Shown piece by piece: positions 1-64,000 of a stretch of DNA of 64,000 nucleotides (position 1 is its first letter; every line of letters starts with the position of its first letter). Below the pieces are notes generated by a model that made no database searches, was not told the origin of the DNA, and saw nothing but the letters and a program-made list of their open reading frames with translations. This DNA is from Patescibacteria group bacterium. GTDB taxonomy: Bacteria; Patescibacteriota; Microgenomatia; Levybacterales; GWA1-39-11. Location of the stretch: positions 17,841 through 81,840 of the forward strand of contig DASZRG010000051.1 of the NCBI GenBank assembly GCA_035549295.1, read 5' to 3'. Position numbers and translations under genes: made by a program.

Positions 1-819
1 GCGCTTCCAATTGTTCATGCTAAATCAGAAATCCTTAAAACAAATGTTGACGGAACAAGAAACGTGCTAGATGCTGCGCTTAAAAATAAAATCAAAAGAG
101 TAGTATTTATCTCTAGCACTGCTCTCTATGGAGTCCCAAAGAATCTACCGGAAACTGAAACAGACGAAATATCTCCAATCGGAAACTATGGAGAATCGAA
201 AATGATAGGAGAAGAATTATGTCTTCAGTACTTCAAGCGAGGGTTGTCAATAAACATTGTTAGACCCAAAACTTTCCTTGGACCCGAAAGGCTTGGCGTT
301 TTTACACTGTGGTTTGAGGCAATTTATCAAAATAAGCCCGTTTTTATTCTTGGTGATGGAAACAATCTCTATCAACTTCTTGACGTTACCGATCTTTGCG
401 ATTTGCTCCTTAATGCCTTACTTACAAAAAAAGATGGAGAAATATTTAATGCAGGAGCTAGCGTTTTTAGCACCTGGAGAAAAGATCTTGGAGCACTCAT
501 AAAACATGCAAAATCAAAATCTAAAATTATAGGTTTTCCCGTTTTACCTTCCCAGCTAGCCCTAGGAGCACTTGAAACATTCAATTTATCACCTATTGTT
601 GCTTGGCACTACAAAACGCTTCCAGTTAACTCATACGTGTCGACTGAGAAATCAAAAAAATACCTTAACTTTAAGCCCAAAAAGGGAAATCAGGATATAT
701 TCATCGAGAGTTATGATTGGTATAAAAAGCATCGCGAAGAATTTATAAATAAAACTGGCACAACTCATAGAACTATTTGGAATTTTAAGCTACTTGATAT
801 CCTAAACAAACTTGCATGA
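1..819 (+). CDS. NAD-dependent epimerase/dehydratase family protein (5'-truncated by window edge)
   Basis: The frame is open from nt 1. The C-terminal part of an extended short-chain dehydrogenase fold is present (…NVDGTRNVLDAA…VVFISSTALYG…YGESKMIGE…), with the YxxxK active-site context typical of sugar-nucleotide epimerases. Confidence 0.65.
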   Translation, partial: ALPIVHAKSEILKTNVDGTRNVLDAALKNKIKRVVFISSTALYGVPKNLPETETDEISPIGNYGESKMIGEELCLQYFKRGLSINIVRPKTFLGPERLGVFTLWFEAIYQNKPVFILGDGNNLYQLLDVTDLCDLLLNALLTKKDGEIFNAGASVFSTWRKDLGALIKHAKSKSKIIGFPVLPSQLALGALETFNLSPIVAWHYKTLPVNSYVSTEKSKKYLNFKPKKGNQDIFIESYDWYKKHREEFINKTGTTHRTIWNFKLLDILNKLA

Positions 820-1370
820 AGAAGCAAAAAATAGGCTTTGACTTTGACAAAGTATTCGTAGACTACCCACCTTTTGTACCAGATTTTATGATTGATTATT
901 TATACAAGAAGAAAAACAGTCACTTGAGCTATCGAATGCCAGGAGCTTTCGAGAAACAAATAAGAGTTTTCTCGCATCATAATTTTTTTAGACCTGCTAT
1001 TAAAACTAATATTGACTCCCTTTCTAAAATTTTAAAGAAAGGCAATATAGAAGCTTATATTGTATCGAGTAGATTTTCTTTCTTAAAAAGCCGTACCAAT
1101 GCTTGGATTAAAACAAACAAATTATCAAATCTCTTCAAGAAAATGTATTTTAATTTTGATGATAAGCAACCACACATATTTAAGGAGGAAGTGCTGAGAA
1201 ATGAAAATATAGACAAGTTTATTGATGATGACTTGGACTTGTTGCGATACCTGTCAAAAAGAAATCCCAAAATAGAATTTTTCTGGTTAAGTCAATATGG
1301 CAATGAACTTTCTTTACCCAAAAACATTACCCACATCAAAAATCTTAATGAATTCGTAAAATATGTTTAG
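816..1370 (+). CDS. HAD-superfamily hydrolase-like protein (putative)
   Basis: N-terminal 'IGFDFDKVF' matches HAD motif I (hhhDxDx[TV]). 'IDDDLD' near the C-terminus matches motif IV. The gene overlaps the upstream gene by 4 nt. Confidence 0.35.
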   Translation: MKKQKIGFDFDKVFVDYPPFVPDFMIDYLYKKKNSHLSYRMPGAFEKQIRVFSHHNFFRPAIKTNIDSLSKILKKGNIEAYIVSSRFSFLKSRTNAWIKTNKLSNLFKKMYFNFDDKQPHIFKEEVLRNENIDKFIDDDLDLLRYLSKRNPKIEFFWLSQYGNELSLPKNITHIKNLNEFVKYV

Positions 1371-3483
1371 CTCATCAGAAGTTCTATTCATTTTTCAATG
1401 GTGCGTTGTCCTTTTTGCACTAGGAATAATTTTTTTTCCATTTACCAATTCGGTATTTGAGCAATTCGTTGACCGCGGGTACCTTTTTTCAAAAGTTATA
1501 GCACTTGGAGCAATTTCGTATCTCTTGCTTGTATTAAACATTCTTCACATTCTTCAATTCGGATTCACTCCTATAATACTGGTCGCCTGGCTATACGTTC
1601 TTGTCATCTTTTTCGTCTTCAAAAAGAAAGTTAACAAAAAAAACATTCCTATAAAACTTATTATCTTTGAGGAAATAATCTTTATTATTGGGATTTTTAT
1701 TTGGAGTTTTATTAGAGCCCATGAACCAAGCATAAATGGACTTGAAAAATTCATGGACTTTGGCTTTGTAAACTCGATAATGAGAACAACCTATCAGCCA
1801 GCTGTTGACATGTGGTTTCCGCCATATCCGATAAACTATTATTATTTCGGACACCTTATAACTGCTGCTCTGACAACCCTTTCACTGCTCCCATCAAATA
1901 TAACTTACAACTTGATGATTGCGACGCTATTTTCTTTTTGTTTTTCTTTGTCTTTTTCACTTGGTATAAACTTAATCTCTATCAAAAAGCTGACAAGAAA
2001 GTCATTTGTAGGAGGCATACTCACAGCAGCTCTTGTTGCGCTAGCAGGAAATCTACATACAATTTATTCTTTCTTTAAAGCATATAATGTTGACAATCCG
2101 GTACCATTCTGGAATTTAAAATTTTTACCATCCTCCTTTCCCAATGACTATTGGTATCCCAATGCAACACGATTTATACCTTTTACAATTCATGAATTCC
2201 CTATTTATTCCTTCGTAGTCTCTGATCTACACGGTCATGTCACAGATATTATTTTTGTATTATTATCGATCGCGCTTCTATACAAATTCTTTTTGCAAAA
2301 AACAATTAATAAAGCATCACTTGCACTTTTCTCTCTCCTGTTAGCCATCATGTATATGACAAACGTATGGGATGCCCTTCTCTATATGACTCTTTTCTTC
2401 ATAATGATTGTGATAAAAAACCTTAGTGATTTAGAGTTTAATTTTAAAAAAATAAAGAAGGTAAACAGAACTGAAGTTGTTACAAAGATCTTTAAACCTA
2501 TTGTAGTTGTTTTTCTACTCTTTGTAGTATTTAGTCTTCCTTTTAACTTCTTCTTCAAGCCTTTTGCGTCTGGTGTTGGAATCTTGTGTGCACCAACATT
2601 CTTGACAAACATTGGAAAAATAGGTCCATTTCTTTTTGAAGCCAATCACTGTCAAAAATCCACATGGTGGGAATTGCTAACCCTATATGGATTTTTCTAT
2701 TTTTTTGTTTTTTCATTTTTAGTTTTTATTTTAAAAATCAAAAATAAAAAGAACATTGGCGCGGAAGACCTATTTATAATAGGGCTCATAACTCTCGCAA
2801 CTTTGTTAATAATAATTCCGGAATTTGTGTATGTTAAAGATATTTACCCACAGCACTATCGAGCAAACACTATGTTTAAGCTTGTTTATCAATCATTTAT
2901 TCTCCTTTCTTTATCGTCAGGTTATATCATCGTCAGAATATCAAGTAAAACAAAAAATTTACTCTTTCATTTACCAACAGTGATTCTCCTCGGACTTGTA
3001 TTCATATATCCATACTTTGCAGTAAAGGCATACTATGGCGATTTAAAATCATATTCTGGAATAGATGGTACAGTTTATCTTCAAACAAGATATCCAGACG
3101 ATTACGTTGCTATCGAATGGATTAATCGCAATATCAAAAACCGTCCAGTGATGGTCGAGGCGCAAGGTGATTCATACACTGACTATGAGCGAATATCTGC
3201 AAATACTGGTCTTCCAACAATTCTTGGCTGGACTGTTCACGAATGGTTATGGCGAGGAACATATGATATACCTGCGCCAAGAATAAGTGAAGTTAAAGAT
3301 ATTTACGAAAGTCACGATATAAATCTTACAAAGTCACTGCTAAAAAAATATGATGCAAAATATGTATATGTAGGAGGATTGGAACACCAAAAATATCCCG
3401 ATCTTTTTGAAGATAAATTCAAAAAAATCGGAACTATTGTCTTCCAACACAATCAAACTAGAATCTATAAACTAGCTATTTAG
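1363..3483 (+). CDS. Large polytopic membrane protein with C-terminal soluble domain (GT-C-like/DUF2298-like, putative glycosyltransferase)
   Basis: 706 aa with at least 12 predicted hydrophobic helices over the first ~520 aa, then a hydrophilic C-terminal domain. The architecture resembles GT-C fold membrane glycosyltransferases. I recognised no specific catalytic motif. Confidence 0.4.
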   Translation: MFSSSEVLFIFQWCVVLFALGIIFFPFTNSVFEQFVDRGYLFSKVIALGAISYLLLVLNILHILQFGFTPIILVAWLYVLVIFFVFKKKVNKKNIPIKLIIFEEIIFIIGIFIWSFIRAHEPSINGLEKFMDFGFVNSIMRTTYQPAVDMWFPPYPINYYYFGHLITAALTTLSLLPSNITYNLMIATLFSFCFSLSFSLGINLISIKKLTRKSFVGGILTAALVALAGNLHTIYSFFKAYNVDNPVPFWNLKFLPSSFPNDYWYPNATRFIPFTIHEFPIYSFVVSDLHGHVTDIIFVLLSIALLYKFFLQKTINKASLALFSLLLAIMYMTNVWDALLYMTLFFIMIVIKNLSDLEFNFKKIKKVNRTEVVTKIFKPIVVVFLLFVVFSLPFNFFFKPFASGVGILCAPTFLTNIGKIGPFLFEANHCQKSTWWELLTLYGFFYFFVFSFLVFILKIKNKKNIGAEDLFIIGLITLATLLIIIPEFVYVKDIYPQHYRANTMFKLVYQSFILLSLSSGYIIVRISSKTKNLLFHLPTVILLGLVFIYPYFAVKAYYGDLKSYSGIDGTVYLQTRYPDDYVAIEWINRNIKNRPVMVEAQGDSYTDYERISANTGLPTILGWTVHEWLWRGTYDIPAPRISEVKDIYESHDINLTKSLLKKYDAKYVYVGGLEHQKYPDLFEDKFKKIGTIVFQHNQTRIYKLAI

Positions 3484-4600
3484 AAGACTGCGGAGTAGGA
3501 GTCGCTATTATCAAATTGTTTTTCCCGACTGAACAAACAAGCCCATCAGCAATACACTTAACGTAACTCTGAATTTCAGTGAAATTTCCATCACCTACGC
3601 GAGGGGCTAGAATGAATTGAAATTGCTTGTCAGCCGTAGGCTCTGGGATAGTAAGAAGACCGTACGTTCCACGCAAGTTGTCATCAGAATCAATAACAAA
3701 ACTTTGTATCTTAGCGTTTTGCATTCTCCTTGCTAGATTTATAAAGTCGTCAAACTCGCTCACCTGAATATCTGTATTAATGTTATCTTTTACAATATTA
3801 AAAATGCCAAGCACCTTTACTGGATTTAAAATTATCCCAAGAGATAATACCTTCGTCCGAATTGCAGATATGACTTCTTGCTGGCGTCTGCTTCTTGCAA
3901 AGTCGCTTCCTTCCTCACCAACGCCATGCCTTGAGCGAGAAAATTCGAGCGCTGTCTCACCATCCATATGCTGCGTACCAGCCTCAACATGAAGATGTTT
4001 ATAACGACAGGAGAAATATTGCCAAAGATCCTGCTCAGCAGAAACTGTGGCAGTATACTCTTGGATATCGGTATCTTGATGACCACAATTATCAGTCTCT
4101 TTTCCTTCAATCGGATAGTTATAGTCATCTAGAGTACTCGCTACATTGACGTCTATTCCACCTAGGTAATCGACTAGCTTCACAAAACCAGAAAAATCAA
4201 TAACTACTGCATAGTCTATATTCTGACCAGTGACTTTTTCAACGATTGCTTTTGTTAAAAACAGACCTTGATTGTTTATTTTTTGACCATCAGCATAAAC
4301 AGAATTTATTTTACCTGCCTTATCAGACAATATGCTAGGTATCCAAAGATCGCGTGGAATTGAAACAAGGTCAGCTCGATTTTTATCTGGGTTTATCATA
4401 GCAAGCATCATCGTGTCGGTAAGATCCGGCCCATCATGCGTACCACCGCCGCGACCAAGGAGAAGAATATTAATATTCCCACTCTTTTCGCTCTTGAGTT
4501 GTATCTTTTGATTGAATACAAATTTGTTTAGAACTACACCAAAGCCAACAATCAAAACCACAACAATAATAAGCGTAATAAGATTGTTTTTTCTATGCAT
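3476..4600 (-). CDS. LytR-CpsA-Psr (LCP) family cell-envelope phosphotransferase
   Basis: N-terminal TM anchor followed by 'NILLLGRGGGTHDGPDLTDTMMLAMINPDKNRADLVSIPRDLWIP', the LCP-domain signature. I trimmed the start to the Met 20 codons downstream of the ORF-track start to avoid overlap with tpiA. Confidence 0.8.
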   Translation of the reverse strand: MHRKNNLITLIIVVVLIVGFGVVLNKFVFNQKIQLKSEKSGNINILLLGRGGGTHDGPDLTDTMMLAMINPDKNRADLVSIPRDLWIPSILSDKAGKINSVYADGQKINNQGLFLTKAIVEKVTGQNIDYAVVIDFSGFVKLVDYLGGIDVNVASTLDDYNYPIEGKETDNCGHQDTDIQEYTATVSAEQDLWQYFSCRYKHLHVEAGTQHMDGETALEFSRSRHGVGEEGSDFARSRRQQEVISAIRTKVLSLGIILNPVKVLGIFNIVKDNINTDIQVSEFDDFINLARRMQNAKIQSFVIDSDDNLRGTYGLLTIPEPTADKQFQFILAPRVGDGNFTEIQSYVKCIADGLVCSVGKNNLIIATPTPQSSK

Positions 4601-5252
4601 TTTTAATAATCGAAGAGAACCCAGAAGGATTGAGGCTCGCACCACCAACCAAAACACCACCTATATTTACACACGATGTAAACTGATTAACGTTTTCGGC
4701 AGTTACACTACCGCCATAGAGAACAATTCCCCCTTCATGTTTTGCTCGTATTACAGCAGCTACACGATCCGCATTCTCAGGAGTGTCGGGATGTCCAGTA
4801 CCAATCGCTTCAACTGGTTCATAGGCCACTATTTTGACACCTTGAGGAATAGGAGTATCCTCGTTTTGTACGCAAAAAATTATTTCTATACCAGCGCTTT
4901 GTGCTTTCTCGCATTTTTTACTTAAAAGCTCATCCGTTTCACCAAAATATTTTCGTCTTTCTGAGTGACCAATAATTGTAAATTTTACAAGCTCTTTGAT
5001 TTGACTTGCTGACACTTCGCCCGTAAATGCTCCATCATCAAATGGAGATATATCCTGAACCCCCGAATCAATTTTAAGATTGTTTGTCGCTATGAAATTT
5101 GAAAGTGTCGACACTGACAAATAGGGCGGGCATATTACTACTTGCACATCATCTCGAGCTATATATAAATCCTTAAATTCATTTAGAAAATTGTTTGTAT
5201 CCTCAATTGTCTTGTTGCTTTTCCAGTTAGCTACGATAAAGAGATTGACCAT
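4593..5252 (-). CDS. tpiA: Triosephosphate isomerase
   Basis: 'VANWKSNKT', 'IIGHSERR' and 'AYEPVEAIGTGHPDTPE' are canonical TIM motifs (N-terminal Lys, His-Ser-Glu-Arg, EPxWAIGTG). Confidence 0.85.
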   Translation of the reverse strand: MVNLFIVANWKSNKTIEDTNNFLNEFKDLYIARDDVQVVICPPYLSVSTLSNFIATNNLKIDSGVQDISPFDDGAFTGEVSASQIKELVKFTIIGHSERRKYFGETDELLSKKCEKAQSAGIEIIFCVQNEDTPIPQGVKIVAYEPVEAIGTGHPDTPENADRVAAVIRAKHEGGIVLYGGSVTAENVNQFTSCVNIGGVLVGGASLNPSGFSSIIKNA

Positions 5253-5298
5253 ATGGTAGAATTGAATTTACCCCGATTACCAACAATTATAGCAAGTT

Positions 5299-7146
5299 AT
5301 GAATGACATTCTCAATAAATTAAATAAGGAACAGCAAGCAGCCGTGATCCAAACCGAAGGTCCCGTAATTGTTCTTGCGGGTGCTGGAAGCGGAAAAACG
5401 AGAGTTCTTGTAAACCGAGCTTTATATCTTGTCCTTGAGAAAAAAGTAAACCCATCAAATATTCTTCTTGTCACGTTTACCAATAAGGCAGCGGGGGAGA
5501 TGTTAGCAAGAATTACAAATGTTTTCGCAGACCACAACATCTCAGACCAGCCCACAGTTGGAACGTTTCATGCAATATGCAGTAAAATTCTGAGACGAGA
5601 TGGGAAGAATATAGGAATTGGAATAGGTTTCCAAATTTTTGATACACAAGACCAGCTTGAAACAATTAAGGAAGCCTTTGAGTTCCTTGATATTTCAGCA
5701 AAGGAAGTAAAACCAAGATCTATCCTCGCAACAATTTCCCAAGCAAAAAACCAAATGATAACACCTACTATGTATGAGTCTTTCGCTCGCGGGTATTTTC
5801 AAGAGACAGTCGCCAAAGTCTATCCTGTTTATGAAGGCCTCCTAAAAGACCACGAAGCATTAGATTTTGATGATTTGATGCTAAAAACAATCGAACTTTT
5901 CAAAAAAGATCCAGCAACTCTTGAGCGGTACCAAAATAAATTTGAATATATTATGGTCGATGAATATCAAGATACAAATGAGGCCCAGTTCCAACTAACA
6001 AAAATTATCGGTGGCAAATCAAGAAATATTTGCATAGTTGGAGACTTCTCGCAAAGCATTTACAGCTTCCGAGGCGCCGACTTTAGGAATCTTGAAAAAT
6101 TCAAGAAGGATTTTCCAGACGCCTTAACCTTCCCACTTTCTCAAAATTATCGGTCTACCCAAAATATTTTAGATGCAGCCTATTCTATTATCTCCAATAA
6201 CACAATGCATCCTGTTCTCTCACTGTGGACTCAAAATCGTGAAGGAGATGAGATAGTAATATTCCAGGCACACTCAGAGCAAAATGAAGCTGAATACATA
6301 ATCGAACAAGTTTATCGCGCAAGAAGAAATAATCCAAGTTTAAAATTTTCTGACTTTGCAGTTCTCTACAGAACGAATGCACAATCACGCGCTATTGAGG
6401 AAACATTTCTGCATAATTCCATCCCCTACATACTTGTTGGAGGAGTTCGCTTTTATGAACGAAAGGAAATAAAAGATGTTCTTTCGTATTTATCGTACCT
6501 TGCTAACCAAAAAAACAAAGTTGCACTAAAGAGGATAACTAAAATTGGAAAAAGAAGAACAGAGAAATTTTTGGATTATGTTAATGACGCAAACGAAAGA
6601 GGTTACCAAGACAATAAAAGTACACTCGAACTACTTGATGAAATTGTCAACAAGACCTCATATACAGATCTGTATGATCAAAAAGACCCTGAAGATAAGG
6701 CGAGAATTGAAAATATAAAAGAGCTTCGATCAGTGGCCGTAGAATTCACAAATTTGAATCAATTCCTCGAAAATGTGGCGCTAGTTGAACAGGAATACAT
6801 GCCAGATAAAAAGTCCGTTGAAAGTCGAGATGCAATTACCCTTATGACAATGCATGCTGCAAAAGGTCTTGAATTTAATATTGTTTTTATCGTCGGTATG
6901 GAAGAGGGACTTTTTCCACATTCGCAATCTATGCTTGATACAGGGGAGCTTGAAGAAGAAAGAAGACTCATGTATGTTGGGGTCACTCGCGCTCGCGAAA
7001 AATTATTTTTAACTTTTGCAAAAAGACGTTTGTTTTTTGGACAAAGCGTAAGTAACTCTATTTCTAGATTTATCTACGAATTACCTCAGGAGGTGCTCAA
7101 GAAAAATTTTGTCGTCAAGCAAGATGATGAACCGGGTTGGATGTAG
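5299..7146 (+). CDS. ATP-dependent DNA helicase, UvrD/PcrA/Rep family
   Basis: Walker A 'LAGAGSGKTRVL', motif II 'IMVDEYQDTN', and the 'YRST' and 'TxHxAKGLEF' motifs of SF1A helicases. Confidence 0.85.
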   Translation: MNDILNKLNKEQQAAVIQTEGPVIVLAGAGSGKTRVLVNRALYLVLEKKVNPSNILLVTFTNKAAGEMLARITNVFADHNISDQPTVGTFHAICSKILRRDGKNIGIGIGFQIFDTQDQLETIKEAFEFLDISAKEVKPRSILATISQAKNQMITPTMYESFARGYFQETVAKVYPVYEGLLKDHEALDFDDLMLKTIELFKKDPATLERYQNKFEYIMVDEYQDTNEAQFQLTKIIGGKSRNICIVGDFSQSIYSFRGADFRNLEKFKKDFPDALTFPLSQNYRSTQNILDAAYSIISNNTMHPVLSLWTQNREGDEIVIFQAHSEQNEAEYIIEQVYRARRNNPSLKFSDFAVLYRTNAQSRAIEETFLHNSIPYILVGGVRFYERKEIKDVLSYLSYLANQKNKVALKRITKIGKRRTEKFLDYVNDANERGYQDNKSTLELLDEIVNKTSYTDLYDQKDPEDKARIENIKELRSVAVEFTNLNQFLENVALVEQEYMPDKKSVESRDAITLMTMHAAKGLEFNIVFIVGMEEGLFPHSQSMLDTGELEEERRLMYVGVTRAREKLFLTFAKRRLFFGQSVSNSISRFIYELPQEVLKKNFVVKQDDEPGWM

Positions 7147-7223
7147 AATATTAACGAAAACAACCAATTGACAAATTTACACATTGACTTTAACTACAAA
7201 TAGAAGAATGTGTAAAATGGTGT

Positions 7224-8258
7224 ATGGGAGAATTTATTGATATTGTTGAGTCAAGAAAAGATGAATACAACGAGGTAGTTAGCCACCCTCTGCAGTCTTT
7301 TGAGTGGGGAGAATTTAGAAAAAAAACCGGAGTTAGAGTCATTCGAAAAGTACTAGTGAAGAATGAAAAAATAGTTGACGGATTCACACTAACAATCCAC
7401 AGAGTTCCTAAAATTAATCTAAACATTGGTTATCTACCTAAGGGAAATAAACCCACAAAAGAAATATTGGAAGAACTCGTAAGAATAGGCAAAGAAGAAA
7501 ACTGCATATTCGTTCAACTCGAGCCGAATTTGGTCAATGGTCAATGGTCAATGGTAAATGGTTTTAACTTGAGACCAGCGGCGCATCCTCTTATTACAAA
7601 ATATACATTTGTGCTGGATCTAACCCACTCTGAACAAGAGTTACTCGCAGCAATGCATTCGAAAACTCGATACAACATACGCGTTGCTGAAAAACATGGT
7701 GTAAAAGTAACCGAAGATAACTCTAAAGAGTCATTTGAAAATTACTTAAAACTCATTGAGGAAACAACCTCTCGACAAGGCTTTTATGCACACACTCCGT
7801 CCTACCACAGGAAAATGTTCGAAACGTTAAGTCAAAAATCAAATGTCAAAAATCAAACGTCATTGACTTATCATTTGTTAACCGCAAAATATAAAAACAC
7901 AACACTCACCTCATGGGTACTTTTTGTTTTCCATGATACCCTTTATTATCCTTATGGCGCATCAAGTCGAGAGAATAGAGAAACAATGTCTAACAATTTA
8001 GTTGCTTGGGAAGCAATAAAGTTTGGAAAAAAACTCGGCTTAAAATATTTTGATATGTGGGGCGCACTAGGACCAAATCCTGATAAAAATGACCCATGGT
8101 TTGGTTTCCATAGATTCAAAGAAGGATATGGCCCCACCCACACTGAATTTGTAGGAAGTTTTGACCTTATCATAAAACCCAACGAATACGAATTATATAA
8201 AGTGGCCGATAAACTGAGGTGGGGGGTTTTGAGAGTCTTAAAAAAGTTTAAAAAATAA
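7224..8258 (+). CDS. FemAB-family peptidoglycan interpeptide-bridge peptidyltransferase (FemX-like)
   Basis: 'MHSKTRYNIRVAEKHGVKV' and '…FHDTLYYPYGASS…' resemble the conserved blocks of the FemAB/MurM family. The size (344 aa) fits. Confidence 0.55.
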   Translation: MGEFIDIVESRKDEYNEVVSHPLQSFEWGEFRKKTGVRVIRKVLVKNEKIVDGFTLTIHRVPKINLNIGYLPKGNKPTKEILEELVRIGKEENCIFVQLEPNLVNGQWSMVNGFNLRPAAHPLITKYTFVLDLTHSEQELLAAMHSKTRYNIRVAEKHGVKVTEDNSKESFENYLKLIEETTSRQGFYAHTPSYHRKMFETLSQKSNVKNQTSLTYHLLTAKYKNTTLTSWVLFVFHDTLYYPYGASSRENRETMSNNLVAWEAIKFGKKLGLKYFDMWGALGPNPDKNDPWFGFHRFKEGYGPTHTEFVGSFDLIIKPNEYELYKVADKLRWGVLRVLKKFKK

Positions 8259-8261
8259 CTT

Positions 8262-8696
8262 TTAAAAGCTAGGATTTGCATCGTGCAACATAACTAGCTG
8301 AGCAAGATGTTCTGAGGTGTGTGCGGTCACAAAAATGAGTCCTCCCCCAACACTATCAATCACAAAGTCTCCCATGTTTATTTCTTCCTTTAGTTTTTCA
8401 TTAAGGTCTAAATCTTTATCTATTAAGTCTTGAGTCGCTTGAATCGCTAAGTCTATTGATTTATTTATTTCTGAAACATCATGATCGCTGGTTAATTCAC
8501 TGTCTTTGTCACGAGGAAATTCTCCACCTGAAATCCTAACTCTCAAGAAGAAGTTAGCCGACTGTGAGGCATGGAAAGCTACTTGAGAAGCTTTTGTTCC
8601 TTCCTTAAATATTTGTCGATTAACATCAATTTCTGAAACCGTGCTTTTAAGAGTTTTTAAATAGCCAAGTAATCTTTGCGCTGGATGATTCTTCAT
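8262..8696 (-). CDS. Hypothetical protein
   Basis: 144-aa ORF with no overlap problems. I recognise no motif. Confidence 0.3.
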   Translation of the reverse strand: MKNHPAQRLLGYLKTLKSTVSEIDVNRQIFKEGTKASQVAFHASQSANFFLRVRISGGEFPRDKDSELTSDHDVSEINKSIDLAIQATQDLIDKDLDLNEKLKEEINMGDFVIDSVGGGLIFVTAHTSEHLAQLVMLHDANPSF

Positions 8697-8714
8697 TTTC
8701 TTTATTATAACAGT

Positions 8715-9266
8715 TTAGGTAATTTTGTAAAAATGCATTTGTGATCTTGTGTCTGACCCTATGTATTTCATTTTATCGCCTTTTTTTATCTTAAACTTAT
8801 AACGATAACTTATAATTCTCGTGCCTTTTTTTAACTCTGAAAACAATTTAGGTTTTAACTTTTCAAGAACCGAAGGCACAAGATAAGCAAATACGACTGT
8901 TGCGGAATTTAGTTTATAGTCAAAAAAATTACCATGTCTTAATTCAACTTTACTACTAACACCATTTAGCATTGCGTTAAACGTTGCAATAATGTGGCGA
9001 ATATAGTCTATCTCAATGCCAACGCATTTTGCGCCAACTTTTTTTGCGCAAGTGACTAAAAATGTTGCATCGCCACTACCGAGTTCGAAAACTTTATCAT
9101 CAGAACCAATATCCGCAAGCTTTATTGCCGCTAACGCTTTTTTGCCATTGGTCCTCCACCACAGACTCCAAGGACTATCAGGCGGCCATACCCACCAAAT
9201 AACAATAAGCCCAACAATAATAACGATCGAAAAAAAGACGTTGATAAATATAAAACCAAAATTCAT
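8715..9266 (-). CDS. Membrane-anchored class I SAM-dependent methyltransferase
   Basis: N-terminal TM helix, then 'VFELGSGDATFLVTCAKK…CVGIEID', a motif I (hhhDhGxGxG)-like Rossmann methyltransferase. There is no DPPY/NPPY motif, so it is probably not a DNA N-methyltransferase. Confidence 0.5.
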   Translation of the reverse strand: MNFGFIFINVFFSIVIIVGLIVIWWVWPPDSPWSLWWRTNGKKALAAIKLADIGSDDKVFELGSGDATFLVTCAKKVGAKCVGIEIDYIRHIIATFNAMLNGVSSKVELRHGNFFDYKLNSATVVFAYLVPSVLEKLKPKLFSELKKGTRIISYRYKFKIKKGDKMKYIGSDTRSQMHFYKIT

Positions 9267-9385
9267 ATTTGCGATAATACATTAATGCATTAATGTATTA
9301 TCATTTCAAGAGCAAGAGATATTAAATTGTCGAATGGCTAGATGGTTAAATTGCTAAATTGTTAAATAGTTAAATAACTGAATGG

Positions 9386-10225
9386 CTAGTTGCCACAGAT
9401 GAGCTGAGCGGATCGCCTAATTTCTTCAACGCGTTTTTTATCTATCATATATTTATCTTTATACTCGTCGTCTGAGATTTTTAGAAGATCAAAAACTAAA
9501 ATTATTCCATTGTCTATCATTCGTCTTTTTTCCTCAGTTGTTAGATCTGTCATTATTGTAACCGGATACATCTTTGGTCTTTCAACAAAGTCTTGTAGAT
9601 TTTGCTGTTCAGGATAATTCCAAGCCATAAGCCTAACCCCTTTACATTCAGCATAAGTAATCGCGTCTGTTGATAGCTTCGTGTTGGTTGCAACCCAAAC
9701 ACCATCGATCTTGTTTGCTTTTGAAACATCCAAAAAACGCGCGTAAGTATAAAGAATAACTTGAACATCTGTCTTACCAAACATCTGGTTATGAAATTTT
9801 GCTTCAATTATTTCGCGTCGGCCATCTTTCTCAAGAAGAACATCGATTTCATGAGATACGCACTCACCTCTCATTTGCAGATCCACTTGAGTCTTGTAAC
9901 CCTGACTTTTAAAAATATCGGCAAGATATTGTTCAAATGGAAAACCTGTAGGCCCAAGCTCAAAAATGCCTTGCTTCAAGTTGAATCGAAGCGCGCTTTT
10001 TTTGTCTTTTGTCGTTAAAAATTCACGTATGTGATAAAAGATTTCATCCGTCGTTATAGTATTATCCGACTGAATTCTTTCTTTTATATGAGCAAGAGCT
10101 CTATCGTGTAATTCTTTTGGAACACCCGCTCGCTCCATAGAGTGGATAACACGCAGATCATCAAACTCAACTTGTTGACCGTTGCGCTTGATAACCATGA
10201 TCGGAGGTATGAGTCGGGCAGACAT
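9386..10225 (-). CDS. ATP-cone domain fused to Mrr-like PD-(D/E)xK restriction-endonuclease domain
   Basis: The N-terminus 'VIKRNGQQVEFDDLRVIHSMERAG' is ATP-cone-like (compare NrdR and RNR N-termini). The central region 'FEQYLADIFKSQGYKTQVDLQMRGECVSHEIDVLLEKDGRREIIEAKFH' has the D…(E)xK arrangement of the Mrr_cat nuclease fold. Confidence 0.5.
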   Translation of the reverse strand: MSARLIPPIMVIKRNGQQVEFDDLRVIHSMERAGVPKELHDRALAHIKERIQSDNTITTDEIFYHIREFLTTKDKKSALRFNLKQGIFELGPTGFPFEQYLADIFKSQGYKTQVDLQMRGECVSHEIDVLLEKDGRREIIEAKFHNQMFGKTDVQVILYTYARFLDVSKANKIDGVWVATNTKLSTDAITYAECKGVRLMAWNYPEQQNLQDFVERPKMYPVTIMTDLTTEEKRRMIDNGIILVFDLLKISDDEYKDKYMIDKKRVEEIRRSAQLICGN

Positions 10226-10276
10226 AATAAATAGTATAAATTAAGGGTATCAAGAGTATCAAGGGTACCACGGGGG

Positions 10277-12067
10277 CTAAATTAGCGTTAGGAGGAGCTG
10301 AGTATCTGCGTGGAGGATATTGTATGCGTCGTCGGCAATAACATGAGCTTTTTGCAACGCTAACAGTTCTTTATTTACTGCATTTAGCAAACTCTTCGCG
10401 GCTGTTTTTGTCTTGCCATTTTTTGATAAATTCTGCGCTGTCTTAATTTCAAGCAAAATACCAGCGCAGCTCAACGGCTTTATTTCTCCCACTTTGCAGA
10501 GAGAACTAATATCGTTAAGTGTCGTTTCGAAGTTTGTGTTTTGATTTTCCGAATCATTTCTAGCGTTATTTTTGTCAAATATTATCGAATAATTATCAGT
10601 ATCACTCGCACCAACAATCCCTGAAGACACAAATTTTTTGTGATAGCCGCTCGCGTCATAAGTTAGAACCGTCACGCTATAGTTGGTTACTGATGTAGAT
10701 GAAACATCAAGAGAATATTTTCCGCTGTCTGGCTTTGGAAGATAGATGAATGACGCAGGTTTACCATTGTCTCCGGTTCCGGTCGCAGGATTAGTTATTG
10801 GATATTCAGTAACCGGACTACCAATGGTGTTCCCAAGTGAATCCTTGAGTCCTACACTAACACCATCTTGAGTCATGACAACAACATACGAAAGATCTGA
10901 ATTAGCAGGAATAAATCTCCTCATCCCAAGATAAGAATCTGAGTAATCGGAAAGACTTGTCCTATTATAATAAGGGTCATTTATCAAAAATTTATTGTTT
11001 GAATCGATTCCTTTTGCTACAACGAAATGCCCAGGAACTTGGAGTATGTCTGGATGACCATCATTTATGTCTTGCGTTAAGAGTGAATCGTCTTGTCCAG
11101 CCTTTGCCAAGAACTCAAGAGCATCGAACAAAAATCCAGGATTTTGAAATTTAGCAAGTTTGCTTATGTTTGACAGCTCAACCCAGTTGATATATCCCGT
11201 TCCAATATATCCGTCTTTTGATGCATCAAGATGAGTGTCGTTTTGAAGATACTTATTAAGAGTTCCCGGTGTCAGACCTATACCATTTGGTAGCTTGTTA
11301 ATACCGTAGTAGTTGAAAACCATAACAGCAGATGTGAGCGAGCAACCCCACGTTGAGATATCTTTTGGCTTTGACCCTGCCCAGGAAGAAGCCGCATCGT
11401 AGATCAAACTCCCCCAAAGTGGATTGGTTTGTTTTAGAAGCGGAACATTCAAGTCCACACCGGGATCAATACTGTTCACGACAATATTGTCAAACCAAAC
11501 CTCCGTAGGGTACGCCGCCCCAGTACTAACGCGCACTCCGACTTTTTCGTGACCAGAAAAAACGTATGTTGGGTCTGTTACGTCAAATAATTGATTACCG
11601 TCAACCAAAACTTTAATATTCGGTCCATTAAGAATTAGCTTAAAATGGTAAACGGTTCCATTGCTTAAGAAAAACGGTATTGTCGGAACTGGAGTCGGCG
11701 CAGTAAAATGAGCACCCTCACCGTTAAAATGCACCTCGTACTGGCTTGCATTGTTAACCCATCTGAATGAAATGTTTTTATCAACACCCTGTATCGGTAA
11801 TATATCTAAATCAACTGTGTAATTAGGAGTTGTTATGTCTCCCGCAACTTCATCTACAATTGTACTCCCTGAACTAATAAGTGCCCCAAAACGATTACTT
11901 CCATCAATATTTGCGACTTGAAAAAGATTTGGCCCCTGAACTGTCGTCCACTGACTAGAATCACCGCTATCAAAATTGTCTTGAAAAATTACGGACGCGA
12001 AGGCTTTGGGAGAACTAAAAATCAAAAGGAGAGAAAGAGCAATAATAAAGATGACTATTCTCTTCAT
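10277..12067 (-). CDS. Secreted protein with peptidase C39-like (papain-fold) domain
   Basis: Signal peptide 'MKRIVIFIIALSLLLIFSSPKAFA'. The C-terminal half has 'WGCSLTSAVMVFNYYG' (catalytic Cys context) and 'GHFVVAKG' (His), as in the Peptidase_C39-like family. The N-terminal half is beta-rich. Confidence 0.45.
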   Translation of the reverse strand: MKRIVIFIIALSLLLIFSSPKAFASVIFQDNFDSGDSSQWTTVQGPNLFQVANIDGSNRFGALISSGSTIVDEVAGDITTPNYTVDLDILPIQGVDKNISFRWVNNASQYEVHFNGEGAHFTAPTPVPTIPFFLSNGTVYHFKLILNGPNIKVLVDGNQLFDVTDPTYVFSGHEKVGVRVSTGAAYPTEVWFDNIVVNSIDPGVDLNVPLLKQTNPLWGSLIYDAASSWAGSKPKDISTWGCSLTSAVMVFNYYGINKLPNGIGLTPGTLNKYLQNDTHLDASKDGYIGTGYINWVELSNISKLAKFQNPGFLFDALEFLAKAGQDDSLLTQDINDGHPDILQVPGHFVVAKGIDSNNKFLINDPYYNRTSLSDYSDSYLGMRRFIPANSDLSYVVVMTQDGVSVGLKDSLGNTIGSPVTEYPITNPATGTGDNGKPASFIYLPKPDSGKYSLDVSSTSVTNYSVTVLTYDASGYHKKFVSSGIVGASDTDNYSIIFDKNNARNDSENQNTNFETTLNDISSLCKVGEIKPLSCAGILLEIKTAQNLSKNGKTKTAAKSLLNAVNKELLALQKAHVIADDAYNILHADTQLLLTLI

Positions 12068-12165
12068 ATAAAATTATAGTATTTATAAAACAATTCCTTG
12101 TCAATAGCTGATAATCAACTGAGAAAATAATTGTTATAACTGATTCTAATTGCTAAAATGTCTGA

Positions 12166-12909
12166 ATGAATAAGGTATCTGACAGGAAAAGACTGCACGA
12201 AAAGTACCACAAGAAAACAAAAAAACAATTCAAGACAATTGAAAGCAATAATTTCACATATCGATTGCTTATTTCAGAATTAGAAAAATTGGTAAAAAAA
12301 GATATAAGAATATTGGATATAGGCTGCGGAGCTGGAACGTTAGATTTTTATATTGCTAATAAAGGGCCCAAAATATTAGGAATAGATATCTCTGATATAG
12401 CAATTAACTCATGCATTGAAACCGCAAAGCAACTTGGAATCAAAAATGCTGAATTTAAAAGAATTTATTTTCCACGCGAAAATGTAACGGGAAAATTTGA
12501 TTTAATCATTTTCACTGAAGTGATTGAGCATTTGGAAGATGATGTTTTAGCCTTACAAAAAATCAATAAGCTTTTAAACACCAACGGTAAACTCATTTTG
12601 TCAACTCCATCTAAAAACGCCCCGCTCAATAGACTTGGCTTAACAAAAAAATTTGACCTGGAAGTGGGCCATCTGAGGCGGTACACGGAAGAAGAACTAA
12701 CTCGAAAGTTAAAAAAGGAGGGGTTTAAAATTTTGAAAGTTAATAAAACAGAAGGGATAATAAGAAACTTTTTGTTTGTAAATCCTATTGCTGGAAAATT
12801 TGTTAGGTTTATAAAGTTTTTTGTTTCAGATGCTGTAACAATTGTTGATAACTTTACACTTCCTTTATTTGGAAACTCAAACTACATTATTATTGCAAAA
12901 AAACAGTAA
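12166..12909 (+). CDS. Class I SAM-dependent methyltransferase
   Basis: 'ILDIGCGAGTLDFYIA' motif I and 'DLIIFTEVIEHLED' motif II/III of Methyltransf_11/23-type enzymes. Confidence 0.7.
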   Translation: MNKVSDRKRLHEKYHKKTKKQFKTIESNNFTYRLLISELEKLVKKDIRILDIGCGAGTLDFYIANKGPKILGIDISDIAINSCIETAKQLGIKNAEFKRIYFPRENVTGKFDLIIFTEVIEHLEDDVLALQKINKLLNTNGKLILSTPSKNAPLNRLGLTKKFDLEVGHLRRYTEEELTRKLKKEGFKILKVNKTEGIIRNFLFVNPIAGKFVRFIKFFVSDAVTIVDNFTLPLFGNSNYIIIAKKQ

Positions 12910-12924
12910 CAAAATTATACAAGC

Positions 12925-13995
12925 TTACCCAAATTTTTTCTTATCCTTCTGATAATGACGCAGGCGTATTGAGTGGCGGAAGTGGTCTACGGGATCTTCG
13001 ACAAGAACAAATAAGATCCATGAGAATAACAGAAATATTGCGATAGAGATTAAATTGAAATAATTTTTATTCATTTCCGGCAACATAACAGTTAAGACTG
13101 CAAGAATAGGGACGTGGGAAATATAAAGCGTGTATGAAAAATTTCCCAAGAGACTGTCCCACTTACTGCTTTTGAATTTAAGAAATATCAGCGGGATCGC
13201 AAGTGTTAATATTCCCAAAAAGAGTGCTCTGACCTCTCCCCCGACGTAATAGAAAAAGATGATAAATAAAACGACTAAAATAAGCGATGAGCCAGATACA
13301 ACTGATGGAATTTTAACTTTTTTACTCGACAAAAATGAATATATCTTGTAAGCAAGAATTCCAAGAACAAAATAAAAAAAGACCGCCGGAAAAAATGCGC
13401 CATTTACATAGGTGGTATTTCCTATATGAACTACAAAATAGTGGTATGCTGCAGTCCTTAAAAAGTGAGCTATGATCGCAAGGACTACAATTATTTTTGT
13501 GTCCCGTCTCGCAATAAGTGGTGCAAGGATATAAAAAATTAGCTCAAGTCCCAATGTCCATGATGGCCCAATAACAAGCGGATCAAAAGTTGCTCTCGGA
13601 AAAAAATAAACAGTATTTGGAATAAGAGTTATCACCCGAATAATATCTATTAAAACTTTTGAAAACAAATTTATCCCTGAAAGTGAATTATAACTATTAA
13701 AAAATAGACCCAGAGGATTTGCTGCAAAATTACTTCCCAAGAAAAGATATATAAAAAATGAAAGGAAAAGCATTGCCCAATAAACAGAATAAATTTTGAG
13801 AAAACGATTTATCAAAAACAATTTTGTCCCAGACTTTCCAACATACTTTTCATTTAGAATAAGTGTCATATAAAAGCCAGAGATAATATAGAAAGAAGTA
13901 ACGGGCAGATCACCACCCATTGGCCTGTAACCAAAAGTTATACCAATGTGTGCAAAGACGACGCAAAGAGCGAGAAGAAGCCTTAATAAGCCCAT
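12925..13995 (-). CDS. Acyltransferase family 3 (OatA-like) integral membrane protein
   Basis: N-terminal 'LRLLLALCVVFAHIG' is the characteristic start of acyltransferase_3 proteins. There are about 10 TM helices. Confidence 0.7.
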   Translation of the reverse strand: MGLLRLLLALCVVFAHIGITFGYRPMGGDLPVTSFYIISGFYMTLILNEKYVGKSGTKLFLINRFLKIYSVYWAMLFLSFFIYLFLGSNFAANPLGLFFNSYNSLSGINLFSKVLIDIIRVITLIPNTVYFFPRATFDPLVIGPSWTLGLELIFYILAPLIARRDTKIIVVLAIIAHFLRTAAYHYFVVHIGNTTYVNGAFFPAVFFYFVLGILAYKIYSFLSSKKVKIPSVVSGSSLILVVLFIIFFYYVGGEVRALFLGILTLAIPLIFLKFKSSKWDSLLGNFSYTLYISHVPILAVLTVMLPEMNKNYFNLISIAIFLLFSWILFVLVEDPVDHFRHSIRLRHYQKDKKKFG

Positions 13996-14033
13996 GAGGA
14001 ATTATATAATTATCTCAAAAAGATTTGTGAACA

Positions 14034-14690
14034 CTAAGCAAACTTAGACCAGTTGGCTTCGGTTTTGAGTTTATCTAGATTTTTGACCATAAAAAATCGC
14101 CCATCTTTTTCACACACTCCTATTTTTTCAAGTTTTTTAAGCTCAACGCTTGCTGTCTCGCGAGTGAGCCCAATAAGATTAGCTATATCTGAGTGAGTCA
14201 TCGGAACTCGAATTGTAATAGATTTTCCTTTCTGAATGCCAAAACGTTCCGCGCAGATAACGAGGATTGACGCAACTTTTTGATATGCATTACCAAAGAC
14301 TGAATATTCCATACGTTCAAGAAGTCCACCAAGCCTAGAAAGTACGTTATTGAGTATTTCATAAAGCGCCTCTGGATTCATATGTATAAAATCAGAAAAA
14401 TCCTCAAGCGGTGCTTTTGACAACTCAACAGGAGTCATGGCTTCAAAATAATATCTATGACGTTGTCCTGTAATAGCCCATCTTATAGGGAAAATATCAT
14501 GAGGTTTAACAATGATGAGCGTCAGTTCCTGACCTGACTCGGAAATAGAATATAGCCTCACATATCCCCTACGCACATAATAAATACCCGAGGGATTGTC
14601 ATCAGAGCGAAGAATAATCTGTCCCTTTTTATAATCAAGGGTTCTATATTGCGAAAAGAACGAATAAAGCTTATTCCCTCGGTCCTGCAC
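14034..14690 (-). CDS. Crp/Fnr-family transcriptional regulator
   Basis: N-terminal cNMP-binding-like beta-roll. C-terminal HTH 'SDIANLIGLTRETASVELKKLEKIGV', which is HTH_Crp-like. Confidence 0.75.
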   Translation of the reverse strand: MQDRGNKLYSFFSQYRTLDYKKGQIILRSDDNPSGIYYVRRGYVRLYSISESGQELTLIIVKPHDIFPIRWAITGQRHRYYFEAMTPVELSKAPLEDFSDFIHMNPEALYEILNNVLSRLGGLLERMEYSVFGNAYQKVASILVICAERFGIQKGKSITIRVPMTHSDIANLIGLTRETASVELKKLEKIGVCEKDGRFFMVKNLDKLKTEANWSKFA

Positions 14691-14726
14691 TATAGCCGGA
14701 TTATAGCACCAGCGTAAATTGTTAGC

Positions 14727-14751
14727 AATCTTACAATTTTATTGTAAGATT
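14727..14751. promoter_or_regulatory. Perfect 11-3-11 palindrome AATCTTACAAT-TTT-ATTGTAAGATT in the divergent crp-like/14839 promoter region
   Basis: Directly read. It lies 37-61 nt upstream of the Crp/Fnr-family gene start. Related direct repeats (CTTGTAATAT x2, TCTTACAATT) sit at 14764-14833. Confidence 0.5.
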
Positions 14752-14838
14752 CTTTACTGTATCCTTGTAATATATGTTACCGTGATCTTGTAATATTATT
14801 CACTGACCACCATCTAACCTACGTCTTACAATTCCCTT

Positions 14839-15528
14839 ATGAGCGCAAAAGAAAAACCATTCATCGAGGCGATCCAAAAAAAGTTTGTAACTCTTCCAGG
14901 AGAACAACTGATATTCGTAGAGCGCAAACACTGGTCAGCATTCGGGATACCTATCATTATCCTTGGATTCATGAGCACCGTAATACTTGCGGTCTTCTCG
15001 ACAGGATTTCAATTTTTCCAAAACTACATCATTCTGCTTCTTTCTGCTTTCTCTGTAATTTTCATCTTCATGGTAAGTCTCGCACTTCGATCAATTATCG
15101 ATTGGTACTTTAACGTGTATGTTGTGACCAGTAGAAAGATTATTGAAGTTTCTTACAGTCCTTTATCGTCACACACCATCAACCAAGTCTTACTCGACCA
15201 GGTACGATGCACTGAAATAGATACAAAAATAGAGGGGATACTCAACGATGTTCTGGACATCGGAAATGTTGTCATAACTTTTGACCGACCTACTCACCAA
15301 GAAGAATTTGCATTTGAATATGTTAAAAACCCTCGAGAAATTGAAAAATACCTACAAAGTACTGTATGCCACGATATGTTCACTAGAAATTCATTTGGAC
15401 AAGTCCAACAATTTGAGAAAAGAGATGATGTTGTAGCAATTTATAACAAAAGTCAAAAATCAGGGAAGTGGACTTACGTTGAAGATGCAGGCAATATGCT
15501 CGAGCATGGAGTCGCATGGAATATATAA
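14839..15528 (+). CDS. Membrane protein with bPH_2 (YdbT-like bacterial PH) domain
   Basis: Two TM helices, then 'DWYFNVYVVTSRKIIEV…', typical of DUF304/bPH_2. The product of 27292..27951 is a paralog. Confidence 0.45.
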   Translation: MSAKEKPFIEAIQKKFVTLPGEQLIFVERKHWSAFGIPIIILGFMSTVILAVFSTGFQFFQNYIILLLSAFSVIFIFMVSLALRSIIDWYFNVYVVTSRKIIEVSYSPLSSHTINQVLLDQVRCTEIDTKIEGILNDVLDIGNVVITFDRPTHQEEFAFEYVKNPREIEKYLQSTVCHDMFTRNSFGQVQQFEKRDDVVAIYNKSQKSGKWTYVEDAGNMLEHGVAWNI

Positions 15529-15755
15529 TTATGCAATACATAACGCTTACATCATCTTTTTTGCTATTTTCAATACTACTTTTCTTGACTGGCTATAACA
15601 CGCTTTATGCGCTAAGAACTAGAGGTGTCAATAAATATCTTGGAACAGAATTACCGAGTATTATAAAAAGGCTTTTTACTGCAACTATTTTCCTCTCGGG
15701 GATTGCAACTCTTGTTGCGCTGGTTGTCTTTATCAATTCGATTATCTCACTCTAA
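15516..15755 (+). CDS. Small two-TM membrane protein
   Basis: 79-aa hydrophobic ORF overlapping the upstream gene end by 13 nt. Confidence 0.3.
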   Translation: MEYIIMQYITLTSSFLLFSILLFLTGYNTLYALRTRGVNKYLGTELPSIIKRLFTATIFLSGIATLVALVVFINSIISL

Positions 15756-15756
15756 A

Positions 15757-16179
15757 CTATCTATCTATTTTTCGATATACAAATTTTAGACCTGACCAAG
15801 TACCATCTATAGCTGCAACCTTCACATCAACTAACCCAGCTCTCAGTCCGATTTCCCGAATTATGTTTTCATCCAAATCACTTTTTACTCCAGAACTTTT
15901 CTTGGGCCAAGATATCCAAAGAGAGCCGTCTTTTTCTAGAATTAGTTTTAATCCAGAAAATATTTTCTCTAAAGAAGTATTGTCTTTTGTAAAAAAATGC
16001 ACATAATCAAACTTCTTAGATGTATGATCGATCATACTAATATCTCTCGATGAAATTTTTTTTGTTTGAGAAATGTTTAATTCCGAAATAAAACCTGCTG
16101 GAGCATCAATAAAAATAATTTCTGAATCAGATTTTATGCCAAGTTTTTTAATAAGAGGAGTCGCAGAATATCCTGACAT
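15757..16179 (-). CDS. DUF3052-like hypothetical protein
   Basis: The N-terminus 'MSGYSATPLIKKLGIK' resembles, from memory, the conserved N-terminus of the DUF3052 family. No function known. Confidence 0.35.
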   Translation of the reverse strand: MSGYSATPLIKKLGIKSDSEIIFIDAPAGFISELNISQTKKISSRDISMIDHTSKKFDYVHFFTKDNTSLEKIFSGLKLILEKDGSLWISWPKKSSGVKSDLDENIIREIGLRAGLVDVKVAAIDGTWSGLKFVYRKIDR

Positions 16180-16181
16180 AT

Positions 16182-16709
16182 TTATGGTTTGTTAACTTCT
16201 ATTATTTTACCAATTTCATAGCTTCGTAGCTTTCGGCCTATTGTTGGCTCTGCATAACCTATATCTTTTGGACCATTCGCCACTCCGAAATTAACTCGCT
16301 TAAGAGGAATAAATTTTACACGCTTATAATCATCTATATTTGTAGTGTTGAATAGAATGTATGCATCAAGCCTTCTTCCATTATGCGTTAAAAACTCTTT
16401 CAGTCTTATCCATTTCGCACTTTGTTTATCTTCATATATTTCAGGATATATTATAAAAAAATCTTCAAATTTGGGTTTGTATTCATCTGTATTGAGCGGT
16501 CCATCATTGTCCGACTCGGGGTACCGATAAAATTTGAGGACCTCGCCAGTCTCTGCTGTACGACGAATTGTATAAGACTGAAAGCCTACCCCCAAAAATT
16601 TTGGGGATTTTTCCGCATTTTCGAGATTAACCATCCCCACCAAAGAAAGACCTCCCGTGAGAGCTAGTCCACCGCCAAGTCTTAAAAAATTTCGTCGCGA
16701 CGTCTCCAT
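16182..16709 (-). CDS. Secreted protein with twin-arginine (Tat) signal peptide
   Basis: 'METSRRNFLRLGGGLALTGGLSL' is a classic Tat motif (S/T-RR-x-F-L-K/R). Confidence 0.45.
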   Translation of the reverse strand: METSRRNFLRLGGGLALTGGLSLVGMVNLENAEKSPKFLGVGFQSYTIRRTAETGEVLKFYRYPESDNDGPLNTDEYKPKFEDFFIIYPEIYEDKQSAKWIRLKEFLTHNGRRLDAYILFNTTNIDDYKRVKFIPLKRVNFGVANGPKDIGYAEPTIGRKLRSYEIGKIIEVNKP

Positions 16710-16780
16710 TGCCTTCAGATTTTATCATAAGAGTTAAATCATAAAACAGATTTGCAAAGTAAATTTGCTATACTGGATAA

Positions 16781-17326
16781 GTGAATTGGAAATCTTGGAA
16801 ATACAAAAATTTAACTCTTCTTTTCCTCTCTTTTGCATTGTCCTTTTTCCTCGGAAGCTTTAAGCCGTTTCATGATTTTATTTTTGACGCCGGTCGAGAG
16901 ACAGCTATTTTTGCGGGAATAATTTTTATCTCAACCTTTACCGCTCCACTTGCCGCTGTGACACTTTTGGTTCTGGCCGAAAAATTTCCGCTAATACAAC
17001 TTTGGGGACTCGCATCATTTGCTGCAATCATCTCGGACTTTTTATTTTTCAATCTTGTTCGCGATGGTATCGCAAAAGAAATACAACCAATTTATGAAGA
17101 AGTTGCCGAGGGTCACATGCAACATGTTGTTAATACAAAGCACTTTCGATGGATGTTTCCAGCAATCGGAGCATTGATAATTCTCTCGCCCCTTCCAAGC
17201 TCAACTGGACTTCATCTGATGGGAATACCCAAGCTTAAGAGACGCCAATTTATCGCTCTTTCTGCTGCAGTCAATGTAGTAGGAATTGCCTTTATCATTC
17301 TTCTTTCGTTTATTATTAAGCCATAG
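16781..17326 (+). CDS. Membrane protein, 4-5 TM
   Basis: Hydrophobic ORF with no recognised motif. Confidence 0.35.
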   Translation: MNWKSWKYKNLTLLFLSFALSFFLGSFKPFHDFIFDAGRETAIFAGIIFISTFTAPLAAVTLLVLAEKFPLIQLWGLASFAAIISDFLFFNLVRDGIAKEIQPIYEEVAEGHMQHVVNTKHFRWMFPAIGALIILSPLPSSTGLHLMGIPKLKRRQFIALSAAVNVVGIAFIILLSFIIKP

Positions 17327-17375
17327 AACCTCTTCCAGATTTATAAAACGAGGCTAATAGTGGTACAATCTAAGC

Positions 17376-19703
17376 ATGCCAGAGATCGAACCAGGCGGAG
17401 GGACTGCTGTTGCAGAACGTCCACGCACACCAGAAGTATCGCCACCCGCAACTGCTGCCGAAGCAACTCAACCAATTGTTGAAAAAAAATGGCCAGCGCC
17501 TCCGATTTCACTTGTTCACGACGAGTTAGTTAAGGCTATGGAAGACAATGACCTTCTAGCGCTCCAGGGCCATACAGGGTCCGGTAAATCACTTCTTGGT
17601 CCAACTTACTTCTTGGAAGCACTTAAAAACAATAAGCCTGATAAAAAAGTTACCATTCTAGTTACCGAACCAAGACAGCTTTTGGCAGAAGAGATCTCTC
17701 GCACTGTTGCAAGCATGAATAACACTGAGCATGGAGGGGATTTTGTTGGGTTTTACCATGGGGATGGAAGAAAAATGTCAGATAACACACAAATTGTTTA
17801 TACGGTTAATGCGTCTCTTCGCAATCGAATGCAAGAAGATTTGGCGCTTCCCGCGATTGATGGAGTATTTCTAGACGAAATCCATCTACGAGACGAGTAC
17901 CAAGAAGCAATATTAACTGGACTTGAAGAGGCTCAGAAAGAACGCGCGAAGCGCGGTTTGCCGCCACTAAAAATAGTGATCGCATCAGCGACAGTTGACC
18001 AAAAATATGTAGATTATTTTGGAAACGGAACTCTTATGGAAGTTCAGGGACAAAAAATGCATCATGTTGAAGAAAGATTTTTAGACCATGACGTGAGCCC
18101 CGAGGAAATGCCGATCGAAATGGCAAGAAGAATGGCCGAAAGCATGATAAATGGGACAACAACAGGAGACCGTCTAGGCTTCTTACCAGGTAAAAACGAA
18201 ATAAACGCCGCGATCGACGAATTCAACAGAACCATGCAAGAGAAAGGACTTGCTGACAAATATATATGCGCAGGTCTTACAGGAGGGGGAGGACCTGAAA
18301 ATAAAAAACTTACCGATTTGCTAGCAAACGATGATCCAAATCGCGAACCCGTAGCCGTCTTTTCAACTGACGTTGCTGAGGCGGGTGCAACATTCGCAAG
18401 ATTAACAGAAGTCTATGACTCAGGACTTAAAAGAGATAACGTCTATGATCACGCCTCAGGGATCGAAACCATACAAACACTGCCGCATTCGATGGAAAAT
18501 TACATCCAACGCCGAGGAAGACTCGGTCGCGTAATGGAGGGAATAATGACATATATGGGTCGAGAAGAAGAACTCAACGACAGAACAAAACATCCTGAAA
18601 AAGCAACCCCAGCGATAATCAAAGATGATTTAACATCGTTTTTACTTTCACTTAAGAGTATGAATATCAAAGACCCATACAAAACCAAGTATATGGATGA
18701 TCCTGGCAAGCACAAGTTAGATATGGCCGTTGGAACACTTAACTTACTTGGCGCAACTAATCCTGATGGATCACTAACTCGCGATGGACAGGAAATGGTA
18801 GAAATCCGAATGGACCCCCACTCGGCTCGCATGCTAGTTGAAGCAAAAAAATTAGGAGTCGAAGAACCTGCTGCGATACTTGCAGGATTCATGAACAACG
18901 AAAAGTCTGTTTTCATGCTCGAGCGAGGCGAAACATTACAGGAAAAATATGGAGAATTTATAGTACATGGGTCTGACTTTCTGACACTTCTAAGGGTATG
19001 GAATGCGTATGTTGATCAAGGCGCAAATCGTGGAAGAGCGCGCGCGTGGGCAAGACAAAAAGGATTAAATATTCGCGTACTCGAGAGTGTTGCCTCAGAT
19101 AAAAAGGACCTGGCAAGTAGCGCGTTATTTAAAGATACTGAAGTAAAACAAGAAAACAGAAAAATTGATATCGAGAAACATAAAGACGCGATACGAAAAT
19201 CAGTCTTAGCCGGACTATCAGATAGAATATTTTACAGACATAAAGAAGGCTATAGACTCAGGAACGGTACTAATACTAACGGCAGAATTGACTTCTCATC
19301 CGTTCTCTATCTTTCAGAGAAGAAGCCGGGTAGATTTATTTCTGCAAATATTCACGGCACAAGAAATGGTCTATCAGCAACACTGAACCAGGAAGTAACA
19401 ACAGATGAATACATGACGCTTCTTCCAAAACTTACGCAAATCGACAAGCTCAATGAAGATATTACGGGAATTAAAAATGAAAACGCTGAGGATGAGGCAA
19501 TGACTGACACAGCCAAAGCAGAGTCTACTCCTAAAAAGGCTGATACAAATGAGCAACAACCAACTATTAAGGCGCCTGACAAAAAACCCGAAGAGAAAAA
19601 AGAAGAAGTTAAAAAAGAAAAACTAATTATAAAAATTAGAACTCAAATTCAAAATACTTGGAATAAAATCTTGGAATTCCTACACCTGAAAGCTAAGAAA
19701 TAG
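17376..19703 (+). CDS. DEAH-box ATP-dependent helicase, HrpA/HrpB-like, with Lys/Glu-rich C-terminal tail
   Basis: Motif I 'LQGHTGSGKS', motif II 'LDEIHLRDE' (DEIH), motif III 'SATVD' and the helicase C-terminal region. The last ~100 aa are low-complexity K/E-rich. Confidence 0.7.
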   Translation: MPEIEPGGGTAVAERPRTPEVSPPATAAEATQPIVEKKWPAPPISLVHDELVKAMEDNDLLALQGHTGSGKSLLGPTYFLEALKNNKPDKKVTILVTEPRQLLAEEISRTVASMNNTEHGGDFVGFYHGDGRKMSDNTQIVYTVNASLRNRMQEDLALPAIDGVFLDEIHLRDEYQEAILTGLEEAQKERAKRGLPPLKIVIASATVDQKYVDYFGNGTLMEVQGQKMHHVEERFLDHDVSPEEMPIEMARRMAESMINGTTTGDRLGFLPGKNEINAAIDEFNRTMQEKGLADKYICAGLTGGGGPENKKLTDLLANDDPNREPVAVFSTDVAEAGATFARLTEVYDSGLKRDNVYDHASGIETIQTLPHSMENYIQRRGRLGRVMEGIMTYMGREEELNDRTKHPEKATPAIIKDDLTSFLLSLKSMNIKDPYKTKYMDDPGKHKLDMAVGTLNLLGATNPDGSLTRDGQEMVEIRMDPHSARMLVEAKKLGVEEPAAILAGFMNNEKSVFMLERGETLQEKYGEFIVHGSDFLTLLRVWNAYVDQGANRGRARAWARQKGLNIRVLESVASDKKDLASSALFKDTEVKQENRKIDIEKHKDAIRKSVLAGLSDRIFYRHKEGYRLRNGTNTNGRIDFSSVLYLSEKKPGRFISANIHGTRNGLSATLNQEVTTDEYMTLLPKLTQIDKLNEDITGIKNENAEDEAMTDTAKAESTPKKADTNEQQPTIKAPDKKPEEKKEEVKKEKLIIKIRTQIQNTWNKILEFLHLKAKK

Positions 19704-19778
19704 CTTTACTAAGTTACATAACCGCTTTCGCTCTGGCGGACTTTGTCTCGCCGTAGACGAGCTTCAGCGAGTCGAAGG

Positions 19779-19865
19779 CGGAGAGGGCGAGATTCGAACT
19801 CGCGGTGACATTGCTGCCACAAAGGTTTTCAAGACCTTCTCCATAGACCACTCGGACACCTCTCC
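19779..19865 (-). tRNA. tRNA-Ser (anticodon TGA), long variable arm
   Basis: The reverse complement reads GGAGAGGTGTCCGAGTGG…GGTCTTGAAAACC…GAGTTCGAATCTCGCCCTCTCCG. It has a 7-bp acceptor stem, anticodon loop CTTGAAA and a long extra arm. CCA is not encoded. Confidence 0.8.
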
Positions 19866-19949
19866 AAACAGACTATAATTCTAACAAATTACTTGAAAAA
19901 ATACTACGACTTGAAATATAATAATGCATAGTGGCCTAGTTCACGAATC

Positions 19950-20648
19950 ATGATAGGAATATGTAAAAATTGCAAGAAAAAATTTAAAAAACGGGAAAAA
20001 AAATACATATTTTGTTCTATCTCATGTTCGAATATCTTTCACAGGAATGGATTAATATCGATAAGAAAACCTCAAAAGAATTCTACCCTTGCTGAATTTT
20101 TAGGAATTTGCCTTGGCGATGGGTCAACACACAAATATCAAATAACCATCTCGCTGAATTCAATAGCCGATGCTGAATACATAAACTATGTCGTATCATT
20201 AGCGAAAAGGCTCTTTCCCAAAATAACCATTTCTATTGTTAAAAGAAAAGCAAATGTTATTGATATAAAAATCAACTCAAGTTTAGCGGCAACTTTCATG
20301 AAAGATATGGGAATCATACCAAATAATAAAACTGTACCAGCTTGGGTTTACAAGAGAAAAATATACAAGAAGCGTTGCGTCAGAGGGCTCGTAGACACCG
20401 AAGGTAGTATTTCGACAAAGAAATATTTAAACAAGAATGGCGAACAAGTTGAGTATAAACAACTTAATTTTAGAAATTATAATCCCGTCCTTATGAAATT
20501 CGTAAAAGACGTGCTTTCGGATCTAGATCTCAAACCTTCTGTTTCTCCAGTAAAGTCGCTTTATCTGAGTAACCCGAAAAGTATTAAGAATTATTTAAAA
20601 CACATTGGCTTTGGAAACCCTAAGCTGTTAAAAAAAGCCCTGGCCTAG
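19950..20648 (+). CDS. Free-standing LAGLIDADG-family homing endonuclease with N-terminal Cys4 zinc ribbon
   Basis: Two LAGLIDADG-type motifs, 'FLGICLGDGSTH' and 'RGLVDTEGSIS', about 90 aa apart. N-terminal 'CKNCKK…CSISCSN'. Confidence 0.6.
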   Translation: MIGICKNCKKKFKKREKKYIFCSISCSNIFHRNGLISIRKPQKNSTLAEFLGICLGDGSTHKYQITISLNSIADAEYINYVVSLAKRLFPKITISIVKRKANVIDIKINSSLAATFMKDMGIIPNNKTVPAWVYKRKIYKKRCVRGLVDTEGSISTKKYLNKNGEQVEYKQLNFRNYNPVLMKFVKDVLSDLDLKPSVSPVKSLYLSNPKSIKNYLKHIGFGNPKLLKKALA

Positions 20649-21985
20649 CTGGGGTCGAACATGGATGGTGGGAGGTTTTCGCCGTTTATAATCTTTGATA
20701 TTTTCTCACCGCCTACAATTGATGTTAAGAATCCTACTCCATTGCACCCTAGGTTATAAAGAATGGTTGGGAAATCAGGATCTCGACCTACCCATCGTGT
20801 CCCCGACGGCGTATAACCCATAAGTCCATGCCACAGATAATCAAACCCTTTTATTTCTTTTCCAAATGCTCTTAACAAAAAATCTCGATAGATACTTGGA
20901 ATACCTTCAGGAATTTGCTGGTTCTCGTCATATACTTCTTCTTTTGACAAAGTTTTTTCAGGACCTCCGAGCACAGCCAGCGATCCCTTATTTTCAAAAC
21001 CGGGGACGTGATGATAGTAAAAATACGGTGTATCTTTGTAAGTTCCTCGATCATCAAACAATGCAGATGTTTGAGCTGACACATCCATATCTAAAAATCC
21101 ACCAGCATATCCTAGAATTCTTTCAATATCATCTTTAATCTTTGTCAATTTCTTATTCTTTTTCTTGTCGATAATTTCCGGCCCCAGATATCCATTCGTG
21201 CAAAGAACTATTTCATCAGCAATAACTTTTCCGGAATCTGAAATGAGAATATTTTTCGAATCTTCTATTTCAACTTTTGTTATTTCCGAATTTTCAAAAA
21301 CAGAGAAGCGATTTGCATATTTTTCTAAAAGATACTTTATCAAATCGATACATAGGCGAGCAGAATTTATTCTTGTTTTTTTTGTCGATCTGCCAGTTGG
21401 AATTGCTGCTGCAATATATCCTTCATCTTTTAATCCAAATCTACCAAGAAGTTCTTCGCGCGGAACAATCTTTACAAACTTTTTAATGCTATCAGGAATT
21501 TCGATGTTAAGGTTCTCTTTTGAAACTAAATATTCCCACCCACCACGACCAAGACTTTCGTTAGCTGATTCTTCTTCGGCTGAATTGAAAAAATGCTGCA
21601 ACGATGTAAATACTTCTCCGCCCCCTTCAATAAAATTTACTGGCCCGGCTCCAACCGCATTCGACATTTCGTCAATCAGGTCCCATCCGCTGTCTATTTC
21701 TCGATAACCATTCTTTGTCTTTTCGAATCCTTGCTCAGCTATTAAGTCTTGCGAAACTTTCTCAAGCCAATTTATCGCAAAACCCGCGTTGTGCCCCGTT
21801 GCGCCTGATGCAATTTTACCTTTTTCAAGAAGTACAACTTTTTTGTCGGTATTTTTTAGAAGAAAATAAAGAGTCGAAACACCCGCGATACCACCACCAA
21901 TAATTGCCACATCGAAATTCTGCTCGCCTGAAAGACTCGAGAAAGAAGGCCTATCAAAATCAAGCCAAGGAGAATGATTGTTCAT
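20645..21985 (-). CDS. FAD-dependent oxidoreductase (DAO-like)
   Basis: 'DVAIIGGGIAGVSTLYFL' dinucleotide-binding motif and C-terminal '…GLMGYTPSGTRWVGRD…LGCNGVGFL'. I moved the start to the first ATG (MNNHSP…) because the ORF-track TTG start abuts the tRNA. Confidence 0.55.
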   Translation of the reverse strand: MNNHSPWLDFDRPSFSSLSGEQNFDVAIIGGGIAGVSTLYFLLKNTDKKVVLLEKGKIASGATGHNAGFAINWLEKVSQDLIAEQGFEKTKNGYREIDSGWDLIDEMSNAVGAGPVNFIEGGGEVFTSLQHFFNSAEEESANESLGRGGWEYLVSKENLNIEIPDSIKKFVKIVPREELLGRFGLKDEGYIAAAIPTGRSTKKTRINSARLCIDLIKYLLEKYANRFSVFENSEITKVEIEDSKNILISDSGKVIADEIVLCTNGYLGPEIIDKKKNKKLTKIKDDIERILGYAGGFLDMDVSAQTSALFDDRGTYKDTPYFYYHHVPGFENKGSLAVLGGPEKTLSKEEVYDENQQIPEGIPSIYRDFLLRAFGKEIKGFDYLWHGLMGYTPSGTRWVGRDPDFPTILYNLGCNGVGFLTSIVGGEKISKIINGENLPPSMFDPS

Positions 21986-22036
21986 GGATATTATTATATC
22001 CGTCCCGCCTTCGTTAAAACTTCGGCGAGGCAAGGG

Positions 22037-22122
22037 CGGAGGAGACAGGATTCGAACCTGCGCGAGTCTTTCGACTCAGGAATTTAGCAAACTCCCTCAG
22101 TGGGCCACTGTGACACTCCTCC
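22037..22122 (-). tRNA. tRNA-Ser (anticodon GCT), long variable arm
   Basis: The reverse complement reads GGAGGAGTGTCACAGTGG…GGAGTTTGCTAAATTCC…GCAGGTTCGAATCCTGTCTCCTCCG, with anticodon loop TTGCTAA. Confidence 0.8.
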
Positions 22123-22194
22123 AAATATCGGTTACTATTATACCAGAGGCACGAGACTATTTGAATCTGTAGAGATTGCGAATTTAAGAATCCG

Positions 22195-22258
22195 CTTACC
22201 CTCACCCCAACCCTCTCCCGACGGGAGAGGGAGACCAAGGTTTTAGGTTATTACCAAA
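22195..22258. repeat. REP-like conserved intergenic element, copy 1 (hairpin CCCTCTCCC-GAC-GGGAGAGGG + AGACCAAGGTTTTAGGTTATTACCAAA)
   Basis: Nearly identical to copy 2 at 25153-25216 and related to copy 3 at 48749-48797. Confidence 0.6.
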
Positions 22259-22280
22259 CACATAGGTGAGGCTAATTTGG

Positions 22281-22309
22281 TTGATGATAGCTATGGGGTG
22301 TGGTATTAT
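22281..22309 (+). promoter_or_regulatory. Sigma70-like promoter TTGATG-N17-TATTAT located 6 nt upstream of the ATG at 22316 (leaderless-type)
   Basis: Hexamers and spacing read directly. Confidence 0.4.
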
Positions 22310-22315
22310 TTAAGC

Positions 22316-22714
22316 ATGTCAGAGGGCAATCAAGATCTACAGCACAAGATTACAAGTATTGGTAATATCGGAGAAAGAATCGCCAAGAAGCTTCCCATTG
22401 TAGATTCGGCCGAGCAGGCCGAAGAGAAAAGAGTCGCAGCCCTCGAAAATTCAATCTCAAACAGCACACAGTCAGCAACTGTAACTGGGCAGGCACAATC
22501 TGAAGCCGTTCCAAAACCCATTGACTCAGCGACACCTGCAACTCAGCAAGAATCAGAACCTTCGTCGCGCGACACTCATGACTCTAAGTATTTAGGGGGT
22601 GTGTTTAAACGACGCCTAGAAGAACGAGAAGAACATCAGCAAAAATTTCCTAACCATGCAGCACCAAATCAACCAAAACCAACCGAGCCAGAGGAGGTAG
22701 ACCGTGCCGCTTGA
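22316..22714 (+). CDS. Acidic, low-complexity hypothetical protein
   Basis: The ORF-track start is TTG at 22277. I prefer ATG 22316 (MSEGNQ…), which sits just downstream of a good promoter. The protein is Ser/Thr/Gln/Glu-rich and disordered-looking, and overlaps the next gene by 11 nt. Confidence 0.4.
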   Translation: MSEGNQDLQHKITSIGNIGERIAKKLPIVDSAEQAEEKRVAALENSISNSTQSATVTGQAQSEAVPKPIDSATPATQQESEPSSRDTHDSKYLGGVFKRRLEEREEHQQKFPNHAAPNQPKPTEPEEVDRAA

Positions 22715-25124
22715 TAATTTCACACAAAATTTACTAAATATCATTTTTGTTTTCTTGACCGCGTTCATTTTAGCTTCCATTGTTATTGCTTGCGTAGTTG
22801 GAATCGCTCTTGCAATAGCTTTTTGGAAGAAAAATAAAACGCGTCACGAAAGGTCGCTTGACTCATCGCTTCTTGAGGTCTCGCTTCCCCGCGAAAACGA
22901 AATAAAAATTGACGCGGCAGAACAGCTCTTCTCAAGCCTTACATCGATAAAAGACGTTAAAGGGATGTTTTCTTTTTTGAAATTCCCCGACAGCATTTCA
23001 TTTGAAATTGTTGCGAAGCCACAAGATATAAGATTTTATGTCGGCGTACCAAACAAGCTCCGAGACATGGTCGAAAAACAAATTCACGGCGCATACCCAG
23101 ATGCACAAATTCTTGAAGTTGAAGACTACAATCTATTTGAGTCTCCAGGAAAGGTGGCTTATGCCTCACTTAAAATGGAGAAATCACACTATCTTCCTCT
23201 AAAGACTTACCGAGAACTTCCAATTGACCCACTTTCGTCAATCACAAGTACGATGGGGAAAATGACAGAAGGCGAGGCAGCGGCTATTCAAATACTTATA
23301 ACGCCAGTCGGAAGCAAATGGAAAAAGGCGGGTCGAGAATATATAACAACAACCAAAAAGCGTGAAGCAAATCCTGAAACTGCAAAATATTCAGTTGATC
23401 AAAAAGAACTTGAGGCAATAGAGCAAAAAATAACAAAACCTGGTTTTAACGCCTATATCAGACTTCTTGTTGCCTCATCAACAAAAGAATCGGCTGAGTC
23501 GCATCTCACAAATCTAGAAGGAGCATTCAACCAATTCTCATCATACAATTCTCTTGAGAAAGAAAAAAATCATTTCTTTCAGGGGATGGCAATCGTCGAT
23601 TTTATTTATCGACAGGTCCCGCTTATTCCAAAAACTCTCGGAGTATTTACAACTGAGGAGCTTGCGACGATTTTTCATTTTCCAAATAAAACAGTTGAGA
23701 CGCCAAGTGTACATTGGCTCGCAGCGCGTGTCGCGCCAGCCCCAGCAAATCTTCCAACATCTGGTCTTTATATAGGAAAAAGTGTTTATCGAGGTCAGGC
23801 GCGCCCGGTATACATCGAAGAAGATGACCGACGTCGACATATGTATATAATAGGTAAGACAGGTGTGGGAAAATCCGAATTCCTAAAGGACATGATTCTT
23901 CAGGATATACGCGCTGGTCGCGGACTCTGCTTCATAGATCCTCATGACACAATAGACATGATACTTCCGCTCATTCCGCCTGAGCGCGCCGAAGACGTAA
24001 TACTTTTTGATCCATCGGATACCGAACGTCCTCTTGGTGTTAACTTTTTGGATGCAGATACTGAGGAGCAGAAAGATCTTATCTGCTCATCCATCATAGG
24101 ACTCATGTATAAGCTTTATGATCCTAACAAAACAGGTATTATCGGACCGCGTTTTGAACACGCGATTCGAAATGCAATGTTGACTGTTATGACTGAGAAA
24201 GGAAATACTTTCGTCGAAGTTGTCCGCGTACTCACAGACTCTTCCTTTGTTCAAGAACTGTTGCCGAAAATTCAGGATCCGATGGTAAGGCGTTACTGGA
24301 CTGATCAGATTGCACAGACATCAGACTTTCACAAGTCAGAAGTCTTGGACTACATCGTTTCAAAATTTGGACGATTCGTTACAAATCGCATGGTAAGAAA
24401 TATCATTGGACAGAGTCAGTCAGCATTTAACTTCCGTGGTGCGATGGATGAAGGGAAGATTGTCTTTATTTCACTTGCCAAAGGAAAAATCGGAGAAGAT
24501 AACGCCTCTTTCTTGGGTCTTATTTTGGTCCCAAGAATTCTTGCTGCCGCTATGAGTCGACAGGATATACCACAAGATCAAAGACGAGACTTCTATCTGT
24601 ATGTTGATGAGTTCCAAAATTTCGCAACACCTGACTTTGGACAAATTCTTTCAGAGGCAAGAAAATATAGACTTAATCTTATCGTCGCAAATCAATTCAT
24701 CGGACAGATAGAGGAGGATGTTAAGAATGCAATTTTTGGAAACGCTGGAACTATCATGTCGTTCAGGGTCGGTGTATCTGACGCGAACTACTTGCAGCAC
24801 GAGTTCCAACCTGTATTTAATGAGGCGGATCTTATCAACGTCGAACGCTTCCACTGCTATATCAAAACTCTTATCGGAGGAGAACCCACCAATCCATTTT
24901 CACTCGATATGACGCGAGATCTCGCAGAGGAGAAAAAGCGCGAAAATCCGCGAGCTGCAGAGCTCATCCGTGAATTGTCGCGTCTCAAATATGGTCGTCC
25001 GAGAGATCTAGTCGAAGCAGAAATCGCAAAACGCTCACGACTTTTTGAAGTCCTCGGCGACCTACAAAGCAACCCAGAAATCGGCGGTTCCGAAGGACGA
25101 CTCGGCCCTGGCGGCAGTATCTAA
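22704..25124 (+). CDS. Type IV coupling-protein-like ATPase (TrwB/VirD4/TraG-like, FtsK/HerA superfamily) with N-terminal TM anchor
   Basis: TM helix at residues ~15-40. 'HMYIIGKTGVGKSEFLKDMILQDIRAGRGLCFIDPHD' matches the T4CP pattern (Walker A – RGD-like – hhDPxG). Walker B 'FYLYVDEFQNF', then 'ARKYRLNLIVANQ'. Confidence 0.5.
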   Translation: MPLDNFTQNLLNIIFVFLTAFILASIVIACVVGIALAIAFWKKNKTRHERSLDSSLLEVSLPRENEIKIDAAEQLFSSLTSIKDVKGMFSFLKFPDSISFEIVAKPQDIRFYVGVPNKLRDMVEKQIHGAYPDAQILEVEDYNLFESPGKVAYASLKMEKSHYLPLKTYRELPIDPLSSITSTMGKMTEGEAAAIQILITPVGSKWKKAGREYITTTKKREANPETAKYSVDQKELEAIEQKITKPGFNAYIRLLVASSTKESAESHLTNLEGAFNQFSSYNSLEKEKNHFFQGMAIVDFIYRQVPLIPKTLGVFTTEELATIFHFPNKTVETPSVHWLAARVAPAPANLPTSGLYIGKSVYRGQARPVYIEEDDRRRHMYIIGKTGVGKSEFLKDMILQDIRAGRGLCFIDPHDTIDMILPLIPPERAEDVILFDPSDTERPLGVNFLDADTEEQKDLICSSIIGLMYKLYDPNKTGIIGPRFEHAIRNAMLTVMTEKGNTFVEVVRVLTDSSFVQELLPKIQDPMVRRYWTDQIAQTSDFHKSEVLDYIVSKFGRFVTNRMVRNIIGQSQSAFNFRGAMDEGKIVFISLAKGKIGEDNASFLGLILVPRILAAAMSRQDIPQDQRRDFYLYVDEFQNFATPDFGQILSEARKYRLNLIVANQFIGQIEEDVKNAIFGNAGTIMSFRVGVSDANYLQHEFQPVFNEADLINVERFHCYIKTLIGGEPTNPFSLDMTRDLAEEKKRENPRAAELIRELSRLKYGRPRDLVEAEIAKRSRLFEVLGDLQSNPEIGGSEGRLGPGGSI

Positions 25125-25127
25125 AAG

Positions 25128-25147
25128 GGTATCAAGAGTATCAAACA
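25128..25147. repeat. Tandem GTATCAAG octamer motif (GGGTATCAAGAGTATCAAAC)
   Basis: One of seven or more intergenic copies. Confidence 0.6.
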
Positions 25148-25152
25148 AATCA

Positions 25153-25216
25153 CCTTACCTCACCCCTCCCTCTCCTAACAGGAGAGGGAGATCAAGGTTT
25201 TAGGTTATTACCAAAA
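25153..25216. repeat. REP-like conserved intergenic element, copy 2
   Basis: Hairpin CCCTCTCC-TAACA-GGAGAGGG followed by AGATCAAGGTTTTAGGTTATTACCAAAA. Confidence 0.6.
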
Positions 25217-25346
25217 ACTAGGGGTATCACGAGCTGATGCGAACAACTACTACAATTTCGGCGCTTCAAGTTTAGCCTCCTTATTGATATAATAGACGAA
25301 CTTTCAAGAAGCGGCTTGCCCTAAGGAGGGTTTAAGCCCGACGAAG

Positions 25347-25419
25347 GGGCGTGTAGCTCAGTTGGTAGAGCGGGTGTCTTATACACACCTGGTCATAGGT
25401 TCGAGTCCTATCGCGCCCA
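25347..25419 (+). tRNA. tRNA with anticodon TAT (putative tRNA-Ile-UAU)
   Basis: GGGCGTG-TA-GCTC-AGTTGGTA-GAGC-G-GGTGT-CTTATAC-ACACC-TGGTC-ATAGG-TTCGAGT-CCTAT-CGCGCCC-A. All stems pair, including a G·T wobble at acceptor position 6. The anticodon loop is CTTATAC. Confidence 0.75.
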
Positions 25420-25470
25420 CTCCTACGCCTCTGACTCTCGGATGTTATTTGCTATAATTTAAATACTCTG

Positions 25471-27219
25471 ATGAGAAAGTTCTTCCTGTTGTTTGTATTG
25501 GGTTTGTTAGTAATCATTAAGCTGCTAATCGCACCTCAAGTTTTCTCAGATGAGTTAGATGACATCAACAAACAATTATCAGATCTTCAATCGCAATTAA
25601 CCGCTTCTCAAAAAGCAACCGCCCCACTTGAATCACAACTCAACAATCTCCAGTCACAGCTCAAGGGAATTGAAGACAGAGTTGCAAGTATTGAGGTCGA
25701 TCTTGCACAAAAGAAAAAATATATAGATAGCGGCTACAAAGATCTTGAAAAAAACAAAGAAATTTTTAACAGATCTGTTAGAAATTATTATATAAAAAGC
25801 TATCTAATCTCTCCTCTTATCGTTTTTATATCAAGCGCTGATGCTGGATATATAACACGAGCTATTGTGTATCAACAAAAAGGATCAGATCAGGACCGAG
25901 ATACAATAACAAATCTTGCTTTAAAGATTGTTGACCTTGAGACACAGCAAAAAGAACTTATCGCAGAACAGGAGAAATTGGCATCTGCAAAAGTCACTTT
26001 GTCTAGCGAGAAAGATCAAATAGACAAAGTTGTTCGGGGCGCAAAACAATATCAGGCAAGCTTAACCTCCCAAATAGCTGAACTGTCAGCTAAGCAACAA
26101 CAAATTCTGTCCCAAAGACTCGCATCGTTAAATATTCCTCTATCCGCCTATGCCGGTCTTGGTGGTGGGTGCTCAAGCGATCTGACGAATGGTAAGAATC
26201 CAGGTTTTTCGCCTAGGATCGGGTTCTTTTCGTACGGCGTCCCCAATAGAGTTGGTCTCAATCAGTATGGCGCAAAAGGTCGTGCCGATGCTGGACAAAA
26301 TTATACACAAATACTAAATGCTTATTACAGCGCCGATATCTCATCGGGTCAATCTACTTCAACAAATATTCATGTTGTCGGAACAAATGAATATGGGCAG
26401 AGCTTTGATACAAACTGGAATATCGAAGATTATGTAAAGCATGTTTATGAAATGCCCACCACCTGGAATCCAGAAGCACTAAAAGCGCAGGCTATTGCAG
26501 CCAGATCGTACGCTCTTGCTTATACCAATAATGGGTCGGGGAATATTTGCCCCAGCCAGTCATGTCAGGTTGTAAAGCAAGAACAAAACTCACAAGCGTG
26601 GGTAGACGCAGTAAACGCGACAGCAGGTCAAGTCTTAACATCAGGCGGACAACCTATCAAGGCCTGGTTCTCATCAACACACGGCGGGTACGTTCACTCA
26701 TCTTCCGATATTGGATGGTCTGCAACATCCTACACTAAAAATGCGCAGGACACGACGAGTAATGTTGGAAGTTTTTCCGATCTTCAGAACAATGCCTATG
26801 ATAAAAGCTCACCTTGGTTCTACTGCGATTGGGGATCTAGAGGAAATTATGGCGGAACGGCATGGCTTCAATCTGGTGAAGTTGCCGATATTGTTAACAT
26901 TATTCTTCTTGCTAAAGCCGACTCGTCAACCAGCGAACATCTCTACCAGACCGACAAACCAAACCCTGCAGGAACTGACACTTGGGATGCAAATCGTGTG
27001 CGACAAGAGCTCCAAAGCCGAGGAATAACTGGCTACAATAGCGTTTCAGACATAACGGTTTCAGTTGATTTTGGAAGCGGAAAAACAAACTCCGTGAACG
27101 TAAATGGCGATGCCGGATCACACAGTTTTGATGCTGGAGAATTTAAAAATTGGTTTAATCTGAGAGCACCAGCTAATATTCAGATCGTCGGCCCTCTATT
27201 CAACATCGAGAAACAGTAG
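25471..27219 (+). CDS. SpoIID/LytB-domain protein with N-terminal signal/TM and coiled-coil region
   Basis: 'NQYGAKGRADAGQNYTQILNAYY' and 'EDYVKHVYEMPTTWNPEALKAQAIAARSYALAY' match the SpoIID/LytB amidase-enhancer/lytic transglycosylase domain. The N-terminal ~200 aa are heptad-rich (coiled coil). Confidence 0.7.
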   Translation: MRKFFLLFVLGLLVIIKLLIAPQVFSDELDDINKQLSDLQSQLTASQKATAPLESQLNNLQSQLKGIEDRVASIEVDLAQKKKYIDSGYKDLEKNKEIFNRSVRNYYIKSYLISPLIVFISSADAGYITRAIVYQQKGSDQDRDTITNLALKIVDLETQQKELIAEQEKLASAKVTLSSEKDQIDKVVRGAKQYQASLTSQIAELSAKQQQILSQRLASLNIPLSAYAGLGGGCSSDLTNGKNPGFSPRIGFFSYGVPNRVGLNQYGAKGRADAGQNYTQILNAYYSADISSGQSTSTNIHVVGTNEYGQSFDTNWNIEDYVKHVYEMPTTWNPEALKAQAIAARSYALAYTNNGSGNICPSQSCQVVKQEQNSQAWVDAVNATAGQVLTSGGQPIKAWFSSTHGGYVHSSSDIGWSATSYTKNAQDTTSNVGSFSDLQNNAYDKSSPWFYCDWGSRGNYGGTAWLQSGEVADIVNIILLAKADSSTSEHLYQTDKPNPAGTDTWDANRVRQELQSRGITGYNSVSDITVSVDFGSGKTNSVNVNGDAGSHSFDAGEFKNWFNLRAPANIQIVGPLFNIEKQ

Positions 27220-27291
27220 AAATAAAGAGTATCAAAGGTATCAGGGCGTCGTTTGTTTTCGGACTCAGGTCTAGGGTATAATTAAGGCTAA

Positions 27292-27951
27292 ATGCCGGAC
27301 AATGACTTACAGGGCGAATTCGTAATCAACAATAACAAGCTTGAAGAAGAAGCAGAAACGCCTGTTGCTGAAAAAGTGGCAGCAGACGCTCCGCCTCACG
27401 CAGGCGGAAAACTTCATTTCTTTTCAAATTTTTGTATAAATCCTCAAAACCTGATTTTCGAAGAGCAGGTTGCCGACGAACAAATAGTTCTACTCATAAG
27501 ACGAGACCTAATAACAAACTTCCCTTGGATATTTGCAACGGCGGTTCTCATTATCATTCCTATCCTGATCAGAATGTTTTCATTTTTATTTACTCCCTTT
27601 TTCGTTATTTCAGATGGCACACTTCAAATCGCAGTGCTTTTTTACTACTTAATTGTAATTGGATTTGTACTCGTACAATTTACTCTCTGGTATTTTAATG
27701 TGGGACTTGTTACAACAAGGAGAATAATAGATTTTAATATCGCAGGAATACTTTACAAACAAATAAGCGAGACCAAAATCAACCTAGTAGAAGATGTTTC
27801 CTATTCTCAAAACGGTGCAGTAAGATCTGTTTTTGATTATGGCGATGTCCTCATACAAACCGCCGCGACGCTTGAGAATTTTGAATTCGACAGAGTTCCA
27901 TCACCTGTAAAAATAGTCAAGATAATCGCTGATATGATCGGAGAGAAATAG
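27292..27951 (+). CDS. Membrane protein with bPH_2 (YdbT-like) domain, paralog of 14839..15528
   Basis: 'TLWYFNVGLVTTRRIIDFNIAGIL…DYGDVLIQTA' after two TM helices. Confidence 0.45.
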   Translation: MPDNDLQGEFVINNNKLEEEAETPVAEKVAADAPPHAGGKLHFFSNFCINPQNLIFEEQVADEQIVLLIRRDLITNFPWIFATAVLIIIPILIRMFSFLFTPFFVISDGTLQIAVLFYYLIVIGFVLVQFTLWYFNVGLVTTRRIIDFNIAGILYKQISETKINLVEDVSYSQNGAVRSVFDYGDVLIQTAATLENFEFDRVPSPVKIVKIIADMIGEK

Positions 27952-27952
27952 T

Positions 27953-28186
27953 ATGGATCTTTCATTTTTTATGAATCTGCTCGCAAGTCAAGATTTTCTT
28001 GTAAGAATCGGCCTCATAATCGGTATTTCTTTTTATGGCCTTTTTGCACTAATCGTTGCAATTCAAATAAATAATTTAAATCGTGCCCTTAATCAAGTGG
28101 GATTTTCTTTTATCTTTAATGTAATTGCAGTTGTCCACATGCTGGCTACTATTGCGCTCTTGATCTTGGCCGTGTTATCCTTATAA
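27953..28186 (+). CDS. Small two-TM membrane protein
   Basis: 77-aa hydrophobic ORF translationally coupled to its neighbours. Confidence 0.3.
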   Translation: MDLSFFMNLLASQDFLVRIGLIIGISFYGLFALIVAIQINNLNRALNQVGFSFIFNVIAVVHMLATIALLILAVLSL

Positions 28187-28187
28187 T

Positions 28188-30002
28188 ATGGAGGCAAACA
28201 TTCTGCTCTCAAAAGTTGTCTCAAATCCGACCGACACTGCATGGGCTCAGGCCTATTCAACACTCAATTTATATATCGTTCTCAGCGTAAAATCCGACGC
28301 GACAGAAGAAATTGCCGCGTCGGGTAAAGAACTACTTGAAAAAATTCAAAGAGAATATTTCTCTCAAGACGAAAAAAATCTTGAAAATATACGCGAGAGC
28401 GTTGAGAATGCAATCGCCGAAATTGAAAATCTTGAGAATATCTCAATCGCTCTCGTAACCATCAAAGGAGAAGTCCTTTATATTATCACTGTATCCGCAG
28501 CGCAAGTAGTTTTGAAGAGAGATGGAAAACTTGGTGTAATCGCCGAGGGAGAAGTAGGAAAAATTGAAGCATTTTCAGGAAAAATAAAATCAGACGATAT
28601 AGTGATTGTTGAAACCGGAGACTTCTCTCAAAAACTTCCAGTTGCCAAACTGTCGCCAATTGTTGACGACCTTGAGATAACTGAGCTTTCGGAGAATTTA
28701 GCGCCAATCATTCATAACGAAGCGCTTGGTAGCGAAGCAGCGATTATCCTGCAATACAAGAAGCTCGGACAGCAGGAAGAACCATCAGCAGAAACTGATC
28801 CAGCTGAAGAAGCAAAAGAGGATGAAAAAGATGACACCGAGGAAACAAAGATCACCGAAAAAGAAAATAAGAAAGATAAGGAAGATGAACTCTTTGATGA
28901 ACCAAAAGATAAAAAGATGAAAATAAATATGCCAACTATTGGAGCGCCAAAATTTGGCTCCAAAAAGATAATTTTTGTTGTCATTTTGATATTGGTAATT
29001 ATTCTTATTGGAAGCATAATGTATGAGAAAAAGAATCAAGAAACAGCAAAGGAGAACCTAATCCTAACCGACATACTAGATCCTGCACAGAAAAAATTTG
29101 ACGAAGCAAACGCGCTTGCGTCGCTTAACAAGGGGCTTGCGCTAGATGAGTTTACAGACCTTAAAAAAGACGTATCTGACTCAGAAAGCAAACTTCCGGC
29201 CGGAAGCGCCGCCCGACAAAAACTTGACGAATTTATAGGAAAAATTGAAAGCAAAATAGGCGATCTTGGTGCCGGAGCAACACTCGCAAATCAGAAAGTT
29301 ATCTATGATAAAGGTGCTGATCTTGTTTGGTTTGACAAAGACATATTTGTTGCGAAGTCAGACGGAACGATAAACACGCTATCAGAAGACGGAACTTCTC
29401 AATCTGATGCGTCATCAAAAAACAATAACGTAAAATCTGAAACGTCTGATGATGACTCAATATATCTTCTAGGTGACAGTGGTGTTACAAAAACAGATAA
29501 AAAATCGGGCAAGACAACAGTTGCCATAAAAGATATTTCTGATACAAGCGTTATAAATACCTTTGGTCCAAATCTATACGGCCTTAATACGAAAACTAAA
29601 ACCATCGATAAGTATGCCGGTGTCGCATCTCCAAGAAGTGACTATTTCAAGCAAAGCGTTACCCTTACCGATCCCTCGGGCATGGCAATCGATGGATCAA
29701 TTTGGATAGTTGATGCCGGAAAAATCAGAAAATTTACGAAAGGGACTGAGGATACATTTACCGTCACCGGCATCACAAAAGATATCGGATCAAATGCTCA
29801 AATATTTACATCTTCAGATGACACTAATATTTATGTTCTCGACCCGACAAGCACGAGAATACTTTCAATCGCAAAAAGCGGTGAAGTAAAAAATCAATAT
29901 GTCTCAAAAGATCTTGCAAATGCAACCTCATTTACTGTAGACGAGGGGAATAAGAAGATATTCGTAGTTATCTCCGGTAAACTGTATTCCTTTGACATGT
30001 AA
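28188..30002 (+). CDS. Hypothetical protein: N-terminal globular domain, acidic low-complexity linker, single TM, C-terminal beta-rich domain
   Basis: The acidic stretch is EEPSAETDPAEEAKEDEKDDTEETK. The TM is 'IIFVVILILVIILIGSIMY'. I recognise no catalytic motif. Confidence 0.4.
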   Translation: MEANILLSKVVSNPTDTAWAQAYSTLNLYIVLSVKSDATEEIAASGKELLEKIQREYFSQDEKNLENIRESVENAIAEIENLENISIALVTIKGEVLYIITVSAAQVVLKRDGKLGVIAEGEVGKIEAFSGKIKSDDIVIVETGDFSQKLPVAKLSPIVDDLEITELSENLAPIIHNEALGSEAAIILQYKKLGQQEEPSAETDPAEEAKEDEKDDTEETKITEKENKKDKEDELFDEPKDKKMKINMPTIGAPKFGSKKIIFVVILILVIILIGSIMYEKKNQETAKENLILTDILDPAQKKFDEANALASLNKGLALDEFTDLKKDVSDSESKLPAGSAARQKLDEFIGKIESKIGDLGAGATLANQKVIYDKGADLVWFDKDIFVAKSDGTINTLSEDGTSQSDASSKNNNVKSETSDDDSIYLLGDSGVTKTDKKSGKTTVAIKDISDTSVINTFGPNLYGLNTKTKTIDKYAGVASPRSDYFKQSVTLTDPSGMAIDGSIWIVDAGKIRKFTKGTEDTFTVTGITKDIGSNAQIFTSSDDTNIYVLDPTSTRILSIAKSGEVKNQYVSKDLANATSFTVDEGNKKIFVVISGKLYSFDM

Positions 30003-30038
30003 CAGGTTGACGTGTTTGCGAGTTAACGTGTTAACGAG

Positions 30039-30497
30039 TTGATGCGCTATAATATCCTCATGAGAATAACAAACCGCCATGCGAATACTTATAAGGTTGA
30101 GGAAAAAATTGAAGCTGGTATTGCTCTTTTGGGGTCTGAAGTAAAAGCCCTAAGACTAGGACATGCTGATATATCTTCTTCTTATGTGCGAATAACTGGA
30201 TCTGAGGCATATCTAATAAACACAAAAATTTTTCCATATAAATTTTCTAGAGCAGAGGGGTATCAAGAGACAAGAAGTCGAAAGCTGCTTTTGCACAGAA
30301 AGGAAATTCTGGCACTCAAATCAAAAATGGATCAAGGAAAATATACCATGATCCCCCTGTCTATCTACCTAAAGGATGATAATTTTAAAGTTGAGATTGC
30401 CCTAGCCCTCTCAAAAAACAAAAAAGAAAGACATCAAGACGAACGAAAAAAAGCCATCGACCGCGACCAAGAGCGTGAGATAAAGAATATTGTTTAA
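30039..30497 (+). CDS. smpB: SsrA-binding protein SmpB
   Basis: 'IEAGIALLGSEVKALRLGHADISSSYV…' and 'RKLLLHRKEI' match SmpB conserved blocks, with a basic C-terminal tail. The start may be the internal Met at about 30060. Confidence 0.8.
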   Translation: MMRYNILMRITNRHANTYKVEEKIEAGIALLGSEVKALRLGHADISSSYVRITGSEAYLINTKIFPYKFSRAEGYQETRSRKLLLHRKEILALKSKMDQGKYTMIPLSIYLKDDNFKVEIALALSKNKKERHQDERKKAIDRDQEREIKNIV

Positions 30498-31356
30498 CAT
30501 TATGCCAGAATCCGTTGACTCAACACCAAATATAAACATCCCGGATACTACCCTGACTCAACCAGAAACAAAAGAGCACGATGGTTTAAAAGTTAACTTT
30601 TCGATAAATAACAGACAACTCATCTCCAACACTCTCCGACAAACAACCAATATAGCAGCACCCTATATTGAAGATGTTGTAGCCCTGCAAAACTTTGCAT
30701 GGTCATTATCTAAATCTGCGTATAATTTTGTTTCAGGTCGGGCTCCTGGTGAGTTTTTTGCTCTTGGGGGAACACTCGATGAGGCGACAAACTTCATGCA
30801 ACAAGTTGAAGAAAGTGATGAATTCCAGAAAATAAGACAGCAAACTGAAGATTATATGGCAAAGATTAAATCTCAATGGGAACAAAACTATCCGCAAGCG
30901 AGCGACTTTGTTAAGAAATTAACAGGCTTGGATTTAAATAAACAAGTTAATATATACGTAACTCATCCGGGACTAAATAATGGGAAATATTTAGGAAGCG
31001 ATAACATAACATTTGGACACAATGAGGATTGGAATAACTATTCAACTGTATATTTATGGCACGAGGTACTACATTCTTATCTCGACAACACAGCCCTAAA
31101 CCATGCACTTATTCAATTCGTAACCGATAACGAACTCAGAAAAAAACTCAATAACGAATCAGACTCTTCACCGCTTATTGGACACGAAGAACTACTTCTG
31201 TTGATGGAGAAAATGACACCACGCTGGCAATCATACATGGCTGGCATTCCCGAGGGTGGTCATGGAGATATAAAAGCACTAGGTGAAGAATTTGCGAAAA
31301 TTGATAATATCCAGCAGGAATTAGACACTATTTCTACTTCTCAACCTCAGCATTAG
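30490..31356 (+). CDS. Hypothetical protein
   Basis: 288-aa ORF overlapping the smpB end by 8 nt. No motif recognised. Confidence 0.4.
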   Translation: MFNIMPESVDSTPNINIPDTTLTQPETKEHDGLKVNFSINNRQLISNTLRQTTNIAAPYIEDVVALQNFAWSLSKSAYNFVSGRAPGEFFALGGTLDEATNFMQQVEESDEFQKIRQQTEDYMAKIKSQWEQNYPQASDFVKKLTGLDLNKQVNIYVTHPGLNNGKYLGSDNITFGHNEDWNNYSTVYLWHEVLHSYLDNTALNHALIQFVTDNELRKKLNNESDSSPLIGHEELLLLMEKMTPRWQSYMAGIPEGGHGDIKALGEEFAKIDNIQQELDTISTSQPQH

Positions 31357-31397
31357 CCTTGAAAATCATCCTATAATCTGCTATAATAGCTTCAATT

Positions 31398-31755
31398 GGG
31401 GATGCATTGCATCGACAGAATTGCTCATTAAAAACCGCAAGCCGATAATGATACTAATCGTTAAAGCGTATCAAAAATAAATGCTGAAGGACAATCCATT
31501 CAGCGCAACTACAATTTTGCATTCGCTTAATTGAGTAGCTGTCCGTACTAAAATTTTTCCAGACGATTTGGTGCGGGCAAAAACAAAGTTTGGATATAGC
31601 AAAACTTTTGGTTTGGAGTTTTGTTGAAAAATAAAACCTTACTCGTATTTAATCTTGTTGGTTAGAGTTCGTGCGAGAAAATTAAAGAATCAACTAAGCT
31701 TGTAGATGTTTTTATTAAGATAATTTTGGACGAGGTTTCAAAACCTCCATCTCCA
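31398..31755 (+). ncRNA. ssrA: tmRNA (ssrA)
   Basis: The 5' end is GGGGATGCATTGCATCGACAG (compare E. coli GGGGCUGAUUCUGGAUUCGACGG). The 3' end is GGACGAGGTTTCAAAACCTCCATCTCC-A (compare GGACGGGGGUUCAAAUCCCCCCGGCUCC-A). The acceptor pairing includes G3·U70. An internal frame beginning at GCU (31483) encodes AEGQSIQRNYNFAFA followed by a stop. It sits immediately downstream of smpB and is preceded by a TATAAT. Confidence 0.7.
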
Positions 31756-31758
31756 CAC

Positions 31759-31815
31759 TTCGCTCTTTACCGGTTGGGTAAAGAGCTACGTAGTGGCAAG
31801 CCACTTTTACCCTTT
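31759..31815 (+). terminator. Putative terminator hairpins after tmRNA
   Basis: CTCTTTACC-GGTTG-GGTAAAGAG stem-loop, then GTGGCAAGCCAC followed by a T-rich tract (TTTTACCCTTTTTGCTTTT). Confidence 0.35.
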
Positions 31816-31839
31816 TTGCTTTTCAGTTAATATAAATTT

Positions 31840-32079
31840 GTGTACTATTCATATATTCTTAAACTGAAAGACAATACTTATTATCATGGCTTCTCGGAAA
31901 ATTTGAAAACCAGAATTAGAGCACATGAACGAGGAAATGTACGATCAACAAAGAACCTTAGACCTGTTGTACTTGTTTTCTACGCAGTGTTTGCATCAAA
32001 ACAGAAAGCTCTGGATTTTGAAACCTATTTAAAAACGCCATCCGGATATGCTTTTCGAAACAAACGACTAATCGAATAG
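31840..32079 (+). CDS. GIY-YIG nuclease-family small protein (GTG start)
   Basis: 'YYSYILKLKDNTYYHGFSENLKTRIRAHERGNV…PVVLVFYAVFASKQKALDFETYLK' has the GIY…YIG, Arg and Glu/Asn pattern of the small YhbQ/Slx1-like GIY-YIG proteins. Confidence 0.55.
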   Translation: MYYSYILKLKDNTYYHGFSENLKTRIRAHERGNVRSTKNLRPVVLVFYAVFASKQKALDFETYLKTPSGYAFRNKRLIE

Positions 32080-32109
32080 CGTTCGTAGCCTTGGGGATGT
32101 TGGGGAAAA

Positions 32110-33375
32110 CTATAAATTCACTTGGCCTTCATTGAAGGAGGCGGCTTCGATGTATTCTTTGTGTTGTGCCTCGACCTTATTTCTCGCCAGATAGAGGATC
32201 AATCCCGCAATAAATACGACAACCATACCTATCCTTATGGCATTCTGAGGCCCAAAATGCTCTGAAACAGCTCCAATTTCAAAATTTCCTATTGGGAAAA
32301 ACCCAACAAACATAACTACATAAATACTCAGAACTCGACCCCGGATCTTGTCCTCCACCATATGCTGCAATGTTGTGTTGATAGTTGGAAAAGTTAGAAG
32401 AAGCCCAAATCCAGACAAAAATAGAAGAATGTAGGCAGGAATAATTTTATCGACAAATGTAAATGCAAAAAGCGAAATCGTGAAGAGAGTATTACCAAAA
32501 ATTATAAATTTCAAATGATCGATCTTCTTACCATAATATGAAAGTATTACCATCGCACAAACTGCTCCGACTCCTACAGCCGCGAATATATACCCAAGCC
32601 CTGTCGCATCTGCATGAAAAGTGGTCTGAGCAATAAGTGGTAGAAGCGTGGTATACGACCACCCAAAGATAGCAACGACTGATGTGAAAAGAAGAAGTGA
32701 CCGAATTTTGGGATTTGAGAATGAATAATCAAGGCCTTCCTTGATTGATTTAATCGGATTATCAAATGCTTTTGGCGCAGGCTCCTCAACTTTTATGCTT
32801 AACAAAGCAATTATAGCCGCAATATACGAAAGTCCATTCACAATAAATGCCCCGCCAGTCCCCAGAATTCCTATCAGAATTCCAGCTATGCTAGGTCCCA
32901 CAACTCGCGCACCATTGAATGTACCAGCGTTCACGGCAATCGCAGATGACAAATCTTTTTTCTCGACCATCTCGTTTGTAAAAGCCTGACGACCAGGAAG
33001 GTCAAGCGCATTTACAACCCCGAGCAAAAAAGCAAGTATCCCAATTTCTGTTAAGTTAATAATTTTTAAAACTGTCATCGCCCCGTAAATGAGCGCGAGA
33101 ATCATGGATGCTGATTGCGTAAAAAGTAAAATTTTTCTTTTTGAAAAATGGTCAACTATTACTCCGCCGAATAAACTGAAAAACAGCGTTGGCAGAGTTG
33201 CAAGTGCGGCAATAAAACCGATGATGAATGGGGACTTGGTAAAAGTAAGCACAAGCCAACCCTCAGCAACAACCTGAAGCCAAGTGCCAATAAGCGATAT
33301 GCTTTGGCCCAAAAAATATAACCTAAAATTCCGGCTTCTAAACGCCGGAAACACACGAATAACAGTATCTTTCAT
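32110..33375 (-). CDS. MFS transporter
   Basis: 12 TM helices and 'GVIVDHFSKRKIL' (MFS motif A-like loop between TM2 and TM3). Confidence 0.7.
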   Translation of the reverse strand: MKDTVIRVFPAFRSRNFRLYFLGQSISLIGTWLQVVAEGWLVLTFTKSPFIIGFIAALATLPTLFFSLFGGVIVDHFSKRKILLFTQSASMILALIYGAMTVLKIINLTEIGILAFLLGVVNALDLPGRQAFTNEMVEKKDLSSAIAVNAGTFNGARVVGPSIAGILIGILGTGGAFIVNGLSYIAAIIALLSIKVEEPAPKAFDNPIKSIKEGLDYSFSNPKIRSLLLFTSVVAIFGWSYTTLLPLIAQTTFHADATGLGYIFAAVGVGAVCAMVILSYYGKKIDHLKFIIFGNTLFTISLFAFTFVDKIIPAYILLFLSGFGLLLTFPTINTTLQHMVEDKIRGRVLSIYVVMFVGFFPIGNFEIGAVSEHFGPQNAIRIGMVVVFIAGLILYLARNKVEAQHKEYIEAASFNEGQVNL

Positions 33376-33592
33376 CTCTTTTTTTGAAAAAACGCTCGAA
33401 GAGGAGAAGGCTATCCCTCAAACAAATTCTGTAATAATTTTAGCAGGAACCATATAAGAGTATCAAGGGTATCATGGGTAACTTCTAATTATTAATTACT
33501 AATTTCTAAAAAAAGAATTTTAAAATTTGTTAACTTTTAAAAACTTGATTAGTAATCAGTTATTAGGAATTATAAATACTGAATACCCTATA

Positions 33593-34321
33593 CTAACCTC
33601 CTGGAGCTTCGTGGGCAAATGCGACACCGAGAACATGCCGTACGCCTGCTCTTTTTAGGACTTTTGCTGCCTCACGAAAGGTTGCAAAAGACGTTGCAAT
33701 ATCATCAACCAACACGACCGAGGAGGGTAGATGAACATTTTTATTTGAATCTAAATATTTTTTTGAAATTGCGAACGCGTCTTTTAGATTTTTTAATCGT
33801 TCTTCTCTCGATAGCTTGAACTGAGGTCTCGTGTCTTTCACGCGGACCAGAAGCTGACTATTATTATTTAACGCAAAATATTGTGCGACATAAGATCCTA
33901 ACAATTCTGCGTGGTTATATCCCCGTTTTTTAAATCTACCGCGCGACAGAGGGATAGCTACAACCGTAGGTCTTCGCTTGATAAACTTATAAAAAATTTC
34001 GTTTTGGGACAAACCATCGACAAAAATTTCACCAATTACAGCATCGAGCCTTCTCAAATTCGGCTCATATTTGAACTTATAAATAAGCTTTTTGACGAGC
34101 TTATTGTAGGAAACAGCCGATACAACGCCATCAATTGACCGTGAAGTAAGACACCCAGGATGAGTCGTACCGTCAATGCTATGTTTATTACATACCGCAC
34201 AAAAGGAATAGCTGTTATATGAAATCTTCGAAAAGCAGTTAGGGCATATAAAGTCACCAAAGCGCCCGCAATTTATGCATTTTTTAGGAAATATTAAATC
34301 TAGGAAATTCATAAATGTCAT
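33593..34321 (-). CDS. comF: ComF-family protein (double zinc ribbon + phosphoribosyltransferase-like domain)
   Basis: N-terminal 'CINCGRFGDFICPNC…CAVCNKH'. C-terminal PRTase-type 'VVLVDDIATSFATF'. Confidence 0.7.
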   Translation of the reverse strand: MTFMNFLDLIFPKKCINCGRFGDFICPNCFSKISYNSYSFCAVCNKHSIDGTTHPGCLTSRSIDGVVSAVSYNKLVKKLIYKFKYEPNLRRLDAVIGEIFVDGLSQNEIFYKFIKRRPTVVAIPLSRGRFKKRGYNHAELLGSYVAQYFALNNNSQLLVRVKDTRPQFKLSREERLKNLKDAFAISKKYLDSNKNVHLPSSVVLVDDIATSFATFREAAKVLKRAGVRHVLGVAFAHEAPGG

Positions 34322-34636
34322 TCTGAATTTAATTCAGAATCTCAAATAAGAGATTCCGGGTCAAGCCGGAATAACTCAAGCAGGCTTGTGAAAAGTGGGT
34401 TTTCCACATGATTATTATAGGTTTCGTATTTTTTGTTATCCCCGAGTTATCCACATTTTGCATGTTTTACTACGGGATGATATAGTACGATACAGTATAG
34501 TTTGATATAGTTATTGAGGCTAGCACCCCTCTGCTCTGTGCCTGTGTGGATATTTTTTAGGGAGAGAATTCGAATAATAAATTTAGAAACTAATTACGAG
34601 ATCCCGAATCAAGTTCGGGTGACATTCTAAAGAATG

Positions 34637-35059
34637 TCAGTTTGTTAGTTTTTCAGGCTTGTCAGGGGTTTTTAGCCTTATTACGCGTAATTTGGTTGTG
34701 CCAATTTTTTCTCGACCCAAAAAGATAGAAAAGTCATACTCCCCTTCTTCGCCAAACTTTACACCAACCAGTTCTATCACTAAATTACTCTTACCATTTA
34801 TTCCTGTGTTAATTTTCATTTCCATCTGCGGCAAAACTTGTTGTTCATCTTGAGTTGAGGCTGCGATAATTCTCAAGTCGTATGAGGTTGCCGATTTTCC
34901 AGAAACTGCAGCTACCAAGAATCCGCGATTAAGAACCGCCTCATTGTTTAAGGTACGTAGCTCCTCAAAGATACCCATTGCCGAGAGCTTTCCTTCTTGT
35001 GAGATTGATGCATAGTCACACAAAAGCATGAAGTCAATTTTTAGATCAGATTTTTTCAT
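34637..35059 (-). CDS. Hypothetical protein
   Basis: 140 aa with no recognised motif. It stops 2 nt before nrdR on the same strand. Confidence 0.35.
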   Translation of the reverse strand: MKKSDLKIDFMLLCDYASISQEGKLSAMGIFEELRTLNNEAVLNRGFLVAAVSGKSATSYDLRIIAASTQDEQQVLPQMEMKINTGINGKSNLVIELVGVKFGEEGEYDFSIFLGREKIGTTKLRVIRLKTPDKPEKLTN

Positions 35060-35060
35060 G

Positions 35061-35510
35061 TTACTTAATAAGTTTTCTTAATTCTTTTTCAAAATCCTCA
35101 AGATCAACAAACCTTTTAAAAACGCTCGAGAATCTAATATATGCAATTTTATCAACTTTCTTAAGACGAGCCGCAACAAGTTGTCCAATTTTTTTTGCGT
35201 CTATCTCGACTGACTCTCCTCCTATAAGCTCGCGCTCAATCTCATCGACTATCGTATTTATCTGCGCGGCTGTAACGGTTGTCTTCTCGCAAGCTCGCGT
35301 AATACCCGATCTCAATTTTTCTCGGGAAAATTGCTCACGCTTCCCATCTTTTTTTGTAACTATCAAGGTGACATTTTCTATTCTTTCATACGTAGTGTAT
35401 CTTTTGCCACAGCCAACGCAAGTTCTTCTTCGCCTTATGTTTGTGCCGTCTTCAGATACTCTTGTTTCAACGACTTCGGAATTCGAGCTTTTACAATATG
35501 GACATTGCAT
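35061..35510 (-). CDS. nrdR: Transcriptional repressor NrdR
   Basis: 'MQCPYCKSSNSEVVETR…RRRRTCVGCGKRYTTYE' zinc ribbon plus ATP-cone 'VTLIVTKKDGKREQFSREKL', the canonical NrdR. Confidence 0.85.
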   Translation of the reverse strand: MQCPYCKSSNSEVVETRVSEDGTNIRRRRTCVGCGKRYTTYERIENVTLIVTKKDGKREQFSREKLRSGITRACEKTTVTAAQINTIVDEIERELIGGESVEIDAKKIGQLVAARLKKVDKIAYIRFSSVFKRFVDLEDFEKELRKLIK

Positions 35511-35618
35511 AAAAATTATTTGGGTGACTTATACCCATATTTAGTGTTTTTTAGATGATAAAGCACTATATTACTTGCGTCAATCGTCAATTTGTTATCA
35601 AGCTATAATAGCTGCCTC

Positions 35619-36236
35619 TTATTTTTGGAGTAACTTTGCAACGGTTTTATTAAAACCGCTCAAGCGCTGCTCCTCTATCTTGAGCGCGCTTTCATACTTT
35701 GAGCTAACCTTTTTTCTGACTGCTCCAAGTATCTCCAGATGCTTGCCGACTGCATCCTGCATGGAGTGCAAGATTGGATTAATATTTTTACCTGAGTCGT
35801 GGGCCATTTTGGCCGACGTTACGGCTTCTTCAAAGTAGTTGTTGCTTTTTGAAAGCGTTGAGATAGCTAGATCACTCTCGCCTCGAGTTGACAGAATTTG
35901 CGCCGCACTTATGCGCTTGTCAGACGTCAAGAGATTGAATTCTGTCTTTTTGCCATAATCACTTATAAGAAAAGAGACAAGCCTGTCGCGGGCTGCTTTC
36001 AAAAAATACAACGGATTATCAGGAAGTATTCCGGGATAAGGAAGATTGTAGTCGCTTTTCTGCACAGCTGGACTTGATGCCTGTTGAGGCATATCAATCG
36101 TCGTCACAGAAGGCTCGATAGAAACAGTGGGCGCGGGGTCACCCTGCTCATCTGCATCGGCGGCAAAAACCACAACAGATGGACTTTTAAGGAGCAGGAA
36201 AAGTAAAAGAATAAGCACGAAAAAAAGCTTTTTCAT
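35619..36236 (-). CDS. Secreted hypothetical protein
   Basis: Signal peptide 'MKKLFFVLILLLFLLLKSPSVVVFA'. No motif recognised. Confidence 0.4.
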   Translation of the reverse strand: MKKLFFVLILLLFLLLKSPSVVVFAADADEQGDPAPTVSIEPSVTTIDMPQQASSPAVQKSDYNLPYPGILPDNPLYFLKAARDRLVSFLISDYGKKTEFNLLTSDKRISAAQILSTRGESDLAISTLSKSNNYFEEAVTSAKMAHDSGKNINPILHSMQDAVGKHLEILGAVRKKVSSKYESALKIEEQRLSGFNKTVAKLLQK

Positions 36237-36460
36237 TTTAATTCATGCTAATGATAACCTGCCCACTCACTCATGTCAACTTAGCGGCATACGCAGCGGA
36301 CTACACTACACGAATTAACCCGAATGTAGACGAATTAACACAAATGATCTTGCGGCGGCTTACAGCAACTGCCGAGGGGCGCATTTATCGGAGCATTTCT
36401 GCGCAACGACGTTGACTTTCAGATACGTTTTGGCCATACTAAAAAAGGTCTCATCTGCCT

Positions 36461-38647
36461 ATGGATTTTGGAAAAATCGCCCTGAGAATACAGGGGCTTA
36501 TAAAGCCTGTTGTTTTTTTATTGCTTCTTCTCGTTTTTGCAGCGCACGCAGCACCCTCTTTTGCACAAACTCAAAGTTCAAATCAATCAATTAAATCCTT
36601 TACAAACACTGATCCCGATGTTCCTCAAAACCTCCACACCTACACGCAAAGCGTTTTTATTGAAATCGCGGCGGCGATATCATGCCAAATAACGGGAATT
36701 GACCCAACCAATCCTAGCGCTAAATGCCTAGGAATCGATCCCAACACTCATAAAATAGGTTACGTTGAAAACGGCGGTGGCCTCATAACACTCACGGGCA
36801 GTATGATCGCCCAAACTTTTGACATACCAGTCTCAACCTCTGACTACGTGAGATACATGGCAGGAAATTTTGGGATTGCCAAAAATACGTACGCCGACAA
36901 TTCAACGTCCAGCTCCCCTACTGAGTTTAATACTGACTCTGGGTCTGACAACGGCGTCGGATTTACAGGTCTTAAAAAAATGCTGCCGCTTTGGGTAGTC
37001 TTCAGAAATCTGATCTATATGATATTTGTTTTCATATTTGTTGTCATTGGAATCGGCATCATGTTCCGCGTCAAGATTGATCCAAGGACTGTTATGACTA
37101 TTCAAAACCAAATTCCAAAGATCATCATTGCCCTTATCCTGGTTACTTTTTCCTATGCCATCGCAGGCTTCTTGATAGACCTCATGTACGTATTCATGTA
37201 CATCGTCTACAACACTTTTGCGGCTGCTCACCTTATAGATGTTGCCGGACTAAGTCCTGCCAAAATGCAAGGGCAGACTCCGCTTCAGGCAATAAATTTT
37301 TTTGGAGGTATTGGGATCGCATGGAAAGCATCGACAGGAATAGGCTCTATTCTCGCAAGCCTCTTCGATGGAACCACTGGAAAACTGATAGTTGGAATTG
37401 TATCTGGAATAATTCTTGCAATAGTTGGAGGAGGTGCAACTCTTAACCCAATCGCCCTGGTTGGCGGACTGGCGCTAGGATTTGCAGGAGGACTGCTTGC
37501 TGGCAATCAAATAGTTGGCGTTATAGGAGAAATTATAGCCTTCGTTGTTATATCGGCAGCCATCCTAACCGCTCTCTTCAGACTCTGGTTCCAACTTATA
37601 AAAACGTATATCTCCATCTTGATAAATGTTGTCCTTGCGCCATTTTGGATAGCTGGAGGACTAATTCCGACTTCGCCTCTCAGCTTTACAGGCTGGCTTA
37701 GGGACATGCTAGCCAACCTCATGTCTTATCCCGTCGTCCTTTTTATGCTTCTCATAGGACGCGTCTTTGTTGAGACTTTTGGGAATGGAAATTCTGCTAA
37801 CAACTTCACTCCACCATTTATTGGAAATCCGGGCAACACGAAGAGCTTTGGGGCACTCATCGGCCTTGGAATAATTCTTCTTACGCCAAATGTCGTGAAC
37901 CTCATAAGACAAGCGGTTAAAGCACCGTCTGGCAAGATTGCCGCGGGTATTGGCCAATCTATTTCAATTGGTGCCGGAGTTGTTAGTTCACCTATCTCAA
38001 GCTTTGGTAAAAAGATGTGGGGAGTTGATCAATATACAAGAGAGGCGAAACCCCTTTATCACTGGGCCCTTAAAGGCCTGCATGGCATAACCACCAAAGA
38101 AGGAGCCCTTGGTAAACTCGGAAAACCACTGGGACCCGTTTATAACGTCTTAAAACACGGCGTTAGCTCAGAATCCCTTGCGGATTTTGACAAAGACGAA
38201 GCTAAAAGACTTAAAGCGAAGGAAGATGCAAGAAAGGGCGGAGGATCAGAAGGCGCTAGCGGCTCTACAACACCTCAAACTTCACCCAATGGACCAACAA
38301 CCGGCCCAACACCAAACACTGGAGGCGAAATAGACACAGACGGCGATGAGGATAGCAGCTCAGACTCACCAAGTGACCCCAATAACCCAGATGAGCCATC
38401 AAGCGGTGAAAACAGAAACATTCCTCATGGGGGAAATGACGAAGAAAGCAAAAAAGCCCACGAGTCCACAGAAGGCAAGAGCAACGAAGAACTTGCAAAA
38501 CTACACGAAGAGTTATTTAAAGAGTTTTTGAAGCTCGAACAAAAAGGAGATCAGCGAACAGTTGTAGAGAATCAACGCCACGCAGAGCTCATGACAAAAA
38601 CAAGGCAAATCAAAGATCTATTAGATAAAGGCGGACACAAAAGTTAA
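36461..38647 (+). CDS. VirB6/TrbL-like polytopic membrane protein with long acidic, Gly/Ser/Pro-rich C-terminal tail (putative)
   Basis: Signal peptide, then a ~170-aa periplasmic segment, at least 7 TM helices (residues ~170-470), then a ~230-aa disordered tail (…GGSEGASGSTTPQTSPNGPTTGPTPNTGG…DSSSDSPSDPNNPDEP…). The call rests on architecture only. Confidence 0.35.
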   Translation: MDFGKIALRIQGLIKPVVFLLLLLVFAAHAAPSFAQTQSSNQSIKSFTNTDPDVPQNLHTYTQSVFIEIAAAISCQITGIDPTNPSAKCLGIDPNTHKIGYVENGGGLITLTGSMIAQTFDIPVSTSDYVRYMAGNFGIAKNTYADNSTSSSPTEFNTDSGSDNGVGFTGLKKMLPLWVVFRNLIYMIFVFIFVVIGIGIMFRVKIDPRTVMTIQNQIPKIIIALILVTFSYAIAGFLIDLMYVFMYIVYNTFAAAHLIDVAGLSPAKMQGQTPLQAINFFGGIGIAWKASTGIGSILASLFDGTTGKLIVGIVSGIILAIVGGGATLNPIALVGGLALGFAGGLLAGNQIVGVIGEIIAFVVISAAILTALFRLWFQLIKTYISILINVVLAPFWIAGGLIPTSPLSFTGWLRDMLANLMSYPVVLFMLLIGRVFVETFGNGNSANNFTPPFIGNPGNTKSFGALIGLGIILLTPNVVNLIRQAVKAPSGKIAAGIGQSISIGAGVVSSPISSFGKKMWGVDQYTREAKPLYHWALKGLHGITTKEGALGKLGKPLGPVYNVLKHGVSSESLADFDKDEAKRLKAKEDARKGGGSEGASGSTTPQTSPNGPTTGPTPNTGGEIDTDGDEDSSSDSPSDPNNPDEPSSGENRNIPHGGNDEESKKAHESTEGKSNEELAKLHEELFKEFLKLEQKGDQRTVVENQRHAELMTKTRQIKDLLDKGGHKS

Positions 38648-41600
38648 GAGGTTTTATCGAGACTAGTGAAGAATACTTTTAGCGCTTTTAGTCCTCCGTC
38701 CCAAATTCCACCCTCGATAAGCCCACCGAGCAACTCGCCAACAAACATACGCAGACGACCTGTCCCTGAGGCTTGTCTAATCCATTCGATGTCCTCTTTT
38801 GAGAAAAAGTGGCCAGTCCTTTTTGCTTGACTCATATCCCATTCGCTTACTTCGAGATCACCAGCAAAATGTCCTAAAAATTCATAAATCTCCTCGACCT
38901 GCGTGGTGCTCCAATTTTTATATCCACTCTCAAACATGCGATGCGCGCGAATCTCGGCAGCCATCGCATACATAAGAGGCCTTTTGAAAAACTCTGCTCT
39001 ATTTTGACGAGTTCTGTCGTATGCGTCATTTTCCTGCATTACCTCGCCAATTGTTTGCTCGCGCTCTGTTTTTTCACCTGTAACAGGATCTATCTCCTCA
39101 ATCTTGCGCCTTTTTTTGTTGACATAATCCATCCACACCTGCTTACCCCACATCGCCTCACCAAGCGAGACTTTCCTGAACTCCCATCCGGGTGGATTCC
39201 TCAACTCGTTATATATCCTCACTCTAACAATTTTTGAGTAATCAATGCCATCCCACGTTGAGTATGCGTATCTAAAAGACTTAACCTGATCATCCATAAA
39301 CGAATTGGCTTTCTCGTGGTCTATCAGAAGTCTCCCGCGATTGTCGAGTGTCAAAAATTTATCAAATGCAAACTCATGAGACTCGACAATCTGATGGAAA
39401 AGCGTAAAAGTCTTTGCTATGTGGTTCTCGGCAAATTGCCCCATGGTTACATCTCCAAAATGAACAGGGTCGACATCTTTATCAAGACCTATATCCTCTC
39501 CTTGCCCTCCTTGAATTATCTCAAGAATAGACTTACCCGACTTGTCCGTTGCCCCTACCAAGAAGTCTACTCCGATTTGCTTGAACCCCGGGAATGAATA
39601 AGGATTGCCATGAACTCCTCCGCGATTGTTGGCTGTCTGGCGCTTGCGATAAGCCTCCGTGGCCATAACCTTGGTCCAGGAGTCAAACCCAACAGCAGTC
39701 GTATCATTTTTAGCTGCAGCCCCTGACCAACGAGTTATCGAATAGGCAAACGACTCTGCATAACGAGCTTCATCATAAGAGATACCTTTACCTTTAATTT
39801 TTTCGTTGTCGGTTTTCTTGCTCTCTTCCATTATAAAAAGTCTCATTCGCTCTTTTGTCTCGTTCTTTGCCTCGAGATCTTTTCTGGCTAAATTGAAGGG
39901 ATTGAACCACGACAGATAATCGCTCTTCATTTTACCCTCTGGGTTTTTCTCGTGCGAAAGCACATCTTCCTGATAGTCTTTATGAGATTTTTCAATTTCA
40001 GCAATCAGCCTTGCATATTTTGGGTTGTGATCGGGGTCACTATTTAGTTTGTCTATATACTCCTGCGAAAGACCTCTTTTGTCGGCCGACAAATATCGCT
40101 CAGAATACTGAATTAGCTTAAGACCCTCATAGATAACCTTGCGCTCTTCCTTTGCAAAATCAGCGTCACTTTCTCCAGCTTTTTGGTCTCTTAGCTTTGC
40201 CTTGATATATTGCTCAAGAAAAATCTTGTTGTTAAAAAGCACTGACTTATCCCTGCTCTCTCCTTCTATTTTGTGCAACATTTCTTCGTCTGAGATGTAG
40301 TAGTACGACAACAGCGCGCGGCGCAACGCTTTTCCTGTCTCTTGATTTTTGCTGAGCGCCTCATCGTCTTTAAAGTCATCATTTTCAAGCGAGTCAACAT
40401 TGGCAAGTGACAAAATCGTGTCGAATGTCTGCTCTTTTGTAAAAGTATTTCTTGCGTAGATCTCGCGAAGCTTTTTCGGGAGCTCTTCGTCGCTTCCCAT
40501 AATCTGCCTATAAATGGCGTCAAGATCACGAGACGTTCCAAATAGCCAAAGCTCATAATAGACTTTGTCTCGAAGAGGCTTGAGATATTCACCCGTGTGC
40601 TTATCCGTAAACATTGATTCGTTGAATATCATCTCCGAGATACTTACCTGACGTGAGCCTCCAACAATATAAATGCGCTCAAACATATTGACGGGGTTAT
40701 CAACGTCTGAGTCATGGAACTCCCACATTCTTTTGCGAAGCCACCTGAGGAAATTGGCCTGGTGGATAACCTCTTCTCCCGTTTCCTTGTTGAGCGACAT
40801 AAGCTCATACTTACCACCTCGGGCATAGTCTCCTCCTGTCATGGTCATAATATCCGAAAGAACCTCTTGAAAATTCTCATGCGGCCTGAGACTTCTCTCT
40901 GAACGAATTGCCTTGTCTCGATCAACGTTAAGAAAACGAAGGACATTTTCATTTACAGCCTGCCTGAGTATTTCTATAGAGTTTGTCCCAGTCTTTGCTA
41001 TCTTGTCAATCCGCTCTTCATATTCTGCGAGCTTTGCCTCAACGTTTGGGTCGCCACGACCACTCTGCACCCAGCTTCTCGCATAACCCATAAGCTCCTC
41101 GCGAATCGATCCACCCTCCGCAAGTTCGGACTTTAGCAATTCGCCGTCAGTAATCTTTGTTAGTCTTTCGCGAAAAATCTCTATTGGGTTTATATTCTCA
41201 GCGAGTGGAATTTCCCCTGCCTCAACGAGTGCATCAGCTTCCACCTGTGACTTGTCTCGCTTCAGCCACAGTTGAGTCACGTACTCTTTTTCGCTTTCCG
41301 TAAAACTCCTATTAACCTTTTCTGAATCCCGCCCCCTTCTCATCTGTTCTCTATGTGCTTCGGCAACGTGTCTTTCTGCCTCGGCAATCCTTTCTCTTTT
41401 CTCCTGCTCGAGGTTATCAATCTCTTGAATAATTCTTTTTCCCTCAGCAGACGGAATTTTCTCATCATCTATTAGTCGATTAACTCTCGCCCTTTCCTCA
41501 GACCATCTACTTATATCAACAGCTCCCCCGCTTAACTGCCTATTGTTAAGACTTATTATGTCGTCCATCGCGTTCTTAGCAAGAGGATTTATTATTCCAT

Positions 41601-42564
41601 TTTGAACATCTACGAGATGCGCGGCGTCCGCACCTATGCTTCCTTTTGATAACCCAGCTGCGGCGCGTGCCGTAGCAACTTTTAGGAATTCGTCACGCAC
41701 CCACGGGGTCTCGCCCTCCCCTCGTCTATAGAGCTCAGTCGCGACCGCCTGAAGTGGAATCTGAAAATATTCAGGCTTGAAAGTTTTATCGGCTCGCAGC
41801 TCGTAGGCGCGTCCCAGAAAATCTTTTAGCTCTACAACGCTCCAGTCTTCTATTTTTTTCTGAGCAACAGCGGCATCAAAATCTTTTTGATATTGATCTG
41901 CCTGATTTTTAATATACGTCTCTTCTTCTGTAGGGGGTTTCTCGTTGAGCCTAGGAACATATCCGAATTCAATCGCTTCCTTAAGAGCCTCACCGTCTTC
42001 CTTGTCTAATTTTTCTCCTCTTTTCCATTTTTCGTATGCCTTTTTACCTCTATCTATTCTTTCTGCAACTAGAGCAGCCGCCATCTGTTTTTGGACTTCT
42101 GCAGCTCGCGCATCAAACTCTGCGGCCATAGCTTTGGCTTGCATTTCCGAGATTTTTCCCTCCTCGGCCCACTTATAGATGAGCTCTTCGTTGTTTTTTA
42201 CATCATCATGAGTAATTCTTCCGGCAAGTATTTGATCTTCTATTTCAACTTTTGTCTTGTGAAATTCCTCAGGAGATACAAGCTTGGTCTCAAAAAATTT
42301 GACTAGTTCTTTTGGAGTGATACCCTGTCGCGCAAGCCTCTCCTGCTCTTGCCTCTGAGCCTCAGGTACATCTCGGCCTGCTTTTTTGCGCATTTCTGAA
42401 AATTCAGCCCACTTTTGTCGAGCATCTCTTATCACCTCATCCGATGCGGCCTTTTCTTCAGGGTGATTTTTTTTATCGTTTTTTTCCTCAGGAGTTACAT
42501 CAGCCATACGCCTCATTCTAGGATACGTGAAATTCACATTGGGTGTCAATTCATATACGCTCAT
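38644..42564 (-). CDS. Giant (1306 aa) soluble charged, alpha-helical hypothetical protein
   Basis: A single uninterrupted ORF with no TM segments. It is rich in K/E/R/D with coiled-coil-like stretches. I see no nucleotide-binding or protease motif. Confidence 0.5.
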   Translation of the reverse strand: MSVYELTPNVNFTYPRMRRMADVTPEEKNDKKNHPEEKAASDEVIRDARQKWAEFSEMRKKAGRDVPEAQRQEQERLARQGITPKELVKFFETKLVSPEEFHKTKVEIEDQILAGRITHDDVKNNEELIYKWAEEGKISEMQAKAMAAEFDARAAEVQKQMAAALVAERIDRGKKAYEKWKRGEKLDKEDGEALKEAIEFGYVPRLNEKPPTEEETYIKNQADQYQKDFDAAVAQKKIEDWSVVELKDFLGRAYELRADKTFKPEYFQIPLQAVATELYRRGEGETPWVRDEFLKVATARAAAGLSKGSIGADAAHLVDVQNGIINPLAKNAMDDIISLNNRQLSGGAVDISRWSEERARVNRLIDDEKIPSAEGKRIIQEIDNLEQEKRERIAEAERHVAEAHREQMRRGRDSEKVNRSFTESEKEYVTQLWLKRDKSQVEADALVEAGEIPLAENINPIEIFRERLTKITDGELLKSELAEGGSIREELMGYARSWVQSGRGDPNVEAKLAEYEERIDKIAKTGTNSIEILRQAVNENVLRFLNVDRDKAIRSERSLRPHENFQEVLSDIMTMTGGDYARGGKYELMSLNKETGEEVIHQANFLRWLRKRMWEFHDSDVDNPVNMFERIYIVGGSRQVSISEMIFNESMFTDKHTGEYLKPLRDKVYYELWLFGTSRDLDAIYRQIMGSDEELPKKLREIYARNTFTKEQTFDTILSLANVDSLENDDFKDDEALSKNQETGKALRRALLSYYYISDEEMLHKIEGESRDKSVLFNNKIFLEQYIKAKLRDQKAGESDADFAKEERKVIYEGLKLIQYSERYLSADKRGLSQEYIDKLNSDPDHNPKYARLIAEIEKSHKDYQEDVLSHEKNPEGKMKSDYLSWFNPFNLARKDLEAKNETKERMRLFIMEESKKTDNEKIKGKGISYDEARYAESFAYSITRWSGAAAKNDTTAVGFDSWTKVMATEAYRKRQTANNRGGVHGNPYSFPGFKQIGVDFLVGATDKSGKSILEIIQGGQGEDIGLDKDVDPVHFGDVTMGQFAENHIAKTFTLFHQIVESHEFAFDKFLTLDNRGRLLIDHEKANSFMDDQVKSFRYAYSTWDGIDYSKIVRVRIYNELRNPPGWEFRKVSLGEAMWGKQVWMDYVNKKRRKIEEIDPVTGEKTEREQTIGEVMQENDAYDRTRQNRAEFFKRPLMYAMAAEIRAHRMFESGYKNWSTTQVEEIYEFLGHFAGDLEVSEWDMSQAKRTGHFFSKEDIEWIRQASGTGRLRMFVGELLGGLIEGGIWDGGLKALKVFFTSLDKTS

Positions 42565-42654
42565 GAGGGTAGTTTAAGCCCTGATGAGACGCGCCAGCTT
42601 GACAGTGAGGTATCGGGAACCTCACAAGAGGATAACGGAAAGGCTGCGAGACTA

Positions 42655-42689
42655 GAATCATGAATCAAGAATCAGGAATCAGGAATCAG
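42655..42689. repeat. Heptanucleotide tandem repeat GAATCAT-GAATCAA-(GAATCAG)x3
   Basis: Read directly. It lies in the divergent promoter region between 38644..42564 (-) and 42744..43748 (+). Confidence 0.8.
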
Positions 42690-42743
42690 AGAATATGACA
42701 ATGTGGAAACAAAAGGACAATTCACGATATAATTACGACCTAC

Positions 42744-43748
42744 ATGGAAACGCAGACAAAAAAATACACCTCCGGAATACTCGGCGGTACGTTTGATCAT
42801 TTGCATGCTGGACACAGGCACTTTTTAAATACGGCGCTTGCCCAATCAGAACATTTAACCATTGGGCTTACAGCTAATGAATTTTCGAGAGGCAAGCAAT
42901 TTTCAATTTCTATTGAAGATTATGAAAAAAGACACTCTACCCTGCGCAACTTTTTAGACAGCTCAGGGCACATAGATCGCTATGAAATAATCGAAATCAA
43001 CGACCCTTTCGGAACGAGCATTACCAATCCAAATATAGATGCCATTTTCGTCACGGAACATGGCGCATCAAATGCAAAATTAATAAATGAAAAAAGGCAC
43101 GAAAACGGACTAAACACACTCCCAATTGAGCACGTGGATTTTCTAACAGGGCCCGATGAAAAGACCATATCCTCAACCAGAATTCGCGCAGGCGAAATAG
43201 ACAGAATCGGCAATCCATATATTACGATTTTTGACGCTGACCTTGCCTTGCCCACCGACCTGAGAGACAAGACGTCAAAAATTCCGGCCGGGGATTTAGT
43301 TCGCGACAATAACCAACTTAAAGAAATAGCAAAAAGCGCATTCTATCTTGTTGCTGTCGGCGATGTATCTTCTGAAAAACTAACAGAACTTGGTCGCCAA
43401 GCAGATGTAAGTATTGTTGACGGCCAAACAAAAAGAGGTGCCCATGAAAGTCGCTATTTTTCTTTAGAAAATGGCGAGGGCATTAAAAATACTGCAGGAA
43501 CAGTAAGCCGAGAAGCAGCATTAAAATACCAAGAAGTCCAAGCTGAATTTTTTGAAAATAAACAACCAGAGATTTTTGTAATTGACGGCGAGGAAGACCT
43601 CATGCCACTTCCAATAACGCTTCTTGCGCCGCTTAGAACAACACTCGTTTATGGCATGCCGGACCAAGGGGCGGTTGTTGTAAAAATTGACGAAACAACT
43701 AAAAAATCAGTTGTCGATTTACTTGCCAAGTTTCAAAAACAAAACTGA
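42744..43748 (+). CDS. Cytidylyltransferase-like (archaeal-type PPAT-like HxGH nucleotidyltransferase) fused to a DUF359-like C-terminal domain
   Basis: N-terminal 'GILGGTFDHLHAGHRHFL' (HxGH) and 'ISSTRIRAGE' (ISSTxIR). The C-terminal half has 'LVAVGDVSSE', 'IVDGQTKRG' and 'FVIDGEEDLMPLP', which I recall as conserved in the DUF359 (archaeal GTP-dependent dephospho-CoA kinase) family. Confidence 0.45.
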   Translation: METQTKKYTSGILGGTFDHLHAGHRHFLNTALAQSEHLTIGLTANEFSRGKQFSISIEDYEKRHSTLRNFLDSSGHIDRYEIIEINDPFGTSITNPNIDAIFVTEHGASNAKLINEKRHENGLNTLPIEHVDFLTGPDEKTISSTRIRAGEIDRIGNPYITIFDADLALPTDLRDKTSKIPAGDLVRDNNQLKEIAKSAFYLVAVGDVSSEKLTELGRQADVSIVDGQTKRGAHESRYFSLENGEGIKNTAGTVSREAALKYQEVQAEFFENKQPEIFVIDGEEDLMPLPITLLAPLRTTLVYGMPDQGAVVVKIDETTKKSVVDLLAKFQKQN

Positions 43749-43805
43749 CACGACCCATACGCATCGCGTACGCAATCCCCTATCTATAATATATAATCTA
43801 TATCT

Positions 43806-45110
43806 ATGGAGCCATTACATTTTGAGGAGCTATATCCAGAAACAACACGAAACGAGGAAATCAACAAGATAGTTGAGATCCTGAGGACGGGAAGATCTTG
43901 TCAGGTCATTGGCATTCCGGGATCTGGAAAAAGCAATGTTTTAAGGCTTCTTGCTTACAACAAAAAAATAAGACTTAAGCATCTTGGTGACGACCAGGAA
44001 ATTTTCCACTTCATCTACATGGATTTTTCGGAGATGCGCGGCAGGTCGCTTTTTGACATTATCAAATTCATCTTTATATCACTATCCTACTCTCTTGGCG
44101 AGCGCGGATTTACAAAGGAACAGGAAGCAGTTAACGCTGCGCTACGCGAATCGCTTGAGTTTTCAGACGAGCTAATTTTGTTTCAAGGCCTTAAGAAAAG
44201 CGTTGACTTTTTGGCAATTGAGCACAAGCTCTATCTTGTGTTTTTGTTCGACCGGTTTGAGGACTATGTGCCAAATATTGACGAGCGCTTTTTCCCAGAT
44301 CTCAAAATCCTGAGAAACCGCGTCAAATACAACTTCCTAGCAGTTTTTGCTGTCACTCGACCAATTGAAGACACAATCGAAGCTCCTCTTTTTGGTGATT
44401 TTTACGAATTTATAGTTGGAAATACGATATTTCTACCCATAAAAGATCCGGTCGGGCTCGATTTTCGCTTTTCATACATCGAGCAAATAACAAAAAGCAA
44501 AGGCTCACCCGAGGCGCGTGCTGAAATAGAAAAGCTAACAGGAGGACACGGAAAACTCGCCAAGCTATCCTACGAAACGTATTTGGCCGAGGAAAAGATC
44601 AAAAACCTTGAAGAATTTTTACTTTCAAAAAAACAAATAAGAGCGGCTCTTTTTGAAATCTGGGAATATTTGACCGCTGAGGAAAAGGCAGATATTGCTG
44701 GCGGCGCCCCAAATGATTTTTTGGAAAAAGTTGGGCTTACCAATTCAAATAAGCTTTCAGTTCCCCTTCTTGCATCGTACGTAAAAACCAGACCATCTAC
44801 GGTTGCGAGTCAAAAAATTACATACGATTCCGAACGAAACGAGATCAACAAAGGAGACGAAAATATAAGCGATAAATTGACTCCGTCTGAATTCAGACTA
44901 CTCCGATACCTGATCATAAATGTCGACCGCGTCGCAGAGAAAGACGAGATCATCCAGAATGTTTGGCAAGATACAAAAACACAACAAGGAGTAACCGACC
45001 AAGCTCTGGATCAAATAATATACAGGCTTAGAAAGAAGATTGAAGAAGACCCCAACAAGCCGGTCCACATTCAGACAGTGAAAGGGAGAGGGTATAAGTT
45101 CAGTAGCTAG
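43806..45110 (+). CDS. P-loop ATPase domain fused to C-terminal OmpR/PhoB-type winged-helix DNA-binding domain (putative transcriptional regulator)
   Basis: Walker A 'VIGIPGSGKSNVL' and Walker B 'LYLVFLFDRFED'. The C-terminus 'LTPSEFRLLRYLIINVDRVAEKDEIIQNVW…DQALDQIIYRLRKKIEEDPNKPVHIQTVKGRGYKFS' is a trans_reg_C wHTH. Confidence 0.6.
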   Translation: MEPLHFEELYPETTRNEEINKIVEILRTGRSCQVIGIPGSGKSNVLRLLAYNKKIRLKHLGDDQEIFHFIYMDFSEMRGRSLFDIIKFIFISLSYSLGERGFTKEQEAVNAALRESLEFSDELILFQGLKKSVDFLAIEHKLYLVFLFDRFEDYVPNIDERFFPDLKILRNRVKYNFLAVFAVTRPIEDTIEAPLFGDFYEFIVGNTIFLPIKDPVGLDFRFSYIEQITKSKGSPEARAEIEKLTGGHGKLAKLSYETYLAEEKIKNLEEFLLSKKQIRAALFEIWEYLTAEEKADIAGGAPNDFLEKVGLTNSNKLSVPLLASYVKTRPSTVASQKITYDSERNEINKGDENISDKLTPSEFRLLRYLIINVDRVAEKDEIIQNVWQDTKTQQGVTDQALDQIIYRLRKKIEEDPNKPVHIQTVKGRGYKFSS

Positions 45111-45256
45111 ACCGAAAAGTATCGGCGGCATCAAAAGCATCAAGGGAACGAAAACAACAAATTAACCACTTAACAAATTGACATCAGCCGCGAGATTATC
45201 TGTAGATATTCGCAGTAATTATATTTGTTTACCCTGCAACTTGTTGAAGGGTAGAA

Positions 45257-45272
45257 TATTCGCATAGCGTAT
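45257..45272 (+). promoter_or_regulatory. Conserved motif TATTCGCATAGCGTAT upstream of the first pilin operon
   Basis: 15 of 16 positions match TATTCGCGTAGCGTAT at 48689-48704, upstream of the second pilin gene. Confidence 0.5.
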
Positions 45273-45332
45273 GCTGCTGCGCAAGGCCGGCAACCTTGAC
45301 TTGGGGTGGATACTTGCCTAACATGAATTAAG

Positions 45333-46715
45333 GTGAGATTTTTCAAAATCGGTCGCTTTTTTCTTTGTGTTGCCTTAGCGTTGACTTTCGTCGCTCTACT
45401 CGCCCGCAATTCAGGCGCGGACGACACGCCAACTCCCGCTCCAAACGCAAATGGAGGACAAGGGGCAATTGGGTATACACTTAACGGCCAGGACCCGAAC
45501 ACCTTCTATGTTGATGGGAATAGTCCGACTGTTGACATAACATACTCGGGACTTGCACCAAACGACAACGTATACGTCTACCCTAAAACCAATCAAGCGA
45601 ATATTGCGTTTGACAGAAAAGCATACGCCGCAGGAACGGCTGATGCAAACGGCTCTGTAACCGTTACCACATGCGGCGATGGAGACAGCGCACTCAAAGG
45701 CTCTTTCATATCATCAAAAAAGACGTGCAAGACAGATGGTCACGACTATTTCCACGAAGGAAACATATATAGTCTAGGTCTTTATGATGATGCCGAAGGA
45801 CAAGCCCAGATAGAGGTCGCGTCTTTTTATGCTTATCATTCCTACCCTACTGTAAAAATTGAGGCGCAGCCACAGGGGACGCTATCAACAGTTAAAGTTA
45901 CAGTCGCGGGTCACAGACTTGGGGACAGCAATGAAAACAACTATCAACTAGTCTTGCAGGACGCAGGAAGCGCACCAGCGCTTGAAGACTCCGGTGGAGA
46001 AAAGTATCTAGCAGAACAGTGCCTTACGATAAAATCAGGTCCCCCAACCGTCAAGAGCGGTTCTCAAGCCGACTTTCAAAATGCCGATACCACAGGCGGC
46101 GTAAGTAAAACCTTCAACGCAGGCAGCAATTCGCCAGACAAATCGGCTGGATCAAGCACTGCCGGTATTTCAGACGGAGAATATCTCCTAAAAGTCAATG
46201 CACAAATACACGAGGGCGGAATTCTTGCTGGACGTTCTGACACATGTCAAGGAGGATTCACCTACCTATTTATACCTTTTACTCTACGCCAGGGTAAAAT
46301 TACGCTCGGAAAGGCAGAGTACGATCCGCACGGATCCGACTCCACGGATGTAGAAAAGCTTGGGGATTCATACGCAGCACCCTGCGCAAAGGTAACTAGC
46401 ATTCCCGGCACCTCCGGTGATCTTCAAACGTGTGCAGCAGTAAGAACCGCGATAGGCAATATGAGCGTAACACCCGAGGGGTTCGTCAAAAGTCTTTTTG
46501 AATTTATGCTGATGCTTGCCACTTTTGGGGGACTCATAATCATTATTTATTCAGGCTATATCATCATGATGTCGCGCGGCGACAAGGAAAAAATCGCAGC
46601 AGCTCGTGAGACATTGACGTCCGCCATAGTCGGGTTGTTGTTTATAGTTTTGTCGATTGTTATACTTGAAATTATAGGGGTCGATATACTTCGACTTCCA
46701 GGATTTAGCCGATAA
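45333..46715 (+). CDS. Secreted ~370-aa Gly/Thr/Ser-rich domain fused to a C-terminal VirB2/TrbC-like two-TM T4SS pilin domain
   Basis: GTG start and signal peptide 'MRFFKIGRFFLCVALALTFVALLA'. The C-terminus 'LATFGGLIIIIYSGYIIMMSRGDKEKIAAARETLTSAIVGLLFIVLSIVILEIIG' has the same TM–G/SxGD–K…AR–TM pattern as the three small pilin paralogs. Confidence 0.5.
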   Translation: MRFFKIGRFFLCVALALTFVALLARNSGADDTPTPAPNANGGQGAIGYTLNGQDPNTFYVDGNSPTVDITYSGLAPNDNVYVYPKTNQANIAFDRKAYAAGTADANGSVTVTTCGDGDSALKGSFISSKKTCKTDGHDYFHEGNIYSLGLYDDAEGQAQIEVASFYAYHSYPTVKIEAQPQGTLSTVKVTVAGHRLGDSNENNYQLVLQDAGSAPALEDSGGEKYLAEQCLTIKSGPPTVKSGSQADFQNADTTGGVSKTFNAGSNSPDKSAGSSTAGISDGEYLLKVNAQIHEGGILAGRSDTCQGGFTYLFIPFTLRQGKITLGKAEYDPHGSDSTDVEKLGDSYAAPCAKVTSIPGTSGDLQTCAAVRTAIGNMSVTPEGFVKSLFEFMLMLATFGGLIIIIYSGYIIMMSRGDKEKIAAARETLTSAIVGLLFIVLSIVILEIIGVDILRLPGFSR

Positions 46716-46716
46716 C

Positions 46717-47055
46717 ATGAAGGAGTTATTATCTCTCTCTATTCCCCAGGGAGCCGACAGCACCCCGGTCCAGATACAAACCCCCGCAGACATTCCGTCC
46801 GGAGTGTCACTCGGCGCACTTGTCACAACGCTTTTACAAGCCGCGATGGTTTTTGGAATACTTATGTCTCTTGGCTTTTTTGTATACGGCGGTCTTCATT
46901 GGGTACAGTCTCGCGGCGACAAAGAGTCACTTAACAAATCGAGGAGGATTTTGATATATGCAGTCTTTGGACTCATTGTGATGTCTCTTGCACTCGTTAT
47001 TGTAAACGTTATAACAAGCGCCCTAGGAGTACAGAATCTAATCTCAGGAAATTAA
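46717..47055 (+). CDS. VirB2/TrbC-like two-TM T4SS pilin-like protein
   Basis: '…MVFGILMSLGFFVYGGLHWVQSRGDKESLNKSRRILIYAVFGLIVMSLALVIVN…'. The ATG lies 2 nt after the upstream stop. Confidence 0.5.
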   Translation: MKELLSLSIPQGADSTPVQIQTPADIPSGVSLGALVTTLLQAAMVFGILMSLGFFVYGGLHWVQSRGDKESLNKSRRILIYAVFGLIVMSLALVIVNVITSALGVQNLISGN

Positions 47056-47057
47056 AA

Positions 47058-48506
47058 TTACTTTATAAAGACAACATCTGAGTTGTCATGATAAACAATT
47101 CGCCACCCGTCTTTCGTAAGAGTTTTTGCTAAATCAAAGCTTTTTTGATTTTTTATGAATAATGAGGCTATCAAGCCTGTGAGGTCCTGCGATTTTTTCT
47201 TGGGCTTAGGCAGCAAAACAAGGCGGACATTGAATTTATCAAAGATTTTTTTATAATTACTTTTTTCGGACATAAGCGCTTGATAATCATAGAAGGCAGA
47301 ATTGCTCTGCCCGCTTGGCGCGACAAATCTCCACGACGGCATTCGGCCATCAACAAAAACTTTTTTTTCTGGAACTTTCCAGTCCAAATATCCACCCCAG
47401 TTGTAAATCGAAAATAAGTTGCCGGAAACCTTCTCTTGCTTTAAAAAATCGATTACCTGATCCGTAGGATAATAGTTTTTGTTAACTACGCCCTCACCGA
47501 CAGAATAATAATAGATGCGGAAAATAAAACTCGCGAGAGAAATCGTCAATAAGGCGGAGAGCGCAAAATTAAGCCTACTCTTCTGCGCGGTTTTTCTAAG
47601 GCTTGAGTAAAAATTTTCGAAAAGCGCAGGAGCTACAAAAAGATTTATCAAAATAAAATATGGAACGTTTCTTACAGACGATACCGCGAGAAAAAAAAGG
47701 AAGACGAAAAAGACTTGTTCTAGCGCTAAGATCTTGCCTCGATACTTGTACATCAGGGGTGTTTCCACCGCGGCTAGCAGAATTAGTGGAAAATTTATGA
47801 AGAATACGGCCGGAAGCCACTCTGAGATACTGAACCTAAGAGAGGCATCTGTTGCTTGGGAGAGGATTTCGCTCCAGAGCCTTATTCCGTAGGGGTTTGT
47901 AAGCGTCGCAAGAACACTGGCAAAGAAAATTGCAACATCAGACAACAATATTTTTCTTTGAAAAATCCTAACACACAAAAATACCCCCAACAGGACAATC
48001 GGCAACCCGACGCTTCCATGAAGATTTGCCCAGAATAAAATTAGAATTGGTATAAGAAAACGCGTTTTTAAATAAACTACATCATCCAGAAGAGCTTTTA
48101 AAAACAGCGCAAGAAGAAACCATGAAACCACCTGCGTCCTAACCCCAGCAAATGTAAGCAGCGCGGCCGTTGACAACACAAGCAGAACAATATTGAATTT
48201 GCTTTTTGTCGGCGAAAAACAAACAAAAAGACTCGCCGTCGCAAGCGCAGCAAACAACGCTTCGAGAAGAATGGCTCCCTGCGAGAATAAAGCCGCCAGC
48301 AACAAGTTCAACCCCCATTCGTGATCGATAAACGGGAAAGACGGCATTGTGTATGAAAAAGGGTCAGTCGCGGGAATTCCACTCTTGAGAATAAGTTCGC
48401 CCATTCGCAGATGCCAACCAAAATCCGGATCAATATTTGTTGCAGATTTTGCGAAGAAGGCGAGAAAGACTATTGCAATCAAGGCGAGCCCTAGCTTTCG
48501 ATTCAT
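47058..48506 (-). CDS. Polytopic membrane protein with C-terminal soluble domain (possible GT-C/O-antigen-ligase-like glycosyltransferase), encoded antisense within the pilin cluster
   Basis: About 12 TM helices. The start is probably the internal Met (MNRKLGLALIAIV…), 15 codons inside the ORF-track start. No catalytic motif recognised. Confidence 0.4.
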   Translation of the reverse strand: MNRKLGLALIAIVFLAFFAKSATNIDPDFGWHLRMGELILKSGIPATDPFSYTMPSFPFIDHEWGLNLLLAALFSQGAILLEALFAALATASLFVCFSPTKSKFNIVLLVLSTAALLTFAGVRTQVVSWFLLALFLKALLDDVVYLKTRFLIPILILFWANLHGSVGLPIVLLGVFLCVRIFQRKILLSDVAIFFASVLATLTNPYGIRLWSEILSQATDASLRFSISEWLPAVFFINFPLILLAAVETPLMYKYRGKILALEQVFFVFLFFLAVSSVRNVPYFILINLFVAPALFENFYSSLRKTAQKSRLNFALSALLTISLASFIFRIYYYSVGEGVVNKNYYPTDQVIDFLKQEKVSGNLFSIYNWGGYLDWKVPEKKVFVDGRMPSWRFVAPSGQSNSAFYDYQALMSEKSNYKKIFDKFNVRLVLLPKPKKKSQDLTGLIASLFIKNQKSFDLAKTLTKDGWRIVYHDNSDVVFIK

Positions 48507-48575
48507 CACCTTGATATTGTAGCGCACGGAAGATTTAGACGCCACGAACATGGACTACACACTACCCTAATTTAC

Positions 48576-48601
48576 CCGAATTATCCGAATGGGTTCCGAA
48601 T
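48576..48601. repeat. Three direct CCGAAT repeats (CCGAATTATCCGAATGGGTTCCGAAT)
   Basis: Read directly. (A/C)CGAAT clusters also occur at 36311-36340, upstream of the VirB6-like gene, and ATTCG inverted copies at 48662-48695. Confidence 0.5.
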
Positions 48602-48688
48602 GATCATTATGATTAACACGCCTCGTGGGCTTATCTAAGGGTTATTAATCAAATCAAGCATTCGAGCATATTCGTTAACATTCGGGCG

Positions 48689-48704
48689 TATTCGCGTAGC
48701 GTAT
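48689..48704 (+). promoter_or_regulatory. Conserved motif TATTCGCGTAGCGTAT upstream of pilin gene 48841
   Basis: Second copy of the motif at 45257-45272. Confidence 0.5.
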
Positions 48705-48748
48705 TGCCTCTGGGTAAACCGCCCCTCATCTGCCCTGCTTCGCAGGAC

Positions 48749-48797
48749 ACCCCTCTCCCAACAAGAGAGGGGATCAAGGTTTTAGGCTATTACCAGG
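48749..48797. repeat. REP-like conserved intergenic element, copy 3 (diverged left arm)
   Basis: CCCCTCTC-CCAACAA-GAGAGGGG hairpin followed by ATCAAGGTTTTAGGCTATTACCAGG. Confidence 0.5.
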
Positions 48798-48805
48798 AAC
48801 TAGGC

Positions 48806-48834
48806 TTGACAATCTTTTTAAAACATGCTGTAAT
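48806..48834 (+). promoter_or_regulatory. Strong sigma70-like promoter TTGACA-N17-TGTAAT, 6 nt upstream of ATG 48841 (leaderless-type)
   Basis: Read directly. The downstream ORF starts with a signal peptide. Confidence 0.5.
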
Positions 48835-48840
48835 TGTCTC

Positions 48841-49251
48841 ATGAGGAAGTTTTTATCACCGGCACTAGCCTCCGCCGCACTTCTCGCAACTGCCATTCCT
48901 GCTCTTGCTGATGACAGCGTGCTTAACGCCTCCGTTGGACAAGCTAACGGAACGATTCCAGCCAACACCTCGCTCGGCTCTATCATTACTTTTATCGTTG
49001 CGTTTATCATCATCTTTGCGATTCTTGCAGCTCTTATGTTCATCGTCATCGGAGCACTTCAATGGATCACGTCAGGAGGAGACAAACAGAGAGTCTCTGA
49101 TGCTCGAAATCACATTATCGCAGCCGTTATCGGTCTTATCGTTATCGCGCTCTCGTTTGTCATAATTAACGTTGTTATCACGGCTCTCGGTCTCGGATCG
49201 CTAACCAATCTTCATATCCAAACTCTTAACCAGATTAAAGGCGGCCAGTAG
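48841..49251 (+). CDS. VirB2/TrbC-like two-TM T4SS pilin-like protein with cleavable signal peptide
   Basis: Signal peptide 'MRKFLSPALASAALLATAIPALA', then '…IIFAILAALMFIVIGALQWITSGGDKQRVSDARNHIIAAVIGLIVIALSFVIIN…'. Confidence 0.5.
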   Translation: MRKFLSPALASAALLATAIPALADDSVLNASVGQANGTIPANTSLGSIITFIVAFIIIFAILAALMFIVIGALQWITSGGDKQRVSDARNHIIAAVIGLIVIALSFVIINVVITALGLGSLTNLHIQTLNQIKGGQ

Positions 49252-49410
49252 GCGGCCTGTACAGCAGTATTATTGCTCTACCCGAATTTAAAATTGGTTT
49301 ATCGTTTTAGGCTACGATGCCAGTTTCGTCCTTTGGTTACGTTAAACGTGAGACCTAACCAATACGGGCTTCGTTACCCTATAGCTTAAACCGATCGGAA
49401 CAACTGCTTG

Positions 49411-49466
49411 CGATACCCTTGATACTCTTGATGCCCTTGATACCCCTGACGGCTCTCGTGTATAAC
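49411..49466 (+). promoter_or_regulatory. Triple CTTGATAC repeat providing -35 (TTGATA, 49437-49442), then N18 and TATAAC -10 (49461-49466), 6 nt upstream of ATG 49473
   Basis: Read directly. The sequence is the reverse complement of the GTATCAAG tandem motif. Confidence 0.5.
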
Positions 49467-49472
49467 TAAACT

Positions 49473-49781
49473 ATGGCTACAATTCAAACAACAAGCCTTC
49501 AGGGCTGCTACAAGGATGGGGTCGCAACGCTCGCCTGTATACCGGTAGTTATTCAAAACGTAATAAATTTTTTAGTCATGTTCGCCGGAATTGTTTGCGT
49601 TTTTCTCATAGTCTATGCCGGAATTAGACTGGTTATGTCAGAGGGTGATCCGGAGAAAATCTCAACTGCCCGCAAAACTCTCATCTACGCTATCTTCGGG
49701 CTTGTGATCGTCATCATGTCCTTCTTCATCCTAGGACTCGTGTCGGGTCTCACGGGGGTGAGCCGTATCGCCCCCAAATAG
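49473..49781 (+). CDS. VirB2/TrbC-like two-TM T4SS pilin-like protein
   Basis: '…FLVMFAGIVCVFLIVYAGIRLVMSEGDPEKISTARKTLIYAIFGLVIVIMSFFILG…'. Confidence 0.5.
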   Translation: MATIQTTSLQGCYKDGVATLACIPVVIQNVINFLVMFAGIVCVFLIVYAGIRLVMSEGDPEKISTARKTLIYAIFGLVIVIMSFFILGLVSGLTGVSRIAPK

Positions 49782-49826
49782 CCTGTTTTCTTGACAACAA
49801 GCTCCACATTCCTATATTCTTTTGTT

Positions 49827-50147
49827 ATGGATCAAAATGCCGATTTTGCGGCTCGTCGCGAAGCACTACTTGAGGAATTCACCAAAATCATGGCTGAGGC
49901 CTTAAAAAGTGGGCATATATCACCTGAGGAATCTCGAGAAGCATCGAGATTTATTGTTTTAAATTTTAATGACACCAAAGATAAATACGAGCTAAAGGTC
50001 TGGACAGAAGAGCTTGCGCTAAGATACCCCATCTTCAAACAAGCCCTAGTCTCTTTTGAAGAAAATGACGCCGAAGAAGCAGATCAGCAACAAATCGCGG
50101 CAACCGAGGAAAAACTAAACGAACTTATTCACCAAACACAAAACTAA
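49827..50147 (+). CDS. Small acidic hypothetical protein
   Basis: The ORF-track TTG start (49791) coincides with a TTGACA -35. TTGACA-N16-TATATT-N8-ATG places the real start at ATG 49827 (MDQNADF…). The next gene starts 2 nt after the stop. Confidence 0.35.
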   Translation: MDQNADFAARREALLEEFTKIMAEALKSGHISPEESREASRFIVLNFNDTKDKYELKVWTEELALRYPIFKQALVSFEENDAEEADQQQIAATEEKLNELIHQTQN

Positions 50148-50148
50148 T

Positions 50149-52365
50149 ATGGCTGATATTAAAAATCCGGAAAATGTTGCTCTCGGAATGGGGCCTGAGA
50201 AATCGACTCTTCCGACAGGCATAGATCCCAAATTTGACGAAGCCCACAGAATGGCAAACGAGCTCATCGATGTACGAAATGGACAAAAAAGTGTTGCCGA
50301 AAGAATTTCACACAATGCCTCCTACAGAGACTTTGACGACCGAAGCGAAGAAGCCTTTCTGGTGGGTTTTACAGGGGGAGAAGGAAGACTGGATAAAACA
50401 ACCGGAAAAGTTGACCTCACAGGCGTTGGCGCTCTGGGCCGAGAAAACTACAACCATGCTCGTGATATCTATAAAAAAAACGAACAAGCGCTTACCTATA
50501 CTCAAATCAGAAAAGAAGCAGCCAGAGACGGAAAACCAATCGATGAGGCTCGCAGACAGCATGGAATCAGATCTGCCGACTTTATAAAACTGAGAGAAAA
50601 CGCGCTCGATACGCTTTGCGCTGAAGGTGGTCTCAACACTATATTTCCTGAACTTAAAACAATTGGCGCCACAGAAAGAAGGGACTATATTGATCAGGTC
50701 CTCGCAAGTGACCCAAGACTGAATGAACTAATCCTGGACAACATGGAGGCGTTTCAGAAACGCATCTCAGAGCTCAAGCCTCTTGCAAAAACAGAAGAAA
50801 GACGACTTGCAGAAGAAGCTCAAACAAAGGCAGAAAAGGGCGTGAACGATACGCTTGACAATCTAGTAAGAAGCGCGGGAATTCCTATCACAGAAATTGC
50901 GGCGGTAAAAAACAGAGTGAAGACCGAGCTTGAGAGCGGCGCAACGTCTAGCAGAATGCAAGACCAATTATACCAAGAGAGGCTCAAACTGATTGGCATC
51001 ACCTCTCCCCAAAATTATGCAGACTACCAAACTGCGCGAGTTGCATTCGACACAGCGAACACAGTAAAAGGCAATATAGAAGCTGAAATTGCAAAACTGG
51101 AAAGCGACGCGGGGACCGCAACCAATCCTGCCCTTAAGGACAGCATTAGAAACAAAATAGCATTAAGAAGAGCCGATGCAACCGCGGCACTTAACAGCCT
51201 GGCGACTGCAACTGCGAATCTTAACGATGTTAAATCTAAAATCGGCCTGAACGACGACAATTTGATTAAAGACAGAGCAAGACAAGTTGACGAAATAAAA
51301 TATGCAATTTATGGGGAAAAACAGCCAGACGGAAACTATAGGGGTGGAGTCGCAGAGATTGGCGGTAGACTAGTTGACAGGCAACTTGATCTACACAACG
51401 CCCGAATAGAGCTTAAAAAAACTGACACTGCCGAAACTGACGCTGAGCGAGCCACGAGACTTCGCGAAGAAAGAGCAATCGCGGAAGACATGAAAGGACT
51501 ACTGTCGACCTCAATCAATGAACTACTCTCCGAAAGGGCTGGAAAACTAGACGGCCTACACAAAGCGAAGCTTGAGAAGATGCAGGAGGAGGCACGGAAA
51601 AAAGGAGACAAAGAGAGCGAGGCATGGGCCAAAAAGTATAAAGATGAACTTGACAAGCTTAATCCTTTTAATGACAAAAAGAAGAAGCGCGAACCCAACA
51701 GAAACGAAATCAGGCTCCATGCCGATAGTCTTATTCAGAAAGGAGAAGACGGAGCCATGGAACGCGTCGCGGGCATGGCCGGATACGATCTCTTAGGTCT
51801 TGAGGAAGGCCCAGCAAGAGATAAGGTCGCGGGGCAGCTCTTTGCTGGCGTAGACTATGCCTCCCTCAATGATGACCAAAAGCAAGAAGTTGATGACAAC
51901 ATCAAGATTAAGAAAGAAAAATTTGATGCTTTCTACAAAAAGGTCGGCGATGACTACAAAGACACAGTTCTTAAGGACCTTTTCCTAGCCCGTGGGCTCC
52001 GAGACAAAACAATATTGGGGAGGACAACAGGAGAGTTATCATTCTCAAACGACGAATGGCGAATGTTGCACGAAAAGTTCGGAGATCGCTTTGATAAAGC
52101 CCTTGCGGCATCGGGCGAAAACAAGCAAATCGATGAAAAACTCAAAGCAGCTGGAATCACCGACGCCCTGTCGATGTTCAAATGGAAATATCTATGGTGG
52201 GCACTGGGAGCAGCTGCCGCGGCTAGCGTTGTTGGAGGCAGCATTGCAACAGGAGGAGCGTTTGCCCCCGTGGCAGGCCTTGCGTTCAGCGGAGCAAAGA
52301 CCGGAGCCAATTTCCTATTCGGCGGAGGTGGAAGCGCAGACTACGCCACGTCAGCGGCCGCCTAG
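50149..52365 (+). CDS. Long coiled-coil protein with C-terminal Gly/Ala-rich hydrophobic anchor (T4SS accessory/structural candidate)
   Basis: 738 aa, predominantly heptad-like K/E/A/L-rich sequence. The C-terminus is 'WKYLWWALGAAAAASVVGGSIATGGAFAPVAGLAFSGAKTGANFLFGGGG'. Confidence 0.4.
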   Translation: MADIKNPENVALGMGPEKSTLPTGIDPKFDEAHRMANELIDVRNGQKSVAERISHNASYRDFDDRSEEAFLVGFTGGEGRLDKTTGKVDLTGVGALGRENYNHARDIYKKNEQALTYTQIRKEAARDGKPIDEARRQHGIRSADFIKLRENALDTLCAEGGLNTIFPELKTIGATERRDYIDQVLASDPRLNELILDNMEAFQKRISELKPLAKTEERRLAEEAQTKAEKGVNDTLDNLVRSAGIPITEIAAVKNRVKTELESGATSSRMQDQLYQERLKLIGITSPQNYADYQTARVAFDTANTVKGNIEAEIAKLESDAGTATNPALKDSIRNKIALRRADATAALNSLATATANLNDVKSKIGLNDDNLIKDRARQVDEIKYAIYGEKQPDGNYRGGVAEIGGRLVDRQLDLHNARIELKKTDTAETDAERATRLREERAIAEDMKGLLSTSINELLSERAGKLDGLHKAKLEKMQEEARKKGDKESEAWAKKYKDELDKLNPFNDKKKKREPNRNEIRLHADSLIQKGEDGAMERVAGMAGYDLLGLEEGPARDKVAGQLFAGVDYASLNDDQKQEVDDNIKIKKEKFDAFYKKVGDDYKDTVLKDLFLARGLRDKTILGRTTGELSFSNDEWRMLHEKFGDRFDKALAASGENKQIDEKLKAAGITDALSMFKWKYLWWALGAAAAASVVGGSIATGGAFAPVAGLAFSGAKTGANFLFGGGGSADYATSAAA

Positions 52366-52461
52366 GTACACCCGCTTTTCACATCTACGCATAAAGGCCC
52401 ATAATTTTGACCCACTTTGATAATCTTGCATTGAAAATTTTCACGTTATACGCTAATCTAC

Positions 52462-53655
52462 ATGGAAAACCACCCTATTCCGCAGGACGTCACAGGCTTC
52501 AAGTTTAAGCTAATCGGAAGTGTTACGGTCAAACAATTCCTATATCTTCTAGGATTTGGCATACTCACAACGGTTATGTTTGTTCTTCATATAAATCTTT
52601 TTATAAAGGTACCATTCATGCTTATTTTCGCGAGTATTGGCGCTGCGCTCGCCTTTATACCGATTGAGGGAAGACCCATGGATGTTATGATTGCAAATTT
52701 TGCAAAAACTATTCCTGCAGAAAATAGATTTATTTATAAAAAGCGCGGCGTAAACCTTGCTTCATACGAATTTTTTAAGCCTCCTGTTGCAAAACCAACA
52801 GCGACAGCTACCACCACGCAGCAAAAACCAACGAACAACGAAGGCGCAGACGACAAACGAGCCGCGCTGATAAGCAGACTTAGAAATTCCTCTTTTAGGC
52901 CCGATGCTGATGAGGTCAAAAATCTCAATAACATACATGCTCTTTTTGAGGGTAAAAATGTACCCGTCCAAAAGCTTCCAGATCTTGCGCCCAGCGCAAC
53001 TACTGCACAAGGCGTCATGCCAAGCATTGCGACTATTGCGCCTGCTCCGACCGCCACACCTGCAGCGGGCGACCTAATGGATACCGCCAAAAAAGAAGAA
53101 CAGCTTACCGCACTTGACAAACAACTCGCGGAAGAGAAAAAGGCACAAGAGGAAGCGCGAGCCGAAGAACTAAAAGTTATAGCGACTCCACCGCCTCAAC
53201 CCAAAAAGGAAGAGCCAACAATTCGCACGGGGGACGAAAACGTCGGCAGGACAACTGTTCCTGTCGCGCCAAAAATAGAAGCGCCTACCGAACAGGCAAA
53301 CCCCACTCTTTCGGCTGGCTTTCCAACACTCCCTGACGTTCCAAATGTAATTCTTGGAATTGTTCGCGATGCCCGAGGACGAACATTACCAAACATTCTC
53401 GTTGAAGTAGTTGACGCCAACAATATACCCGTCCGAGCATTTAAAACAAACGCTCTCGGACAGTTTGCGTCGGCTACCCCACTTTCAAACGGCACATACC
53501 ACATCTCGCTTGAGGACGCGAGCAAAACTCATGAGTTTAAAATGATCGAAGTGAACCTAGCAGGCGATATTTTCCAGCCACTTGAGATCGTCTCAACCGA
53601 TGCTCGAGAGAAATTAAGACAAGAGCTTTTCGGAGGAAATATGGCAGCGGCCTAG
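52462..53655 (+). CDS. PrgI/VirB3-like membrane protein with Ala/Pro/Thr-rich linker and C-terminal beta-sandwich-like domain
   Basis: The N-terminus 'PIPQDVTGFKFKLIGSVTVKQFLYLLGFGILTTVMFV…' matches my recollection of the PrgI-family pattern (P-x-D…k-hG-x-T-x-RQ, then two TM helices). The rest is low-complexity with a ~100-aa C-terminal domain. Confidence 0.4.
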   Translation: MENHPIPQDVTGFKFKLIGSVTVKQFLYLLGFGILTTVMFVLHINLFIKVPFMLIFASIGAALAFIPIEGRPMDVMIANFAKTIPAENRFIYKKRGVNLASYEFFKPPVAKPTATATTTQQKPTNNEGADDKRAALISRLRNSSFRPDADEVKNLNNIHALFEGKNVPVQKLPDLAPSATTAQGVMPSIATIAPAPTATPAAGDLMDTAKKEEQLTALDKQLAEEKKAQEEARAEELKVIATPPPQPKKEEPTIRTGDENVGRTTVPVAPKIEAPTEQANPTLSAGFPTLPDVPNVILGIVRDARGRTLPNILVEVVDANNIPVRAFKTNALGQFASATPLSNGTYHISLEDASKTHEFKMIEVNLAGDIFQPLEIVSTDAREKLRQELFGGNMAAA

Positions 53656-53744
53656 CTGAGATTTACGTGGATTTTATAGCTGATTCCCGCAGATAAATCT
53701 CTTTCGTTGTTAATAAGTTTAATAATCAGCGATAATCTTTTTGT

Positions 53745-54392
53745 ATGCCCAAACAAAAAATTCATTCAACAACTCAAGATTTTACTGAAATCGTCGACAT
53801 TTCAGACGATTGTGTTTTTTTCAAAGGGGGCGCGACCTGTATGGTTGCCGAAGTTTCGTCTGTTAATTTTTTTCTCTTATCAACCGATGAACAAAACGCA
53901 AGAATTTATGGATACATGTCGATGCTTAATTCTCTGTCGTCATATATACAAATTTTTATAGTTTCTCGACATATAGATCTTGGGGCGTATATAAAACTTC
54001 TTGAGGATAAAATTTCAGGAATAAAAAATCCAAAAATCGCAGAGCAACTAACGCTCTACAGAGACTTTATCAAGGAAATCATAAAAGGAGAAGGGCTTCT
54101 TGATAAAAAAATTTATATCGTTATCCCCTTCTCACAGCTGGAGCTTGGTCCAACAGCGCTCGCTCAGGGAAATGCCTCGGGCGCAAGCCAGAAGAAAATC
54201 AGCACCGCAGATCGAATAAAAGCCGGGCTCATAAGCAAGCGAGACAACGTACTTGGGCAGGTCGAACGAATGGGACTTACTACACGCGCGCTTGGAACAG
54301 ATGAGCTTATAAAGCTCTACTATGAACTCTTTAATCAAGAGTTTGTGACGCTCGATTTCAACTCTAATGACGTAAAGAATGTGATTTTATAA
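53745..54392 (+). CDS. VirB4 N-terminal-domain-like protein (stand-alone paralog)
   Basis: 'TQDFTEIVDISDDCVFFKGGATCMVAEVSSVNFFLLSTDEQNARIYGYMSMLNSL…' parallels the N-terminal region of the adjacent VirB4-like ATPase ('VIDLISPSSVEVDFKNIRVGDKFFKTFFVVDYP…LSILIDYKE…') but has no ATPase domain. Confidence 0.4.
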   Translation: MPKQKIHSTTQDFTEIVDISDDCVFFKGGATCMVAEVSSVNFFLLSTDEQNARIYGYMSMLNSLSSYIQIFIVSRHIDLGAYIKLLEDKISGIKNPKIAEQLTLYRDFIKEIIKGEGLLDKKIYIVIPFSQLELGPTALAQGNASGASQKKISTADRIKAGLISKRDNVLGQVERMGLTTRALGTDELIKLYYELFNQEFVTLDFNSNDVKNVIL

Positions 54393-54394
54393 TT

Positions 54395-56650
54395 ATGTTG
54401 GGATTCGGAGAGAAGAAACAAACGACTGAAACAAATACTGCTCAACAGCCGATGGCTACTCCTGTGCAAAACGGGCCCACTGCTGCTGAAAGTGCACAGC
54501 CTCAAACTGCACAAACACAGACTACTACGCCAAAGGGTGTTCCGACAGCACAGGCCAAACCTGGACCAAGTCATGCCGCGACCGCGCTAAAAGACGGCTC
54601 TGTCTCGGTCATAGATCTTATTTCGCCTTCCTCAGTTGAGGTTGATTTCAAAAACATTCGAGTTGGAGATAAATTTTTTAAAACTTTTTTTGTAGTTGAC
54701 TATCCTCGCCAAGTCTCACCAAACTGGCTCTCCATTCTTATTGACTACAAAGAGACCATGAACATATCAATGTTCTGCTATCCCGTCGAGAGCAAGGATG
54801 TCCTGAGCAACCTAAGGCGCAAAATTTCAGAGATGGAGGCAACTCTCCAGTCGGACGCCGAACAAGGAGTAGAAAGTGACCCAAAGATAACCTCTTCACT
54901 CGAAGATGCCATCTCTCTTCGCGAAGAGCTAGCCCGTGGCCTTGAGCGCTTTTTCCAGTTTGGACTATACATAACTCTAGCCGCTGATACGCTCGAGAAA
55001 TTAGAGCTTAAAACCAAGGAGCTTCAGTCTCTTCTCGCGTCAAACCTGCTTCTTATAAAACCGTCTACCCTTCAGATGGAAGACGGGTTCAAGACAACTC
55101 TTCCGACAGGTATCGACAAGCTTTTTATTACTCGCAACATGGACACAACCTCTCTCGCATCAACTTTTCCATTTACGTCTTATGAGATTTCCCACCCAAA
55201 CGGAATACTTTATGGCGTAAATACCATCAACAATAGCCTTGCTATCGTTGACCGCTTCTCATTTGAGAACGCTAACGAAGTTGTATTTGGAAAATCTGGT
55301 GCAGGAAAATCTTTTTTGGTTAAGCTTGAGCTTCTGCGCCAAATGATGTTTGACGCGGAAATTCTAATAATAGATCCTGAAGATGAATACAAAAGTCTTT
55401 GCCATGCGCTTGATGGCGAATACATCAATTTCTCAAAATCATCCGAAGTTAAAATAAATCCTTTTGCACTCGTCGCAGAAGACATGACAGACGCGCAACT
55501 CGGAATAAAAATTCTTTCACTTCATGGGCTTTTAAAAACGATGCTCGGCGAAATGTCGCCAACTCAGGAGGCGATCTTGGACCGATCACTCGTGCTTTGC
55601 TACAAACAGAAAGGCATCACGCCAGACCCAGCGACCTACAAAAATGAGCCTCCCATTCTTGAAGATCTTTATAAAACACTCCTCAACATGGAGGAGGCCG
55701 AAGCAAAAGATCTATCATTCCGCCTTGAGAAATACGTAAAGGGAGGTTTCTCAGGACTCTTCAACCAACAAACCAACTATGACATCAAAAATCAGATGAC
55801 GGTCTTCTCTCTCCGCCAACTCGAAGACGCTCTTCGGCCCATCGCCATGCATGTGGTTCTTGATTTTATCTGGAACCGTGTCAGAACAAAACTCAAAAAA
55901 AGAATACTTGTCGTTGATGAGGCGTGGTATCTTATCCAACACCCTGACTCAGCGGCTTTTCTGCAAGGAATAGCAAAGCGTGCCAGAAAATATTTCCTAG
56001 GCGTAACTACTCTCACCCAAGACATTGAAGACTTTTTGTCAAACGACTATGGAAAATCGATTCTTTCAAACTCCTCGATACAAATATTGCTAAAACAAAA
56101 CTCGTCGGAAGTTGAGGCTCTTGCAAAGGCGCTATTTCTGTCAGAAGGTGAAAAACAATTTCTAGTCACGGCGCAGGTTGGAGAGGGATTACTTTTTGCT
56201 GGACAAAATCATATAACGGCGCAGTTTGTCGCATCCCAAAGCGAATACGAACTCATCACTTCAAAACCTCAAGACTTGATTCAAAAAGAAGACGATCCCA
56301 CACCTAGCATCCAGCAGCCGGAAAGTGTTTCCGCTCAAACAGAAGTTGCGCCCCCTTCGGTCGCGTCTACACCGACACCAACCAGTCAACCGCAATCCCC
56401 GGTCCCACCAATTCCGGACGCTGTTCCCCAAACGACACCAACTGCGCCCATCGCCCCACCTCCAACTCCAGCTATGGATTCACCCGACATAACGGTTGTG
56501 TCTCCTCCATCTCCTCCGGTTGCGCCTGTTGCCGCGACCATTGCCCAACCAGCGACGACTCCGCCCACAGCATCACCACCTACGGCAACTGCGCCGGCTA
56601 GCACGCAAGACTCGCCTGCCCCAACAGTCCCGGGCGTACCAAATGGCTAA
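54395..56650 (+). CDS. VirB4/TrbE/CagE-family T4SS ATPase with Pro/Thr/Ala/Gln-rich N- and C-terminal extensions
   Basis: Walker A 'VVFGKSGAGKSFLVK', Walker B 'ILVVDEAWYL' and '…GVTTLTQDIEDF…' match conserved VirB4 blocks. About 70 aa at the N-terminus and about 110 aa at the C-terminus are low-complexity (…PTPTSQPQSPVPPIPDAVPQTTPTAP…). Confidence 0.7.
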   Translation: MLGFGEKKQTTETNTAQQPMATPVQNGPTAAESAQPQTAQTQTTTPKGVPTAQAKPGPSHAATALKDGSVSVIDLISPSSVEVDFKNIRVGDKFFKTFFVVDYPRQVSPNWLSILIDYKETMNISMFCYPVESKDVLSNLRRKISEMEATLQSDAEQGVESDPKITSSLEDAISLREELARGLERFFQFGLYITLAADTLEKLELKTKELQSLLASNLLLIKPSTLQMEDGFKTTLPTGIDKLFITRNMDTTSLASTFPFTSYEISHPNGILYGVNTINNSLAIVDRFSFENANEVVFGKSGAGKSFLVKLELLRQMMFDAEILIIDPEDEYKSLCHALDGEYINFSKSSEVKINPFALVAEDMTDAQLGIKILSLHGLLKTMLGEMSPTQEAILDRSLVLCYKQKGITPDPATYKNEPPILEDLYKTLLNMEEAEAKDLSFRLEKYVKGGFSGLFNQQTNYDIKNQMTVFSLRQLEDALRPIAMHVVLDFIWNRVRTKLKKRILVVDEAWYLIQHPDSAAFLQGIAKRARKYFLGVTTLTQDIEDFLSNDYGKSILSNSSIQILLKQNSSEVEALAKALFLSEGEKQFLVTAQVGEGLLFAGQNHITAQFVASQSEYELITSKPQDLIQKEDDPTPSIQQPESVSAQTEVAPPSVASTPTPTSQPQSPVPPIPDAVPQTTPTAPIAPPPTPAMDSPDITVVSPPSPPVAPVAATIAQPATTPPTASPPTATAPASTQDSPAPTVPGVPNG

Positions 56651-58298
56651 TACGTACGTTGATGATATTGATAGCGACGAATTTCAACAGGGAGATCACT
56701 ACCCTGCTTTTCCGCAGTCTCCGAAAAACCTATCACCCGATGAAGACGAAAAGAAAAAGGGAATAAAGGATTACGCGCAACAAGGCCGTGACCTAATAAA
56801 TAAGGGGCAAAATGTTCGCGATTTTTTTTCGGCGGCTCATGCTCCTGCCGGCGCTGGAAATGCTGCTGCAGCAGGAGCCTCAACGGGTAGCGAAGTGACG
56901 GCCGGAGCAACTGGGGCTACCAGTGGCGTCGGCGCGACAGGGGCTGGTGGAGCACTAGCTGGAGAAACAGCCGCGGTAGGGACAGAGGCGGCGGCTTCCG
57001 CCGCAGCTCCAGTCGTAGCAGGAGCGATCGAAACCGGTGTTGGAGGAGTGGTCGCAAGTGCCGGAGGGTCTGCTGCCGCAACCGCACCAGTTACAATTAC
57101 AGTCACCGGAGCGAGCACGCCTCTCTGGCCAATCGCAGCAGCTTTCATTTTTCTTTTTATAGTCTTTGTAGTCGTGATCCTTCATGGGTCCTCTGTCGCT
57201 GGACTTCTTAGTAGTAGCAATAATTCGACAAGCGCTCCCACTGCGGGCTCCGCTGCCGGCAACACGGCCGCGTGCGTTGCGGCTGGTGGAAGCCTCGATT
57301 ATTCTGTGTCTATTCACGACACAAACGCCCTACCTCAAAATCCAGACAGTGTGAAAGCAGATGTTCTTAAAAGGTGGCCTGATGCAAAAATTAACAACTG
57401 GGATACAATAGTTAATCAATCGGTTGCAAACGGCTGGAACCCATCGCTTATTCTATCCATATGGATTGAAGAGTCAGGAGCACAGGCAGGCGTCGGATAT
57501 GCAGATGGCAACCCAGATGGATACACGGACGCTCTTGGCTGCGACCCGACCCACAACCAAACAACTGACATAAATAAAAGTCTTGCTTGTGTATTTAATA
57601 GTTTTAAAGACTATAACGGCTTCGAAGATCTAATGTGTGTCTATGGTGGCGACGGATTTCACCGCGCCCCATGTACATTCAAAGACCCACCACCCAAAGG
57701 AAACCCTGACTTTCCAATAAATATCAAGAAGTGGTATTCGGAAATCTCACCAGACACAATAAATTCAAATCCACAAGTTTGTGGACCAACAACATCCGGC
57801 GATTGGCCCACCACGGGACCCATCACACAAGGCCCAGAAGGATCAACTGACCATGCTGGTCTACTCGCAAAATATCAGTGGGAAGCGATCGATATAGGCG
57901 GCGGCACGAACACCAACATACCAGTGTATTCTTCGCACGACGGTACAGTTTCTGCGGTGCACGACTGCATACGCGATGGTGACTGCACGGCAGGCTACGA
58001 AGGGTTCGGTAATTCGGTTGAAGTCACAACCAATACAGACAGTGGGAGCTTCACAACCCTCTATGGACACCTAGCCGAAATTGACACCACTAACGGAGCG
58101 ACTGTCAAGGTCGGCGACAGGATCGGAATCATGGGGCAAACAGGACATGCACCTGGCGGAATCCATCTACATTTTCAGTTCACGGGAGCTCGAATGGAAC
58201 CACCATACATACCAAAAGCTGTAACACCGAGAAATTGCGATACGCCCACCGTTCCATGTGACCCAGTAAACATTGCGCCGTCAAAGCCTGGCGTATAG
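56643..58298 (+). CDS. Cell-wall hydrolase: Ala/Gly-rich N-terminal region, TM, lytic-transglycosylase-like segment and C-terminal M23 (LytM) peptidase domain (VirB1/PrgK-like functional analog)
   Basis: The start is reassigned to the ATG embedded in ATGGCTAA, overlapping the VirB4 stop. 'NPSLILSIWIEESGAQAG' is an SLT-like Glu-Ser context. The C-terminus 'TLYGHLAEIDTTNGATVKVGDRIGIMGQTGHAPGGIHLHFQF' matches the M23 HxxxD…HxH region. Confidence 0.55.
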   Translation: MANTYVDDIDSDEFQQGDHYPAFPQSPKNLSPDEDEKKKGIKDYAQQGRDLINKGQNVRDFFSAAHAPAGAGNAAAAGASTGSEVTAGATGATSGVGATGAGGALAGETAAVGTEAAASAAAPVVAGAIETGVGGVVASAGGSAAATAPVTITVTGASTPLWPIAAAFIFLFIVFVVVILHGSSVAGLLSSSNNSTSAPTAGSAAGNTAACVAAGGSLDYSVSIHDTNALPQNPDSVKADVLKRWPDAKINNWDTIVNQSVANGWNPSLILSIWIEESGAQAGVGYADGNPDGYTDALGCDPTHNQTTDINKSLACVFNSFKDYNGFEDLMCVYGGDGFHRAPCTFKDPPPKGNPDFPINIKKWYSEISPDTINSNPQVCGPTTSGDWPTTGPITQGPEGSTDHAGLLAKYQWEAIDIGGGTNTNIPVYSSHDGTVSAVHDCIRDGDCTAGYEGFGNSVEVTTNTDSGSFTTLYGHLAEIDTTNGATVKVGDRIGIMGQTGHAPGGIHLHFQFTGARMEPPYIPKAVTPRNCDTPTVPCDPVNIAPSKPGV

Positions 58299-58307
58299 AA
58301 TGTTTTT

Positions 58308-59345
58308 ATGGAAAATAACCCAAACAATAAAAAAATAAACCCAAAAGCACTATTGCTGATTGCTGTCTTTTTCATTATCATAGTTCTCATCGCTTTTGTC
58401 TCTCTTCTAATCCCGCAGAGAAACACAAGCCCAAATCAGCAAGCGTTATCTCCCACCCCCGCTCAACTCCCCGAAACAGTCGTTGTTCCAACCCCAGCAA
58501 TACAAACCCCAGCTAGCGTCGTTGTGAACAGACTAGGAGACGTAACCCTTCCAAAACAATTACCAAGCCTTCCAACCAAAATTAAGATTTACACTCTTTC
58601 ACAAACACAAATCTCACCCCTGAAAGCTTCCGACATTGCGCGCTCCCTGGGTTTTACAGGCGAGGGACAAACGAGCTCGACAACAAATGGGGATGCACTC
58701 ATCTTCCAACAGAGTGACGGGAATCTCGTCTTCTATCTAACCGGCGGAAGCATCCAGTATTATCCCGAGACTAACACTGCCTCCGCTGTCACCACAGAAC
58801 AACAAGCGCTTAAGATAGGAATTGAAGCGATAAAAAAATTCTCACCATACGTTGACACGCTCATACCCAACTATTCGTCTAAAACCTATTACGTAGGCAA
58901 CGAGGACTTGAGGCAAGTAGATAGTTTTGCGTCGTCAAATTTTATCGACCTGCCCTTCTCCGACTCGGTTGATAGTCGAATCATTTATTCTCAGTTCGGG
59001 GACAGCGCGTCGGCACACGTGTGGATCAGTAAATCAGGAGGCATTAATCGAATAACGGTGGCTGTTCCTCCACAACTGACAGGAACCGTCGACAAAGAAA
59101 CCCTTTCAGTAGGTGATGCAGAAAAACAGGTAGCGGCGGGTCGGGGAATAATCTCAAAATACGGTGATTCCGACAGCGGACCGCTTCCCACACCAGAAAA
59201 AACCTCTCTCAACGAAGTTGAGTTGGCCTATTTTCGAGACTCGAACAATAAGACCCTCTACCCTATCTTTGTTTTTTCGGGAACGTCGACAGCGGGCGGA
59301 TCCAACTACCCTATCACAGTATATCTACCCGCTCTAAAACCCTAG
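58308..59345 (+). CDS. Secreted or membrane-anchored hypothetical protein
   Basis: N-terminal TM 'ALLLIAVFFIIIVLIAFVSLLI', then a Pro/Thr/Ala-rich linker and a beta-rich domain. Confidence 0.4.
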   Translation: MENNPNNKKINPKALLLIAVFFIIIVLIAFVSLLIPQRNTSPNQQALSPTPAQLPETVVVPTPAIQTPASVVVNRLGDVTLPKQLPSLPTKIKIYTLSQTQISPLKASDIARSLGFTGEGQTSSTTNGDALIFQQSDGNLVFYLTGGSIQYYPETNTASAVTTEQQALKIGIEAIKKFSPYVDTLIPNYSSKTYYVGNEDLRQVDSFASSNFIDLPFSDSVDSRIIYSQFGDSASAHVWISKSGGINRITVAVPPQLTGTVDKETLSVGDAEKQVAAGRGIISKYGDSDSGPLPTPEKTSLNEVELAYFRDSNNKTLYPIFVFSGTSTAGGSNYPITVYLPALKP

Positions 59346-60439
59346 TCCTGAATCCTAACTGGCATAATCACATGGATGTAGTCCCCCATACCCTCAACCT
59401 TAAATAGGGCCGGCTCAACAGATGAAGACACCTGCATTGAGATGTTTTTCGCAGTAACACTTTTCAAAAAATCCTGAACAAACTTTATATTAAATGCGAT
59501 CTCATTATTCGGCCCTTCCTGCTCAACCTGAACAATCACGTCCCCCTCACCAACGCTTGCTGATTTTGACAACATTTTTATCTTACCATCGTCTATCTGG
59601 AGCCTAACGATGTTCGCGGAATCCCTAGCGAATATCGACACTACCTTTAGTTTCTGAGCAAGCTCTTGGGAGTCGACGGTTATGGTCGTTTTCCCGCCCT
59701 TGGGTATAACTTTTGCGTAGTTTGGAAACTGACCGATAATCAACCTCCCAACCAAAGTTATATCTTCACTCTCAAAAATTACCTGGTTCGCCTTCTTGTG
59801 CATATACATAAAAATTGATCCACTATGAAAAGCTGAAACCTCAGATAGGAGTCTCGCCGGCAAAATAACAGACTCCTCCTGCAGCACTTTCTTGTTTCTG
59901 ATTGTCTTCATTGATAATCTAAACCCGTCCGTTGTCACAAGGTCAATTCCCTCCTCTTTCTGAGAAAACAATACCCCGGAAAGCTCAGGCCTGTAGTCGT
60001 CTTGCGCTGCCGAAAAGAGAAGCCCTGAAAACATCTGCTCGACCTCCCCCTCACCAAATTCGTAGATTTTCTCTCCCTTATCCTCGTATATACTAGGAAA
60101 TTCGTCTTTGGCGATTGTTCTGAAGGTTATCTCATCATCGCGACAGCTAACGGAAAGGTTTTCTCCTTTAAGAGAAATTTTAACCTTGTCCTTTGGAAAG
60201 GAGGATATTGCCTCAATAAACTGTTTTCCAGGAACGGTCACGGCTCCCTCTTCTTCCACCTTTCCTGCAACTTTAACTCTTATTCCTATTTCGAGATTTG
60301 TTGAGTAAACGAATATGCCATCTTTTGTTGTTTCTATAAGCAGGTTAGAGAGAACTGGAATTTGAGAATGGATAGGTAAACTTTTTGATAAAAGAGGTAG
60401 ATATTTTTCTAGATTTTCTATAAGGAATTCTGCTTTCAT
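59342..60439 (-). CDS. dnaN: DNA polymerase III beta subunit (sliding clamp)
   Basis: 365 aa with a three-domain beta-clamp pattern and the N-terminus 'MKAEFLIENLEKYLPLLSKSLP…'. It sits immediately downstream of dnaA. Confidence 0.85.
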   Translation of the reverse strand: MKAEFLIENLEKYLPLLSKSLPIHSQIPVLSNLLIETTKDGIFVYSTNLEIGIRVKVAGKVEEEGAVTVPGKQFIEAISSFPKDKVKISLKGENLSVSCRDDEITFRTIAKDEFPSIYEDKGEKIYEFGEGEVEQMFSGLLFSAAQDDYRPELSGVLFSQKEEGIDLVTTDGFRLSMKTIRNKKVLQEESVILPARLLSEVSAFHSGSIFMYMHKKANQVIFESEDITLVGRLIIGQFPNYAKVIPKGGKTTITVDSQELAQKLKVVSIFARDSANIVRLQIDDGKIKMLSKSASVGEGDVIVQVEQEGPNNEIAFNIKFVQDFLKSVTAKNISMQVSSSVEPALFKVEGMGDYIHVIMPVRIQD

Positions 60440-60513
60440 AAATTATTCTAAATAGTAATAGTAGTAGTATAGGTTGATAAGTGGAAAAAAGCAAAAGAAT
60501 GAGCGTAAAAAAA

Positions 60514-60522
60514 TGTGGATAA
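60514..60522. promoter_or_regulatory. Perfect DnaA box (TGTGGATAA) in the dnaA-dnaN intergenic region
   Basis: Read directly. The context is AT-rich. Confidence 0.6.
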
Positions 60523-60575
60523 GTTGTTGACTACGGTGTTGACTTTTTGTGTATTTTTAAAATCCATTTAAGTTT

Positions 60576-61916
60576 TTAGTGCACAAAATCCTCTCTGATC
60601 TTACGTTTTATGAGCGAGATTTCCTCACGTGTTGCTTGAGAGTTTTCAACACTTTTCCTCATCTTTTCCACAGCGTGCATAACGGTTGAGTGGTCGCGGC
60701 CTCCCAGTAGATTCCCTATCTCAACATAAGTAAGTCTCGTCTCCTCTTTTAGGAGAAACATGCAGATGTGTCTTGGGGTGATAAGAAAGGAGTCACGGCG
60801 CTCGCCTTTAAGTTGAGTCGACTTAACGTTGAAGTAGTCACATATGGCGTCAACGATTGTGTCCGGTCTGAATACGATCTGCGTGGCCTTGTTTTTATCA
60901 AGAAGCGCCGAAATATCGGCAGGACCGATCTCTGCTCCACTGTTTACTCCGACGGAGGCGATTCTCAAGAGAAAACCTTCGAGCGCACGGGCGTCTTCTA
61001 TTTTTTCACTAATTGCCTTGACTGCATCGATGGAGAGGTTTATTCCATACTTTCTGCTTTTTATAAGGAGAATTGCGCATCGAAGCTCAAAGTCTGGGGC
61101 CTCGATGTCAACAGAAAGCCCACCCTCAAAACGAGAGGCTAGTCTTGCTTCGAGTTTTTTTATTTCAGCCGGAGGTCTATCAGATGACATCACGATCTGT
61201 TTTCCTTGATCGATTAGCGTATTGAAGGTGTGGAAAAGTTCTTCTTGAACCTTGTCTTTTCCTGAGAGAAATTGAATGTCATCAAGAAGCAGTAGGTCTA
61301 CTCCGCGAAAGCGACGCCTGAGGTCTGTCGTTGTTTTTTTCATGATTGCCTCGACCACTTCGTTTGTGAACTCCTCGGTTGTCATGTAAATGATTTTCTT
61401 ATTGTCTCCATCATCAAACACTCGATTGGCAATCGCATTCATAAGGTGGGTTTTTCCGACCCCAACTGTGCCGTACAGAAAAAGGGGATTATATTTCCCG
61501 CCAGGGTCTTGGGCCACGGTAAGAGCTGCGGTGTAGGCGAGCTGATTACTGTCAGATACCGCGACTGTGTCGAAGGTGTAGTCTGGTCTAATTCGCGCAG
61601 GGCGAATCTTTGCCGTGTTTTCTCTGGCAAGCTCGGCAAAAAGAGGCCCCTCGCTTTTTTTTGGTTTTCCGCGAAGGCTGTTGCCTGAGGTAAACACCAG
61701 GCTAACATTTTCCCCTGTTTTTTTATCAAGAACTCGCTTGAGAAGTGAATAATACCTTTTCTCGACATACTCTGCAATTATGTGCGTTGGTGAGTCAATG
61801 GTTGCCACAGAATCTATAAGAGAGGTAAGAGTTGTTGGTTTAAAAAAACCTAAAAAAATAGGCGGTGAAACCTCGACTTGAACTTCGGCTAAAACTTGTT
61901 TCCAGAGATCTTCCAT
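60576..61916 (-). CDS. dnaA: Chromosomal replication initiator protein DnaA
   Basis: AAA+ Walker A 'LFLYGTVGVGKTHLMNAIAN', Walker B 'LLLDDIQFL', sensor/box VII, and the C-terminal DNA-binding domain '…LGGRDHSTVMHAVEKM…'. Confidence 0.9.
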   Translation of the reverse strand: MEDLWKQVLAEVQVEVSPPIFLGFFKPTTLTSLIDSVATIDSPTHIIAEYVEKRYYSLLKRVLDKKTGENVSLVFTSGNSLRGKPKKSEGPLFAELARENTAKIRPARIRPDYTFDTVAVSDSNQLAYTAALTVAQDPGGKYNPLFLYGTVGVGKTHLMNAIANRVFDDGDNKKIIYMTTEEFTNEVVEAIMKKTTTDLRRRFRGVDLLLLDDIQFLSGKDKVQEELFHTFNTLIDQGKQIVMSSDRPPAEIKKLEARLASRFEGGLSVDIEAPDFELRCAILLIKSRKYGINLSIDAVKAISEKIEDARALEGFLLRIASVGVNSGAEIGPADISALLDKNKATQIVFRPDTIVDAICDYFNVKSTQLKGERRDSFLITPRHICMFLLKEETRLTYVEIGNLLGGRDHSTVMHAVEKMRKSVENSQATREEISLIKRKIREDFVH

Positions 61917-61956
61917 TTAAGACGTGAGGCAGGAGTAAGCCAGAGAAGTATACGAA

Positions 61957-61965
61957 TGTGGATAA
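61957..61965. promoter_or_regulatory. Perfect DnaA box (TGTGGATAA) upstream of dnaA (putative oriC/dnaA promoter region)
   Basis: Read directly. An AT-rich stretch follows, TATAATATAGGTGAAATTATTTTT. Confidence 0.6.
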
Positions 61966-62041
61966 CTTTTTGTCAAGGGTTAGGCGGTCTTGTTTAGGTT
62001 ATTTTGGGTAATGACTGTATAATATAGGTGAAATTATTTTT

Positions 62042-64000
62042 ATGAATATCGGGTTTTTTACAGACGGCTATCTGCCTCAGCAAGACGGTGTTGTTACGAG
62101 TGTTCTTGAAAGCGTGCGCGAGCTCGAGCGCCGCGGTCATACGGTAACAATCGTTGCTCCGAAATTCCCCGGATATACAGATCGCAACAAAAATGTCATC
62201 AGGCTCACTTCGTTTAAAATTAACACTCTTCCCGAAATCCGCCTTGCGCTAAATCTTCCAGATCGCGGTATGAGAAAAATCATGTCGATGGACTTTGATA
62301 TTATTCATGGACACGCAGGAGGACCCGTAACGCTAATTGGATGGGAGCTTGCTCGAGTAAAAAAGATCCCTATGATTATGACGTACCATACTATGTGGAG
62401 TCGCTATACTCACTACTTCATGAGGGGTAAGGTTATCAAGCCTAAAATGATGGAGCAGGTGACGAAGATATTTAGTAATAGAATTGATCACATTGTTGCT
62501 CCCACCAGGCGAGTCGAACGAGACCTCAAGTCATATGGGGTTAAGCGGCCAATAAGTGTAATTCCCTCGGGAATCGATGTGGAAAGCTTTAGGAGTGCGC
62601 CTCATGGTTTTTTGAGAAAGCTCATAAAAAACGATAAAGATCCAATCGTACTTTTTGTTGGAAGACTTGGCAGAGAAAAGTCTGTTGACCACTTAATAAG
62701 CAGCTTCAGGCATGTCATATTGGAGATTCCATCAGCAAGGCTCGTTATAGTTGGTGATGGAGTTGACAGAAAGAAGCTCGAGCAAATGGCAAAGAAACTT
62801 AAAGTCGATAAAAGCGTTATTTTTGCGGGAAAAATTAACAACTTCAAAATGCATCTTGTATATAAAGATGCGTCTGTCTTTGCTTTTGCTTCGAGAACCG
62901 AAACCCAAGGGTTGGTTGTTTGGGAGGCTTTGGCGTCTGGGGTACCCGTTGTTGCCGTTGATGACCCGGCTTACGAATGCGTGAAGGATGGCGTAAATGG
63001 GTATCTGGTGAAGGGAGGCGTAAGTGATTTTGCAAACAAAATAACGAGTATTCTTAAGGACTCTGAGCTACACGAAAAAATGTCTATTGCAGCTTCGGAA
63101 TCAGTCGAAAAATATTCGGTTACGGAAACCGTAAACTCGCTTGAGAACATATATTTTGATCTTCTCGAGGAGCACAACAAAGAAAGCGTAAGGCAAATAA
63201 GCGTAACTAACGAACGAGCAGAGAATGCATTTATTATCAATTCGGCATTTTGGGCAACGATCCTTCTTGTTCGCACGGCAACTCTACTCTTCCATCAGGG
63301 ATATATGTATCCTACGATAAATATCTTGGGACAGTCATTTTTCCACTCAGAGATCGGAATCTTTTTGTTGCTTCTTGCGATGTCCCAGGTTGTAAATAGG
63401 CGTAAGCCCGGATTTTTTACCTTAATTCTTTTTGGCGCAGCCACCGCACTGATCATAGATGAGGTTTGGGCAGTTCTACTGGGGCATGCAACGATTAGAG
63501 ACTATTGGAGCGCATTCAATTTGATGCCCATAATTACCGCTGGAGTTGTGAGTGGTCTATTCACGACAACAAATCTTGACGAAAGGCCTCAATTCTATAT
63601 CAATACTCGAGAGCAAAAGCACGAGAATCCCGAAAAGCCAAAGGTTAGCGTGGTTATACCAGCATATAATGAGGGCCAGTTTATTGCGCCAACTCTAAAA
63701 AGCCTACTCAACCAAAGCTACAAGAATTTTGAGATCATTGTTGTTGATAACAATTCAACAGATGACACGCGACAAGTCGCCGCGCACTTTGGGGCACGCG
63801 TTGTGCTTGAGCGAAAAAAAGGAGTCGCGGCAGCTCGTCAGGCGGGGTTTTTGTCTGCTCGGGGTGAAATAATTGCCTCAACCGATGCCGACTCTGTGGT
63901 TCCGGAAAACTGGCTGAGTAAAATCGTTGACAAATATGACCACGAGGATATTGTTGGCCTCGCGGGGGTTAACAATCTCTATTCGGGAGCGGTTGCCGCT
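62042..64000 (+). CDS. Multi-domain glycosyltransferase: GT4 (GT-B) domain, TM segment, then GT2 (GT-A) domain; 3'-truncated by window edge
   Basis: The frame is open for 653 codons to the window end. The N-terminal GT4 part has 'VVTSVLESVRELERRGHTVTIVAP' and 'ASRTETQGLVVWEALASGVPVVAVDD' (EX7E-like). Hydrophobic helices follow at residues ~400-520. Then comes 'VSVVIPAYNEGQFIAPTLKSLLNQSYKNFEIIVVDNNSTDDT', a classic GT2 start. Confidence 0.65.
   Translation, partial: MNIGFFTDGYLPQQDGVVTSVLESVRELERRGHTVTIVAPKFPGYTDRNKNVIRLTSFKINTLPEIRLALNLPDRGMRKIMSMDFDIIHGHAGGPVTLIGWELARVKKIPMIMTYHTMWSRYTHYFMRGKVIKPKMMEQVTKIFSNRIDHIVAPTRRVERDLKSYGVKRPISVIPSGIDVESFRSAPHGFLRKLIKNDKDPIVLFVGRLGREKSVDHLISSFRHVILEIPSARLVIVGDGVDRKKLEQMAKKLKVDKSVIFAGKINNFKMHLVYKDASVFAFASRTETQGLVVWEALASGVPVVAVDDPAYECVKDGVNGYLVKGGVSDFANKITSILKDSELHEKMSIAASESVEKYSVTETVNSLENIYFDLLEEHNKESVRQISVTNERAENAFIINSAFWATILLVRTATLLFHQGYMYPTINILGQSFFHSEIGIFLLLLAMSQVVNRRKPGFFTLILFGAATALIIDEVWAVLLGHATIRDYWSAFNLMPIITAGVVSGLFTTTNLDERPQFYINTREQKHENPEKPKVSVVIPAYNEGQFIAPTLKSLLNQSYKNFEIIVVDNNSTDDTRQVAAHFGARVVLERKKGVAAARQAGFLSARGEIIASTDADSVVPENWLSKIVDKYDHEDIVGLAGVNNLYSGAVAA

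What the first reader, a model, noticed from the sequence alone, without database searches (positions are those of the whole stretch)
43806..59345. Compact Gram-positive-type T4SS/pilus-like locus with four VirB2-like pilin paralogs and its own regulator
The locus holds the genes below, packed tightly with 2-nt gaps or ATGGCTAA-type start/stop overlaps, i.e. translational coupling.
- A P-loop ATPase–OmpR-wHTH regulator.
- Four proteins sharing the two-TM pilin motif (TM–G/SxGD–K…AR–TM).
- A coiled-coil protein.
- A PrgI/VirB3-like protein.
- A VirB4 N-domain paralog.
- A VirB4 ATPase.
- An SLT-like+M23 peptidoglycan hydrolase.
- A secreted protein.
No relaxase is present and no integrase is seen nearby, so this looks like a chromosomally fixed apparatus rather than a conjugative element. 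DNA uptake and host/cell-surface attachment are both plausible functions. If the organism is CPR-like, this would be the kind of T4SS-derived machinery proposed to mediate episymbiosis. Four pilin paralogs, three of them behind their own strong promoters, is unusual and hints at antigenic or functional pilin diversification.
Basis: partly seen in the sequence, partly recalled or inferred. Interest (0 to 1): 0.72.

Follow-up and report, generated by a model that had tools for sequence, protein, structure and literature searches.

The report
Patescibacterial type IV secretion locus
This is the origin-proximal, relaxase-free type IV secretion and pilin gene cluster already described across Patescibacteria (here a Levybacteria genome), so the finding is real and correctly read but is a new member of a known kind.

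Summary
The genes listed are there. Profile searches confirm:
- a VirB4 ATPase of the Gram-positive CD1110 type;
- a separate TrsD-like VirB4 N-domain;
- PrgI/VirB3;
- four T4SS_pilin (PF18895) proteins;
- a lysozyme-like plus M23 wall hydrolase;
- a STAND-type ATPase fused to an OmpR-type DNA-binding domain.

No relaxase or integrase was found in the ORFs scanned across the 64 kb. The locus abuts dnaN/dnaA. The closest relatives that carry a lineage name are Candidatus Levybacteria (Microgenomatia).

This layout was published for Patescibacteria in 2023-2025, including pilin arrays of 2-11 genes, TrsD, the missing relaxase, a distant coupling protein and the position next to dnaA. Four pilins are therefore not unusual.

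What this work adds:
- The locus is wider than reported. A VirB6/TrbL-like membrane protein lies at 36461-38647 and a VirD4-like coupling protein at 22704-25124.
- A 497-aa membrane-protein gene on the opposite strand sits inside the pilin array.
- The four pilins keep a fixed order in 25 related loci, which favours division of labour over antigenic variation.
- The first pilin carries a fast-evolving ectodomain.
- The regulator sits upstream of the pilin array in all 20 related loci that have a four-pilin array and enough upstream DNA.
- The third pilin has a strongly conserved promoter.

The function (host interaction rather than conjugation) is inferred from work on Saccharibacteria.

The parts
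22704..25124 (+). VirD4-like type IV coupling protein, 806 aa, with two N-terminal TM segments and Walker A GKTGVGKS. It lies 30 kb from virB4 between tRNA-Ser and tRNA-Ile. Whether it belongs to the system is uncertain.
   Evidence: Pfam TrwB_AAD_bind 9e-6 and TraG-D_C 1e-5. NCBIfam TraD and CD1115 hits. TM segments. The literature says the coupling-protein gene is usually far from virB4 in Patescibacteria and was not essential in Southlakia.
36461..38647 (+). VirB6/TrbL-like polytopic membrane protein, 728 aa, about 9 hydrophobic segments.
   Evidence: No direct Pfam hit. It is 44% identical over 553 aa to P0042, which passes the Pfam TrbL gathering score (32 bits against 25.9) over the aligned region. 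Homologues lie near virB4 in 9 loci and directly upstream of the pilin array in L064.
38644..42564 (-). 1306-aa charged soluble protein of unknown function. In related loci its counterpart is transcribed divergently from the regulator.
   Evidence: No Pfam, NCBIfam or PDB sequence hit. Homologues occupy the same position in L001, L026, L030, L031 and L037.
43806..45110 (+). STAND-type P-loop NTPase fused to an OmpR/PhoB winged-helix DNA-binding domain, with no receiver domain. Candidate regulator of the locus.
45119..45146 (.). 9-nt repeats (GYATCAAG-like) just after the regulator gene. They are the inverted copy of the repeats at 49412-49447. Candidate operator, unproven.
   Evidence: Inverted repeat I1, 28 nt, 82% complementary. 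L015 has four GTATCAWG repeats in the same spacer.
45257..45272 (+). 16-mer TATTCGCATAGCGTAT, repeated at 48689-48704 upstream of the third pilin. Candidate operator, unproven.
   Evidence: Two exact matches to TATTCGCRTAGCGTAT in the window. None in the 80 related loci.
45296..45324 (+). Promoter-like site TTGACT-17-TAACAT, ending 8 nt before the GTG of pilin 1.
   Evidence: Promoter scan. Equivalent TTGACx-17-TAnnAT sites end 5-9 nt before the start in most related loci.
45333..46715 (+). Pilin 1: signal peptide, fast-evolving ectodomain of about 340 aa, and a C-terminal two-TM T4SS pilin domain.
   Evidence: PF18895 3e-4 at residues 388-446. NF045849 1.4e-4. Across loci the ectodomain is 23-37% identical (L050 excluded, E 0.17) and the pilin domain 44-73%. 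ORF frames of the first-pilin orthologues span 138-645 aa.
46717..47055 (+). Pilin 2, 112 aa, translationally coupled to pilin 1 by a 1-nt gap.
   Evidence: PF18895 9e-6. The gap is 1-3 nt in most related loci.
47058..48551 (-). 497-aa polytopic membrane protein on the opposite strand, inserted in the pilin array. Function unknown.
   Evidence: ORF. Nine hydrophobic segments. No Pfam, NCBIfam or PDB hit. It sits between the second and third pilin genes in L007 and L035 and just upstream of the third pilin in L004.
48689..48704 (+). Second copy of the 16-mer, TATTCGCGTAGCGTAT.
48806..48834 (+). Promoter-like site TTGACA-17-TGTAAT, ending 6 nt before the ATG of pilin 3.
   Evidence: Sequence. 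TTGAC[AT] is present in 21 of 22 related loci, 35-42 nt before the start in 20 of them, against 3.9% of random windows.
48841..49251 (+). Pilin 3, 136 aa, with a signal peptide. Candidate major pilin.
   Evidence: PF18895 6.8e-7, above the gathering score. NF045849 4.5e-6. It has the most conserved promoter of the array.
49412..49447 (+). Three to four tandem 9-nt repeats (GATRCYCTT) overlapping the -35 region of pilin 4.
   Evidence: Direct-repeat family D2. Sequence.
49473..49781 (+). Pilin 4, 102 aa.
   Evidence: PF18895 3.2e-10. NF045849 4e-9.
49791..50147 (+). Small acidic protein, 118 aa from a TTG start or 106 aa from the ATG at 49827. First gene of a two-gene cassette.
   Evidence: ORF. 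The pair occurs at the same place in L007, L013, L026 and L030 and inverted in L008, L017 and L029.
50149..52365 (+). 738-aa charged Ala/Lys/Asp/Glu-rich protein with a Gly/Ala-rich hydrophobic C-terminal tail. Function unknown.
   Evidence: No family hit. Weak heptad signal. Size and position are conserved at 22-30% identity.
52462..53655 (+). PrgI/VirB3-like protein with two TM segments, extended by a linker and a C-terminal beta-sandwich-like domain.
   Evidence: PrgI 28.9 bits against 27; CarboxypepD_reg 2.9e-5, below its cut-off. Found in 70 of 80 loci.
53745..54392 (+). TrsD-like protein: the VirB4 N-terminal domain encoded as a separate gene.
   Evidence: NF045975 model positions 105-223, E 2.6e-6; TrsD NF041427 1.3e-3. 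Found in 75 of 80 loci, next to virB4 in nearly all of them.
54395..56650 (+). VirB4 ATPase with a Pro/Thr/Ala-rich C-terminal tail.
   Evidence: NF045971 8e-122, covering model positions 183-749. P-loop_TraG 6e-34. PDB 4AG5 2e-47.
56643..58298 (+). Membrane-anchored peptidoglycan hydrolase with a lysozyme-like domain and an M23/LytM domain. Plays the VirB1/PrgK role.
58308..59345 (+). 345-aa protein with one N-terminal hydrophobic anchor. Function unknown.
   Evidence: No family hit. Orthologues in 7 loci.

Best explanation
**What it is**
The locus is the chromosomal type IV secretion system typical of Patescibacteria, in its Levybacteria (Microgenomatia) form.

**Shown here: the parts list**
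- VirB4 motor split into a TrsD-like N-domain and an ATPase core.
- PrgI/VirB3 membrane partner.
- Divergent VirB6/TrbL-like channel protein 5 kb upstream of the reported start.
- Lysozyme-like plus M23 wall hydrolase in the VirB1/PrgK role.
- Four VirB2-like two-TM pilins.
- Several lineage-specific envelope proteins.
- No relaxase or integrase was found.
- The cluster keeps its place beside dnaN/dnaA in the majority of the related genomes examined.

**Inferred: how it works**
1. VirB4 with PrgI and the VirB6-like protein forms the membrane platform.
2. The hydrolase opens the wall.
3. The platform extracts pilins from the membrane and polymerises them into a short pilus or conduit.
4. Pilin 3 has the strongest and most conserved promoter, so it is probably the major subunit.
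5. Pilins 1 and 2 are co-translated. Pilin 1, with its large fast-evolving ectodomain, is probably a minor or tip subunit that contacts the host cell.
6. The STAND-ATPase/winged-helix protein at the head of the array is the likely nucleotide-switched transcription factor of the locus.

**Taken from genetics in Saccharibacteria**
The machine serves the host-dependent lifestyle, through contact and delivery or uptake of molecules, and not conjugation.
For: **Identity of the parts**
- The VirB4 split is shown by non-overlapping coverage of the VirB4_plasma model: TrsD-like protein at model positions 105-223, VirB4 at 293-893.

**Taxon and vertical inheritance**
- All 80 VirB4-related loci are metagenome- or single-cell-derived genome records. 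Those that carry a lineage name are Levybacteria, Microgenomates or other Patescibacteria. Many others carry 'uncultured Gammaproteobacteria/Pseudomonadales' titles, which I take to be placeholder labels.
- 75 loci have the TrsD-like gene, 70 have PrgI, 66 have dnaN and 62 have dnaA.

**Pilins**
- 25 loci have four pilins in the same order.
- The pilin 1/2 gap is 1-3 nt in most loci.
- TTGAC[AT] lies upstream of pilin 3 in 21 of 22 loci, 35-42 nt before the start in 20, against 3.9% of random windows.
- The ectodomain of pilin 1 is 23-37% identical across loci, against 44-73% for its pilin domain.

**Regulator**
- An orthologue is present in 20 related loci, immediately upstream of the first pilin wherever the junction is visible.

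**Literature**
- PMC12102498 describes the same repertoire, the pilin arrays, the missing relaxase, the distant coupling protein and the dnaA/dnaN neighbourhood.
- PMC10633639 shows by Tn-seq that the T4SS and pilin genes are essential for epibiotic growth of Southlakia epibionticum.
- PMC12857230 summarises the pilus-as-conduit idea.
Against: - No experiment exists for Levybacteria. Neither a host nor a pilus has been seen.
- The pilins' link to canonical VirB2/TrbC rests on PF18895, weak CagC (0.041) and Mbov_0395 hits, topology and context. A 58-sequence pilin profile finds no solved VirB2/TraA structure.
- The pilin promoters have near-consensus -35 and -10 elements, which is not typical of activator-dependent promoters. 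The regulator's target is therefore unknown.
- The candidate operator repeats are not conserved in related loci.
- No VirB8-like component was identified.
- A coupling protein is present in the window, so DNA or protein substrate recruitment by a classical route cannot be excluded.
Confidence: 0.8

Rival explanations
1. It is a conjugative element, or the remnant of one, that still moves DNA. It would use the VirD4-like coupling protein at 22704-25124 and an unrecognised relaxase.
For: - The VirB4 family is that of conjugative transposon CTn2.
- A coupling protein with TrwB and TraG-D_C domains is in the same window, flanked by tRNA genes.
- Several large proteins without any family assignment could hide a new relaxase, for example the 1306-aa protein.
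Against: - No relaxase, integrase or recombinase family hit in the ORFs scanned.
- The cluster is syntenic with dnaN/dnaA in most of the 80 related loci (dnaN in 66, dnaA in 62), which indicates vertical descent.
- GC content of the locus (0.43-0.52) overlaps that of the dnaN/dnaA region (0.43-0.46).
- PMC12102498 finds a relaxase in only 103 Patescibacteria genomes.
Confidence: 0.07
2. It is a DNA-uptake machine, in the manner of ComB of Helicobacter or Ced of Sulfolobales, that feeds a nucleotide-auxotrophic cell.
For: - A ComF-family gene lies at 33593-34321, 2 kb from the VirB6-like gene.
- VirB4 gives weak hits to CedB and CedD.
- T4SS loci of the ABY1 class co-localise with comF, recG and radA.
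Against: - In Southlakia, deleting comEC abolished competence without loss of viability, while the T4SS stayed essential (PMC12857230).
- The ComF gene here is separated from the locus by unrelated genes (nrdR, DUF6941, DUF5667).
- The CedB and CedD scores are far below their cut-offs.
Confidence: 0.08
3. The pilin array is an antigenic or host-range variation device. The paralogs would be interchangeable alternative major subunits that turn over quickly.
For: - The pilins are only 21-35% identical to each other.
- The literature raises this idea by analogy with Bartonella and Anaplasma.
Against: - The same four positional orthologues, with characteristic lengths, leader types and coupling or promoter arrangement, recur in 25 loci whose VirB4 is 57-85% identical to the query.
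- No recent duplicates or silent cassettes exist in the window.
Confidence: 0.05

Closest known systems
Patescibacteria-clade T4SS (Quinonero-Coronel et al. 2025, PMC12102498; experimental example SEML1_0006-0019 of Southlakia epibionticum, Wang et al. 2023, PMC10633639)
   Same: - VirB4 related to MPF_FATA.
- An adjacent TrsD-like gene.
- PrgI/VirB3.
- A VirB6-like protein.
- A wall hydrolase carrying Peptidase_M23.
- An array of divergent PF18895 pilins.
- No relaxase.
- A coupling protein far from virB4.
- A position beside dnaA/dnaN.
   Different: - Four pilins in a fixed order, against six in Southlakia.
- The first pilin is fused to a large variable ectodomain.
- A conserved STAND-ATPase/OmpR-type regulator sits at the head of the array. 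I did not find it mentioned in the paper's text or in the supplements held.
- The VirB6-like gene is too divergent for direct Pfam detection. This fits the paper's remark that VirB6 is scarce in Microgenomatia.
- An invertible two-gene cassette (about 110 aa plus about 700 aa) lies between the pilins and prgI.
[quoted passage not shown]
   Same: - VirB4 passes the CD1110-family cut-off.
- PrgI and TrsD homologues are present.
- There is a hydrolase with a lysozyme-like domain plus a LytM domain, as in PrgK.
- No outer-membrane core components are present.
- All four pilins give sub-threshold hits to the Mycoplasma ICE 'pilin-like' family NF045849.
   Different: - No relaxase, no adjacent coupling protein, no PrgB-type adhesin and no recognisable VirB8/PrgL.
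- Pilins are present in an array.
- The locus is fixed in the chromosome next to the replication origin rather than carried on a mobile element.
VirB2 paralog arrays of Bartonella and Anaplasma effector-translocating T4SSs
   Same: Several divergent pilin genes lie side by side in a host-associated bacterium.
   Different: Those systems are diderm MPF_T systems, and their paralogs are thought to vary for immune evasion. Here the paralogs are stable positional orthologues in a monoderm-type system.
STAND-family transcription factors (MalT, AfsR/SARP-type)
   Same: A P-loop STAND/ORC-like NTPase module is coupled to a DNA-binding domain. The fold matches NB-ARC, CED-4 and MalT.
   Different: - The DNA-binding domain is a C-terminal OmpR/PhoB winged helix. 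MalT has a LuxR-type domain, and SARPs carry an N-terminal OmpR-like domain.
- There is no sensor repeat domain.
- The protein is only 434 aa long.

Membership tests
Patescibacteria-clade T4SS | VirB4 ATPase related to the MPF_FATA class | tested here: met
   NF045971 (CD1110 family) 407.9 bits against a cut-off of 325. PDB 4AG5 2e-47. No phylogenetic tree was built. The nearest relatives that carry a lineage name are Patescibacteria.
Patescibacteria-clade T4SS | TrsD-like gene (VirB4 N-domain homologue) next to virB4 | tested here: met
   NF045975 positions 105-223, E 2.6e-6; NF041427 TrsD 1.3e-3, both below their cut-offs. The gene lies 2 nt upstream of virB4 and is found in 75 of 80 loci.
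Patescibacteria-clade T4SS | PrgI/VirB3 homologue | tested here: met
   PF12666 28.9 bits against a gathering score of 27.
Patescibacteria-clade T4SS | VirB2-like pilins (PF18895) near virB4, often in arrays | tested here: met
   Four genes: two above the gathering score (29.7 and 40.4 against 26.6) and two just below (26.1 and 21.3).
Patescibacteria-clade T4SS | No relaxase associated with the cluster | tested here: met
   No relaxase family hit in the ORFs scanned across the 64 kb. The rest of the genome was not available.
Patescibacteria-clade T4SS | Chromosomal position near dnaA/dnaN (Microgenomatia, Paceibacteria) | tested here: met
   The stop codons of the last locus gene and of dnaN overlap at 59342-59345. 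dnaA lies at 60576-61916.
Patescibacteria-clade T4SS | VirB6-like polytopic protein | tested here: met
   Met indirectly. The protein at 36461-38647 has no direct hit, but it is 44% identical to P0042, which passes the TrbL gathering score.
Conjugative MPF_FATA T4SS / ICE | Relaxase and origin of transfer | tested here: not met
   No relaxase family was found in the window. oriT is not testable without a relaxase.
Conjugative MPF_FATA T4SS / ICE | Integrase or recombinase and element boundaries | tested here: not met
   No integrase family was found. The locus is syntenic with dnaN/dnaA in most of the related genomes examined.
Conjugative MPF_FATA T4SS / ICE | Coupling protein encoded with the system | tested here: inconclusive
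   A VirD4-like gene exists, but 30 kb upstream.
Conjugative MPF_FATA T4SS / ICE | VirB8-like (PrgL/TraM) component | tested here: inconclusive
   No sequence hit. The single-TM protein at 58308-59345 is a candidate whose fold could not be modelled with an alignment.
VirB2/TrbC pilin (PF04956) | Sequence match to canonical VirB2/TrbC or to a solved conjugative pilin | tested here: inconclusive
   Only PF18895, a weak T4SS_CagC hit (0.041) and NF045849 hits. A pilin profile gave no VirB2 or TraA hit in the PDB. The two-TM topology with a charged loop is present.
VirB1/PrgK-type T4SS wall hydrolase | Lysozyme-like/SLT glycosidase domain | tested here: inconclusive
VirB1/PrgK-type T4SS wall hydrolase | Peptidase domain (M23/LytM or CHAP) | tested here: met
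OmpR/PhoB two-component response regulator | N-terminal receiver domain with a phospho-acceptor Asp | tested here: not met
   The N-terminal 330 aa form a STAND/ORC-like P-loop NTPase. Only the C-terminal winged helix is OmpR-like.

The most novel reading that the evidence does not exclude
Levybacteria may have added two things to the shared patescibacterial T4SS. The first is a dedicated nucleotide-switched STAND/winged-helix regulator. The second is a pilin whose large, rapidly diverging ectodomain sits at the pilus tip and sets host specificity. If so, the locus would be a self-contained, regulated host-recognition and exchange organelle. Its tip-pilin sequence could then be used to predict host range from metagenomes.
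Probability: 0.25. Interest if true: 0.55.

Novelty: new member of a known kind. Interest (0 to 1): 0.3.

Why it matters
The T4SS with its pilin array is one of the few machines shown to be essential for the epibiotic life of cultivated Patescibacteria, and what it transports is still unknown. This window adds nothing categorically new.

It does give a clean Microgenomatia example with a fuller parts list:
- a divergent VirB6;
- a split VirB4;
- a hydrolase combining a lysozyme-like domain with an M23 domain.

It also offers three testable refinements:
- a fixed four-pilin division of labour;
- a variable adhesin-like pilin fusion;
- a conserved STAND/OmpR-type regulator.

These could guide work once a Microgenomatia co-culture exists.

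Tried and rejected
**Searches that found nothing**
- PDB sequence and profile searches gave nothing useful for:
  - the TrsD-like family;
  - the pilin family (where the only hit was a spurious viral glycoprotein TM segment);
  - the VirB6-like family;
  - the 1306-aa protein;
  - the 497-aa membrane protein.
- Pfam and NCBIfam gave nothing for the 738-aa, 345-aa, 118-aa, 497-aa and 1306-aa proteins.

**Candidate operators**
- The 16-mer TATTCGCRTAGCGTAT is shared by two pilin upstream regions but is absent from all 80 related loci.
- The 9-nt repeats recur only in L015.
- I therefore do not claim either as a regulator binding site.

**Promoter scan**
- The scan of the locus is not enriched over shuffles (31 sites against 24.4 +/- 5.0).
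- The promoter claim rests on cross-species conservation instead.

**False alarm**
- An apparent 2-kb ORF desert after dnaA turned out to be an ORF of about 800 aa that runs off the window end.

The TrsD-like, 345-aa and 738-aa proteins could therefore not be modelled with alignments.
- The afdb50 fold library was unavailable.

**Readings considered and rejected**
- An integrated conjugative element.
- A competence machine.
- An antigenic-variation array.
The reasons are given under the rival explanations.

Full report
**1. What is in the sequence**

The window is a low-GC (0.33-0.52) bacterial chromosome segment. It ends at dnaN (59342-60439, minus strand) and dnaA (60576-61916, minus strand).

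Profile searches give the following.
- 43806-45110: Trans_reg_C (6.9e-22) with weak AAA_16/nSTAND hits.
- T4SS_pilin PF18895 on four proteins: 3e-4, 9e-6, 7e-7 and 3e-10.
- 52462-53655: PrgI, 28.9 bits against a cut-off of 27, plus a sub-threshold CarboxypepD_reg-like C-terminal domain.
- 54395-56650: P-loop_TraG 6e-34, AAA_10, and weak CagE_TrbE_VirB.
- The following gene: Peptidase_M23 2e-13.

NCBIfam places the ATPase in the CD1110 VirB4 family above the curated cut-off (407.9 against 325 bits). Only model positions 183-749 are covered. The 215-aa protein just upstream matches the N-terminal part of another VirB4 model (NF045975 positions 105-223, E 2.6e-6) and TrsD (1.3e-3). VirB4 itself covers positions 293-893 of that same model. 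The two genes together therefore make up a split VirB4. The best solved relative is the VirB4 C-terminal domain 4AG5 (2e-47).

**2. Checks on the individual claims**

*Pilins.* The four pilin domains align with a shared TM-SxGGD(K/P)...(A/S)R-TM pattern. An HMM built from them finds no further copy in the window. They are 21-35% identical to each other.

*Gene spacing.* There are 1-nt gaps at 46715/46717 and 50147/50149, a 2-nt gap at 54392/54395, and an ATGGCTAA overlap of the hydrolase start (56643) with the virB4 stop. There are also spacers of 222, 289, 221, 96 and 89 nt.

*Coiled coil.* The 738-aa protein is charged and probably helical. It shows heptad-like periodicity in only 5% of windows.

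*Mobility genes.* No integrase or relaxase family matched any of the ORFs scanned across the 64 kb.

**3. Beyond the given coordinates**

Two T4SS-type genes lie outside the reported interval.
- The 806-aa protein at 22704-25124 is a VirD4-like coupling protein: TrwB_AAD_bind 9e-6, TraG-D_C 1e-5, two N-terminal TM segments.
- The 728-aa polytopic protein at 36461-38647 has no direct family hit. It is 44% identical over 553 residues to a homologue that passes the Pfam TrbL/VirB6 gathering score across the aligned region. In locus L064 its homologue sits directly upstream of the pilin array.

A 1306-aa charged protein (38644-42564, minus strand) has no family assignment. Its homologues are a conserved neighbour of the regulator in several relatives.

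**4. Relatives and synteny**

A scan of one genome per species with VirB4 returned 80 loci. Those that carry a lineage name are Candidatus Levybacteria/Levyibacteriota, Microgenomates or 'Patescibacteria group'. Many others carry 'uncultured Gammaproteobacteria' or 'uncultured Pseudomonadales' titles, which I read as placeholder labels rather than real assignments. The exact proteins of this window occur in NCBI metagenome-assembled genomes labelled Patescibacteria.

Across these loci:
- the TrsD-like gene is found in 75, PrgI in 70, dnaN in 66 and dnaA in 62;
- 25 loci have exactly four pilin genes in the same order: a long pilin with an N-terminal extension, then genes of about 112, 136 and 102 aa;
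- the regulator has an orthologue in 20 loci, lying immediately upstream of the first pilin wherever the junction falls within the locus.

Between the fourth pilin and prgI most Levybacteria loci carry a two-gene cassette of about 110 aa plus 650-740 aa. It is poorly conserved in sequence and inverted in some genomes.

The protein after virB4 is modular. Its lysozyme-like and M23 parts occur together or as separate genes.

The minus-strand 497-aa gene lies within or beside the pilin array only in the closest relatives (L004, L007, L035).

**5. Pilin expression signals**

- In most loci pilin 2 starts 1-3 nt after pilin 1.
- TTGAC[AT] lies upstream of pilin 3 in 21 of 22 loci, against 3.9% of random windows. 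In 20 of them the hexamer starts 35-42 nt before the start codon. It is usually followed by a TGnTCTAAT-type -10 box that ends 6-10 nt before the ATG.
- Pilin 1 shows an exact TTGAC[AT] in 9 of 21 loci, and in most loci a TTGACx-17-TAnnAT-like site is visible just before the start.
- Pilin 4 has only weaker matches, and in six loci it is coupled to pilin 3.
- The short distance from the -10 box to the start codon suggests very short or absent leaders. This is an inference.

The window has its own repeats in the pilin spacers: a 16-mer present twice, and 9-nt repeats present in both orientations. They are not conserved in other genomes, except for similar 9-nt repeats in L015. I treat them as candidates only.

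The ectodomain of pilin 1 is 23-37% identical across loci, while its pilin domain is 44-73% identical.

**6. What it is and how it probably works**

The parts, their order, the missing relaxase, the distant coupling protein and the dnaA/dnaN neighbourhood match the Patescibacteria T4SS described by Quinonero-Coronel et al. 2025 (PMC12102498). That study reports:
- TrsD next to virB4 in 1,664 cases;
- PF18895-type pilins near virB4 in 1,135 assemblies;
- 441 arrays of 2-11 pilin genes, mainly in Microgenomatia and Saccharimonadia;
- VirB1 homologues with added Peptidase_M23;
- few recognisable VirB6 or VirB8 in Microgenomatia.

In Southlakia epibionticum the corresponding cluster (SEML1_0006-0019) and its pilins are essential for growth on the host. 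The authors could find no coupling protein or relaxase in that cluster (PMC10633639). A 2025 review proposes the pilus as a conduit for signals or nutrients (PMC12857230).

I therefore take the locus to be a membrane platform that assembles a short pilus or conduit used in host interaction. The platform would consist of the split VirB4, PrgI and the VirB6-like protein, helped by the wall hydrolase. Pilin 3 is the likely major subunit. The co-translated pilins 1 and 2 are likely minor subunits, with the variable ectodomain of pilin 1 as the likely contact surface.

The parts list and synteny are shown here. Assembly, pilus formation, the regulator's targets and the substrate are inferred.

**7. 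Rivals**

- *A still-mobile conjugative element.* This is unlikely given the vertical synteny and the absence of mobility genes.
- *A DNA-uptake role.* A ComF-family gene nearby hints at this. The Southlakia comEC result argues against it.
- *Antigenic variation.* The stable positional orthology of the four pilins argues against it.

**8. Novelty**

This is a new member of a known kind. I did not find the following in the papers read:
- the conserved STAND/OmpR-type regulator;
- the fixed four-pilin order with an ectodomain-bearing first pilin;
- the sub-threshold similarity of all four pilins to the 'pilin-like' protein family of Mycoplasma ICEs (NF045849, E 4e-9 to 3e-3).

The last point suggests that pilin-like genes may not be foreign to the MPF_FATA lineage. 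These are modest refinements that still need testing.

Noticed in passing
window 22704-25124, with tRNAs at 22034-22123 and 25347-25420: A VirD4-like coupling-protein gene sits alone between tRNA-Ser and tRNA-Ile. It is preceded by a 145-aa ORF with no family hit, and no integrase is nearby.
   Followed up: partly
window 33593-34321 (-): ComF-family (ComFC/GntX-like) competence gene, TIGR00201 2.6e-24. It lies 2 kb upstream of the VirB6-like gene.
   Followed up: no
window 45333-46715, 46717-47055, 48841-49251, 49473-49781: All four pilin domains give sub-threshold hits to NCBIfam NF045849, the 'Mbov_0395 family pilin-like conjugal transfer protein' of Mycoplasma ICEs. The TrsD-like protein matches the neighbouring Mbov_0397 VirB4 model. 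This hints that pilin-like genes exist in Mollicutes MPF_FATA systems.
   Followed up: partly
window 61946-61979: A 34-nt non-coding element upstream of dnaA is 81-100% identical in 15 related loci. It contains an exact DnaA box at 61957-61965. Another exact box lies at 60514-60522 between dnaN and dnaA.
   Followed up: partly
window 62039-64000 (+): An ORF of about 800 aa runs off the window end. It is 54-59% identical to a five-TM protein encoded beside dnaA in the closest related loci (L002, L004-L008, L010, L035). It first looked like an ORF-free stretch because ORFs that run off the end are not listed.
   Followed up: yes
window 19950-20648 (+): An ORF with a LAGLIDADG-like homing-endonuclease domain lies next to tRNA-Ser (19777-19865).
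   Followed up: no
window 43749-43805, 45296-45332, 48806-48840, 49437-49472, 53707-53744: Several genes have a -10-like hexamer ending only 5-9 nt before the start codon and no obvious Shine-Dalgarno sequence. This suggests leaderless or very short-leader mRNAs.
   Followed up: partly
L008, L017, L029 (for example L017 5728-8035): The two-gene cassette between the pilin array and prgI (about 110 aa plus about 650-1000 aa) lies on the opposite strand in these genomes. It is absent in L037 and L064.
   Followed up: partly
window 56270-56650 and 56643-57180: The C-terminal 125 residues of VirB4 are Pro/Thr/Ala-rich low complexity, and the N-terminal part of the hydrolase is Ala/Gly-rich. This accounts for the local GC peak of 0.52.
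   Followed up: no
window 31398-31758 and 30039-30497: tmRNA (124.7 bits) lies about 0.9 kb downstream of smpB, with a 288-aa ORF between them.
   Followed up: no
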